Positions 1 through 64,000 of a stretch of 64,000 nt of DNA are shown here, in pieces (the first letter of the stretch is position 1; every line of letters starts with the position of its first letter). The stretch covers positions 12,896,001 to 12,960,000 of the forward strand of contig NC_083426.1 of NCBI RefSeq assembly GCF_020745735.1. The letters are read 5' to 3'. The stretch is from Hemiscyllium ocellatum. Taxonomy: Eukaryota. A program made the position numbers and the translations under genes. The notes beneath the pieces are model-generated. The model did not search any database. It was not told where the DNA came from and saw nothing but the letters and a program-made list of their open reading frames with translations.

Positions 1-469
1 TACATTAACAACATTTAAAAGGCATTTGGGAAAATGCATGGATTGAAAAGGTTTAGAAGGATATAGGCCAAGTGCAAGGAAATGGGGTTAGCATGGATAG
101 ACATTTTGGTCAGCAAGGGCCTGTTTCCATGCTGGAGAACTCTATAACTCTAAGGAGTAAGGCATAGTTCTTACGACTAAAGGGATCCAAGGATATGGGG
201 AGAAAGTGGGAACAGGTTACTGAATTGGATGATCTGCCATGATCATATTGAATGATGAAGCATGCTAGAAGGGCTGAATGGCCTATTCCCACTCCTATAG
301 TCTGTATTTTTAAACAAGCGTTTCACTTCAGGGCGAGCTTAAAAATAATGTAATGTTAGGGATAGAAAGGTCTAACAGTTGGGAAAGCAGCAAACGAGAT
401 GATAGCATGATCTTGGCAGTGGTCCAGGAGCCTCTAGTGGCAAGGCTACCAGGTAGTTGTTGGGATGAA

Positions 470-3400
470 AACAGAAATAGCTGGCAAATCTCAGCAGGTC
501 TGGTAGCACTTTTGGGAAGAAAGCAGAGCTAACGATTTGAGTCCAGTGAAAACTGATAGCAGATACCTTTACATCGAGCCTCCTCCTGGGTGGTCCGCCC
601 TGGCGACTTATTTTTTCCGCCAGGTGCGTAACCTCAACTACGACACACAGCTCCTGTTCGTCGACCATGACGGTTTGGAGGCCACCCTTAAGGCGCTGCC
701 TGTCTTTTACCAGGACCTGATCACTGTCTGGAACATGGTCGAATCGCGCTGCTCCTACCCTCCAGCAGGAGTAGCGGCTGTCGTCAGGGAGCCATTGCTC
801 AGGAATCCGCACCTCCGTGCTCGCGGGTTCGAGTGGCTGTCAAAGGGGAGGGCCGTGGTGGCGAGAGTGACCAGGGTCGGGGACGTGCTGGATGCCGGGC
901 GCCTGGGCTGGACGCAGCGAGCAGGGCAGCGGTAGACGTCCGGTATGTGGCCACCGCCATCCGATGCCTTAAAACGGCTGTGCTCGGACCCGACATAGTG
1001 CACCAGTTGGAGGATGCTCAGGTGTGCGGTGGGATCCCGTCCGTGCTCACCCCAGCCCGGACGGAATTTCACATTGGCCCCAAGGTCCCGTACTTCTCGC
1101 GGGAGCCTGTGCCCCACAACCTGAGCCGCCTCCAGAATTTTACTTTTGTCCCTTTCAAGGACGTAAAAAGGCGGGCCCTGTATCGACTGCTGCTGCAGAC
1201 CGTCCACCTCTTCTCCCTCATCCACTGTCCGGACACGCCTTGGCGTGCCCATTTGCCGCCGGGCGGTGGGGATCTCTACGCGGGAGTCCTCCCCCTTTCT
1301 CTTGGGGATCTGGGGTGGAGGATGCTGCACGCAGCAGTCCCCTGCAACCATAGGTTGCGGTGGTTCATGGACTCCCAACCCAACTGCTTGTTCTGTGGCG
1401 CTGTGGAGTCCGTGGACCATGTGTATATTGGGTGTGGGTGTTTGCCCTCCCTTTTTGATTTTCTCAACAACCTTCTCCTCTGCTTTTGGTTGCACTTCAG
1501 TCCCACGCTCCTGATCTTCGGGCACCCGGTTCGGAGGAGGGAGGGCAGGTCTGAAGACCTCCTCATGGGTCTGCTCCTGGGCCTGGCCAAACTGGCCATA
1601 AACAGGTCCAGGCAGCGGGCCGTGGAGGGGGTCGTTAGGGCCGACTGCCTGCCCCTCTTCCGCGGTTACGTTAGGGCCCGGGTGTCCTTGGAGAAGGAGC
1701 ACGCAGTGTCCACCAACACCCTGGAGTTGTTCAGGGAGAGGTGGGCGCCGCAGGGAGTGGAGTGCATTATTTCCCCCTCCAACTCTATTTTGATTTAGTC
1801 CCTGCCCTCCCCTTCACTGTTTGATCATACAGCATTGCCCTTTGACATGAAGGGCACTGCTTGTCACTGGCCACCCGGGTGTTTTCCTATCTTCCTGGTG
1901 GTGGGAGTTGAATAAAGATTTGTGCACTTTGTGTCTCTCACTGTGTCTCACACCTGCACACACACACCATGGGTGCTGGGGAAAAAATAAGCACTACCGC
2001 AGTTAGGCGGTAGTGCGGGGGTTAAAAAAAAGAAGAAAAAATAAGAAGAGAAAAAGAAAACTGATAGCAGCTGGAAAAATGATATTTACGCTGAAAGTGA
2101 AATGGGGTGGTGGGATGATGGAAGAGGTGACAGAATAGGAGCCCAGAGAGGAGAGATATGTAAGAGGGTAGGCAGAACGTTCCCATTCACCACCAGCTCC
2201 TCTGAGCTCATCCTCACTTTGAATAACCTCTCCTTTAGCTCCTCTCCCTTTCTTCAGGTTAAATGTGTGGTCACACCCACATGGACCCTAGTTCTGCCTG
2301 TCCCTTTGTGGGGTATGTGGAACATTCCTTGTCCCAGTCGTACTCTGGCCTCCACGCACAACTCCTTCTCCGAAGCATCTTTGACATCATGACTGCTGTT
2401 TCACTCTCTCGTCAAGAATTGGAAACGTTGATCAATTTCCATCCAGCTGTCACCTTTGCCTGGTCCATCTTGGACTCCTCCCTTGAGGTGTCAATGACAC
2501 CTCTGTTTCCATTTCTGCGATAGACTGGTCACAAGTATAAACCCATGGTTACCTTAACTATATATCCTCAAACCATGCTTCCTATAAAAACTCTATTCCA
2601 TTTGCTCAGATGTTGCAATGCTTTGACAAAGAAAGCCTCTGAAACGTCTACCTTCCTCCTCAATCTGAGGATTCCCCAACTCTACACTTGATAAGGTCCT
2701 CAGCCCTATCCAACCCAACTTCTACACTTTTAGCCTCACATCTTCTCTTCCCACAACAATAGGGTCCCCCTCATCCTCACCTATCATCCCACCAGCATCC
2801 ACATCCAAAGACTCCTAAGCCACCATTTGTATCACCTCTAACAGGATGCCACCACCAGACACGTGTTCTCCTCGCTTCCCTTATCAGCATTTTGCAGGGA
2901 CCATTCCCTCCAAGACACCCTGGTCCACCTCTCCTCCACTCCCAACATTGTCCCTCTCCCCAGCATCACCTTCCCCTACAGCAGATGTAACACCTAACAG
3001 TTTGCTTCCTCCCTCCTTATGATCCAAAGCCCCAGACACACCTTCCAAGTGAAGCAGTGCTTTCCCTCAATCTAGTCTATTCTATGTACTGCTTACAATG
3101 TGGTCTCCTCTGCACTGGGGAGATGAAACGTAGACTGGGCAACCACTTTACAGAACACCAATCTTCTATCCACAACAATGACTCCAAGCTCCCTGTTACC
3201 TAGCACCTCAACACACCATGTTCTCTGGCCAACGTTTCTGTTACAAGCCTCTACCCCCCCCCCCTCCCCATTTTGCCTTCAGCATAGCCATCACTTTTTT
3301 TCCAAGCTGCTATCAGTTCTGATGAAGAGCCACTGGATTCAAACCAGTAACTCTGCTTTCTTCCCACAGATGCTGCCAGCAGTTTCTGTTTTTGCTTCAG
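470..3400 (+). mobile_element. Degenerate Penelope-like element (RT C-terminus + GIY-YIG) with inverted 5' pseudo-LTR interrupted by the Tx1 insertion
   Basis: CLQCGLLCTGEMKRRLGNHFTEH at ~3090-3160; 470-547 is the reverse complement of ~3330-3390. Confidence 0.65.
563..2055 (+). mobile_element. 5'-truncated Tx1-clade non-LTR retrotransposon (ORF2 C-terminus, 3' UTR, A-rich tail)
   Basis: LPVFYQDLITVW, EPLLRNP and zinc-binding CLFCGAVESVDHVYIGC motifs; one frameshift ~910-925; stop 1798; TSD GAAAACTGATAGCAG at 548-562 and 2056-2070; GC-rich. Confidence 0.9.
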
Positions 3401-3859
3401 ATCTCAACATCCACTCCTTTGTTCCACTTGTCTGTTCGGCGCAACAGTAATCTCTCTTTTGGTAAATCGCCAATGGAGCCGAAGGTTCATCCTTTATCAC
3501 TGCTAACATTGGTGGGCACCATTTTTAAAGATTCTTTTCATAGTGTGCCTATCGCTGGGTCAGAAGGTTCATGTTCAGCCTGTTTCTGAGACATGACTGA
3601 ACAAGTTGATTAGAAATACCTTCCTTTTTAGAAAAAAAAGACTATTTGGGGTTTTCGATTTGAGTTTGGGTTAGTTTGGTTTAATTTGAGTCAATTGTTT
3701 TATTTATTTAAATGATAGAAAGGAAGATTGATGGTTGTCCTGAATAGACACAGCAGTTGTTTCCAGGGATATGTCCCACGCAAGAGCCAGAAATTGTCCT
3801 TCCTTCCAATTACTTTTAAAGGCCACAAGCTCCTTCTAAGGTGTATATATATATAATCA

Positions 3860-4168
3860 TGGAATCCCAACAGTGTGGAAGCAGGCCCTTCAGCCCAACA
3901 AGTCCACAATGACCTCCAAAGAGTACCCCACCCAAACCCATTCTCCATTACTCTTCATTTCTCCATGCACTCAACCTACACCTCCCTGTACACTATGGGC
4001 AAGTTAACATGGTCAAATAACCTAACCAGCACATCTTTGGACTGTGGGAGGAAATCCACACAGACACGGGGAGAATGCGCAAACACCACACAGACAGTCA
4101 TCTGTGGCTGGAACCGAACCCAGGGTCCCTGGCGCTGTAAGGCAGCAATGCTAACCATTGAGCCACCA
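3860..4168 (-). mobile_element. HE1-type SINE
   Basis: Reverse complement of 5268-5575 family. Confidence 0.8.
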
Positions 4169-5267
4169 AGCTGCCCAGTACATTGCCCGGCACTTTCAAT
4201 GTGAAACTTTCTTCCAATTATGTATTTTGGAAATGATATCCTTCATTTTATTTTCTTGTCCATGAGCAGACATTTTGAATTTTATTCTGCACTGGCTGAT
4301 GCTGAATTTTGCAGTTACTCTGGAGTTCTGAGCTTGTTAGATCAAGAAATAAAATTGAAATAATAATCCCATTAATAAGGTCCCAGACACTTGTATGGAT
4401 CAACCTTCAAATTGCTGAGGAATCAGCTCCTTCAAACACTTACCGAAGTCCAACTATCTTTGCACCACATAGAAGAATTTATGGACAGAAAGATAACTGC
4501 TTCTTATTTTTTAGTTAAAATACAAAGGAATTTGTATTTGTACAGTGAAAGCAGAAATTGCAACATAATTTTGCAGAACTAGGAAGCTAATGATTAACCT
4601 CAATGCTTGCGTCTTTGAGACTATTTTTGAATACTGAAATATCTCAAACGGTTTTTGTGACATTCAAATGGCAAGCATACTGACTTGCAAAATGCAAGTG
4701 TAGGGTTGTTGTACTGAATTGATATTGGATACTGACTGAACCTCAGCTGGAGCATTGCATACAAGCCGAATGTAAATGCATTGCACAGAATGCCGAAGAG
4801 TTAATGAGAATGTTTCCAGGGATGGGAAGCTTCAGATATGGGGATAGATTGGAGGTGGGGGGATTGGACAGGAGAAGGCTGAAGGAAAGAGAAACAGAAA
4901 TGGTTGAAGAAACTCAGCGGGACAGGCAGCATCTCTGCAGAGAAAACAGAGTTAACGTTTCGGGTCTAGTATCCTGTCTTCAGAACTGATTGCTGGGAAA
5001 AGATTGCCATGTATGCTGAAGATAGGGGAATGAAAGGAAAGAGTAAATGATCAGTGGAGATGGAGCCCAGAGAGAGAGAGGGAGAGGGGGAGCAGCAGTT
5101 GGGCTGACAAAAGGGGTGGATAAAGATGAGTTGGGCAGAAAGCAAAGCTGTCAATGGGGACTATTAGTGGATGAGCATGGGTTGGCTCTATTGAAAGTGT
5201 CACACGTGATGAGGTGTGAAGGTAGGTTAAGGACATGGAAGAAGGTGCTCAATTTTTCCAAAACCAT

Positions 5268-5575
5268 GGCACGGCGGCACAGTGGTTAGCACTGCTGCCT
5301 CACAGCGCCAGGGACCTGGGTTCAATTCCCACCTCAGGCGACTGACTGTGTGGAGTTTGCACATTCTCCCCGTGTCTGCGTGGGTTTCCTCCGGGTGCTC
5401 CGGTTTCCTCCCACAGTCACAAAGATGTGCGGGTCAGGTGAATTGGCCATACTAAATTGCCCATAGTGTTAGGTAAGGGGTATATGTAGGGGTATGGGTG
5501 GGTTGCGCTTCGGCGGGTCGGTGTGGACTTGTTGGGCCGAAGGGCCTGTTTCCACACTGTAAGTAATCTAATCTA
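5268..5575 (+). mobile_element. HE1-type tRNA-derived SINE, young copy
   Basis: A/B-box tRNA-like head, conserved body, CR1-like 3' end, TAATC tail. Confidence 0.85.
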
Positions 5576-6616
5576 AAAAAAAGAGAGAGAAGCAACACTA
5601 GTGATGTCAATGCATCGGAGGAAAGGTTGTGGGTGGGGTTCAGAGTAGGATTGGAACAAGGAACATTCACCTCAAAGATTCAGGCATAACTGGGGCCCTG
5701 GGTGACTACTATTGACTTAAAGGTAAATTTGGTAGATGTTTTCAAAATCATCATGATGGGGTCTGGATAGAATAGCCAGGGAGAAACTGCTCATAACTGG
5801 ATTGAGAACCAGAGGGCCCATTTCTGAAGAATTTCCAAAAGAAGCGTATGTCGTGTGAGAAGACAGTTTTTCACTCAGTGAGTAGATGGAGTATGGAACA
5901 TCTGCCCAGAAGAGTATTGGAGGAAGGTTTAACTGAGGCAGTCAAGAGAGCATTAGATGATAGTCGAAATGGAAACAATAGGGCAGAATCATCCCAGACA
6001 CTGAATGTTCTGCGCTGTGGTGAAAAGTTTAGGAAATTTGAGTGGGATGTCCAGTGAGGACCTGCTCGACATCAAGACCAAATATTTGCATTTCCCACAT
6101 AAGTATAGAAAGGTGAGAAGAGATTACCATTCGTGAGTGGTGGGAGGTGCATTATCTCCTCATTATTACTTAATCTTGCTTCATGAAATACAGGCTCCAA
6201 TTCTCCCACTTGCTGGATAGAAACTAGATGCTGAGAATTCCTCACATGACTGTTAGAGAGCTTACCTGGTTGCCACTTACTCTTTTGACCTCCATCTTGA
6301 ATACACAGTATCTCAGGGGATTCTCCTTGGGCAGTGGGCATTGATGGATGTTGACGTATCACACATAGCAGCCTCTTTGCATCTTCCTGGTACATCACCA
6401 GTCCACTGAAGGACACTTCTACACTTTAGTGTTGGCCTTTGGAGTGCACCGGTGTCTCTCATTGCAAAACTGCTGTGAGGACACTTTGCACACAGGGAGA
6501 GGCACCCTGTGACTGGATTGGACTGGATGTTGCAGCATCTCAAGGTTGCGTGCTCACTCCCTCAGCACTCACTTTGCTCCTTCCTCAATGGCTCACAGCA
6601 TCCCTGCCATTTTGCA

Positions 6617-7110
6617 AAGTTAAAAATCACACAACGCCAGGTTATAGTCCAATAGGTTTAATTGGAAACACCAGCTTTCAGAGCGCTGCTCCTTCATCAG
6701 GTGGTTGTGGAGAATAAGATCATAAGACACAGAATTTATAGCAAAAGCTTACAGAGTGGTGTAACTGAAATTATATCTGGGCTGACATGATACCAATTGT
6801 TAAAGTTCACTTGAGAATGTAACTTTTAAAAGTTCTGTGATTCACATTTGAAAGAACTGAAACCAACATGGTCGTTCTAAAAGATGAAAGACTTAACAAA
6901 CAATCCAGGTCTTTTTCAATATATAATTTTAGTTACATCACACAGTAAACTTTTGCTATAAATTCTGTGTCTTATGATCTTACACTCTACAACCACCTGA
7001 TGAAGGAGCAGCGCTCCGAAAGCTAGTGTTTCCAAATAAACCTGTTGGACTATAACCTGATGTTGTGTGGTTTTTAACTTTGTACTCCCCAGTCCAACAC
7101 CGGCATCTCC
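6617..7110. mobile_element. Penelope-derived inverted-repeat element with hammerhead motif (+ 6994-7028)
   Basis: ~150-nt inverted arms; CAC-CTGATGA-A-GGAGC AGC GCTCC-GAAA-GCTA-GTG; same family at 52980-53370 and 47660-47840. Confidence 0.75.
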
Positions 7111-7669
7111 ATATCATGGATTTTTTACACTTTGGCCTATCAGCCAGACTTTTAAGGCTTATTTCTGATTTGCCTTGCAGCTTAGTACAAACACCAAGCC
7201 AGGCAGCTTGTGCTGGTTGTCAGCAGTCATGGGTCAGGGGCAGGTGGAGAGAATGTTACTGTTTGGCACTGTGCTATGTCATTGTTACCCCTGCAGCATG
7301 TACCAGCCGCACATATACAAAAATGCTACAAGTGCTGCAAGCAAACAGCCATGACTCGCAATCTAATGAAAGTACTCTTTAGTAAGTTACAGGGTATTAT
7401 CCTTCACACTTTGAACATATGGATAAAGCAAAGCTTACAGCAGTCCATCTGTAAGAAAACAATTCTTGCTAGTTCAACAGTTAATAATTTCACTCTGGGT
7501 CATGAAGGCATAACCTGTTGGAGTAACATTGTATAAAAAGGGAGATATTGTGAGTGATAACTACAGAATATCATTTTGAATTAGTACGTAGCACTTTCAC
7601 CACTGAAGCAAGAAGTTTGTGAATTCAAGTTACCATCCAGAAATCTGATCCTTGGACACCCAAATGTTT

Positions 7670-9160
7670 GACTTTCAGTGGCATCAACATTGCTAAATCC
7701 CCCCCTATCAACACCCTGGAGGTTACCATTTACCAGAAACTGAACTGAACTAGCCATTCTAAATAACTGCAGTTACAAGAACCAATCAGGGGCAAGGAAT
7801 CTTCAGTGAGTAACTTACCTCCTTCCCCTTCCAACTCTATTTTGATTTAGTCCCTGCCCTCCCCTTCGCTGTTTGATCACTCAGCATTGACCTTTGATCT
7901 GAAGGGCACTGCTTGTCACAGGCCACTCGGGTGTTTTCCTTTCTTCCTGGTGGTGGAAGTTAAATAAAGATTTGTGCACTTTGTGTCTCTCACTGTGTCT
8001 CACACTTGCTCACACACACCATGGGTGCTAAGAAACAAAAAAATATATAATCAGATTAGCATTGCCCTTTGATGTGAAGGGCACTGCTTGTCACAGGCCA
8101 CTTGGGTGCTTTCCTATTTTCCTGGTGGTGAAAATTAAATAAAGGTTTGTGCACTTTGTGTCTCACACCTGCACACACACACACCATGGGTGCTGGGGAA
8201 AAAATAAGCACTACCACACTCGGCGGTAGTGTGGTGGTTAATTTAAAAAAAAGAAAAAAAAAGCAGGTGTAAAAAAAAAGAAAAAAAAAGATAAAAAGTA
8301 ACTTACCTCCTTCCCCTTCCAACTCTATTTTGATTTAGTCCCTGCCCTCCCCTTCGCTGTTTGATCACTCAGCATTGCCCTTTGATGTGAAGGGCACTGC
8401 TTGTCACAGGCCACTCGGGTGTTTTCCTTTCTTCCTGGTGGTGGAAGTTAAATAAAGATTTGTGCACTTTGTGTCTCTCACTGCGTCTCACACCTGCTCA
8501 CACACACCATGGGTGCTGGGGAAAAAAATAAGCACTACCGCAGTTAGGCGGTAGTGTGGGGTTTAAAAAAAAATTTTTAAAAAAGAAAAAAATTTTAAAA
8601 AAGAGGAAAGAAAAAGTAACTTCCCTCCTGATTGGTCAAAGCCTGTCCACCATCTACAGGGCACAAGTCAGGAGTGTGATGGAAGGCTCCCCACTTGTCT
8701 GAATGGGTGCAGCTCCAACAATACTCAAGAGGCATGACACCATCCAGGATGAAGCAAACCTCTTGATTGGCATTATCTCCACAAACATCTACTCCCTCCA
8801 ACACCGACACTCAGCGGCAGCAGTGTGTACCATCTCAAGATGCACTGCAGAAATTTATCAAGGCTCCTTAGTCAGCACCTTCCAAATCAACAATGACTTC
8901 CATCTAGAAGGCCAGGGGAATTATAGATGTGGGAATATTTCCACCTACAAGTTCCCTTCCAAGCCAGTCAGAATCCTAAATCACTGTTCCCTGTGTCAGT
9001 TTGGTGAAAATCCTGGAACTCTCTCCCAAACAGAACTGTGGGTCTCCCTCCACCAAATGGACTGCAGTATTGTAGAAGGTAGCTCACTAATATCTTCTGA
9101 AGGACATCTAAGGATGAGCAATAAACCCTGGTTCAGGTGACACAGCACATTTCCAAAGAA
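7670..9160 (+). mobile_element. CR1/L2-group LINE RT C-terminal fragment, split by the Tx1 3'-end stack
   Basis: MGAAPTILKRHDTIQDEANLLIG..SLQHRHSAAAVCTI; homologous uninterrupted copy at ~18020-18680. Confidence 0.6.
7823..8614 (+). mobile_element. Stack of three Tx1 3'-end copies (7823-~8045, 8057-8296, 8311-8614)
   Basis: Each matches 1770-2055; target motif AGTAACTT(A/C)CCTCC at 7809-7822, 8297-8310, 8615-8628. Confidence 0.9.
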
Positions 9161-10065
9161 TAAATTAAAATAAGTTGAACCCTGACTGCCCTCTTAGGTG
9201 GGAATGAAAACATCCCACTACACTTTGCAAAAAAGAGACAGGAACTCTCCCTGAACCAGCAATTAAAAATCATCAGATGATCTGGTAATTTAAACATTGG
9301 TGAGAGCTTACTTCCAATGAATGGCTGCAGTATTTCCTACGTTAACTCATTGGCTGAGAAGAATTCAGGAGCGAGAGGAAGTTCTAATTAGCTCTGAATT
9401 CTGTTGCTGAGATAATTCAACATTTTTGAATAACTGACTTTTAAAACTTCTATTTCTAAGTTACTGTGAAGATTAAAAAGCCTGTAAATGAATTTGAACA
9501 CAACCATCCAGAGTGGTTCAACATCACAGTGAAGCAACAACTTGGATCACATGCTTCAACCATTAACTTCCCATCCAGACATGTCAAACTTCAAAATAAA
9601 CGGTTGAGTTAAGGGGATGAACTTTAATTCTCAGAAATGCAGCTGTAACAATTATAACCTGCTCTCTCCTGAATGAGGAACAAGCATATGAGGACACCCA
9701 CAAGGTATACTTAGCTGTCTGCAACCTCTGTAACACATCTCAAGGGAAGAAAAAAAACAGACATGAGCATGACAGCCCAAGAAATCGGAAACAGAAAGCA
9801 AAATTGCTGGTGAAACTCTGCATGTCTGGCAACATTTGTGGAGAGAAAGCAGAAATAATGTTTCGAGTCCAGCGACCCTTCTTTGGGGCTGATAGCAGCT
9901 CAGAACAATTGTTTAAATTGCTGAAAACAGGGGATAGTGAGTGGGTAGGCAGAGATAAAGAGAGTGATATTGAGAGAGATATAGAGAGACATAGAGATGA
10001 AGTGGGAGACGGCACGGGACAGGGCGACACTAGGCACACAGACACACTGAGCCTTCAGTTAGTCA

Positions 10066-10691
10066 TGTAACATATAAGATGGCCGTCAGGCCACAATGTA
10101 GAGAGAGCTGGCAAAGCAAACACAGACACTGCCTGGCGCCACCAGAATGCCAGCACAATGCATTCACAACCTGGTTGATTAGTTTAAGGCGGTTGGGGGA
10201 GACAATACACATGAGTCACGTACGCTGCCATTGAAGTGTCTGGGTCCAGCCAACATCTTTGATAGAAATGCCAACAGCTTGATATGGACTCAATACAGAG
10301 TGCTAGTAGACAGGGCTGCAGTAATCATCCTTCTCAGGAAGACCGATTAGCACCCATTACTTCAGCAATGGACTTCCATGCCAAAATTGAAACTGACTAT
10401 GTCCGCACTGAAACTGACAACGACCATGTTGAAATTAACAAAGGCTGCGCTGGAGCTGACAATGACTACATCGAAACTATCAAAGATTCTGTAATGTTAC
10501 TATAAACAACCTTGTTACAGTGACAACAATCTCATCACTGACCTATTGTATCACAAGATGGTGCTCCGGGTTGAGAGAAGACTCGCAGCTGACCACTGTG
10601 CTGTTGGTGTCTTTCTCCCCCTGGAGCTCCGGTATTTCCTTGTACACTGCCACTGAACCCTGACTCTGAGGCTGGTGATTTCCCCACAACA
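10066..10691 (+). repeat. Putative 5' LTR of the provirus (5' boundary uncertain)
   Basis: TG...ACA ends, followed after 2 nt by TGG-initiated PBS-like 18-mer; no second copy to confirm. Confidence 0.5.
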
Positions 10692-10693
10692 AT

Positions 10694-10711
10694 TGGTGCT
10701 GCAAACAGGGT
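10694..10711 (+). promoter_or_regulatory. Primer binding site-like sequence TGGTGCTGCAAACAGGGT; candidate major splice donor GTAAGA at 10758
   Basis: Position just after LTR end; by eye closest to a degenerate tRNA-Phe complement. Confidence 0.5.
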
Positions 10712-11287
10712 TCTTATTACTAGTGCCTTGGTCGAAGGCCACAATCAGGGAGCTGGGGTAAGAACCAAATTGTACCTGCAAACGGGAAGAGACAAACTGG
10801 GCCAAAGGCACAGCTAAAAGGTATACCGATTGTAATGTCTAAATTGCTGCAGTACTGAGTTAAACATTTTTAAAGTGCATGTCCATGGAGAATAAATGTT
10901 AATTGCATTAACTGTTGTGAGAATCTGCTGCTTGTGCTGAAACAGCCAGAGGACAAGTAGTGCCTGTCTCAGAGACCCTGCGCTAAACAGGTTGTTAAGA
11001 AGGGTAGGGTAAAGAGTCCCACTGATAGAGAGCACACCCTACTGAGCCAGCATTCCCAGCCGACCATTACGTACCGACTAGTAATGGTGGCCGGGGTGGG
11101 GGGTGGGGGGGGGGGGGGGGGGGGAGGCAGGGTAGAGAAGTCCCACCAGTAGAGAGCACACCTTGCTAGGAGGCTGCTACGGCCATACAGATGATGCTGG
11201 GACAGTATTGGATGGGGGTGTAGAGAAGTCCCCACTGGTCAGGAACACTTTACTGTTGGTGGTATCCAGGGGCACGCAATCTGCTAA

Positions 11288-12571
11288 ATGGCAGATCAAA
11301 ATTTTAAGGGGGATATTGCAGGTTCCCTTATTGAGAAATACAAGGCAGATAGACAAGGGCTGACAGAGCGATTGTAGAAAAGTGGTTGGGACCCATCCCA
11401 GACATTAGCACAACAGAGAGTGTGGATGGATAAGCAGAAACAGAATAAAATTAAAAAGATTGGGGTAATGCTAGTGCACCAATTAGCAGGCCGAATTGAA
11501 CAAGTGAATGCCTCCATGAGTAGGTGGAAAAGGACTAGGAACAAATTAAAGAGCTGGAGGGCATTATAAAGGATCTAGAATTCACATTAGAAAAAAATAC
11601 AAGAGGAGAAAGAGATAGACCCTCTCCCCTTCTACAAAACCATCCAGCAGTGACCAATTGCTCCCTCTGTTGGAAAAACCATGCAAGAATATAACTTAGC
11701 GCCCATTACCAGAGGAGGGACAGAATCATAGCCCAAAGGACTTATGAACCCTTCACCCCAAGGGTAGCAAGTTATGGCTTCCCTGGGCAAATTATAGTTC
11801 TGGAGCGCAAACACCAGGGAAGGGCTGGATAGTGTATGGGTAGGGCACCAACTACACCTGAAGGACCTACACCAGCTGGTCTGGGCAGCTTGCCCAGCAG
11901 ACAAGTGGAGGCAGGTAGCTGGCGGACACGATGCCACAGCAGCCCAAGACTTTAGGGGAGGATGATGGACACATGCTGTTGCCCCCACAGCTGAGACAGA
12001 TACCCAGCAGGCCCCCCTCACCGACTTTAAAGAAGAAATCCTGAGGTTGCTAAGAAATGATCCCACAATCTGGAGCAAGATCACAACCTCTAAGCAACTT
12101 AAAGGGGAGGGAGCCTTTGATTATGGGGAACGATTATTTCGGATCAATCAGGAATGCTCAGGACAAGCAAACCCAGACCGGGGTGGGGGGGAACCGGGCA
12201 TTCATCCAAGCTTTTAAAGATGGACTCTAGCACCCACCAAGCCATCCTGAAAATGGGTGTAATAATGTCCCAGGATTCTGATGACCGAGTCAAGTGGGCT
12301 AGCGGAGTGCAGGATGCAAAAGCTCCCACAGCAAAGGCAAGACCTGACAGAGCAGCCGACTGGAATGGAGGCAAGAGGAGAATAAAATGATCCTGCCACA
12401 ACTGTGGCCGACAGGGGACACTTTGCTGGAGAGTGTAGGGTCCCACGAGCAGGAAATAGAGCAGGGAACAATGTAAAATACTGCAGCCACTGCAACAGAA
12501 TAGGACACATTGAGGCAGTGTGCTGGGAAAAGCATGGGGCACCCCCAAACACCAGCCGGAACACGGCGTAG
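11288..12571 (+). pseudogene. gag: Retroviral gag, disrupted
   Basis: ATG 11288 (MADQNFKGD, no N-myristoyl Gly), coiled-coil-like segment, MHR-like QLKGEGAFDYGERLF, two CCHC knuckles (~12394-12436 frameshifted; 12482-12523 CSHCNRIGHIEAVC), TAG 12569. Confidence 0.8.
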
Positions 12572-12599
12572 TCGCGGGAGTCCAAGGTCAGCAGAACTG

Positions 12600-15500
12600 T
12601 AAACAAGCTGCCCCATTTGTGAGGGCAAGGGAGATAAGGGAGAGAGGAGAACTTACATCCCCACAGTAGTGGGAGGGAGGAAATGTGAAATGCTAGTAAC
12701 ACAGGGGCGGTTGTATCTTTGACAAGCTTACTCTTACCCCACACAACTAAAATGATTCACTTAACTGGGGTAGGTGGGGATAAAACACCAGCTTACCGAA
12801 GCAAAACTACCCTCAACTTTACAAATCACCTTGAAACTATTAAAGTAGCTACAGTCACCAGTAGGGACTGGAACCTCGAAAAGGGGGGCATTCGGAGCCA
12901 TCTACACCTCCATCCTCCGAGCATGGGCAGAAACAAAGTTAGATACAGGTCTAGTTAACTTAGACCCGATAAGAGTTCCCGGACTGGAGCATAAACCCCA
13001 CCGGCAATACCCAATAAAACCCGAAGCAGATAAAGCAGTCGTGGAGACAGTGAAAGGACGAGAGAGACAGGGAGTCCCGAAACAAACCACAAGAGCATCT
13101 AATTCCCCGATGTGGCCAGTACTAAAGCTTGACGGGAGCTGCAGGCTCACCATTGATTATACAGGGCTAAATAAGGTCACCCCTAAATTGCACCCCATTG
13201 TAGCAGACCCCTCCACTATTTTAAATAGCTTGGCTCCCGAGTAGAATATTTTTACTGTTTTAGACATAGCCAACAGATTCTGGTCTATCCCGTAATACCC
13301 TGAGTCCCAGAACAAATTCGCTTTTTTCAGTAAGGGACAGGCATATACATGGACTCGCGTACACTAGCGTTCCACAACAGCCCCACTATTTTTCACAGGG
13401 TGATATTCTGAAGACAGCAGATTTGCCAGAGGATAGCACTGCCCTCCAATATGTAGATGATATCCTAATTGCCTCAGAGTCCAAGTCAGGACACCAGGAA
13501 GCTTTATGTTTAGTATTGTAGGAATTGGCAACCACAGGGTTAAAAGTTACAAGGCACAAGGGCACAAATTGGCAAAACACAAGTCTTATACCTGGATACC
13601 TCATATCCAGGGGACTCAAAGAAATGAGCTGAAAATGTGTTGCTGGAAAAGCGCAGCAGGTCAGGCAGCATCCAAGGAACAGGAAATTCGACGTTTCGGG
13701 CATAAGCCCTTCTTCAGGAAAGAAGAAGTGCCCAATGACCGTAAGGCAGCAATCCAACCGATGCCACGACCTGCCACTGTCGGGGAGTGGGGTCAGAAAG
13801 GTCACGGGGCTATTCAACTACAGTCAGCGCTTTATACCCGAATTCACAATTGGCTGAACCGATCCAGAGGTTAATTAAAGGAGGCAAACCCGCTTTGTAA
13901 CATGGGGACCAGAACAGAAGGAGGCATACAGTCAGCTTAAAACTTGACTCATGTAGATCCCAGCAAGGATTTTTACATCCCCTGTAATAATGAGGGAGGG
14001 TTTGACTCCGCAGTGGTCACCCAAGGCCGCGGTAGCAAGAGAAGGCCCGTAGGGTACCACTCAACTACAGAACGGCCAGTAGTCACCGCATTGCCCAGGT
14101 GCATAGAGGCCTTAGACTGTGCTGCTTGGGCCATTAGGGTTAGTGAGCCCATAGTAATGACAGGGAATATCATCCTCTACACTAAACACACCACCATAGA
14201 GATGCTGAACACAGGGAAACTGAGAGCTGTATCCAAAATGAGAAGGGCAAAGTGGGAGGCAGTTCTTTTACCCCCAAGTCAGTCCATGGTAATAGTTAAG
14301 GATACAGGAGAAAACCCAGCTGGGGGAATTCTAGACACAGGGGAACCACACAACTGCGGTGATATAGATGGAGATGAGGATGGGGGGAGAGCAAATGATG
14401 GCCCCATAGACACAACTGAGGAGACCCTCTTCATTGACAGGTCACAAAAATATGTAGCTGGGTCACCACGAACAGGATGGGCTGTGGTAAGTGATAAGTT
14501 AGAAACAGTAATGTCCAAAAGGATTGATGGAAGTCAGTCTGCACAGGTAGCAGAACTGGTAGCACTCACCAAAGCACGTGAACTAACAAAAGGAAAAATT
14601 GTGAATATATATATATATATACACACACGGACAGTCTGTATGTCTTTGGTGTACTCCATGACTATATGGTGACATGGGGTAGAAGAGGGTTCACCACCAT
14701 GGGGGGAGTCCCTATCAGGCACCAATTAAGACATCAGGCACTATTGCGAGCCAGGGAACAGCCAAAAGAGGCTGCAGTAATCAAATAAAACCCCATCAAA
14801 ATGAGCTAGCAAAAGAGAGCCCAGTTTGCTACAGTTCAAAGGACACCAGGCAGCAGGCCGGGCAGCTCAGAGAGCCCTCGAGCAAGAAGCCATCAACGAG
14901 GCTGCAATAGCCACTATTGAATTAGCAAAAGACGCTATCCAAATTCAGCGGCTACAGGAGGACACCCCGCAGGAAACTGCAGGGGGTACTCTAAGGGGAG
15001 GATAGTGGCTGGAGGGGAGCAGATAAGGTGGTAGCACTAGCCTGTATACAGAACACATTGCTTGAACTGCACCACGGACTCTCCCATACAGGTAGAGAGG
15101 CCATGATAGCAAGCCCTGGGAGAGAGTGGTGGTGAAAGGGAATGGGAAGACATGTGGCCAAGTACTGGCACAGATGCATGGTTTGTGCACAACATAACCC
15201 AGAGAGACCCATAAAAGTTAGGATGGGACACCAGCCCAGAACTAGGGGACCCTGGGAACAACTTCAGGTGGATTTTACAGGGCCACTATCACCTTCCTGT
15301 GGGAAAATGTACTGCCTGGTCATCATGGACCAATTCACCCGGTGGGTAGAGACATTCCCAACCAAAAGCTGCACTGCAATCATTGTGGCCAGACTATTAG
15401 CAAAGAAGGTAATCCCGAGGTGGGGGATACCCCTCCACATCGACTCTGACCAAGGGACACATTTTCTGGCAGGGTCATGAAGACTGTCTGCCAAATACTC

Positions 15501-16214
15501 GGCATTAGACAACAATTTCACATTCCTTATCACCCCCAGAGCTCAGGGATGGTGGAGAGAATGAATAGAATGCTCAAAAATACTTTAGCTAAGGCTACAC
15601 AAACCTCAGGCAGAACGTGGGCTGAAGTGCTGCCAACCAGTCTAATGAGATTAACAGCCACCACAAATCAGGCAACAGGGCCAACACCATATGAATTAAT
15701 GACCCCCGGGTGAGCAATGCAATTGCCAGAAACAAGAGTCACAGGTGGCACTGATGTGAATCCACTAAAAGACAAAATTCAGCAATATGTGATAGAATTA
15801 ACCGCCTAATTGAAAGGGGATGCAGAAATCTGTAATTGACAAACAGGACAAAAAGAACAGGACAGGGGAACTCGGAATCTTCCCGGAGGTCCCAGCAGCA
15901 GGAAGCCGTGTCCTGGTGCGAGCACTGCCTGACAAACCAGGCTTTGCCCCAAAATGGAATGGGTCATACGATGTGGGGACACCTGGGCCTGCACAGACAT
16001 TAAAGGAAAAGGCACATGGAAGCACTGGACCCAACTCAAACCATTTAAAGATTCCTGTGACCAAACTAATGTCATTGACCATTCCCCGGGTGCAGAGAGG
16101 AACAGCGAACAAGACGGTCATCCCGGGGCGGGGGGATTGCCGAAAACACAACAGAACAAGACACACAGAAGCACAACTGCACCAACTGATGAAAACAAAG
16201 ACTTTGACTGTTAA
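12600..16214 (+). pseudogene. pol: Retroviral pro-pol, disrupted
   Basis: MLV(D)TGA protease; NSPMWPVLKLDGSCRLTIDY, LDIANRFWSI, YVDD; RNase H SAQVAELVAL; integrase LQVDFTGP..DSDQGTHF..HPQSSGMVERMN. Confidence 0.92.
13627..13720 (-). mobile_element. Short Penelope pseudo-LTR fragment with hammerhead core, inserted in the ERV RT
   Basis: Near-identical to 34210-34304; minus strand CTGAAGA-A-GGGC TTAT GCCC-GAAACGTC. Confidence 0.8.
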
Positions 16215-17254
16215 CTTTATTTTAACTGCAAGAATGTATATACCTGTATGTATTGCACCGTGTTTAAGTGTCATGACTGTTGGGAGCATGTCTTATAGAA
16301 CATACCCTCTTCTATAAAACCCACTTAAGTTTCCATGGGAACCAAACTGTCTGCTACCCACTGGTGTGATCAGTAGAATCCCTCGGTATACAGCAGACAC
16401 CTTGGGAGTGCCGTGTAAGGGAAATACAAACAGGGACTCAAAGGCAAATGTATGCATTTGGGCAGGATCACAGGCCCATGGGGCCAGCTCCCCCAGCCGA
16501 GGGAGGGGATTATATCAGTCATAATTATATTAAATGGCAGAGCAAACTCAAGGGGCTAAATGGCCTACTCCTGCTCCTTGTTCTTATGTTCACACGATTT
16601 TTGTATCGATGAACTGGCCCCATACAGCACTGCACTGTTGGCTCAGACTCTCTAAGCTAATGCATCTTCTAGAGGCAGGGTGTGCTGCTCTAATCTCGGT
16701 CGGTATTTCCAGTGCAGGATTGAGGAATTGCTGCCCTATAGAATAGAGATGTAATGTTTCAGATAAAACATTAAACTCATCTACCATTTCAGGAGGCATA
16801 GCAAGATCCCATCACACCATTTTAAGGAAGAGCATGGGGTTTCTTCCTACTATTCTAACCAATACTTATCCCTCAGCAACATCATTAAAACAAATGGTCT
16901 GGTCAGTAACACATTGTTATTTTCTGTTGTGCGCAAGTTGGCTGATCAATTTACAATATGATATCGGAGACAGCGTTTTGCTAGTATATGGCTCTAAAAT
17001 ATTTTGGGACTTCTCCACTATAAGACCCTGTGCATGATGAAACTATAAGCTTTTTACACATAGTGCCACATCCAGGTAAAGGTTTGGATTATATTAAACT
17101 ACATCAGTGACTGAAGAAGGATCATGGAATAAAGTCATCAAACAAGGTCATCAGGAAACACTGAGGACCCATCGTAATATTGGAAATATAGTCTTTTAGC
17201 AAAGGCATGAATCTCAGGCTCACACAGTCTGTGTTCACGAATGAAGGTAAAGCT

Positions 17255-18010
17255 GAGGAACAGAGAAACATAGCAGCAGGAGCAGGCCATTTGACCCTTC
17301 AAGCCTGCTTCTACTTTCAATATGATCACAACTGATCATTGAACTAATCCCACCTTCCCTCCAAAATACCCCTTGATTCCCTTCAACCACAAGAACTATA
17401 TCTAACTCCTTTTTGAAAACATTCGATGTTTTGGCCTCAGCCACTTGCCGTGGCAGTGAACTGCACAGGCTCATCATTCTCAGGGTAAAGAAATTTCTCC
17501 CTATCTCAGCTCGAAAAAGGTTCACCATTTATCCTTAAACTGTGATTCTTGATTCTGGAATCTCCCCACTATTAGGAACATCCTTTCTGCATCTAAACTG
17601 TCTAGTTTTGTTAAACTATATAGGTTTCTATAGGATGCTCCTCATTGTTCTCACCTCCAGTAAACACAATGCTAACTGGTTCAATTCTCCTCTTGCGTCA
17701 GTCCTGCCATCTCAGGAATTAGTAGACCTTTTGCTGCATCCCCTCCACAGCCAGAACACCCTTCCTCAGGTAAGGAAACCAATAACCCACACTATATTCC
17801 AGATGTGACCTCACCAATGCCCTGTATAATTGCAGCAAGAAATCCTCGTCCCTGTACTTGAATCCTCTCACTCTGAAAGCCAACATACTGAAAGCCATCT
17901 TCTTCACTACCTGCTGCAGCTGTGTGCTTACTTCAAGCAACTGGTGCACTAGGACACCCAGGTCTCATTGAACATTCCCCTTTCTCAATTTACACCCATT
18001 CAATAATTAT
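17255..18010 (-). mobile_element. CR1 LINE 3' fragment
   Basis: LQLYRALVRSHLEYSVGYWFPYLRK; CR1-type tail. Confidence 0.85.
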
Positions 18011-21000
18011 TTGTCTTCCTGTTTTTGCTACCAAAACCTCACATGATACAACATCTGCCATGCAATACCATTGACAGGAAACTCAACTGGACTTGCCACA
18101 GTGGCTACAGGAGCAGGTCAGAGCCTAGTAATACTGCAGTGAGTAACTCACCTCCTGGGTCCCCAAAAGCCTATCCACCATCGACAAAGCAAAGGACAGG
18201 AGTATGATGGAATACCCCTCACTTGCCTAATGCATGCATTGCAACAGCACATAAGCTTCGTACCGTCCAGAACAAGCAGCCCACTTAACAAGCATCATAT
18301 CCACTCCCCCCACCAATAGCACTCAATAACAGAGGTGAACTATACCCAAGATGCACTGCAGAAATTCACCAAAGGTGTTTTGACAGCACCTTCCAAACCC
18401 ACAATCACTTCCATCTACTCGGACACAAGCAGCAGACACATGGGAACACCACCAACTGCAAGTTGCCCTCCTAGCCACTCACCATCCTGTCTTGGAAATA
18501 TATTGTCATTCAATTACTGTTGCTGGGTAAACATTCTGGAATTCCCTCCCAAAGGGCATTGTGGGTCAGCTTACAGCCCATGGGCTGCAGTGGTTCAAGA
18601 AGGCAGCTCACCACCACCTTCTCGAGGGCAGCTAGGAACAGGTCAGAAATACTGGCCCAGCTAGCGATGCCCATGTCCCACAAGTGAAGCAAATAAATTT
18701 GCCCACTCACTAAGATTGGTCCAAATCGCACTGCATCCTCCCCACACTTCACACTTCCACCAAGTTTGTGTCATCTGCAACTTTTGAGATATTACATTTA
18801 GACACTTTCTCTAAATCATTAACGTCTGTTGTGAGAGGCTCGGGTTCTAGTACCGAACCCTAAGACACCCCACCAGACACTACCTGCCTTATTTATTCTT
18901 ACCCTTTGTTTCCTGTCTGCTAACCAAATTTTCCATGAATCTCAGTACACTGTTCACAATCGTATGCACTTGAATTTTATACATTAACCTTCCACGTCAC
19001 ACATGCATAGGAGGAGATCTTCCTGATACCCTCCATGCTGTAGTGAGGAGTTTTCTATTTTAAGATGCATTTGTAGAGCGGCTTCTGTTTCACACAAATG
19101 CTCACTGTAGAGAAATTTTGAGGGAAAATACTGTAGAATTAATAAAGAAAGCAGCACAATGATGGCAAGGTCTGTCCCAGGCTCAAGGGAAACAAATGTG
19201 CCCTCTAGAGGCTGAATGAAGAATCTGCAATTTGTAATTAACAGAGGGAGCTTCAGGGTCTAAGTGATGGTTTATGATACAGGTTGTTCTGCAATAACGT
19301 TCATTTCATTAACATGAGTTCACTATAATGCGATTGATGAAATGGGGACACTGTTCCTATGGTGCAAAGTTTTAAAGTCAAAACTCAATTCCAGCACCAT
19401 TAGTTTAAATGATGCTTATAACATGGGATTGCATGAGAACGGAATGATCATGTAAAAGCAAATCTGACTAGATTCCTATTTCCTGCTTCCTCCCTCATGC
19501 CAGAACTCAAAATTTGAAGAGTTGCATTCTTTCACAACCACAGGCATTCCAAACCATTTTACATCCTGTGATTACTTTTGAAATGTCATTGCTGTTACCA
19601 TGCAGAAAGCAAAACAGCAAACTTGCACGCAGCAACGTTCCCACAAAACAGCACTGAATAAATCAAATCATCTTCTTTTTGTGATTTCCATTGAAGGATA
19701 AATATCGGGAAGGATGCTCAGGAAAAGTGCCTTGCCATCCTTCGAGTCAAGGAACTTTCAGCTCAGAGGCTAGGCATGAATTCAGATTATCAGCTCATCT
19801 GCTCCAGAGGTATATAATGATAACTCTGAACAAGGTCAGTTCAATAATATCTGTACTCATCAGTGTTCAGTTTAGCTGGGTCATTCTTGTAGCTTGTGTG
19901 CAGGATGGATGCCAACCACCAAAGACAGCAATCTGAGCAAGGAACCCTCAGTAGATGACATCCCAAACTTGGGTGTGAAGACAGCATGAAAACTAAAGAA
20001 ACACAGTAACCTAGTCCATGCTTTCTATCCACCTGGGTCAATTGCACACGAGTTTGTGGAATTCACAATCGCAAAGGGTGATGGATACTGGGACACTGAA
20101 TAAATTTAAGGAAGAGAAACAGATTTTTATTTAGTAATGGCTAACAAGATTATGAAGAGCAGGTAGGAAAGTGGAATTGAGGCTGAGATGACAACAACCA
20201 TAAATCATTGTCAAATGTTGCAGCAGGTTCGATGGATTGAAATGCTGATTCCTGCTCATCGTTCTTATGATCTTAGGTTTCAGTGGAATTTCTATCTTCT
20301 GTTACATCTATTTGTGGATGTTTCCTATTGCTTATTATTTCATAATAAGCAGAAGGTTTTTAAAGGCACCAGTGGAAGATTATTTAGATTGGATTAGGCT
20401 CAGGATCTCAAAAGGACTTGGATAACAAATTGTACTTTCTGTCTCATAGAAAGGCCCAAAGAGATTTCTGGCATTTTCCAAGAAACAGTTCTGTTGTTAA
20501 AACAAAGATAGTGAGATTTTGGGTATAAATTATTGTAATCTTTCCCATTCTGTCAGTTCATACAAGATTGCCACGGTTGGTTTCACGAGGATTAAATATT
20601 GTTTAGTGAAAAGGAAGTTTTGAAATGATTTCATATTTCCTTTGTTTTTTTTTCTGCGTATCACATGAAGCAACAACAGGAGTTAGGTATGCATTTATAC
20701 ATCAAAAGCAAATGTGTATTGTCACAGTTTCAAAATTGATCTCCCCATTTTCAGCAGATAGAGGGCACTCGCCTCCATCAGTATCCATTACACTGTCCCA
20801 GTCCAAAAACATGCCATTCAATTTACATGGCCAAGATATATTTGATGAACTGCCAGTTGTGAGAGAGTGGAGAAGTATTATAAACTCATGAGGGGTATAG
20901 AAAGACTTAATGGTACATGTATTTTCCTTAGAATGGAGGATTCCAACATCATGAGGCATATTTCTGAGGTGAGAGGAGAGATTTTTAAAAAGACAAGGAA

Positions 21001-21694
21001 GGCAAATCTTTTGCACAAAGGGTGGTTCGCATGTGGAAAGAACTTCCTGAGGAAGTGATAGATATGGTTGCAATTGAAATGTTTAAAAGACACTTAGATA
21101 AGTACATGAATAGAGAAGGCGGGTGGGACTACTTAGTTTGGGATTATGTTCAGCATGGACTGGATGGACCAAAGGATCTGTTTCTGTGCTGGATTGTCCA
21201 TCCCTAATTGCCTCGAGGGCAGTTTAAGAGTCTGCTACCTTTCTGTGGGTCTGGAGTCACATGTGGGCCAGATCAGGTGAGGATGGCAATTTCTTTCCCT
21301 AAAGGACACTAGTGAATGAAATGGCCTTTTCCAACAATCGGCAATAGATTCATCATCATTGTTAGACTCCTAATTCCAGGTTTTTAAAATAGTGAATTCA
21401 AATTCCACCATGTGCTATAGTGGTATTCGAATCTGAGAACCCCAGGATACTACCTGGCTGTCTGGATTGGGAGTCTAGTTACTTCTTACATTATTTATCA
21501 TTGGGTTAGTGAAACGTTTGCTGCTAACATTTTTTAAAATGATTTTAAAAACAGGAGGAGGTTATGACAGGATGCCAAATTTGCATATCCTTTGAATTGC
21601 TTCCTAAAAGAATGAGGGTGGAAATTAGGCACCTCTTAATCTTAACAGGAAGGTTTGCATAATCAGGCAGGCAAAAGTGAGGACTGCAGTCGCT

Positions 21695-21865
21695 AGAAAC
21701 CAGAGTTTAGATCAGAGTGGTGCTGGAAAAGCACAGCAGGTCAGGCAGCATCCGAGGAGCAGGAAAATCCATATTCCAAGCAAAAGCCTTTCATCGGGAA
21801 TCTTTCCTGATGAAGGGCTTTTGCCCGACACGTTGATTCTCCTGCTCCTCAGATGCTGCCAGGTT
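21695..21865. mobile_element. Short Penelope pseudo-LTR inverted fragment (similar relics at 27325-27470, 42600-42690, 45600-45810, 63430-63620)
   Basis: Shared gtgctggaaaagcacagcaggtcaggcagcatcc segment and/or decayed CTGATGA..GAAA cores. Confidence 0.7.
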
Positions 21866-22099
21866 TGCATGATCAGTCTGTTGCATAGAACCCAAGGGCA
21901 CAGTCCAGATCATCATTCACCCATGTCCTGTTCAGATTTCATTGCGAGCTATCACTAACGTGGAGAAAGTGCCAGCTAATATCAACAAGGTGTCCCCAAG
22001 CCCAAAACTGACTTCCCACTTTGGAAAGCACAAAGACCTCCCACTATTTTGAATCACAAACCCTTCAGGGCTCTAAGTTTTATTTCAGGGTTCGAGTAC

Positions 22100-22330
22100 A
22101 GAATTCAGGACTGATACCTTAGTGCAGCGCTGAGGGTGTGTTGCACTGTTAGAGGTCCCATCATTCCAGTGAGACATTAAACCAAAGTCCCATCTTCCTG
22201 GTCAAGTGAATGGAAAAGATCCCATGGCCTTGTTGAAAGAAACTTAGGGGAGTTAATTCCAGAATCCCAGTCAATGTTTGTCCCTCAACATCACACAAAA
22301 AAAAATTAACTGCTGATTACTTCATAGCTT
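22100..22330 (+). mobile_element. Old Deu-domain-type SINE (relics also ~9150-9360, 16740-16960, 19700-19800, 25760-25960, 43270-43440)
   Basis: gctgagggtgtgttgcactg..gagacattaaacc..aaagatcccatggc core recognised from memory. Confidence 0.5.
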
Positions 22331-23423
22331 TTTTTTAATAGCAGTTTGCAAAATACATTTAATTATATATCCCTTTCATTCCAACAGTGATTGTACTCCA
22401 TCATCAATAAAAGGGCTTTGATACATGCAATAGTTATGAAATAAGCCATATATTTTAATTTTAAAGAAACATTGAAATTTAAAAGTTAAAAAGGAATCAA
22501 TCAATAGAAATTTTTCATTTGGAAGATTTCTTAAAATTTTCTCTGCAACTCTCTCCCCATTTATTTTATTATTTAACAATATCATTCTCCATACATTTAA
22601 TGATTTACCTTAAGCAAAATCTTATTTTTTCCTTCTGATCAATTTGGGATGAGAAGCAAGATATACACAAGACTGATTTTTTTTAAAAGTGAGTAGACAT
22701 TTCCAAAATCAATAAGAAAGGCAAGAACATTGGATATCAGTGATGGGGCAATAAATATGGTTTGTAGTGTATTGTAATGGTGTCAGTTGGTAAAAATGTT
22801 CCAATTTTGAAATGGACTGACTACTGAGCTAATGGGTACAGTTATTAAAATAGTTTTCAAAAGGGAATTCAGTAACTGCTTGAAGAAGAAAAATAATTGC
22901 AGGAATGGAAAATCAGAGGCGTGGAATCCACTGAAACTAGCAGAGACTAGATTGGCTGAATCACCTCCTTCTACCCTATAGAATTTGTTTTATGTCAGAG
23001 GTCTCTGAGTTTGCTTTACTGAAGGAACCTCGAGTACCCAGCCCTCCTTACCACACCTCTTCCAGAATAAGGCAAGTCATGTAAATAATCACAGAAGGTC
23101 ACTGATGCACATTTTTTTTTATCATATTTCTTCCGTATTTTGGCTGATCTTTCTTCAAATTTGTTGTGTAGTTATTGCCCATTGTATTGTGAAACATGAG
23201 TTGCACAAAACATTGGTTAATACTTAAGCTTCTGCAAACAATTTATTGCTTAGTCCTCGAATACAGAGTCTTTTTTTAACTAAGTTCACAATCTTTACTT
23301 TTCACTAACTTCTTGTACAAGTTAAAACTATTTTCTCTCCTTCCTATCAAGATGGATCTGGCAACATATATTTTTACCCAATGTTAAATACTGATTTTTT
23401 TTTTCTCATTCTTTATTACCCTA

Positions 23424-23755
23424 GGGGCAGCACAGTAGCTTAATGGTTAGCACTGCTGCCTCTCAGCGCCAGGGACCCAGGTTCGATTCTAGCTTTCGGC
23501 GACTGTCCGTGTGGAGTTTGCACATTCCGCCCTCCATGTCTGTGTAGGTTTCCTCCAGGTGCTCTGGTTTCTTCCCACAGCCCAAAGATGTGCAGGTTAG
23601 GCTCAATTGGCCATGCTAAATTGCCCCTAGTGTAGGATATTAGTCAGGGGTAAATACAGGATGCGAGAATAGGTTTGGGTGGGTTACTCTTCGGAGGGTC
23701 AGTGTGGACTTGTTGGACCGAAGGGCCTGTTTCCACACTGTAGGGATTCTGATTC
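23424..23755 (+). mobile_element. HE1-type SINE
   Basis: Similar to 5268-5575. Confidence 0.85.
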
Positions 23756-23869
23756 TAATTCAAATTAAATAATTACCACAATAACAGATAGTACATTTCA
23801 AAGTATCTGTTGATATATTTGTGACATGTTTGCTTTCATCTTGAAAATGTAAAGTTGGCATAGACTTAC

Positions 23870-24070
23870 CAGACCATAGGACTGTTTGCTCACTGAAGAA
23901 GAGATGATTGGTGGTGGTTTAACCAGAGACCACCACACCTCAGGCAAGGAGAGAGGTTGAGAAGGAGAGTCTTGTATGGTTACCTCAGGCTATGCAGGAA
24001 TTGAACATATACTGATCGGTATCATACTGCATCTTAAATTAGCTTTCCAGCCAACTGAGCTAACCAATCC
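23870..24070 (-). mobile_element. Third tRNA-derived SINE family (also ~63140-63290 plus)
   Basis: Minus strand ggttagctcagttggc A-box..gttcaattcc B-box; shared ccttctcaacctc..cctgagg body. Confidence 0.55.
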
Positions 24071-24910
24071 TACTTTCATAGCATTTAAGAAGAAACACAA
24101 TTGTTTTAATGAGCTTAATATTCCTTATATTAGTCTTTGTCTTAACTAATTCTTTGTTGTTACTGAAGAAGGGTTAGACCCGGAAAGTTATCTTCTCGAC
24201 CTCCTGAAGCTGTCTGGCTTGCTGTGTTCTTCTAGTCTCCTGCTTGTCAACCTTGATTCTAACATCTGCAGTTTTTTTGTCTCTTTATTACTAACCAGGC
24301 CAGCACTGATTAGTCATCTTAGTTGTACTTGGCAAGTCCATGGTTGACCTTAATCCTGAAGTTTTGTGGCCCATGTTGTGAATATAGGGACTTTGATGGA
24401 GGGAAGATGAAGAGACAACAATTCATGTTCCTAGTAGGGCTGTTGTGTGACCTGGAGTGGAGCATGAAGACAGGACATTCCTATAAATTCTACCTTTCTA
24501 GGAGTTGGCAGTCTCAATTTTGAGAAATCCAATGGTTTTCCTCAGCAATCCTGACCCACGCCATTTTTCTCTCACATTTCCACAGATCAGGAATGTTCAG
24601 TGTGCAAATTATGGTAAGATGGGCATCCCCATTATAAATCAAGGATGAAAATCCAATTTCCTCCCCAACACTGATTTGTCCCGTGGCCCAGGGGTTTGAA
24701 AGTATATTAAAAGCACATCAGATGCAGACATTTGTGTAGAAACTGGAAAGCCTGGTGAGAAGTTAGGACTATTCCAAAATATAAGTGCAAAGTGTGTCAT
24801 TGAGCATTATATTATAATGTGAGTGTGTTTTTAATGCACTGATTCAGCATAAAGATCTGTCCCTGAAAGGTGAATTGACTTTTCCAACTTATGCATTTGT
24901 TCACATACTT

Positions 24911-25207
24911 TGCACTACTTTTCCAACAGAGAAAGGACCACAATGCATTGCCTTTCCAATGGAGAAAGGACCATAATGCAATGCTTTTCTAATTGAGAAA
25001 GGACCATGATGCAATGCTTTTCCAATAGAGGAAGGACCATAATGCATTGCTTTTCCAATGGAGAAAGGACCATAATGCATTGCTTTTCCAACCAAGAATG
25101 CCCCATAATGCAATGCTTTTCCAATGGAGAAAGGACCATAATGCATTGCTTTTCCAATAGAGAAAGCACCATAATGCAAAGCTTTTCCAATGGGGAAAGT
25201 ACCGTAA
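24911..25207. repeat. Minisatellite, 9 x 33 bp (consensus TGCAWTGCTTTTCCAATGGAGAAAGGACCATAA)
   Basis: Units start every 33 nt from 24911 to 25175; 11-aa periodic ORFs. Confidence 0.97.
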
Positions 25208-28200
25208 TACAATGAAGAGTGTTTTAATGCTTCTTGTCATGCTGTCATCTAAATTGCTCTGTAATTTTGAAGAAAAGCTGGTATTGTCACTTGAGAAAAA
25301 CCTGACCATTGAGTATCTTACATTGATTGACAGAAATACTGTTTTGCAACTGAACTGAGCACTTTCCTCTTCTTTCCCAGAGACCAGTTGATTATTTGAG
25401 CATTTGGAACCATTAGTAATAGAGCTAAGTTTGAAACATAAATGAATTTCAGTACAGTGGGTGCCCCTTTCACATGAAAATGAATGATTGTTTTTACTAA
25501 CAGCTTATGACTTGATGCAGTTTCTGTTTTAATATAATCTAATAAAATTGTAAGGTTTCATTAAAAATTGTTTTCTTGTTTTGGCATGGACTGGTTGGAT
25601 AAAAGGGTCTGTTTCTATGTTGTATGGCTATGACTCTATGACTCTGGCTGGAGATGTTGGTTTCTCAATATATTTTCCAGTGAATGCAAAACATTTTCCA
25701 TTAATTTTGCAGGAATCTGAGGACTGTACCTAGTATGTACAAAATGACAGGCTATGGAGAGCTACAGAGTGGCATGGGTGCTCTGACAGAGATGGTGGGG
25801 TACAGACATAGACCCAGTTCTTCCTCAGAATAGGGTAATGGAATCTTTTTGAATCCACCCAAGTAGGCAGCTGACTTTAACACCTCATCTGAAATCTGGC
25901 ACCTCTGGCAGTGCAGCACTCCTCCACTACTGCACCAGACTAGTAACCTTGTAACTGGAAGCTTATGATTTGGGAACACCAGGACTGTGAGTGACACACA
26001 TACACACATCAATTTTTTGAAGGCAGTCTGGCATCTGTTCAGAACAACTAGGGATGGACAATAAGTATGGCCATGCAGATATTAACTATATTTTCAACAA
26101 AGAAATTTACTTAAGTTTAGATGTTTTACACTTCAGTCTATAAGGTACAACCACACACATTCTAAACTAGGTTATGTAGCAATCCAAACTAATGCTTCAA
26201 CGTCATAGGCTTGAAGGTCAGTATATAACAGTTACTCTAATAAACATCTGTTTGATTCTTCAATACTACAACATCCACATCCAGTTTCTTACGTTGTGTG
26301 GGATAATATGAGCATCAGGTAACATAACATGTTAGAGATAAAATCATATCAAACACCACCTGCTCCAGGCCAATAATGGATGGGCTATAAATACTGACCT
26401 CATCAGCTCTGACCATATCCTATGAATGATTAACAAAGAAAACTCCAAGGTGAGAATTGAGCATATTTTCCTTTGGATATAATTAAGATTTTTATCCATA
26501 TCCAAATTACTGGACAAATTACTAGGCTGTTTTGTCAAAATAGCCAATTGCAGCATAATAGCAGCTGAAGGTTGTTATGATTTCAAGGAGGAATCAATAT
26601 CAGCAAAAACTGTAACACATTACCAGAAACAAAAGAATTAGGGAAGTTTTAAATATCCTTATTTATCATAGTTCTGGCAGCAAAAGAATGGACTTATTTA
26701 ACTTAATTAATATTGCTGAGCTTTCCCAAATGCTTAATAGAAGTGCAGTCAGCCAAAGTCTGATACCAGACAACACACTTAGATATTAGTACAGGCAATC
26801 TGAAACCATGATTAAAATGAAGTATTGCGGAGATTCTTGATGGAGGACAGAGCAGATTTAGGAGGGAAATCTGGAGCTGAGGACCTAGAATGCTGAGGAT
26901 ACCACTACTAATGATACAAAGAAGGGAGTTGAGTAAGAGGAACATAGAATTCATGGAGAGCTGTAGGATGTGATTATCAAAAAAAGAAGGCTGGGGTGAG
27001 ATTGGTACACAATGGTACTTGGTGACAAGATGACATTTTAAAATCTGACATACTGCTGGACCTTGAGTTAACTATTTTACATTGCAAAATGTTTTCCAGT
27101 GTAGATCACTGTAATACACATGATTTTGTCAGCAGTTTTGGCAGGAGCTGTTATTGTAATGATAATAATTATTAGTGATTGAACAGAGTACAGAAACCCC
27201 ACATGAAATAATACAAGCCACATAACAGATCGTAGAAAAAGACTTCCATCTTTTGAAACAAGTTGATTGGGATCTGACATTTCCTACCTTTGCAAAAGCC
27301 AAAGGTATTTCTTAGTTATGCAGGACACTGCTCCTGATGAAGGGCATATGCCTGAAGCATCGATTCTCCTACCCCTCGGTTGCTGCCTGACTGGCTGTGC
27401 TTTTCCAGCACCTCACTCTCTCGACTCTGATCTCCACCATCTGCAGTGCTCACTTTCTCCTCGGACACTATTTACGTACATTTGAGGAAATGAGAGAGTC
27501 TGATCAGTGAACGGACCTTTATTTTACTTTGTCAGAAAAAGACTTTGGACGGTCCCAAGGTGTTTCACAGAAGTATTATCAAGCCACATCAGGCAATATT
27601 AACATCGAGTCTACCGATAATGATCACTCTCCAATTGAAATAATTGGCCATAAGGTCAAGAAGACTATTGCAAACAATAGTCTATTAAAGTTCAGTTGAA
27701 GACTATGCTCTTGTGTTGTTGGGACAGAAGGGCAAAAAAAAGCAAAAACTTCCTCACAGAACAGTTTCGAAACCACACAAAATGCACTGAAGTAGAAACT
27801 GGTTCATGTGATCTGTGGGTAGGATTTATACAATCCTGCACTGGAGTACATGAGGCCAGTCCCTGAGCAGATTTGAGTATTGACACTCATTTTAATAAGA
27901 ATGGCAAGCTGTAGCTGCCTAGTGCACATGCTTTGCTCTCTCACTGACGAAGGCTGTGAGAAATAATCATACCAGATTCAAGACATTAACTCGACTTCTC
28001 TCCACCAGAGGTTGCTAGGCCTGCTGAGATTCTCCTGCTCTCTCCAATAATGTTCAGTAAATATCAGGCTGCTGTGATAGAGATGGCCACCCTCTGGTTA
28101 GCTGCAGAAGTGTTGCTTTGAAGAGAGTAGAGGAGATGGGGCAGTGATCGAGAGGGTTTAGTCCCATCCGCCCCCTCAGGAATCCTGCTTCTACATTAGA

Positions 28201-28467
28201 AGTACATTGTTTAATATCATGGTTCATTCATCTAGGCAAGTGTTTCAGATTAATGATGATTAACACGTTCAGCCAACTTTTAAAAACAGGATAACTTGGC
28301 ATTCCATTGATATTAACTTACTGCTTGATTTGATTAAGCATCCAAAAATCATCCTTTTGCTAATAGCCTTCACTTTGTCACACTTCCACAGTCAGAAAAC
28401 ATACCCATCTAAGGTTAAATTAATTCATCTTGTCACGAGTTCCTCCTCATCCCTCAAAATATACAGT

Positions 28468-28594
28468 ACTTCCTGTAAACTAGAAGTGAAAGAGACTTGA
28501 ATTACCACTTCACTTTCCGTTGCATTGCTCAGTAAAGCTGAGTGAAGGGATAAAGTAAGAACAATTCTATAACTTTCTTTGCGTCACTTAAAAT
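28468..28594 (+). promoter_or_regulatory. Putative proximal promoter of gene A with ETS, ETS/IRF-like and CRE-like motifs
   Basis: ACTTCCTG 28468-28475, GAAGTGAAAG 28483-28492, CACTTCACTTTCC 28506-28518, TGCGTCA 28580-28586 within 130 nt of ATG; motif-level evidence only. Confidence 0.4.
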
Positions 28595-28634
28595 ATGGAT
28601 TTTACATTCCATCTCTTCATGCTGTCCTTCTCGG
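28595..28634 (+). CDS. Gene A exon 1, signal peptide (MDFTFHLFMLSFS+G)
   Basis: ATG with A at -3, 13 mostly hydrophobic codons +1 nt, then GTAAGT; joined leader ends in VSGA, a good cleavage site; parallels gene B leader. Confidence 0.8.
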
Positions 28635-31600
28635 GTAAGTAACACAAATTGCATTAAACTTCGTTGGGGAAATTAAATTGTGTGCATTAGACAAAGTTTT
28701 ATAGAAACATGAATTGTTAGAGGAGGTCTCTTCCAGTCCTACTGTCTTATTATGTCTGGAATCCTTGCTATCCAATCATCCTGCAGCAAATCCAGTCTGC
28801 AGAACATCCATTAGTTCTGGCTCAGTTGTGGAACAGTAGCCTTGGCATCCAGAATATTATGACTCAAGTCCCACTCTAGGAGACTTCAGCACCGAAACCA
28901 TGGTAACGCACCAGATTAGAACTGAAGTCTGAGACCCCCACCTCCCTTCTCCAGAATGTGAAAGAGGTTTCACGTTGTTAAGTTGAAGGAGATCAGAGGA
29001 ATGATCTGCCCAATCTTTCTTCTTCAATCACCCACAAACAAATCATTCAATTGTTAGTTTAGGGAGTTTACTGACCACAAATTGGTCAAGGTATTCCTTT
29101 CTCACATTGTGATAGTGATGGTAACTACAGCATATTTTATTGATTCTAAAGCACTCCGAAGTCATTTAAGATGCTATGTAAATGCAGCCTTTCCTTATCT
29201 TTTTATCATTAGCCTAACAGCTCTTGGCAGTCTCCTCGGATTCCAGGCAGCTCACCTCCCCATTTCAGCCCCAGAGCAGGGATTCAGCCTCTGTCATCCA
29301 GTTCAACACTATGATTGATTGACTGAGATGTAAAAAATCAAGGCTGACCATTACCCTGTGAGTGCCACTCGTCTGCAGCATGTCCAATTGAGCATTCAGT
29401 CCTCTTATCCATCGCTTGCCTTTCCACACACTATCAATTGCAATAACTTGATTTTAAAGAGCTGCTGGGGGAAATGAGAGAGGTTTCACACCATGTATTA
29501 TGCTTGGGTGGTTTGATCTGCCTTGAGCTGCACTGTGAATTATGAAGGAAACTTCTTCCATTTAGGATGAAGCAAAGCAGGTTTGCGTTGAGCAGGTGCA
29601 GTAAAAAGGAAAATCACATTCTTGCAAAAACCCAGCTACAACCTGATTAAGTCTGCTCTGTCTTCCTGACATTGAAGCCGTCAAACGTTTTGTGGTTTTC
29701 TGGTAAAACTGATGTGGTAGCAGGCGAGAGCAGTAGCTCTCTATATCGGTTAGCTTGATCCTTCAAACAGGATGAGTGCTCTGTCACATCGTGTTGATGT
29801 ATGTTGCAGCTCTTTCTAATTCTTTTCTACAAATTGGAATGAGAGGGTTTTTTTTATAAACTCACTGCCATCTGATTACTATCTGATTGGCAGGGTTAAG
29901 CTTTCCAATTTTCTGTGGCAACTTCCTGGATGGAAGTTTGTAAAGGTCTAAATAACATGGGCTATGACAAAATTAGGTGATAATCACTAAAAGACCCATC
30001 TCAAAGTCGAAATCATTTCACTCCTCGAACATCTGACTGGCCAACTATTTGCTCTCAACAAAGGAAGAAGGAATCCATCGTGTTACACGGTACAGGGCCA
30101 ACTAGACCCAACCAAAATACACTAATCAGATATATGTACAGACCTCTCTGATCAACCCTTTTATGTATGTCATTGATCATGCAAGAATTTTGTTCCTTGC
30201 CACAAGTTCTGATTTACTTTAAACATTAAGGGCATAAGGACTATCTCATAATGCAGTAGTTGTTGTGATTCTGTTCGCCGAGCTGGGAATTCGTGTAGCA
30301 GACGTTTCGTCCCCTATCTAGGTGACATCCTCAGTGCTTGGGAGCCTCCTGTGAAGTGTTTCTGTGATGTTTCCTCCGGCATTTATAGTGGTTTGTCTCT
30401 GCCGCTTCCAGTTGTCAGTTCCAGCTGTCCGCTGCAGTGGTCGGTATATTGGGTCCAGATCAATGTGTTTGTTGATAGAATCTGTGGATGAGTGCCATGC
30501 CTCTAGGAATTCCCTGGCTGTTCTCTGTTTGGCTTGTCCTATAATAGTAGTGTTGTCCCAGTCGAACTCATGCTGCTTGTCATCCACGTGTGTAGCTACT
30601 AAGGATAGCTGGTTGTGTCGTTTCATGGCTAGTTAGTGTTCATGGATGCGGACCGTTAGCTGTCTTCCTGTTTGTCCTATGTAGTGTTTTGTGCAGTCCT
30701 TGCATGGGATTTTGTACACTACATTGGTTTTGCTCATGCTGGGTATCGGGTCCTTTGTCCTGGTGAGTTGTTGTCTGAGAGTGGCTGTTGGTTTGTGTGC
30801 TGTTATGAGTCCTAGTGGTCGTAGTAGTCTGGCTGTCAGTTCGGAAATATTCTTGATGTATGGTAATAGGAAAAGTCAAACAGAGAACAGCCAGGGAATT
30901 CCTAGAGGTATGGCAATCATCCACAGATTCTATCAACAAACACATCGACCTGGACCCAATATACCGGCCACTGCAGCGGACAGCTGGAACTGACAACTGG
31001 AACGGCAGATTCAAACCACTACAAATGGTGGAGGAAACATCACAGAAGTGCTTCACAGGAGGCTCCCAAGCACTGAGGATGTCACCTAGACAGGGGACAA
31101 AACGTCTGCAACACAAATTCCCAGCTCGGCGAACAGAACCACAGCAATGAGCACCCGAGCTACAAATCTTCTCACAAACTTTGAACAGTAGTTGTGTTTT
31201 GGAAAATTCTGAAAATCCAGTTGAATTGATATTTCAGGCAGGATATGGGTCAGCTCTACTCCTGATATGCAAGTGCAATTCTTTGGACTTTAGATAGACA
31301 CACGTGTCAACAATTGAACAGATGTTGATGTTAATGTGCTCCTTATGAATCATCTTATCTGAACACTGGGAGCTGCTCCAATCTTCTATGTTTCTGTCTG
31401 CTGGGGGTATTTCCCTCTCAGTTCATTCCTGTTAAGCCTGATCTACATTTTGAAACTATTGCCATCCAACAGAAATAGTTTTCCTTCACCTAATCCCTTT
31501 ACAATATTGACAAATTGAAGGATTGCCAGCTGTGTATAATCTCTCCCTGTAACAAAGACCTTGGAGCTGATAGTCCCAAGGGGAGCAAGGTTCCAGTTCA

Positions 31601-34600
31601 GAATGTTTTCTACACAACTTCTCAAGATGCGCTGGGCATCTTGAAAATGCCATTAGAATGATCAAAGTAGGAGTTTAAGTTGAGGAGTCTCAATGTCCAT
31701 TTTTAATTGTTAAGTATTCGAGATACATTCTACAGCTGTGGGCAGCACAGTGGCACAGTGGTTAGCACTGCTGCCTCACAGCATGTGAGACTCGGGTTCA
31801 ATTCCCGCCTCAGGCGACTGTCTGTGTGGAGTTTACACATTCTCCCCGTGTCTGTGTGAGCACCCTCTGGGTGCTCCGGTTTCCTCCCACAGTCCAAAAA
31901 TGTGCAGGTTAGGTGAATTGGCCATGCCAAATTGCCCATAGTGTCAGGTGAAGGGATAAACGTAGGGGAATGGGTCTGGATAGGTTGCACTTCGGCTGGT
32001 TGGTATGGAGTTGTTGGACCCAAGGGCCTGTTTCCACACTGTAAGTAATCTAATCTAATTACTCATCTGTTGCAGTGATTTACTTTATTGAGTTTTAATG
32101 TATATTGTGTCATAATTTCTCACTGAACAGTTTCAGGCGCCATCCTAACTGGACCTGCTGTCATAAATGGATCAGTGGGACAATCCATTATCATCAGGTG
32201 TAAATACAACAAACATTACAGCAGTTCTCCAAAGTACTGGTGCAAAGGTGACAACAGGGAAGACTGCGTAATTTTAGTCAAAACCCAACATTCGAGGAAG
32301 ACAAATTCTGATGGAAGAATAACCATAGAAACTGACAATGACGCAGGAGAATTCTTAGTCATGATGGACCGCTTAACAAAGAATGACCAAGGCATGTACT
32401 GGTGTGGAATTGCAAGGTTTTTGTGGGACTTGTTGAGTCCTGTGGAACTTAATGTTATTGAAGGTAGGATGTTAAAAATTTTATTATTGTGCTAATTTTC
32501 CAGCTGGATATTTGAGTTTGTTGTGTGGTATATAACATGTTTTTCAAACATTTCCACTTTTCAGTGGGCAGTTGGAAACCTGGTAAATAATGAAAGAATA
32601 CACTGAGGTAAGTCTAATGGGGTGTCTCTATCTCCACCCAGTGGAGTATGGGATACCCACCCAGCACAAGAACAGCAGTCTTGCAGCAATCTAGCAGCTG
32701 ATTGGCCATTCATTGGGTGCATCCAGGTTCTTGGTCCAAAGAACCATGGAATCCCTGACCCCTGATGAGGAGTCATCAAGACTCAAAACATTAGCTTGCT
32801 GTCTCTCCCTGGATGCTGCCTGACCCACTGTGATCTCCAGCATTTGTTATTTTCACCCTGGCCTCTGATTGGCTAGAGTTCTCCGGGGGAAAGCTTCCTG
32901 TCTCTGAGGCATGGAAGTCCCACCTTCAGGTTCTAAGTTTGCTTGCTCAGCTGATAGGTTTGTTCTCAGATGGTTTGTCACCATGCCAGGTAGCATCATC
33001 AGAGAGCCTCTGGTGAAGTGCTGGTGTTCTGTTCCGCTAGTGGTTTGTGTGCCTTGATCTGTTGTGGTGGGTGATATCACTTCCAGTTCTTTTTCTGAGA
33101 GGTTGGTAAATGGGGTCCAAATTAATGTGTTTGTTAATGGAGTTCCCATTTAAATGCCAGGCCACGAGGAATTCCCATGCGTGTCTCTGTTTAGCCTGTC
33201 TTAAGATGAATGTGTTGTCCCAGTCGAAGTGATGTCCCTCCTCGTGTGTGTGTAAGGATACTAGTGATAGCCGGTCATGCCTTTTGGTGGCAAATTGGTG
33301 TTGTTATATCCTGGTGGCTAGTTTCCTGCCTGCCTGTCGGGTGTAGTGTTTACTGCAGTCCTTGCAGGGTATTTTGTAAATGGCATTCACTTTGTTGGTT
33401 GTTGGCATAGGGTCTTTCAGGTTCATCACCTAAGTCCCACTTCAGTTTGTGGCTTCTCACCTGGACCACACCAGTAGGAGAGGGTGTTGGGTATGGGTAT
33501 ATGGGTGATCATGGTGAGTTGAGAGGGTGAAACTGGGGCAGGGATTGGGGTCAAACTCAGGGGCAGAGAACACCACACCCAACATTGTGGCCACCCTCCC
33601 CACCTTGCCGCAGCTACAACAAGGAAATATGTCAGACTGAACGTTTGGCAAGAGCCTTCCCATGCACTTATCAAATCCCAGCAGCTGTAGGATGACGTGC
33701 CTAAGGTTTGTTTCATATTCATTCATGGCATGGGAACGTCACTGACTGGGCTGGCTCCTCAGACGCTGCCTGACCGGTTGTGCTTTTCCAGCACCACACT
33801 CTCAATTCTGATCTGCTGCCCTCACTTTCTCCATTTATTGATGGTCCCTAATTGCCCTGAGGGGAGTTAAGAGTCAACCACATTGCTGTGGGTCTGGAGT
33901 CATGTGTCCTTTCCTGAAGAACATTAGTGACTGAGATGGGTTTTCCTTGATAATTAGCAATGGTTTCACAGTCATCATGAAACTCTTACTTCCAGTTTCT
34001 TTTATTGAATTCAAATTCCACCAGCTGTCATTTAGGATTTGAACCCAGATCTCCAGACATTATTTGGCTCTCTGGATTAATAGTCTAATAGACAATCAAC
34101 AAAACCACTCAGCCATCAACTCCCTGTGGGCCATGAATTGCCTACATGGGCATCAATTGGTCTATCTATGGGCCAGGAGAAAGTGAGGTCTGCAGATGCT
34201 GGAGATCAGAGCTGAAAATGTGTTGCTGGAAAAGCGCAGCAGGTCAGGCAGCATCCAAGGAGCAGGACAATCGACGTTTCGGGCATAAGCCCTTCTTCAG
34301 GAATGAGAAGGGCCTATGCCCGAAACGTCGAATCTCCTGCTCCTTGGATGCTGCCTGACCTGCTGCGCTTTTCCAGCAACACATTTTCAGCTAGCTATGG
34401 GCCAACAGAGTTTGTAAAAATGTAGAGGGCAGCACTGAGTAGGTTGTTGGCAGATGTGGGATTTGATGCCCCTTACTTTTAAATCTGTCAGCATTAAAAT
34501 CAACCCACAATGCCTCTTTTTCTTGCTAATTCTATCTTAGCAAAGTTTCTTCATTTTTTATCTGCAAATCTCTGATTGCTTAGACCGTTGTGTAATACAA

Positions 34601-37600
34601 TTTTATGGGGGTATAATCTAATATATTTACACCGTTTTTAACAGATCCCAAGGTATCTCTTTCAGGCTCGCCAGCAGAAGAGGAAGTTCTGAGGTAAATT
34701 TTGTACTTACCTAAACCTAGTCATTCTGAACTTCTGTCTGCAGCTTAATGATCACACGAAAAACATGAGACCACAGGAATATGTGAGGATCATGCCATGG
34801 CTGAAATGTATTAGCTCTGAGGAATGATTGGGGAGGCATTGATCATTTCATTGGAACAAAGAAGGCTGAAGAATGATTGAATTGCGATGCATAAAATCAC
34901 ATGGGGCTTGGGCCGAGTCAATTGGACAGACAAACCTTCCTTAGCAGAGTACACAATAACCAGGGGGTCTAGGATACAGTATTTAATAGAAGATTGAAAG
35001 GGAGAATGGGGCATGTGGGATAAGTGTCTGAAAGTCACTGCTTAAAGTGCTAGTTGAGCCAAAAACCCCCTCTGGTTTTGGAATAGTCAGAGATGGAAGA
35101 TGGGTTGGGAGACCTTATTGGTAACTAATGCACAGATGCAGTGAAATTGTTCAGAAAACTTACACTGGAGATGGATTGATATTCACCTTCTGCGACCCTC
35201 CCTGATGCTGAGCTCAGGGTGGAGACGTGGGCTGGATATGAGGAACCTGCCTTTTTGCTTTGGAAATAGCCTGGCCAAACTGATTAGCATTCAGTGAGGC
35301 CCAAGTGAACATCATAATGAAACTCATCTAATCACCCCCAATGACTGACTACAAGCCCCTCCTCACCTAACCCCCAGTCCTGACTATCCCTGAAACCCTC
35401 CCATATTGCCCACTCACCTGCCTCAAAAACCTCACATATTCACAAATCTGTTCAATTACTCACCCATTCATGAACTCATTCACTTACAGAAAAACTTGAC
35501 TTTTAAAAGCTTAACTCAATGGGGCATATACTATTGTAAAACAAAAGGGTCATGTCCACAAGATTCCATCTCTTCTTGTACCTGACATTCTCCACTTGAG
35601 AGGCTTTAATATCCCTTTGGAACTTCAACTGGGTTTCAAAGACATGGCCAATAAACTATAATACGGTCAGGCCACAGACCTCTCCATGGGCAGTGCCAAT
35701 CTACTCTACTGACCAGATAAATCTGGACCATTGCATTTAAAAAATACTTGGACATGCAGTTAAGGTATTTTAATCCAAAGGGCTACAAACCAGTATAAAG
35801 AAGTTGGAATTAAGCTGGATTACTCTCTCTTGGCTGGCAAAAGAATTCTGGGCTGAATGGACTCCTTTTGTCCTATTTCTTCATGTTTCTAATGAGCAAC
35901 TTCCCTCTGCAATAAAAACAGAAAATGCGAGAGAAACCTAGCAGATCTGGCAACACCTGTGGAGAGAGAAAAAGAGTTAACATTTTGAGTTTGATATGAC
36001 TCTCCTTCAGAATTCTCTGTAAACTTTATTTCAGATTCCCACCATCCACAGTACTTTGCTTTCACTTGAAAGTCCTTATGCAATTTAGGAGACTTAAACT
36101 GATCAGCGTGAAGGTCAATGATTGGGATGGGATTTTATACAGACATATTTGCATTATTGAACTGGCAGCTAGCTTTACATCTTTCCTGTTGAAACTTAGG
36201 AAAGTCACTTATATTAATTGGTCACTTCATGCACTCTGATGCCCAATAGACCAGCCGACAGATGCAGATACATCAACTACATCTTTGTACTTCACTATCT
36301 TTTAGCCGTGCAAAATCATGAAATCATTCCAGGTCGTATAATGGATCTCTGAGTTTTAGTTAAAGAGTTGCACACAAATGCGCATGGAATTCTCAATGTC
36401 TTGTCATAGCTTTAGTAGATGAGAGAAATCCCAACTGAAATGGTGCAAACAGCCATGACAGTGAGAGATCAGCTTACCATGGATTAAAATTTCACATCAG
36501 CCATTCATTACTCAGAATGATGGAGAGCAATGAAAACCTAATCTGCCCAGCAGTTGGACAATATTTAGTCCTGATGAAATGTTACTCCATTACATTTCTC
36601 AAAAAAACTAAAACGATCAAGTGCAATATTAGTTTTACAATCTCCACTGCACCACTCACAACACCAATCTTAACATTGGCCAGGTATATGTGGCAGTGTT
36701 CCATCTCATCCTAAGTGTTTCTTGCCCAGACTTAAGTTAAAATTATTCCCATCTTTTCACTAGCAATATGCACTTCATTTAAAACCCACCAACTAACATC
36801 ACCCATTTACAGTATTGGCTAAAATCAAAACATGAAAATACATTTTAATAAGAACAAAAATGAAGATCCTTTATATAACTGCATCTGTGCTGAAAACAGT
36901 TAAATTATCATCCCAGATTGCACATCTGTTACTGCTAATGGACCTTTTTCCTCAGCTTATATTTCATTTTCAATTGTAGCAAGTGTTTTCACAGCAATGT
37001 GTGTTGGTAGAAGCTAATTCATGTGTTATGCTGTCATTGGAGGATTTGAGCTATAGAGAGAGGTTGAATAGGCTGGGGCTATTTCCCTGGAGTGTCGGAG
37101 ACTGAGGGGTGACTTACAGAGGTTTATAAAATCATGAAAGGCATGGATAGGGTAAATAGACAAAGTCTTTTCCCTTGCAGGGGGGAGTCCAGAACTAGAG
37201 GGCATAGGTTTAGGGTGAGAGGGGAAAGATATAAAAGAGAACTAAGGGGCAACTTTTTCACACAGAGGGTAGTATTTGTCTGGAGTGAGCTGCCAGAGGA
37301 AGTGGTGGAGGCTGGTACAATTACAGCATTTAAAAGACAAGTGGATGGGCATATGAATAGGAAGGGTTTGGAGGGATATAGGCCGGGTACTGGCAGGTGG
37401 GACTAGTTTGGGTTGGGATATCTGGTCAGCATGGATGAGTTGGACCGAAGGGTCTGTTTCGATGCCGTACATCTCTATGACTTTATTTACCACTGTATCA
37501 CTCTTGGCACTTGGTAACTCTGGGATTTGTGTCTTTCCAACATGGTGCTTGTCGTCTGCTCACTTTACTGGTTAGAAAGCCATGAGTCAAGGTGTGTAAA

Positions 37601-37841
37601 AATGTTACATGCTGTAGGAGAACAAAAGCCAAAAAGTATTTTTGATTATCTGCAAGTGTAGCCAAATAACTCACAGATCCAAGCTCGCTCTATGGATCCT
37701 GAAATCTATTTTGATAGAAATAATTTTGTCTTCTATCTACCTAGGCAAAATTCTATGTGTTATTTTATCTGGAGCATTTTACGTTGGTTTTTCTTTGCCA
37801 TTCTCCTCATCTGGGCCATTTTAATCAAACTGAAAATATAG
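28595..37841 (+). CDS. Gene A: CD300/pIgR/CMRF35-like single-V activating-type receptor, 4 coding exons (28595-28634, 32131-32463, 34645-34693, 37745-37841), 172 aa
   Basis: Exons join in frame (phases 1,1,2) with GT-AG sites: MDFTFHLFMLSFS-V-SGAILTGP..V domain..NVIE-D-PKVSLSGSPAEEEVL-R-QNSMCYFIWSILRWFFFAILLIWAILIKLKI*. Confidence 0.85.
30255..31190 (-). mobile_element. Penelope-like element 3' end (GIY-YIG) with inverted partial copy
   Basis: Minus strand VVYKIPCKDCTKHYIGQTGRQL..AREFLEAWH; ~30870-31190 is an inverted duplicate; intact hammerhead core on minus 30298-30337. Confidence 0.9.
31740..32059 (+). mobile_element. HE1-type SINE ending ~70 nt before gene A V exon
   Basis: Similar to 5268-5575 including TAATC tail. 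Confidence 0.85.
32131..32463 (+). CDS. Gene A exon 2, Ig V domain of CD300/pIgR type
   Basis: C..KYWCKG..C..DGRITI..D.GMYWCGI; 4 Cys; acceptor CAG at 32128-32130 (alternative in-frame AG at 32135-32136), donor GTAGGA at 32464; phase 1-1. Confidence 0.95.
32880..33420 (-). mobile_element. Degenerate Penelope-like GIY-YIG fragment
   Basis: Nucleotide similarity to 30340-30750 endonuclease region. Confidence 0.65.
34210..34392. mobile_element. Near-perfect inverted pair of Penelope pseudo-LTR ends (~88-nt arms)
   Basis: 34210-34297 is the reverse complement of 34307-34392; hammerhead intact on minus strand only. Confidence 0.85.
34645..34693 (+). CDS. Gene A exon 3, stalk (DPKVSLSGSPAEEEVL)
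   Basis: ttttaacag acceptor, GTAAAT donor, open frame, phase 1-2 linking V to TM exon. Confidence 0.7.
37040..37482 (+). mobile_element. CR1 LINE 3' fragment (other 3' relics at 1-310, 16513-16570, 20860-21200, 52370-52960, 58495-59280, 61975-62390)
   Basis: SRTRGHRFRVRGERYKRELRGNFFTQRVV..W..LPEEVVEAGT. Confidence 0.85.
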
Positions 37842-37855
37842 ATGATGAAATACTG
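37745..37855 (+). CDS. Gene A exon 4, transmembrane exon with Arg; stop TAG 37839-37841; donor after 37855
   Basis: Pyrimidine tract + TAG acceptor; YFIWSILRWFFFAILLIWAILIKLKI*; GTAAGT donor 14 nt after stop; clear paralog at 61310. Confidence 0.88.
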
Positions 37856-39309
37856 GTAAGTTGTTGACTTGAATAATTTCTGTGTACTTTAGCTTAAGAA
37901 AAACATTGGAAGAATTCTCTATGCTCACTATCAATAGTTTAAAAAAAATAGTGTAACCATCAAAATATCACATTTCTGAAATCAGCATTCACTAATTTCA
38001 TCTTCCTCAGAGAATATTACCAGAAAAGATATTGATAGATAATGGTAGATACAGTCGGCATTCATTTCATTAACCTTCTAAATATAAAGTACTTTACATT
38101 CAGAATATTAAATGGATGAATATTTTACACAAGTAGAATGATAATTCCAAAACATACCTATTAAGGTGTCCCAAAATACAATGGAGGGATTTCCTGCTTT
38201 AATATAAAGTGAGTGGACAGTTGGTTAAAATATCTGAAGTTGACAATGCGTTATGAAAATGAGGGCAATCCATAAATGTCTGCTTTAACTTCAGCCCAAT
38301 TTCCTTTCCACGGAGCACCCCCGGGAATGAGGAGGGTTTTAACTTTATTACGCAAAGACCTCACTATCACTATGTGATTCTGAATGTAAATGCATTTACA
38401 AAGGTGTCCTGAGTTTTTGTGAAACTTACCAGGAAAAATAAGCTGTGAGGACAATGAAATTTGAGGGACTGAACATCTAGTCAGATTAGAAATTCTTAAA
38501 ATACTGAAATCTTGCTGGTGTGAATACCTTTTATTTGAAGTCTTGTTCTGAGAATGTGTTTTTACTGTGTTAGTAGGAAGGGGTCATGAAGTGAGACTGG
38601 TGAACATGGATGTGGTGTGAGAGTTAAGGGGTTGTGCAGGCTAGGGAGATTGAACATGGGAAATGCAAGGTATGGGGTGAGTCTGGTGGGATACACTTCC
38701 AATGGTCAGTGTGGACTGGTTGGGCTGAATGGCCTGCTTCCATGTTGTGGGGACTGTATGATCTTCTACCATCTAAAGGGACCCATCAATAGGTCTTTAA
38801 ACCACTTGCAGGAGGAATGGTTCCATGTCTTCTGACTTCCTCAGTGACCTGCAACCACCTCGCGATTGCAGGCTTTACTCCAATGTCACTGGCAAAGTGC
38901 TCAATAACCTTAATCTATCAAAGTGATGGGCTAAAGTGAGAGGCCATTCAGCCCACTGCCAACAATCTTTCCACTTTGCCCTCCCACTGTCAGTATTGAA
39001 AAGCTGAAAAGGAAGTTTTATTTCTAAAATCTGCCTTTAACCCAGTCTCAAAAGAACAGAAGCATAATGGACTCAAAATGTTAACCCCCCACACACACTT
39101 TCTGTGGATGCTGTCCACACCTGTTGAGTTTCTCCCACAATTTCTGTTTTTGTTTTTTTCAGAACTCCAGTATCCACGGTTCTTCATTTTATCTCAGCAA
39201 AGCAGAACCTCAATAAGATTAATTAATATGATTATGAGAAAGAGAAGAAAGGGATTCTCATTCTCCAGCATGTTGATTCCTGTATCCCAGGAAACAAAAC
39301 AGCATTAAG

Positions 39310-40210
39310 TGTGATAAAAACCAAAAGTACTGCGGACGCAATAAATCAGAAACAAAAACAGAAATTGCTATAAAATCTCAGCAGGTCTGCCAGCATCTGT
39401 GGAGAAAATCAGAGTTAACGTTTCAGATCCAGTGATCCTTCCTCAGGACTGATAGAAGCTAGGAAAATGTTTATGTGCAGAAGATAGTATAGGGAGGAGA
39501 GGTAAGGATTAACCAAAGAGGCCAAAGAGAGAGAAGAAAAATTGGACAGTCAAAGGAGTGATTAATGATCTGGCGAGGATGATAAATAGCTGTTAGTGGG
39601 GACTGTTAGTGACAAGCAATGGGTATTGTGTAATAGCAGACTGTGTGATAACAAGGCAGGATGTGACGGGGTGGGGGCTGGGACATAGGAACATTTAAGT
39701 CCTGAAGTTATTGAACTTGATTTTGGGTCCAGAAGGCTGCAGGGTCTCTGAGGAAAATGAGGTGCTGTTCTTCCAGCTTACAGTGAGCTTCACTGGAGCA
39801 CTGCAGCAAGCCTGAGAGTGTGATTTTGGCCAGGAAACAGGGTGGGGTGTTGAAGTGGCAGGCAACAGGAAGCTCAGTGTTATTTTTGCAGACAGAACAT
39901 AAGTGTTCTGCAAAACGGTCCCTAGTCTCCACTTCATTTCCCCAATGTAGAGGAGAGCACATTGTGAGCAGTGAATGCAGTGGAGTAGATTATGTGAAGT
40001 ACAGGTTGAGCACTGCTTCATCTGGGAGGTGTGTTTGGTCTCTTAGATATTGAGGAGGGAGGAGGTAAATGGGCAGGTGTTACACCTTTAGCCATTGCAG
40101 GGGAAGGTGCCCTGGGGCTGTGGGGTGGGGTGTGGGACGTTGAGAGTGAAGGAAGAATGGACCAGGATGTCCCGGAGGGAATGGACCGCAGAAGGCAGAA
40201 AAGGGAGGGG
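39310..40210 (-). mobile_element. Degenerate Penelope-like element (GIY-YIG + pseudo-LTR)
   Basis: CSQCALLYIGEMKWRLG / RDRFAEHL in ORFs 39695-40021 and 39708-39962. Confidence 0.75.
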
Positions 40211-40397
40211 AGGGGAATACGCATGTAGTTTGAATTGTGTTACACTCAAAATTGATCTTTTCACTGAATATATTCTCTCAATTCAATACCTTCTTCTTTT
40301 AACTATGTTGAAACCTAATGTCTGCAAGAACAAATTGACTTTGAACAATTGCTTTCTATATGATAATATTTGAAACACATTTTGCTTTTATTTCCAG

Positions 40398-40956
40398 GAC
40401 AATAGGATTTGTAACTTCAGCTGACTGTATTATCAGGACCCTCAGTGCTTTAAAGTGTGGCCTGGCAATTGAACAACAAAACCATTTTCGCCATTTGCCA
40501 CATGTATGGATGGACTCACTGGGTAATATTATGTAATAACCCTGCTGTGTTCTTTCAAAATCATTCATTCTTTTCAAGGACCAAGATAACCAAGTGCAGG
40601 GTAAACACTGCATATAGGTCCAGTTGCTGTATAATTTGAAAATACCAACAAGGTTAGGTCAACCCTCAGTGATAGAGGAGAGCTGAGTAGTTCCAACAAA
40701 GCCAGAAGGTGGAACATTGAAAAAATTACTTGGATCTCCACAAATTTAAGGGGAAACTTCTCTTCCCACAGCTATTCGATGGCAGAGATTCATTTGAGTG
40801 ATGGATTTCTGCAGTAGTGCCTGAACTACAGTCCCATGTTTCAATTTCCATTAATGAATGGATGTATGAGGTCTTACACGAATGACGATTTCTAAGCTTG
40901 TAAGTTTAAATGGAGGCGACAACACTAATGACCATCATTAGTTTATACACAATAAA
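40398..40956 (+). other. Candidate non-coding 3' UTR exon of gene A
   Basis: Strong acceptor tttgcttttatttccAG (40396-40397) downstream of the post-stop donor; AATAAA at 40951-40956. Confidence 0.3.
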
Positions 40957-41189
40957 GACGGATAGATTAATAATGGATGTTTGTCAAAGCATCAATTCTT
41001 CATCCATAGCGTTGATAACTGAAATGCCATTTTTCCATTTAATGTATGTGTACCTGCAATGTATATTATGGACTAGAAATTCTTTGGGGTTCTCTCGAGT
41101 TTTTGTTCCAATATCCTGTCAAAGTTATGCAGGAAATTTGGTAGAACCACCATAGAATTCCATGAAATAATCATCTATCAGCACTTGTT

Positions 41190-41515
41190 TTTATTCATTC
41201 ACAAGATATGGCACCACTGGCTAAGCCAGAATTTACCGATCAATGTGCAGTTAGACTCAACCACAATTCTGTGAGTATGGAGCCACAATGAGGCTAGACC
41301 AGGTGAGGATGACAGTTTCCCTTCCTAAACAACAAGTGTGAACCATATGGGTTTTTTTTCTACAATTGACAATGGATTCACTGTCATCATTAGATTCTTA
41401 ACTCCATATTTCTGTGGAATTCAAATTTTGCCATCTGACGTGGCAGGAATTGAACCCGGGTCCCCAGAATGGTACTTGGATCTCTGGATTATTCTGGATA
41501 ACACTAGGCCATTGC
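41190..41515 (-). mobile_element. Second tRNA-derived SINE family (also 21205-21480, 33715-34090)
   Basis: Minus-strand tRNA-like head and shared body across three copies. Confidence 0.65.
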
Positions 41516-44114
41516 TTCTCCTCCACGTTTATACATTTGCACTTTTGTCAGAGAGCCTCAATAGCTGGGAGAGGTTCCCGAGGAATTCAGGCATGATTCC
41601 CCAATCAATTCAAGTCATGGTGAGGAAGATGTCTGTTTGACCAAACTCCATGCATATGATACTCTCTCCAAGTAAGAGACGCTCTGTCAGAAGCTAGCAG
41701 TCGAGAATTTGTTTCATAGTATGAACTGATTTCTTATTTGTATTCCATAACTACTGATGCGGTTTTGTCCTCAAAAAGCATTTATTTTGTAGCTCCTACT
41801 GACTATGGACAATTTTTTGATAAATTAGAATCTGATAACTGCACGTTATGTTTGTAATGCATTCCCATTTCCATACACTCACATTGGTGGAGAGGTTATC
41901 ACAACAGCCATCAAGGTTACACAATTATCAGATCATACAAAGAAATTTGACGTTACTCCCTCCCCGTTACAATGTTATGACACACCTCTGGAATAAGTGG
42001 GATTTGAACGCAGGTGTTCTGGTTCAGAGGTAGGGGCACTACCACAGCGCCATAACAATCCATAATGCAGCCTGTGTTAGGACACTCAATAGCTAGGAAT
42101 TGTGCTTCGTCACCAGTTAAGCACAGTGGGATGGAATTGCTCCTGATGGTGGACGTCAAATAGGCCCCTGAGCAAACAGAGCTCTACACCAATGTTGAGA
42201 GAGTAGAATCCAGATGAGGAGAAAGTGAGTACCTTCACTGAAGGCAGGAGAAACTCAGCAGGTCTGGCAGCATCTATTCAGAAGCAGAGTCATTTTGGAT
42301 TTGAAAGGTTAACTTTGTTTCTCTGTCCACCTTTGCTGCCAAAGCTGCTGAGATTCTCAGGCAACTTTCAATTTTTATTTCAGATCTCCAGCATCTGCCA
42401 TACTTTGCTTTTATTGAAGTAAGGACACTAGTCTATAGTTTTCAAACTAATCCGATACAAACTGATCATGCCTGCCAGTGCTTAATCCACTCTTCCAATT
42501 TCGTATAAAATGTGCTATAAAATAAACACAATGGCATGGAAATGTTAATCCCTTGCACCTTCAACCTTTGATGTACAATCAATGTTGTCGAGGTATGAAA
42601 CGAAGAGTGTGGTGCTGGAAAAACACAGCAGATCAGGCAGCATCCAAGGTGCAGGACAATGAATGTTTCAGGCATAAGCCCTTCATCCTGATGGGTCTGG
42701 GAGGGATGCTCTTCAGAGGGTCAGTGTGGAATTGATGGGTTGAATGACCAGCTTCTACGCTGTAGGGCTACTATGAATCTAAGCAACCAATGCATCATGA
42801 AATGCAATTAGTTTCAAGGTGTGGACCAGAATGATAAGTATCTTTTGTCAAATTTGTTTCAGGCAGATTACTGTCAACCAGTGCTGAATGGAAACTTTAA
42901 TCAGATGTAAATCAACCACTTAGTCCTGGCAGAAAATTAAGCTCATGTATTGCTGCAACATTAGATTAGTCTTTTCATCTGTTCCTTGTTATTCTTTTTA
43001 TATCTCAAAGTTACATTTGCATCACTTGAATTGCAATTAAAGAAGAAAGAAAAATGTCAAGTAAGGAAAAGAAAGTCAAACAATTTTGCAGGACCACCCT
43101 CATTCCATCTGCTGTCTCAAAGCATCATACAGCCAATAAAACCCTTATTTCTTGAAGTGAAGTTGCTGACCTAATGGAGGAAACACAATAGCCAACTTGC
43201 ACACAATAGGAATCCCATAGCAACAATGTATCAATCAGAAGAAAATCTGTTTCTTTATTGTGTTGATTGAAAGATAACTGTTATCCAACATACCAAGGAT
43301 AATTCTCCTGATTTTTTTCTAAAATAATGCAATTAGATCTTTTATATCTATCTCAGACAGCAGGCAAACCTCTGGTGTTTTATCTAATAGACAGGATGTC
43401 TGACAGTGTAGCACTCCCGCAGTGCTATGTAGATATTAGCTATGATTGCTTTGTTGAAATCCTAGAGTGTGACTACTAGAGTCTTCTGACTTGTTGTTAA
43501 TACGCAACAACTGAGCCACAGCTAACCCAGCATGTGAATTTATTTACTAAAGCCTTCCACCGAGATCTTCAGAGCATTGAAGTTCTGCTTTTGAATTTTT
43601 AGAATTTCTGGGAAACTCTTCAGAGGGTTGGTGTAGATTTGATGGGGCTAACGGCATGCTTCCACACTGTAGAGATTCTACAAAAATGTGAGATGTAAAT
43701 TAAACACATTACAAAGCACATTTAATGAAATGCAGAGTTTAAATTATTTAACAGAGATTGTAGCGATTGTGCGATTGTAACATAGCTCTCAATATTCATT
43801 CTGTCACAAACAATTGAACAGTTGATCTAATTCTTCAAACAACACTAAGAAGCAAAACAATTAGGCTTTTATATAGCATCAGAGTGTAATGCAATAAATG
43901 GGTTTGGTGATTCTTCTTCCAAACCAGTTTGGAAAGTGTCAGGATGACATAACTGAAAACTGTCCTTACAGTCCCCATATATGGTAAATTCAAACTCTCA
44001 AGTGTTAAAGGGAAGGAAATGAGTGGTTAGAGACTACCTCCCAAAAGCCGGGCCAGTAATGGCCAGGAACCAAAGATCTGAGTGTGGATCGTGGAGCTGC
44101 AAAACACTTAAATA

Positions 44115-44154
44115 ATGGGTTTCACCTTTCTATTGTCTATTGTTTTACTATCAG
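44115..44154 (+). CDS. Gene B exon 1, signal peptide (MGFTFLLSIVLLS+G)
   Basis: 40 coding nt then GTAAGA; same length, M-x-FTF start and upstream CACTTAAA motif as gene A leader. Confidence 0.8.
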
Positions 44155-47100
44155 GTAAGACAGTAATGGTGTTTGGATCTTTAGGAGTATGGAAAACTCA
44201 TTCTGATAGGAAATGTGATCGATTGATAACCTTCTGACATTGGGATAGCTGGTAGGGGTTTGGGCAGTTTTTTACTTTTCAAGAAGGGGAATGTTACAAC
44301 ATCTTTAATTGTCTACAGAGAAAAAGACTAACGCATCCCTTATTTTGATATGAACAATACATGGAATCTTATTTCCAAAATTCACATCTCCTACTTTATT
44401 ACTTATTTTGTTTTGGTTGATGTGAAACTAGAATCTTAAATGAAAATGAGGTGAATTTTCTGATCAAGCAGATTAGTTTCCTGCTTGTGCTGAATTTATA
44501 ATTATGCAATTTAACACAGACTTGGATTACTATTGCTCAAATCTCTTTATATTGGCTGACTTGCTGAATTAATTATGAAATTTCAGCTTAGAGTTTAGTC
44601 AGAGAAACATCAATGAATTTTGAGTTAGAGCTGATGCAGAATAGGTATGATCATCAAATGACATTTTCTTTAATACTGCATTCCTTTTGACCTTCACAAA
44701 TACCAATGCAGAAAAGTGAGAAAATTTTGTTGTATCATTCTGCAGTACTTTTAAATGATGGTTAATGTGGAAATATTATCCTCCATTCTTTTAACAAACT
44801 TGTGTGTGAAATATGGTGATGGAGTGGGGTATGTGAAAAAAATCCTGTCTTTAAGGAGTGATGGAAAACTTCTGTATAAATCCAGTTAAGTTGCTTTGTA
44901 CTCATCTTGACCAAACATCATGTGTACACACTAAGAAGTCAAAATCTTACAACTGATTGATTGTAGCAGTTGCTGGTTCTGCCATTTTATATGTGATTAT
45001 TATTGATTTATTTGATCTTTTAAATAGTGAAATGCATTTTCAACTACCGATAAGCCACATTTGCTTCTGTTCAGTACCTGCGAGATACACTTAGTACCAC
45101 TAACGAACAGAGGACTCCATTTCCAAATACTCTATTCTCTGCTCCCTCACATCAACAACCCAACCCATTTAGATTCCAAGAATTCTTACTTCCTTAAAAG
45201 AAAATGCTGACCTGAAGTCATGCACTGATATCTTTCCCTGCCCAACATTTAAACCAGCTGGGAAATCACTATCATCAGAAAATATAAGATGCAATTGTTG
45301 TTTTTAAAAATGGTGCACAGATCCATTGTGCCATCATAGTCCTTTCTCCATTATTCCTGGTAATTTCATGTCAGTGTAAGTGGGTTCAGTGTAAATGGCT
45401 TGATGGGTTGAGGGTGACTCAGCTATTGTTGTGTTGCAACATTGAAAATCTGCAGCCAAGTTCAGATGTTCAAAACTGTTGGAAAAACCTTCTGTATCTG
45501 TAATTATCTGACTTTGAGCAGAATAGGTTCATTAGTCCAAGTAGCTCTGTCAATAAAAATTATATACTTATGGATGATATAAATTAGCAAGTTTAGAGAA
45601 GAGTTGTTGCTCAGGTTGAGGTTCTGGATATAGGTTTGCTCGGTGAGCTGGAAGGTTCAGTTTCAGACGTTTTGTCACCATACTGGGTAACATCATCAAT
45701 GGGCATCCAGATGAAGCTTCATCCGAAGGCTCACTGAAGATGTTACCCAGTACAGTGATGAAACATCTGAAAATGAACCTTCCAGCTCAGCGAGCCAACC
45801 TACATGCAGAAGATATAAATTCTTTGAGCTGCACTGATAGTTTACTGCTGATCTAACAGGGTGGGGCAAAAACTTCTGGAAGTAATTACATTGACAGCTC
45901 CTCTTCCTCCTGGACAGGAATAACAGCCACTTGTCATAGTTCTTTCTTAAACAGAAGAATGCCCTTGTTAGATCTTACATTTTTCAATTCCCTAATATCT
46001 CAGATTTTAGAGCATATTGTCAGACAATTTCATCTGAAGAAAATTAAATTTTCAAAATTCCAATTTTCCCTGTTTTTTAAGAGCACAATTCACATCAATT
46101 AACGTTTAATATGAGCAAATCTTGTCTTCCAAAAGTAGACCTGTTGGACTATAGCCTGGTGTTGTGTGATTTTAAACTCCAGAAATAAAAATTCACTCGA
46201 GGTTAGAATGATATCTGGAAGTTCATTCCAACCAGGAAATAAAATTCCAAATTTGATAATTCAATTACAAAGATTCTGAAATTAAGTATTTACACAGCAC
46301 ACTTTCTCAATCTGCACAAAACACAAAGTATACAGTATTTTAGGAAAGAGGAAATAAGCCATTCCAGTTGACTTGATTACTTTCATCATCAATTAGCTTT
46401 CTTCAAGCAATTCCAAAAAAGTACTTTTGTTAACCAAGCTACAGAGAAACAAATTCTAAATCAACATTTCTTTATTTTAGGGAACTGATAGTCAAAACAT
46501 CCCCAGATCTCAAGCTCCATGGAGCAAAAACACACAAGACAATTTTTAACAACTATTAATGAAAATGGACACAAACCAGACATCAAAGAGTTAATATTCG
46601 GTTCAGGGACCATAGTACAGAAGCTGTTTTCTCTCTGTTTATCTCTAAATCTCTCTATCTCTATATCTGTTTATATTTCTATCTCGATCTCTCTCAACTC
46701 AATGTCTCTCTCTCTCTAACTCTCGAACCTTCTCTCTATCTCTCTATCTCTCTATCTCTATCTATCTCTCTATCTCTCCTTTTCTGTCTGTCTCTCTATC
46801 TTTTTTTTCTCTATCTCTCTCTCTCTATCTTTTTCCTACAACTTATGAACACTTCTTTTGCTTCCTTTCAATCTCAGCTTTTAACTTGCTGTTTTTCTCA
46901 GAGTGAGAGTGGAATGTACAATTAGTTTTACATCCAATTCGCATTCCAAAACGAGTAGCTATCGCACACAGTCACAATGAGGGAGCTTACCTCAATGCAG
47001 CTCAGCTGTGATAAATGTCTGCTGACCAAAGAATTTATCTTTTAATTATTCACGTTGGTTGAGGGGTTGCTAATATTGGCCCAGCTGGTATTCTGTTTGG

Positions 47101-50100
47101 TACCTGTTGTCTCACCCTCAAATGATTCAAGCAGTTTGTAAATTCATCATGAGCTTGAAGTACTAGTATGAAGACATTGTCCTCTCTGTTTCTCTTTCTT
47201 TGTTAAGCACCCTCTTTCAAAAGAGGTGGGTTTGTTGAGGCTCCAATTAGCTTTAACCATTTGATCGATTTGTTTCTTATCTAATGTTTTGTCAATGTTT
47301 TCTCCCTATTCAACAGTGGGGTACTTGATTGTACCAGGTGAGCTAGGGCCTATCGATTGTCCACACACAGCTCAACTCCTTTCTCTCTCTTAGTTCTTAT
47401 AGTGCCACAACTTACAGACAGAATCAACTACATGGTTTGTCCTCTACCTGAAGGGCGGTAGTACTAAACATTCTTCCCCATTTAGGGACCAGATAGTCAA
47501 TAGCAGAGCAGTGCAGCACCCTGTTCCCAACAACAATTGTTGAAGATGGATTTTAAAAGAAATCTGAGTCCTATGTTCAGCTGCACAAATCAGTCTTTAT
47601 TTGGAGTTCCTTGTCACTCAGTCTGGGAAAGGTTCCTTGGACAATCCACCTTTCCCAATTAAGTTAAAAATCATGCAATAGCAGGTTCTGGTCCGACAGG
47701 TTTATTTGGAAATATGAAGGAGTGACACTCCGAAAGTTTGTACCGTACTTCCAAATAGACCTGTTGAACTATAACCTGGAGTTGTGTGATTTTTAACTTT
47801 GTCCACACCAGTCCAACACTGGCCACTCCACATCATGTTTCCCAGTAAAGTACAGGATATTCATACGTTCCACACTATAATGGTTACTTGCAACATTGGC
47901 ATCAGTGCTTTCCAGAGTTTAGATTAGAGTGGTGCTGGAAAAGTGCAGCAGGTCAGGCAGCATCCGAGGAGCAGGAGAATCAATGTTTCGGGCAAAAGCC
48001 CTTCATCAGGAATGGAGGTAGGGAGCCTCCAGGGTGGAGAGAGAACTGGAGGGGAAGGGGGGGAGGGGGGGTTGCTGGGGAGAAGGTAGCAAAGAGTACA
48101 ATAGGTGAATGGGGGTGGGAATGGAGGTGATAAGTCAGAGGGGAGGGCGGAGTGGATAGGTGGGAAGGGAGATTAGCAGGTAGGACAGGTCATGAGGACA
48201 GTGCTGAGCTGGAAGGTTGGAACAGGGGTAAGGTGGGGGGAGGGGAAATGAGGAAACTGGTCCTGACCCACCTGCCTATCTCCCTTCCTACCTATCTGCT
48301 CCACCATCCCCTCTGACCTCACCCCCATCCCCACCCCCATTCACCTATTGTACACTTTGCTACCTTCTCCCCAGCTCCACTATCCCTCACCACCTCCACA
48401 CCGCACCCCCACAACCTCCACCTCCCCACTTAACTCTTTACCCTGGGGGCTCCCTGCCTCCATTCTTGATGAAGGACTTTTGCCCTTAACGTCGATTTTC
48501 CTGATCCTCAAATGCTGCCCAATCTGCTGTGCTTTTCCAGCACCACTCTAATCTAAACTCTGGTTTCCAGCATCTGCAGTCCTCACTTCTGCCTATCACT
48601 GCTTTCCACCTACTGTCTGACCTTTATGCCTCTGCGCAATCATTTGTCAGCTCCATCAGCACAGTGGCTCAGTGGTTAACAATGCTGTCTCACAGCACCA
48701 CAGACCCAGGTTTGATTCCAGCCTCAGGTGATTGTCTGTGTAGAGTTTGCACATTGTCTGCATGGGTTTCCTTTGGGTGCTCCAGTTTCCTCCCACAATC
48801 CAAAGATGTGCAGTTTAGATGTATTGGCCATGCTAAATTGCCCTATAGTGTCCAGGGATGTGCAGGCCAGATGGATTAGCATTGGGAAGTGCAGGATGGG
48901 GTGGGTCTAGGTGGGATGCCTTTCGGAGGGTCGGTGTGGACCTGTAGGGATTCTCTGATACTCAGTGTGTGCTATTTGTTACCTTGTGTATTTTCCTGAG
49001 GTCATCATTCCTGGCAATTTCAACTCAATGCCAGTGGGATTAATTCTATTGAATTCAAAGACTCCGGGCACTGCAGAACCATGTTCAGTGAAGTTGGGAC
49101 CAGCCCAAGGACCCTTAACATGGAGGTGGGAAGAAAGTACACACAGACATTCTCAAGGATTTAAGCTAATAGAAGACAGCAATAACTTGAGAAATAATTG
49201 AAAGAAAATAAATAAATAACTACTCTAATATGGGAAACTGAAATTATTTTCTGATAGACTTTTATAGAGTCATAGAGTTGTACTGCATAGAAAAGACCCT
49301 TCGGTCCAACCTGTCCAGGCCGACCAGATATCTCAACCCAATCTAGTCCCACCTGCCGGCCCATATCCATCCAAACCCTTCAATTCATATACCCATTCAA
49401 ATGTCTTTTAAATGTTGTAATTACACCAGCCTCCACCCATCCTCTGGCAGCTCATTCCACACATGTACCACCCTCAGTGTGAGAAAGTTGCCCCTTAGGT
49501 CTCTTTTATATCTTTCCCTTCTCACCCTAAACCTATGCCCTCTAGTTCTGGGCTCCCCCACCCCAGGGAAAAGACTTTGTCTATTTATCCTATCCATGCC
49601 CCTCATGATTTTGTAAACCTCTATAAGGTCACCCCTCAACTTCCAACGCTCCAGAGAAAACAGCACCAGCCTGTTCAGCCAATCTCTACAGCTCAAATCC
49701 TCCAACCCTAGCAACATCCTTGTAAATCTTTTCTGAACCCTTTCAAGTTTCACAATATCTTTCTGATAGGAAGGAGACCAGAATTACACACAATATTCCA
49801 ACAGTGGCCTAACCAATGTCCTGTACAGCCCCAACATGATGTCACAACTCATGTACTCAATACTCTGACCAATAAAAAAAAGCACACCAACTGCCTTCTT
49901 CATTATCCTATCTACCTGTGACTCCACTTTCAAGGAGCTATGAACCAACACTCCAAGGTCTCTTTGCTCAGCAACACTCCCTAGGACCTTACCATTAAGT
50001 GTATAAATCCTGCTAAGATTTGCTTTCCCAAAATGCAGCACCTCACATTTATCTGAAATAAACTCCATCTGCCACTTATTAGACCATTGGCCCATCTGGT

Positions 50101-53100
50101 CCAGATCCTGTTGTAATCTGAGGTAACCCTCTTCACTTACACTACACCTCAAATTTTGGGATCATCTTCAAACTTACTAACTGTACCTCTTATGCTCACA
50201 TTCAAATCATTTATATAAATAATGAAAAGTTGTGGACCTAGCAACGATCCTTGTGGCACTCCACTGGTCACAGGCCTCCAGTCTGAAAAATAACCCTCCA
50301 CCACCACCCTCTGTCTTCCACCTTTGAGCCAGTTCTGTCTCCAAATGGCTAATTCTTCTTTTATTCCGTGAGATCTAACCTTGCTAACCAGTCTCCCATG
50401 GGGAACCTTGTCAAACTCCTTACTGAAGTCCATATAGATCACATCTACTGCTCTGCCCTCATCAATCCTCTTTGTTACTTCTTCAAACGACTCAATCAAG
50501 TTTGTGAGACATGATTTCCCACATACAAAGCCATGTTGACTATCCCTAATCAGTCCTTGCCTTTCCAAATACATGTACATCCTGTCCCTCAGGATTCCCT
50601 CCAACAACTTGCCCACCACCAACGCCAGGCTCACTGGTCTATAGTTCTCTGGCTAGTCCTATCCACCCTTCTTAAACAGTGGCACCACGTTTGCCAACCA
50701 CTTGTCCTCTGGCATCTCACCTGTGACTATCAATGATACAAAATCAGCAAGAGGCCCAGCAATCACTTCTCTAGCTTCCCACAGAGTTCCAGGGTACACC
50801 TGATCAGATCCTGGGGATTTATCCACCTTTATGCATTTCAAGACACCCAGCACTTCCTCCTCTGTAATCTGGACATCTTGCAAGGTGTCACCATCTACTT
50901 TCCTACATTCTACACCCTCCAGATTCTTTTCCACACTAAAATTATTGATAATCATTTAATTATTAAAATAAAAGTCTGAGGTCTATACAGCGAGCACAGA
51001 AACAAAAGTCCAAAATTGCACCACTTTACAATGTGCATTGTGAAGACAACAGGAAAATGGCACTGAGATCCTGATGTAATCTCATTCTTTCACCCCGAAC
51101 AGCAGCACCCTTTACCAAGCCAACTTGTCCTGTATCGAGGTGCTAAACTCTCAATCCCAGCTCTAGAACGTGTCATTTATGGACAGGATGCCAGATTCCC
51201 AAAGCAACTGTTCCATTCACAAGTGTACCTTGGCAAGATGTTTCCACAAGGACGGAGAAATGGTTTGGAGATGTCTTCAAAGCTTCCTGAAGAAATCAAA
51301 CGTAACCATGTCACATGGGAGTTCCTGGTTTGTGACCAACCAAAATGGAGAAGGCTTGTTTCAAAAAAGCAACTAATTTGTTCAGCAACTTTGGAAACTG
51401 AAGCTGTGAAGTATTAGAGGAAGTGCACAAACTTCCAAACAAAGCCTTCCATAATCCTTCAATCAGCACATGACAGAGCCGGCAGATTCACACTGGAGAG
51501 GTTCAGAACCCATTGAATCAGAGCGGAAGCAAGCCTTTGGGAACAGCAAACTGCCTTCAGAAAAGATAATATTCAGATCTCTGATATTTTTAAAAGCCCG
51601 ACAGTTTGCGCTTCCTTGCACTCACCTTGTTCTGTGATGCCCAAGTGCATCTCATGTCGTATCTTGCTTTAGTAACAAATCTTCAAATAGCAACAACTGT
51701 CAGAGGAAGTCTGTTTCAAGGGTAGAGACAGATGTGGTATTGAACCACACAAGCAGATTTACTGTGTGTTTCTTGTACTCAATAACAGGAAATCTGAACA
51801 TGACTCAGGAGGAACAAACTGCTCTAAAAACACACCGCAAATTCCCATCAGTTAAACTCTGGTTTGGACCCCACATTACAGGCAAGTTCTCTGGGTGCAG
51901 TAGTTTACAACTTCATCTGTCCTAGCTCTAAGTCTCTTCCCTCCCCAGAACCAACTCACTCATTCTAGAGCAATATCTTCTCCCTCTCTTCCACAAACTT
52001 CTGCATCCGTTCTGTCAGTTTCATTCCTTTCAGTTGACTTCCATTCTGCTCCACTCTTTGCCTGAAGTCTCCAGTGCTGCTACCACACACCTTCTCACCT
52101 AAAAGAGAGGCAGTGTGACAGCCATGAATATTACATGGCTGGGTGATGGGCAACACAACAATGTGAACCATTATTTCTCAGACTGGAGGAAGGCACATGA
52201 TGCAACTCTCCACTGGTCACCAACAGGATGACTGCTTTTCTTGATGCACGGTAACGATCCAGACTGGGATTGCCAAGATACAATTTCAACGTTTACAGAT
52301 GTGATAAGGCTTAGAGCCATGTGGGGGATAGGAAATAATTTCAAGAAAGCAAACATGATATGGCGGAATGGGTAGACAGGTATGTTATGAAATATAAAAA
52401 TTGAAAAATGTGAAGTGCTTTGCTTTGGTAAGAAAAACGAGGAGAGGCAATGTAAGTTAAAGGCTACAATCCATAGGCGGCAGAGAACCTGGTGTTCTCA
52501 AACCACAAATTGTTGTCTACATTAGGGAAGCTTGGGGAAGTGATTAATGGAGTGTATAACTTTATAAATAAATGCATAGTGTACTAGAGTACATAAACTG
52601 TGGTGAACTTTTTACAGACACTGAATTAGTCACAACTGGAGCATCATGACCAATTCTGGATTCCTCACTTTTGGAAGGGTGTGACAACATCAGGGATGAT
52701 GTGGAAATAATTAATAGGAATGGTTCCTATGATGAGTGTTTATAGTTGGGGAAGCAAGTGATGTTTTCTTTTGAGAAGTGAAGATTAAGGAGACATTATT
52801 TAGAGATGTACAAAATCTAGAGTGGTCAGTTGTACAAGGTAATGATTCTGAGTGGGTGAAATTGTTAATTCCATGCAATCTCATGATGTTGCACATTCTT
52901 GGGTACAGAATGGAAACATTGTGCTTGAGATCACAATGTAATCTGAATATCATTCCAGTTTCCCAACACTTATTGAACAAAGTTAAAAATCACACAAGAC
53001 CAGGTTATAGTCCAACAGGTTTATTTGGAAGCACTAGCTTTCAGAACACTGCTCCTTCATCAGGTGGTTTTGGAGCAGGATCATAAGACACAGAAATCAT

Positions 53101-56100
53101 AGCAAAAGATTGCAGTGTCATCAACTGAAATGATATATTGAACAAATCTAGATTGTTAGGGCTTTGTTCAGTATATCATTTCAGTTGCATGACACTATAA
53201 TCTTTTGCTATGAATTCTGTGTCTTACGATCCTGCTCCACAACTACCCAATGAAGGAGCAGCGCTCCGAAAGCTAATGCTTCCAAATAAATCTGTTGGAC
53301 TGTAACCTGGTCTTGTGTGATTTTTAACTTTGTCCACCCCCGTCCAACACTGGCTCCTCCCCATCATGCTTATTGGAATTATTCCAAATAGTTGAAAGTA
53401 GCTTCTAGCTACTGCTATCATGCACTAAACTGCATCTTGCTGTTAGCGCAGGTACCTCATCTTGTTAGTGCATCACACTCACTAGTGCATATTCTTCCAC
53501 TAGTAGTAACCAAACAGGCCGTCAGGTACAGTAAAAGAAATAAGAAATAGGACTGCACTCTACAACACTCTTTACCTGTGAGTGAACACAGTACATGCAG
53601 CAACATCTGTGGAAACAGGGTTAATTGATTTATTGTCACGTGTACCAAAGTACAGTGAAAATCTATTTTTTAACAAGCAGTACAGGCGGATCAGAGTAAG
53701 CAAGGATGTACAGATCAAAGTGACTTAGACAGGCATTCAGGTTACATTGTGTGCACTAGGTGAGATCAACATTAGCAAGATCGGCATGATTTGAGACTAG
53801 AGAGTCCATTCATCAGTTTAATAATGGCCAGGAAGAAGCTGTTCCCAAACCCGCTGGCGCATGTGTTCAGGCTTCTGTATCTTCTGCCCAATGGAAGCAA
53901 TGGTAGGAGGTCATTACTAGGGTGTGATGGCTCTTTGATGATTTTGGCAGTAAGCCATGTAAATGGAGTCCATGGATGGGAAGTTGGCTTCCATGATGGT
54001 CTGGGCTGTGCTCACAACCTTCTATAATTCCTTATGGTCCTGGCAGAGCAGTTGCCATACCAGCCCGTTATGTACCTGGACAGTATGCTCTCAATGGTGC
54101 ATCTGTAGACGTTGGTGTGGGTCCTTATGGACATGGCCAATTACCTAAGCCACCTGAGGAAGAAGAGGCATTGTTGTATCTCCTTGATTATCGCATCTAC
54201 AGGGGAAAGTCCACGACAGGTTGTCGATTATCATCACTCCGAGGAACCTGATGTTTTCCACCCTCTCAACTTCAGTTCAGTTGATATAGTTGGGAGTTTG
54301 TTCTCCTCCTTTCTTTCTGAGGTCAATGATCAATTCTTTGGTTTGCCGACATTGAGAGAGAGGATGTTCTCATCGCCCTTTATCTTCCTTCTGTATGTTA
54401 ACTTGTTACTATTAGCTATCCATACAACTACGGTGATGTCACCACAGAAAAAAGTCCAAAACTTCACCACAGATTTCTCCATTGTGTATTGTAAAGATAA
54501 CATGAAACTGTAATTGGACACTCAGCTTCATGTCCAACAGCAGGCACCCTCTACCAAGCCAGTTTGCCCCTTATCTAGTTGCTAAACACTCAATCCCTGT
54601 GCTGGGGCATATCATCCATATACAGGACTCCAGATTCCCAAAGCAACTGTTCCAATCAGAACACTGCCATTGTAGGATATTGACAGGAGGGATGTCTTCC
54701 AAGCATTCCTGAAGATGTCAAACAGAAGTATGACTTATGGGAATCATGGCTTGTGACCAAATGAATGGAGAAGACTTGTTTTTGAGTGAACAAGAATAAT
54801 GAGACAAAATAAGTTAAAGGACAATGAGGAAGGCAGCCAGCAAGAATGAAGGAGAGAATGCCAAAAAAAAAGAGAGAGAGAAGGTCACAGGAAAGATAGG
54901 TAAGCTTGCAGCATGGATGGGTACCTGGGCCTTAGATGATATGGCCATTTTGGAGACATGGATAGAGCAGGGTGAGGAATGGATGTTGCAGGTTCCAGGG
55001 TTTAGATTTTACATTAAGAACAGGCAAGACGGCAAGATGGGGAGATGTGGCCTTGTTAATCAAGGATAGTATAGTGGTGGCTGAAAGAATTTTTGACGAG
55101 GTCTTGTCTACTGAGGTGGTATGGGTTGAGGTTAGAAACAGGAGAGGAGAGGTCACACTGCTTGAAATTTTTTTATAGGCCTCCAAAGAGTTCCAGGGAG
55201 GTGGAGGAGAGGTTTGGCAAAATTATTCTGGATAGGGGTGAAAAGAACAGGGTGGTCATTATGGAGGACTTCAACTTCCCCAACATTGTGTGATTAGGAG
55301 GGTTCCCTGACAGAGTATGTTGAAGGGCCAACAAGAGGGGAGGCCACACTGGATCTGGTGCTTGGTAATGAACCAGGCCAGGTGTTTGATTTAGTGTTAG
55401 GTGAGCACTTTGGAGAGAGTGACCATAATTCAGTTACGTTTAGTTTAGTGATGGAAAAGGATAGGTCCATGCCACAGGTCATGAGTTATCAATGGGGCAA
55501 GGGCAATTAGAATGCAATTAGGCAAGAATTAGGATGCATAGAATGGGTTGCAAAATGCAGGGGATGCAGACAATGGAAATGTGGAGCTGGTTTAAGGAAC
55601 AGATATTGCGTGTCCTTGATAAGTATGTCCTGTCTGGCAGGGAGGAAGTGGGAAGGTAAGGGAATCGTGGTCTACCAAAGAAATTGCATCTCTTGTTAAG
55701 TGGAAGAAGGAGGCTTACATGTTGATGAGGCAAGATGGTTCAGATGAGATGATGGAGAGTTACAGATCAGCTCGGAAGGATTTAAAGAGACAGTTAAGAA
55801 GAGCAAAGAGAGAACACGAGCAGTCTTTAGCAAATAGAGTAAAGGAGAACCCTAAAACTTTCTATAGGTATGTGGGGAATAAAAGGATGACTAGGGTAGG
55901 AATAGGGTCAGTCAAAGACAGAAGTGGGAAGGTAAATGTGGACCCTGTAGAGATCGGAGAGGTGCTAAAAGAACATTTCTCATCAGTTTTCACTCAGGAA
56001 AAAGAGAATATTGTGGAGGAGAAGAATGGGATATGAGCTATTAGACTAGAAAGGATCGAGGTTAGTCACGAAGAGGTGTTATCAATTCTAGAAGGAGGGA

Positions 56101-59100
56101 AAGTAGACAAGTCCCTGGGCCAGATGGATTTTATCCAAGGATTCTCTGGGAGGCTAGGGAGGAGATAGGAAAGCCTTTGGCTTTGATATTTGAGTCATCA
56201 TTGTCTACAGGTTTAGTACCAGAGGATTGGAGGATTGCAAATATTGTGCCTTTATTCAAGAAGATCAGTAGTGATGACCCAGGTAATTATAGACCAGTGA
56301 GTCTTACTTCTGTTGTTGGAAAGGTTTTGGAAAGGATTATAAGAGATAAGATGTATAATCATCTAACCAAGCAATGATTTGATTTCAAATAGTCAACATG
56401 ATTTTGTCAAGGGCAGGTGTGTTTCACAAACCTCATAGAGTTTTTTGAGAAGGTGACCAAGCATGAGGGTAGGGCAGTTGATGTAGTAAACATAGACTTC
56501 AATAAAACCTTTGATAAAGTTCCACATAGTAGGCTGTTGGAGAAAATGCAGATGCATGGGATTAAGGATGATTTAGTAGTTTGGATTAGAAACTGGCTTT
56601 CTGAAAGGAGGCAGCATGTGGTGGTTGATGGAAAATATTCAGCCTGGAGTCCGGCTACTAGTAGTGTGCCACAAGGATCTGTTTTGGGACTGCAGTTTGT
56701 CATTTTTATAAATGACTTAGACGCAGGCATAGGTGGATGGATTAGTAAGTTCGCAGATGAAACTAAAGTCGGTGGAGTAGTGGACAGTTTGGCAGAATGT
56801 TACAGGTTGCAGGGGGACTTGGATAAATTGCAGAATTGGGCTGAGAGATGACATGGAGTTCAATGTAACTAAATGTGAGATGATTCACTTTGGGAAGAAT
56901 AACAGGAAGGCAGAGTACTGGATCAATGGAAAGATTCTTGGTAGTGTGGGAGTGCAGAGGGATCTTGGAGTCCATGTACATAGATCTTTGAAAGTTGCCA
57001 CCCAGGTGGATAGTGCTGTTAAGAAGGCATACAGTGCGTTCGGTTTCATTCATAGAGGGATTGTGTTCCAGAGCAGTAATATCATGCTTCGACTATACAA
57101 AACATTACAGTAGCCGCACTTAGAATAATGTGTATAGTTCTAGTCGCCATATTTCGAGAAGGATGTGGAAGTATTGGAAAAGGTGCAGAGGAGATTTACC
57201 AGGATGTTGTCTGGTCTGAGGGAAGGTCTTATGAGGAAAGGCTGAGTGACTTGGGCCAGTTCTCATTGGAAAGAAGAAGGCTAAGAGGGGATACTTGATA
57301 GAAACATACAAGATGATCAGAGGACTAGATAAGGTAGACAGTGAAAGTATTTTTCCTGGGATGATGACGTCAGCTTGTACGAGAGGGCATAACTACAAAT
57401 TGAGGGGTGATAGATTAAAGACAGATATTAGAGGCAGGTTCTTTTCTCAGAGAGTGGTAAGGGCGTGGAATGCCCTACCTGCCAATATAGTTAACTCAGC
57501 CACATTAGGGAGATTTAAACAATCCTTAGATAAGCACATGAATGATGATAGGATAGTGTAGGGGGGACGAGCTGAGAATAGTTCACAGGTCGGCGCAACA
57601 TTGAGGGCCGAAGGGCCTGTTCTGCACTGTATTGTTCTATGTTCTATGAAAATAGTGTGGAAACCAAGAGAAGGGAATATCAATGTTAATGTCCTTTTGT
57701 TCCAATTAAGTGAAAAGTATTACATTTTAAAGTTTACTATGTTTTCACATTTACAGTTACGCACGCTTCAATTAGTGGACCAAAAGAAAAAAGTGGACAC
57801 GTGGGAGAATCTGTCACAATCCAATGCAGTTTTGACACATATTTTAGAAATTATCAGAAGTACTGGTGCAAAGGCTACTACAAGAGAAGCTGTACTGTTT
57901 TGATACAAACTAATGGCCCTGAAAAGAAAAGTCATGATGGCAGAATTAGAATTACAGCTGATAATACAAAAGGACAACTTACAGTACATATGGACCAGAC
58001 AACGAAAAGTGATAAAGGATGGTACTGGTGTGGAATAGATAGACCTAACTTTCTGAATCCATTAACTCCCATACAACTTAAAGTTCTTAAAGGTAAGGCA
58101 CAATATATGCTAACTGGTCTATTTATTTTTCAATAGTATATTTTTGTTCAATAATAAGTTGAAATAAGATCCTGACTTTTCAGTAATGCATTAAAATTGT
58201 AATATTGTGAACTAGAGTAATAGCTAAAAGCAATCTGCTGCTCTTTGGTTTTTTTTCTATTTAATTAGCATTTCATGTTTATCTCAGTAAACACAGCTAA
58301 TTCCTCTTCACAGTTTAGTATAGAGCTATAACATGAGGCTAATGCACTTTCAAATAATAACTTTCCACATAATTTTGAACAGGTGAAAAGATAATTCCCA
58401 ATGACAAGGAAAGACAAAAGTAAATGTCAAGTGGATTTGAACAGGTATACTTGAAGTATTTGTTTTATTTCTGCACCATTGGAATAATGAAAGGTATCAT
58501 GGAGTCATAGAGATCTAAAGCTCAGAAAAAGGCCCTTCAGCCCATCATTTCTGCAGTGATCAAAAACAAATACCTAACTATTCCAATCCCATTTTTCAGC
58601 AACTGCTCCACAGCCCTCCATGTCTTGACACCATAAGTGCACACCCAAATACTTCTTAAATGTTACAAGAGTTTCCTTCTTCCACCCTTACAGTAGCGAA
58701 TTCCAGATTCCCACCACCATCTAGATGAGAAAGCTTTCCTAACATCTCCTCTAAACCTACTGTCCCTTCTCTTAAATCCATGTCCCCTAGTCCCAAGGAG
58801 AAAGGTCCCTTTCTGTGTACTCTATCAATGCTTCACATAACATTATACATCCCAATCATGTCTCCCTTAGCCTCAAACAAAAACAACCCTGGTCTGTCCA
58901 ATTTCTCTTCATAACTGACTCTTCAGCCCATGCAACATCATGGGAAATCTCCATTGCACCATCTTCAGTGCAATCATATCCCTCCTAACATTTTATACAT
59001 TTCCAATATAACCTCCCTGCTCTTATAATGTACGCTTTGACTAATAAACTTAAGTTTCACATAGGCCTTTTAAACTACTTTATCCACCTGACCTGACACC

Positions 59101-61382
59101 TTAAGAGTCTGATGGATATGCATACCAAGGTCCTTCTGATCCTCAGTTTTGCCCTGGGTCCTACTGGACATCCTGTATTCTCTTGTCCTGTTTGCTCTGC
59201 CAAGTGTGTCACCTCATTCATTTGTGGATGGAATTCCATTTGCCATTCAGTAGCCCATCTGTATCTTCCCATATTTCTCCTCATGACAAAGGAACCTCAA
59301 TTATCTGGCATTAAATTATCTGAATTTTGGATTATCCACACCAATCAACCACACCGGCCTGTGGCCCACATTTCAACTCCCGCTCCCACTCTGCCGAGGA
59401 CATGGAGGTCCTGGGCCGTTCCCTCACCGCCAGACGCCTGGAGTAAGAACGCTTCATCTTCTGCCTCGGAACACTTCAACCCCATGGTATCAATGTGTGC
59501 TTCAATAGTTTCCTCATTTTCTCTTCCCCCACCTCACCCTAGTTCCAAACTTCCAGCTCAGCACTGTCCCCATGACTTGTCCTACCTGCCTATCTCCTTT
59601 TCCACCTATCCACTCCACCTTCCTCCTTGACCTATCACCTTCATCCCCTCCCCCACTCACCTATTGTACTCCATGCTACTTTGTCCCCACCCCCACCCTC
59701 CTCTAGCTTATCTCTCCACCCTTCAGGCTCTCTGCCTTTATTGCTGATGAAGGGCTTTTGCCCGAAACGTCGATTTTACTGCTCCTCGGATGCTGCCTGA
59801 GCTGCTGTGCTCTTCCAGCACCACTAATCCAGAATCTACTGTATAGTATCCTATTGTCACACAGGAGATTCCTGGTTATTTACCTGCCAGAATCCCAGTG
59901 ACTGCTTTCTCCGAGTAAGGAATGTTGATGATGTAGAATGAATGTCACTTCTTGCATCAACACCAACTTAACATTGTGCTTGAAAGTTTGGGGTCAAGTT
60001 CGTGGGGGTTGGTTCTATTTCAGCATGAAACACTGTTTTCACACGTGAATGGGATTCCTTGTGGCATAATGTTGGGGAGGAAATTACACTAATTGATTTC
60101 ACAATCCACTTGTTCTGTATATTTCCAATGTTTGCACTTTGTATGATCATTATAACCAATAAATGGTGATCCCGGGTCTAAATTTTGAAATATTAGTATC
60201 CTTCCACTACAAGAGTAAACAAAAATTACTGGATCCAAGATAACTGAGGATTTAGAAAGCCAATGAGATTAAATTGTAAGTGCTAGCTCAGTGTGAGGGA
60301 AAGTTCACCTGAAGGGAACTGAGACTGAGTGAGTATATTTAGAAATTTCTTTCTGAGTAAGAGCTCAAACAGTAAACCTTTTCCAAGTTCAGTCTGAGAG
60401 TAAGAGTCAGAATCTGACCTGGCACCAACAACCTGGAACTAACAGATATTAAGGGAGTTACCTGAATAAATGTTCTGAAGAAGTGTTAACTGATTCGATT
60501 AGATTAGATTAGATTACTTACAGTGTGGAAACAGGCCCTTCGGCCCAACAAGTCCACACTGACCCGCCGAAGCGCAACCCACCCATACCCCTACATTTAC
60601 CCCTTATCTAACACTACGGGCAATTTAGCATGGCCAATTCACCTGACCCGCACATCTTTGGACTGTGGGAGGAAACCAGAGCACCCAGAGGAAACCCACG
60701 CAGACACGGGGAGAGCATGCAAACTCCACACAGACAGTCACCTGAGGCGGGAATTCAGTCTCTCTTCATACATCAGTCCTGACATGAGTCCATGTGGTAG
60801 TGCATTTTGAGAAGATTTGTAGCTCAGGTTGAGGTTTTAGATGTATGTTTGCTCGCTGAGCTGGAAGGTTCATTTCCAGAAATTTTGTCACCCTAACATC
60901 TTCAGTCCAAGTCGTTCTTTTTGTCTGCCCAGGCTCAAAGTTAAGGATACAACGACTGGGCTGGAATCAAACATAATGAGTCAAAGAGATGTGGAGATGT
61001 ACAGCATGGAAACAGATCCTTCGGTCCAACACATCCATGCCAACCAGATATCATGCAGTGGGAACGTTAGTGGTCCATGTCGGTACCAATGACATAGATA
61101 GAATCAGGAAGAAGGTTTTGATGAGGGAACATGAGATGTTGGGTGCTAAACTAAATTGCAGAACTTTAGGAGTAATAATCTCTGGCTTACTGCCTGAGCC
61201 ACATGTAAGGTGTCAAACCATCCATGTTTGCTCCTAATTCATACATTTGCAATAAACCATTTTGTCTTTCACCTACTTATGGGCAAAATAATTCTCTGCA
61301 CTCTTTTAGATGGAGCACTTTACGTTGGATATTCTTTGTTATTCTCCTCCTTTGGGCCATTTTTATCCAAGTGAAGATATAA
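44115..61382 (+). CDS. Gene B: paralogous CD300/pIgR-like single-V activating-type receptor, exons 44115-44154, 57757-58092, 58383-58419, 61310-61382, 161 aa
   Basis: MGFTFLLSIVLLS-V-THASISGP..V domain..KVLK-G-EKIIPNDKERQ-K-WSTLRWIFFVILLLWAIFIQVKI*; all GT-AG, frame preserved; stalk exon least certain. Confidence 0.75.
46640..46835. repeat. TC/TCTA-rich low-complexity repeat
   Basis: Direct inspection. Confidence 0.9.
47900..48605. mobile_element. Penelope pseudo-LTR inverted repeat with purine-rich and pyrimidine-rich arms
   Basis: 47915-48260 mirrors 48270-48600; degenerate hammerhead cores at both ends. Confidence 0.75.
48657..48960 (+). mobile_element. HE1-type SINE (further copies 60498-60755 minus, 61490-61800 plus)
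   Basis: Family similarity. Confidence 0.8.
49265..50940 (-). mobile_element. CR1 LINE, 5'-truncated, RT domain disrupted
   Basis: QHGFVCGKSCLTNL, YMDFSKEFDKVPH, GVPQGSLLGPQLFIIYINDL across ORFs 49421-50955; CR1 3' tail near 49265. Confidence 0.95.
51100..51420 (+). mobile_element. RTE-clade LINE C-terminal fragment (second relic ~54540-54800)
   Basis: RMPDS.FPKQLF..and WEFLVCDQPKWR motifs typical of RTE C-termini. Confidence 0.6.
53630..54400 (-). mobile_element. Rex1/Babar-like LINE RT fragment
   Basis: Minus strand LSLNVGKPK and decayed FYRCTIESIL-type C-terminal RT. Confidence 0.6.
54870..57647 (+). mobile_element. CR1 LINE (partial APE endonuclease + RT + 3' tail), disrupted
   Basis: FYRPPKS, VIMEDFNFPNI, NYRPVSLTSVVGK, SVPQGSVLG, KFADET; TTCTATG tail repeats ~57633-57647. 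Confidence 0.95.
57757..58092 (+). CDS. Gene B exon 2, Ig V domain of CD300/pIgR type
   Basis: QCSF..KYWCKG..C..DGRIRI..D.GWYWCGI; ttacag acceptor, GTAAGG donor; phase 1-1. Confidence 0.95.
58383..58419 (+). CDS. Gene B exon 3, candidate stalk (GEKIIPNDKERQ)
   Basis: ttttgaacag acceptor; AA|GTAAAT donor (same hexamer as gene A stalk donor); the only phase 1-2 solution I found. Confidence 0.5.
59330..59830 (+). mobile_element. Penelope-like 3' end with hammerhead core at 59744-59771
   Basis: GIY-YIG C-terminal remnant then CTGATGA-A-GGGC TTTT GCCC-GAAACGTC. Confidence 0.8.
61065..61205 (+). mobile_element. CR1 ORF1 esterase (SGNH) fragment
   Basis: VVHVGTNDI..LGAKL..VIISGLLPEP. Confidence 0.7.
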
Positions 61383-61396
61383 GTGAAGGAAAGTTG
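61310..61396 (+). CDS. Gene B exon 4, transmembrane exon with Arg; stop TAA 61380-61382; donor after 61396
   Basis: WSTLRWIFFVILLLWAIFIQVKI*, 16/23 identical to gene A TM; acceptor ctcttttAG 61308-61309; GTAAGT donor 14 nt after stop. Confidence 0.8.
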
Positions 61397-64000
61397 GTAA
61401 GTAGCTGATCCTTTCGTATAAAAATCCAGTAGGAATTCTACTCGTTGTAAACATTTTGAATGCATAATAGAACCATGAGCAGAGACCGACACGGTGGATC
61501 AGTGGTTAGCATGGCTCCCTCCAAGCCCATAGCATTCGATTCCAACCTCAGGCAACTGTCTGTGTGCAGTTTGCACATTCTCCCCATATCCTCTGAGTAT
61601 TCCGGTTTCCTCCCACAGACAAAAGATTAGGTGAATTGGCCATGCTAAATTGCCCCAAAGTGTACAAGGATGTACAGGCCAGGGGAATGAGCCATTGGAA
61701 ATACAGGGATAGAGTGAGGGAGGTGGGTTTGGGTGGGATGCTCTATGGAAGGTCAGTATGAACTGAATGTCCTGCTTCCATACTGTCGGGATTCTGTATC
61801 TGAAGTCGATATATGATAGTGCGATCTAGTAGAAATATTCTATGGAACCAGTCAGCAGCTTGCAAAACTCTCATGCATATGTACTTCAAGGTTTAGAAAC
61901 ATTTCCCTGAAACCTCAGCTTAACCTTCTGTGCTTAAAAAGCAATTAGCCTTCCTTCTGCACATAACTGACATGGAGTCATCGAGAGGTACAACATGGAA
62001 ACAAACCTTTTGGTCTAACCCGTCCATGCCGACCAGATATCCCAACCCAATCTAGTCCCACCTGCCAGCACCCAGCCCATTTTGCTCCAAATCCTTCCTA
62101 TTCATATACCCACCCAGATGCCTCTTAAATGTTGCAATTGTACCAGCCACCACCACTTCCTCTGGCAGCTCATTCCATACACGTACCACCCTCTGCGTGA
62201 AAACGTTGCCCCTTAGGTCTCTTTTGTATCTTCCCCTCTCACCCTAAACCTATGTCCTCTAGTTCTGGACCCATCTCCCCCCAACGGCAGGGAATAGACC
62301 TTGTCTATTTATTCTATCCATGACCCTCATGATTTTATAAACCTTTATGAGGTCACCTCTCAACCTCCGGCGCCCCAAGGAAAACCTTTCATATCTCTAC
62401 TCATTCTCTATCCCAAGCTGAATCATTAAACATGGTAATGAATTAAAAGTCATCTGTCAACCCCATAATCCAGTTTCTATGAGGCTTATTTCTATCCATC
62501 CACCTCGTTGTTTAATACACTATTGAGTTTCATATACAGTCATACAGCATAGAAGAGGCCCTTTAGCCTCTGACCTATCTGTACAGACCTATCTACACTA
62601 ACCCCATTTCCCAGCTCTAGGCCCGTGACCTTGAATCTTATTACATTTCAAGCACTGAACCATATTCTTCACAAACTTTGAAATGTGGCATGTATCCCCA
62701 AGAACAGATCATTTACAAGCATCTAATGAGCAATATCCTCGGGCTCTCCTCTCAGAAACACTGCTGTACCTTCCCTTTGATCTGAAATGGAATTAATACA
62801 AGAAAAATCATTTCAGACTCGAAATGTTAACTCTGCTTCTCTCTCCACAGATGCTGCCAGACTGGCTGAATCTCTCCATATTCTCTGTGTTTGTTTCAGA
62901 TTTCCAGCAACTGCAGGATTTTGATTTTTATTTAAGAACGTTGGTTGTTCTGTGATTTCTGCCCCATAGCCACTCTCAAATCAATGCAGCTCCTGTGTTG
63001 TCCCCTTAATCCTAGATCTTAAACTTTGCCAACAGGACTGTTATATTAAACAGTAACAAACATCTTCTGGAAGTTTATGCACATAAGAGCAACAGGATAA
63101 CTCTCATCAATTCCCTACATTACTTTATCAAAATTGAATTAAACAATTCAGTTCCTGCATTGGCTGAAGTTGCCATGAATTCCCTGCCTTCTCAGTCTTG
63201 CCCCTTTCCTGAGGATTGGTGACCCTCAGGTTAAACTTGCCCCTAGTCATCTCACTCTAATAGGAGAACAGTCCGCTGGGACTTTGACTGCTTTTAATAT
63301 AAAGCAAAGATTACAAAACACTAATTGATTCTGAACATGAACTTTGCATTCCAAATTATGATATATGAATGACTTGTGGTTTCCCAGACCTATCAAATCT
63401 GTAATGTTGCATGGCTGTCTATTGGCTCATCAGAGTCAAAAGATGTGGTGCTGGAAAAGCACAGCCGGTCGGGCAGCGTCCAAGGAGCAGGAGAGTCGAG
63501 GTTTCAAGCAAAAGCTCTTCATTGTCGACTCTCCTGCACCTGAGATTCTGCCTAATTGGCTGTGCTTTTCCAGCACCATGCATTTTAACTCTGATCTCCA
63601 GAATCTGAAATCCTCACTTTCTCCTAATGGCTCATCAGCACCTTCAATGCATCGCAGAGCATTGAGTCAATCAAACAGCAAGACTTCCCTCATCACACTC
63701 CAATGCAACATACCAATGACATGCAACTGATGGAGTGATACCATGCAATAACCCTGCTATGTTTTATTTCAAAGTAGCTCATATTCTTTAAGGATTGCTA
63801 CAGACTAATGCAGGGTAAATACTGTCAGAATATATATTGTTGTATACAAATATGTTTATCTATTGTAAACTATTTTTCTTGCACTGTGGCTGGGAGAAAC
63901 CAGGGCAAGAATTGTAATACTAAGTCCCCAAAGCCTGTGAGTTATAGTTATGGAGCAGGCATTTGCAGTCATGTTGAAAATCGAGAATGTAAAAATCGTT

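Follow-up and report, generated by a model that had tools for sequence, protein, structure and literature searches.

Mammalian activating CD300 receptors (CD300b, c, d, and e) consist of one V-set domain with an extra C-C' disulfide and a WC(K/R)G motif, followed by a stalk, a charged transmembrane (TM) residue, and a very short tail; their genes lie beside those of ITIM-bearing relatives. The charged residue in these activating members is mostly a central TM lysine, or a glutamate. A second group of receptors, which includes FcαRI, LILRA, NKp46, GPVI, and OSCAR, combines C2-type LRC ectodomains with an N-terminal TM arginine and a short, motif-free tail. Mammalian FcRγ partners carry arginine in an NL(I/V)R(M/I) context. 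KIR2DL/2DS, PIR-A/B, and SIRPα/β are pairs in which an inhibitory ectodomain is joined to an activating TM segment and the ectodomains are kept similar by gene conversion. Feng et al. (2006) reported that the TM segment of FcRγ partners has an arginine in its N-terminal part and that of DAP12 partners a central lysine (PMC1440944). A described system in cartilaginous fish is that of the modular domain immune-type receptors, MDIR (Cannon 2006), under which name the family was originally reported from these animals; PMC3031540 presents it as a CD300/pIgR-like multigene family of activating and inhibitory receptors. According to reviews, cartilaginous fish have neither pIgR nor Fc receptors nor the FcRγ chain, and it is still asked how antibody-dependent uptake and transport work in these animals (PMC4016189, PMC13337447).

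The window analyzed here, a stretch of 64,000 nt from the epaulette shark, Hemiscyllium ocellatum, to which all coordinates refer, contains two adjacent CD300-type receptor genes, both on the plus strand. The reading that best explains the locus, to which we give a probability of roughly 0.65, is that both encode CD300/pIgR-like receptors with a TM arginine that couple to an FcRγ/CD3ζ-like adaptor, and that gene 2 is a chimera paired with an ITIM receptor. The features of the two genes are as follows.

28595-28634, plus strand: gene 1 exon 1, start codon and 40-nt leader (MDFTFHLFMLSFS), followed by the donor GTAAGT
32131-32463, plus strand: gene 1 exon 2, four-Cys V-set domain (B-F and C-C' pairs), phase 1
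34645-34693, plus strand: gene 1 exon 3, stalk (DPKVSLSGSPAEEEVL), found via orthologue proteins
37745-37855, plus strand: gene 1 exon 4, QNSMCYFIWSILRWFFFAILLIWAILIKLKI, stop at 37839-37841, conserved GT donor at 37856 after a further 14 nt
44115-44154, plus strand: gene 2 exon 1, start codon and 40-nt leader (MGFTFLLSIVLLS), collinear with the Stegostoma CLM3 leader and followed by the donor GTAAGA
57757-58092, plus strand: gene 2 exon 2, V-set domain inside the inhibitory CLM1-like clade, with 42% identity to that of gene 1
58383-58419, plus strand: gene 2 exon 3, stalk (GEKIIPNDKERQ) like that of the inhibitory gene (..DKERLR)
61281-61282, plus strand: ancestral acceptor site of the gene 2 TM exon, identified by alignment, now GG
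61310-61396, plus strand: gene 2 candidate exon 4, (K)WSTLRWIFFVILLLWAIFIQVKI, behind an in-frame AG at 61308-61309, stop at 61380-61382, GT donor at 61397
63388-63430, plus strand: probable start of the gene 2 terminal exon, by homology to the last exon of Stegostoma CLM3

A motif scan and translation of the whole window reveal exactly two V exons with the signature KYWCKG...YWCGI and two TM exons with LRW, all on the plus strand, and a tblastn search of the window with 206 family proteins found no further family exons. Conserved flanking non-receptor genes are absent from the window, which outside the two receptor genes consists of transposon debris. Both genes follow one exon plan (40-nt leader, four-Cys V domain, short stalk, and a TM segment with W-S-x-L-R-W), and in each the stop codon falls four residues past the hydrophobic stretch. 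The initial annotation had proposed two four-exon genes of just this build, with an arginine in the TM segment and an early stop, and the motif scan, translation, and splicing bear it out. Its gene models hold as regards the four open exons in each gene and are refined in two respects: the TM-exon acceptor of gene 2 reads GG, and the TM exon is internal in both genes. The latter follows from a conserved GT donor that lies 14 nt past the stop in both. The V exons match Pfam V-set with E values of 1e-16 (gene 1) and 9e-16 (gene 2). A similarity search of gene 1 against gene 2 missed the stalk exons because the two stalks are not homologous; orthologue proteins were used to locate them. Similarity to the terminal exon of gene 2 did not reveal a terminal exon for gene 1.

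All exon borders of gene 1 are AG/GT, and the spliced product of 172 aa is identical, letter for letter, to XP_060701213.1 ("CMRF35-like molecule 7", Hemiscyllium ocellatum); gene 1 is therefore already annotated, and its public gene span of 9247 bp agrees with our model. Orthologues from Chiloscyllium, Stegostoma, Heterodontus, Mustelus, and the ray Narcine share its TM segment and tail. Gene 1 belongs to an old lineage retained in sharks and rays. The initial annotation would count itself refuted if existing annotation or literature already described the family, and they do: gene 1 has its public record, and MDIR is cited in PMC3031540. Taken by itself, the pair is what one would expect to find in an already described receptor family, and one of its two genes is already in public annotation.

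The solved sequences nearest to the V domain are pIgR domains, CD300f, CD300a, and NKp44, with an E value of 1e-16 for CLM-1. The motif KYWCKG is present in the V domains of both genes, and four cysteines (C37, C51, C59, and C105 of XP_060701213.1) are invariant in 24 homologues. In the AlphaFold model, pLDDT exceeds 93 throughout the V domain and a helix spans residues 137-171. The top ten Foldseek matches are all CD300f chains (mouse CD300f and human IREM-1), which superimpose on the model with TM scores of 0.89-0.93 and an rmsd of 0.9-1.8 Å at 29-34% identity. By sequence and by predicted fold, the V domain belongs with those of CD300f, CD300a, and pIgR domain 1. Pfam V-set assignment, nearest solved structures, and fold match agree with the membership in the CD300/pIgR/TREM V-domain family originally assigned to the pair.

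Like the mammalian activating CD300 receptors, the shark genes have a single V-set domain with two disulfides, WC(K/R)G, a fold nearest to CD300, a stalk, and a charged TM segment with a short tail, and they belong to a family with ITIM-bearing members. The TM charge differs, however: in the shark proteins it is an arginine placed in the segment's outer third within W-x-x-L-R-W. The likeness holds at the level of the family. The shark genes also show the features of an MDIR-type system, namely a cartilaginous multigene family with CD300/pIgR/TREM-like domains and activating as well as ITIM-bearing forms. Compared by its description in PMC3031540, skate MDIR resembles the shark pair in these respects but has one to six domains, whereas each shark gene has a single V domain. 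In C. punctatum and Stegostoma, V-set genes lie next to the orthologous ones, which supports the diversified receptor cluster that had been envisaged. The locus lies within a large shark cluster of the nearest pIgR/CD300 relatives, in which activating and inhibitory wiring is already present.

The initial annotation overlooked that the tandem pair is no product of simple duplication. Plain tandem duplication was considered and rejected; the V domains are only 42% identical and fall in different clades of the V-domain tree. The gene 2 V domain is nested in the ITIM clade, inside a subclade restricted to Orectolobiformes (support 99/99), and its leader, V domain, and stalk all group inside the clade of an inhibitory receptor ("CMRF35-like molecule 1") that is conserved and bears two ITIMs. 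ITIM-tailed relatives carry V domains of the gene 2 type. The coding part of the gene 2 TM exon, in turn, shares 84% nucleotide identity with that of gene 1, which indicates that the TM exons are paralogous. Gene 2 would accordingly be read not as a plain duplicate but as a chimera in which leader, V domain, and stalk come from the two-ITIM CLM1-like receptor and the TM exon from a gene 1-type receptor; among the species sampled, this chimera appears confined to carpet sharks. A search of the window for uncharged-TM or ITIM exons that could serve gene 2 found none.

Comparison with the zebra shark, Stegostoma, suggests how the two ectodomains have stayed alike. Gene 2 and the ITIM gene lie ~30 kb apart in this species, and their V exons are 98.8% identical; the tract from V domain to stalk is 95.7% identical over 1.39 kb, and the leaders are 76% identical. 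The gene 2 and ITIM V domains of C. punctatum are also close on the tree. Gene conversion may keep the ectodomain of gene 2 similar to that of the ITIM gene. An ectodomain derived from an ITIM receptor and maintained by conversion would make gene 2 and the ITIM gene an activating/inhibitory pair with a common ligand. Gene 2 would resemble KIR2DL/2DS, PIR-A/B, and SIRPα/β in joining an inhibitory ectodomain to an activating TM segment, with ectodomains kept similar by conversion, although the Ig family and lineage differ from those of the shark pair. It would illustrate cleanly how an inhibitory gene can give rise to an activating partner.

Whether gene 2 yields a membrane receptor in Hemiscyllium ocellatum depends on its TM exon. 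The four exons of the model form an open frame of 161 aa. At the ancestral acceptor, AG has changed to GG, while gene 1 and both Stegostoma genes have AG at the homologous site; the TM exon can therefore start only at a downstream in-frame AG. A candidate is found 27 nt downstream of the lost acceptor, preceded by a run with 14 pyrimidines in 16 positions, and the TM exon could be used in the mRNA through this site. It is also conceivable that gene 2 no longer yields a membrane form in this species, its TM exon being skipped or poorly used, with a soluble V protein like that of Stegostoma isoform X2, aberrant transcripts, or a pseudogene in the making as the outcome; gene 1 would then be the sole working receptor with a TM arginine. 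We regard this as a serious contender whose chances fall somewhat short of even. Besides the altered acceptor, it is favored by the Stegostoma orthologue (CLM3), whose isoform X2 of 138 aa skips the TM exon and has a last coding exon that aligns to the window at ~63388, and by the C. punctatum orthologue, whose model has no LRW TM segment and runs from the stalk into unrelated sequence. A protein search returned no protein of 61-194 aa with the gene 2 V domain from Hemiscyllium ocellatum. In two possible RNA runs from this species, 0.12-0.13 of the sampled words of positions 57500-61500 are present and 0 of 13 words from the TM exon, a weak hint given the few words and the unknown tissue of these runs. 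On the other side, gene 2 keeps an open frame through its four exons together with a conserved motif, stop, and downstream donor, and the in-frame AG with its pyrimidine run lies close by. The dN/dS values of the TM exons, 0.31 and 0.36, also speak for retention, the latter being that of gene 2 against Stegostoma over 23 codons only.

We favor the reading in which both genes direct the synthesis of type I membrane proteins, each with one V-set domain containing a C-C' disulfide, a short stalk, a TM segment, and a four-residue tail. In gene 1 the arginine occupies position 8 of a 22-residue hydrophobic run, and in gene 2 position 5 of a 19-residue run, which would place it ~5-8 residues in from the outer face; in both, 14 apolar residues follow. 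The tails, KLKI or QVKI, contain no motif. An activating-type build, with a TM arginine and a motif-free tail of four residues, is upheld for both genes. The motif W-x-x-[LFIT]-R-W recurs in pIgR-like proteins of shark, ray, skate, sturgeon, and coelacanth. A search of the ESM Atlas with the stalk-TM part gave no usable match.

In the mechanism we propose, the buried arginine would pair with acidic residues in the TM segments of a dimeric ITAM adaptor, and this pairing would be needed for surface expression and signalling. The adaptor is predicted to be FcRγ/CD3ζ-like rather than DAP12-like because of the depth of the arginine and the type of residue. The outer-third position of the arginine is compatible with such coupling by analogy to FcαRI, LILRA, NKp46, GPVI, and OSCAR, which share the N-terminal TM arginine and short motif-free tail but differ from the shark genes in their ectodomains (C2-type versus a CD300-type V domain) and in TM context. 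The initial annotation had invoked the rule that links an outer-third TM arginine to FcRγ, and the literature states it (PMC1440944). Searching the literature on shark FCER1G or DAP12, and on CMRF35-like molecules of sharks, brought no useful result.

A different partner, or none, deserves consideration: the two membrane receptors might engage a DAP12/DAP10-like or shark-specific adaptor, or act as non-signalling decoys that vie with the ITIM receptor for ligand and use the arginine for ER retention or oligomerisation. The context W-x-x-L-R-W is unlike the NL(I/V)R(M/I) of mammalian FcRγ partners, and some family members have an aspartate three residues before the arginine (WDILRW, WDVLRW) that could neutralise it within the helix. 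FcRγ has moreover been reported missing from cartilaginous fish by Akula et al. (2014), in a survey based on sparse shark data (PMC4016189). We nevertheless judge this possibility rather unlikely, as both the depth of the arginine and the choice of arginine over lysine match the FcRγ/ζ rule (PMC1440944), and a helix face so strongly conserved from sharks and rays to sturgeon and coelacanth speaks for a specific protein partner.

It is tempting to speculate further that the W-x-x-L-R-W helix is an adaptor-docking module that predates the split of cartilaginous and bony fish and is still carried, from sharks and rays to sturgeon and coelacanth, by receptors with one to four pIgR/CD300-type V domains, an unrecognised activating branch coupled to an FcRγ/ζ-like chain. 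We hold this broader proposal to be doubtful. Were it true, an FcRγ/ζ-like chain, and possibly Ig-binding relatives of pIgR, would exist in cartilaginous fish, contrary to the reviews. The conserved Arg-bearing helix provides a handle for finding the shark adaptor.

As a whole, the first interpretation of the locus is partly supported: family, activating-type build, cluster, and arginine rule are upheld, and adaptor and ligand are predictions by analogy. With regard to the ligand, the receptors might be shark Fc receptors that stand in for the pIgR/FcμR lineage and bind IgM, IgW, or IgNAR rather than lipids. By sequence, pIgR domains are the closest matches that solved structures offer, and uptake and transport of shark Ig are still listed as an open question (PMC13337447). 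However, the V domains of pIgR number two to five in tandem, and its long cytoplasmic tail contains sorting signals; the shark genes, with one V domain and a four-residue tail, have neither this build, nor a transcytosis tail, nor the makings of a secretory component. The best fold match, CD300f, is a lipid receptor, and an Fc receptor function seems very improbable. The V domains of pIgR and teleost PIGRL do belong to the same superfamily, and NCBI names many multi-V relatives pIgR-like. NCBI names also vary between species (CLM2/3/5/7) for one and the same gene.

A six-frame motif scan of the window revealed KYWCKG...YWCGI in two V exons, and LRW-x-FF followed by a stop codon in two others; all four lie on the plus strand. 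Exon borders were read from the DNA and the short stalk exons were placed by orthologue proteins, which yielded two genes of four coding exons each.

Coding exons of gene 1 and gene 2
28595-28634, plus strand: gene 1 leader exon (border reading)
32131-32463, plus strand: gene 1 V exon (motif scan and borders)
34645-34693, plus strand: gene 1 stalk exon (placed by orthologue proteins)
37745-37855, plus strand: gene 1 transmembrane (TM) exon, stop codon at 37839-37841 (motif scan and borders)
44115-44154, plus strand: gene 2 leader exon (border reading and orthologue proteins)
57757-58092, plus strand: gene 2 V exon (motif scan and borders)
58383-58419, plus strand: gene 2 stalk exon (placed by orthologue proteins)
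61310-61396, plus strand: gene 2 TM exon, stop codon at 61380-61382 (motif scan and borders)

Every internal border in both models is marked by AG/GT. Motif scan, borders, and translation thus confirm the claim of the initial annotation that the window holds two four-exon genes with a four-cysteine V domain, a stalk, an Arg-bearing TM helix, and an early stop. Both V exons match the Pfam V-set domain (E 1e-16 and 9e-16), and they share 42% identity. A tblastn search of the window with 206 family proteins as queries found no family exon beyond these, and its remaining long ORFs consist of reverse-transcriptase and RNase H debris.

After splicing, gene 1 encodes 172 aa that match the H. ocellatum protein XP_060701213.1, named CMRF35-like molecule (CLM) 7, at every position, and the 9247-bp span recorded publicly for that gene corresponds to 28595-37841; gene 1 is therefore already annotated. 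Orthologues that share its leader, V domain, stalk, F-I-W-S-I-L-R-W helix, and KLKI or KLKM end are annotated in Chiloscyllium plagiosum, C. punctatum, Stegostoma tigrinum, Heterodontus francisci, Mustelus asterias, and the electric ray Narcine bancroftii. Their NCBI names vary (CLM2, CLM5, CLM7), so the CLM numbers carry no orthology. The Narcine orthologue has two isoforms (P0031 and P0155), one ending in TVKM and the other extending 26 residues further, which shows that the sequence near the conserved stop and its downstream donor is used in alternative ways.

In a comparison with solved structures, pIgR domains, CD300f/CLM-1 (E 1e-16), CD300a, NKp44, TLT-1, FcμR, and TREM-1 match the V domain better than antibody V domains do. 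A 24-sequence alignment, across which the four V-domain cysteines are invariant, served to build an AlphaFold model; its pLDDT exceeds 93 in the V domain, and residues 137-171 form a single long helix. In fold, the model is closest to CD300f (TM score 0.90-0.93, RMSD 0.9-1.8 Å), followed by pIgR D1, CD300a, CD300c, and TREM2. These results agree with the kinship to CD300, pIgR, and TREM proposed earlier for the V domain. pIgR itself combines multiple V domains with a long tail, an architecture that gene 1 and gene 2 do not have.

The predicted products of both genes end in a tail of four residues without a motif; therefore, signaling would have to go through a partner protein. Fourteen apolar residues and then a basic stop-transfer sequence come after the TM arginine, which accordingly sits in the outer third of the helix. 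According to Feng et al. (2006), assembly with dimeric ITAM modules centers on one basic TM residue, which is an Arg in the N-terminal portion of the TM in FcRγ partners and a more central Lys in DAP12 partners (PMC1440944). The rule invoked in the initial annotation, that an outer-end Arg goes with FcR-gamma-type coupling, agrees with that work. Its broader interpretation is partly supported: the CD300-type V domain and the Arg-bearing TM with a motif-less tail stand, and the coupling is a prediction from the same rule (PMC1440944), by which both receptors would signal via an FcRγ-type ITAM adaptor docked on the outer-third Arg. A 2014 survey did not find FcRγ in cartilaginous fish (PMC4016189). 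In some relatives, an Asp lies three residues before the TM Arg. The W-x-x-[LFIT]-R-W helix and short tail recur on multi-V pIgR-like proteins of stingray, skate, white shark, Mustelus, and epaulette shark, and beyond cartilaginous fish the helix occurs in one sturgeon and the coelacanth; this recurrence argues for a conserved protein contact. The sturgeon (P0055, Acipenser oxyrinchus) and coelacanth (P0096, Latimeria chalumnae) proteins are pIgR-like, with two to several V domains, a W-x-x-L-R-W helix, and a short tail. The helix is present twice in P0055 and twice in P0119 (H. ocellatum LOC132828091, 650 aa), which suggests that each model joins two tandem genes.

Stegostoma CLM3 is collinear with gene 2 over the entire length of gene 2. 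The leader, V domain, and stalk of gene 2 resemble those of a receptor of 253 aa that has an uncharged TM together with two ITIM-like motifs (VTYATV, EYSTVVF); it bears the name CLM1 in the annotations of whale shark, sevengill, white shark, sawfish, manta, Narcine, and skates. Gene 1-type V domains, the ray's included, make up a single clade in a V-domain tree, and the gene 2 V is nested in the ITIM clade within a carpet-shark-only subclade (support 99/99). The TM coding part of gene 2 is 84% identical in nucleotides to that of gene 1, and the TM-exon flanks also align. The stalk exons are unrelated, and the join therefore lies in the intron preceding the TM exon. Gene 2 is thus a chimera of an ITIM-type ectodomain and a gene 1-type TM exon, and probably one half of a receptor pair. 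Gene order in C. punctatum and Stegostoma is gene 1, gene 2, ITIM gene; in epaulette shark the ITIM partner would lie outside the window.

The Stegostoma gene 2 V pairs in the tree with the Stegostoma ITIM V, not with the epaulette gene 2 V. Four of 333 nt separate the two Stegostoma V exons, all four changes being non-synonymous, and the few activating-versus-inhibitory V differences lie in the F-G loop. CLM3 and the ITIM gene are 95.7% identical over 1.39 kb spanning V exon, intron, and stalk exon (Stegostoma locus DNA, L003:15944-17329 versus L001:14552-15925), whereas their leader regions are 76% identical. This pattern is a gene-conversion signature, and the tract is a recent one. Against Stegostoma, the V domain of gene 1 has a dN/dS of 0.49 and that of gene 2 a dN/dS of 0.91; the gene 2/ITIM ectodomain is therefore fast-changing, as is common among paired receptors. 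The Stegostoma 638-aa pIgR-like RefSeq model (P0016, XP_059509194.1; L001:10001-76405) looks like a two-gene fusion: past the ITIM tail (EYSTVVFKK, the end of the 253-aa whale-shark CLM1), the model continues with a further signal peptide, two additional V domains, and a second TM with its own tail.

In a four-way alignment, epaulette gene 2 has TGG/G at the TM-exon acceptor, where gene 1 and both Stegostoma genes have TAG/G. The next AG lies 27 nt downstream, in frame, after a 16-nt run that includes 14 pyrimidines. It belongs to an Arg codon, AGA, also found in Stegostoma, so it pre-existed and is not a repair. Its use would give ...NDKERQK-WSTLRWIFFVILLLWAIFI-QVKI. Stegostoma CLM3 isoform X1 (P0166, 164 aa) has the C-terminal end RQNRWDILRWALFVILLLWAILIKVKI; isoform X2 (138 aa) skips the exon bearing that end and stops at the start of the terminal exon. 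We put the probability that the TM form of gene 2 is made in epaulette shark at about one half. In favor, the frame stays open through every gene 2 exon, the stop is conserved along with its downstream donor, and the TM exon has a dN/dS of 0.36 against Stegostoma. Against it, a protein search found no 61-194-aa H. ocellatum protein with the gene 2 V, the C. punctatum model of the gene 2 orthologue departs from the stalk into unrelated sequence, and none of 13 sampled words over 61280-61430 was found in two possible H. ocellatum RNA runs, in which about 0.13 of sampled words from 57500-61500 were present. That C. punctatum model (P0004, XP_072419284.1) spans 35 kb without a TM, and its final 43 residues are unrelated to any exon of the window; it may be a mis-splice from the same acceptor loss.

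The mammalian CD300 family contains activating and inhibitory members, and paired receptors are known to arise via exon shuffling and gene conversion. Skate MDIRs have been described as a multigene family of activating and inhibitory receptors resembling CD300, TREM, FCAR, and pIgR (PMC3031540). The receptor kind of gene 1 and gene 2 is thus already known from mammalian CD300, skate MDIRs, and shuffled or converted paired receptors, and a literature search found no paper on shark CMRF35-like molecules as such. New from the window are an old single-V Arg-TM lineage, the carpet-shark chimera with its damaged acceptor, and the wide distribution of the W-x-x-[LFIT]-R-W motif.

A MITE-like element of ~180 bp, which as a whole forms an inverted repeat of itself (93% self-complementary), occurs in many copies on both strands, including inside introns of gene 1 and gene 2. 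Intron 1 of gene 1 also holds a 283-bp inverted-repeat pair (30260-30542 and 30866-31147; 92% identical, 320 bp apart).

Repeats and retroelements
34210-34392: MITE-like ~180-bp element
13626-13732, 21668-21860, 27332-27461, 42608-42687, 47929-48014, 48461-48588, 59740-59824, 63429-63625: other copies of this element
833-1795, plus strand: zf-RVT match, retroelement remnant
13944-14669, plus strand: RNase H-like domain of an LTR element
50149-50631, minus strand: reverse-transcriptase fragment, in the 13.6-kb first intron of gene 2
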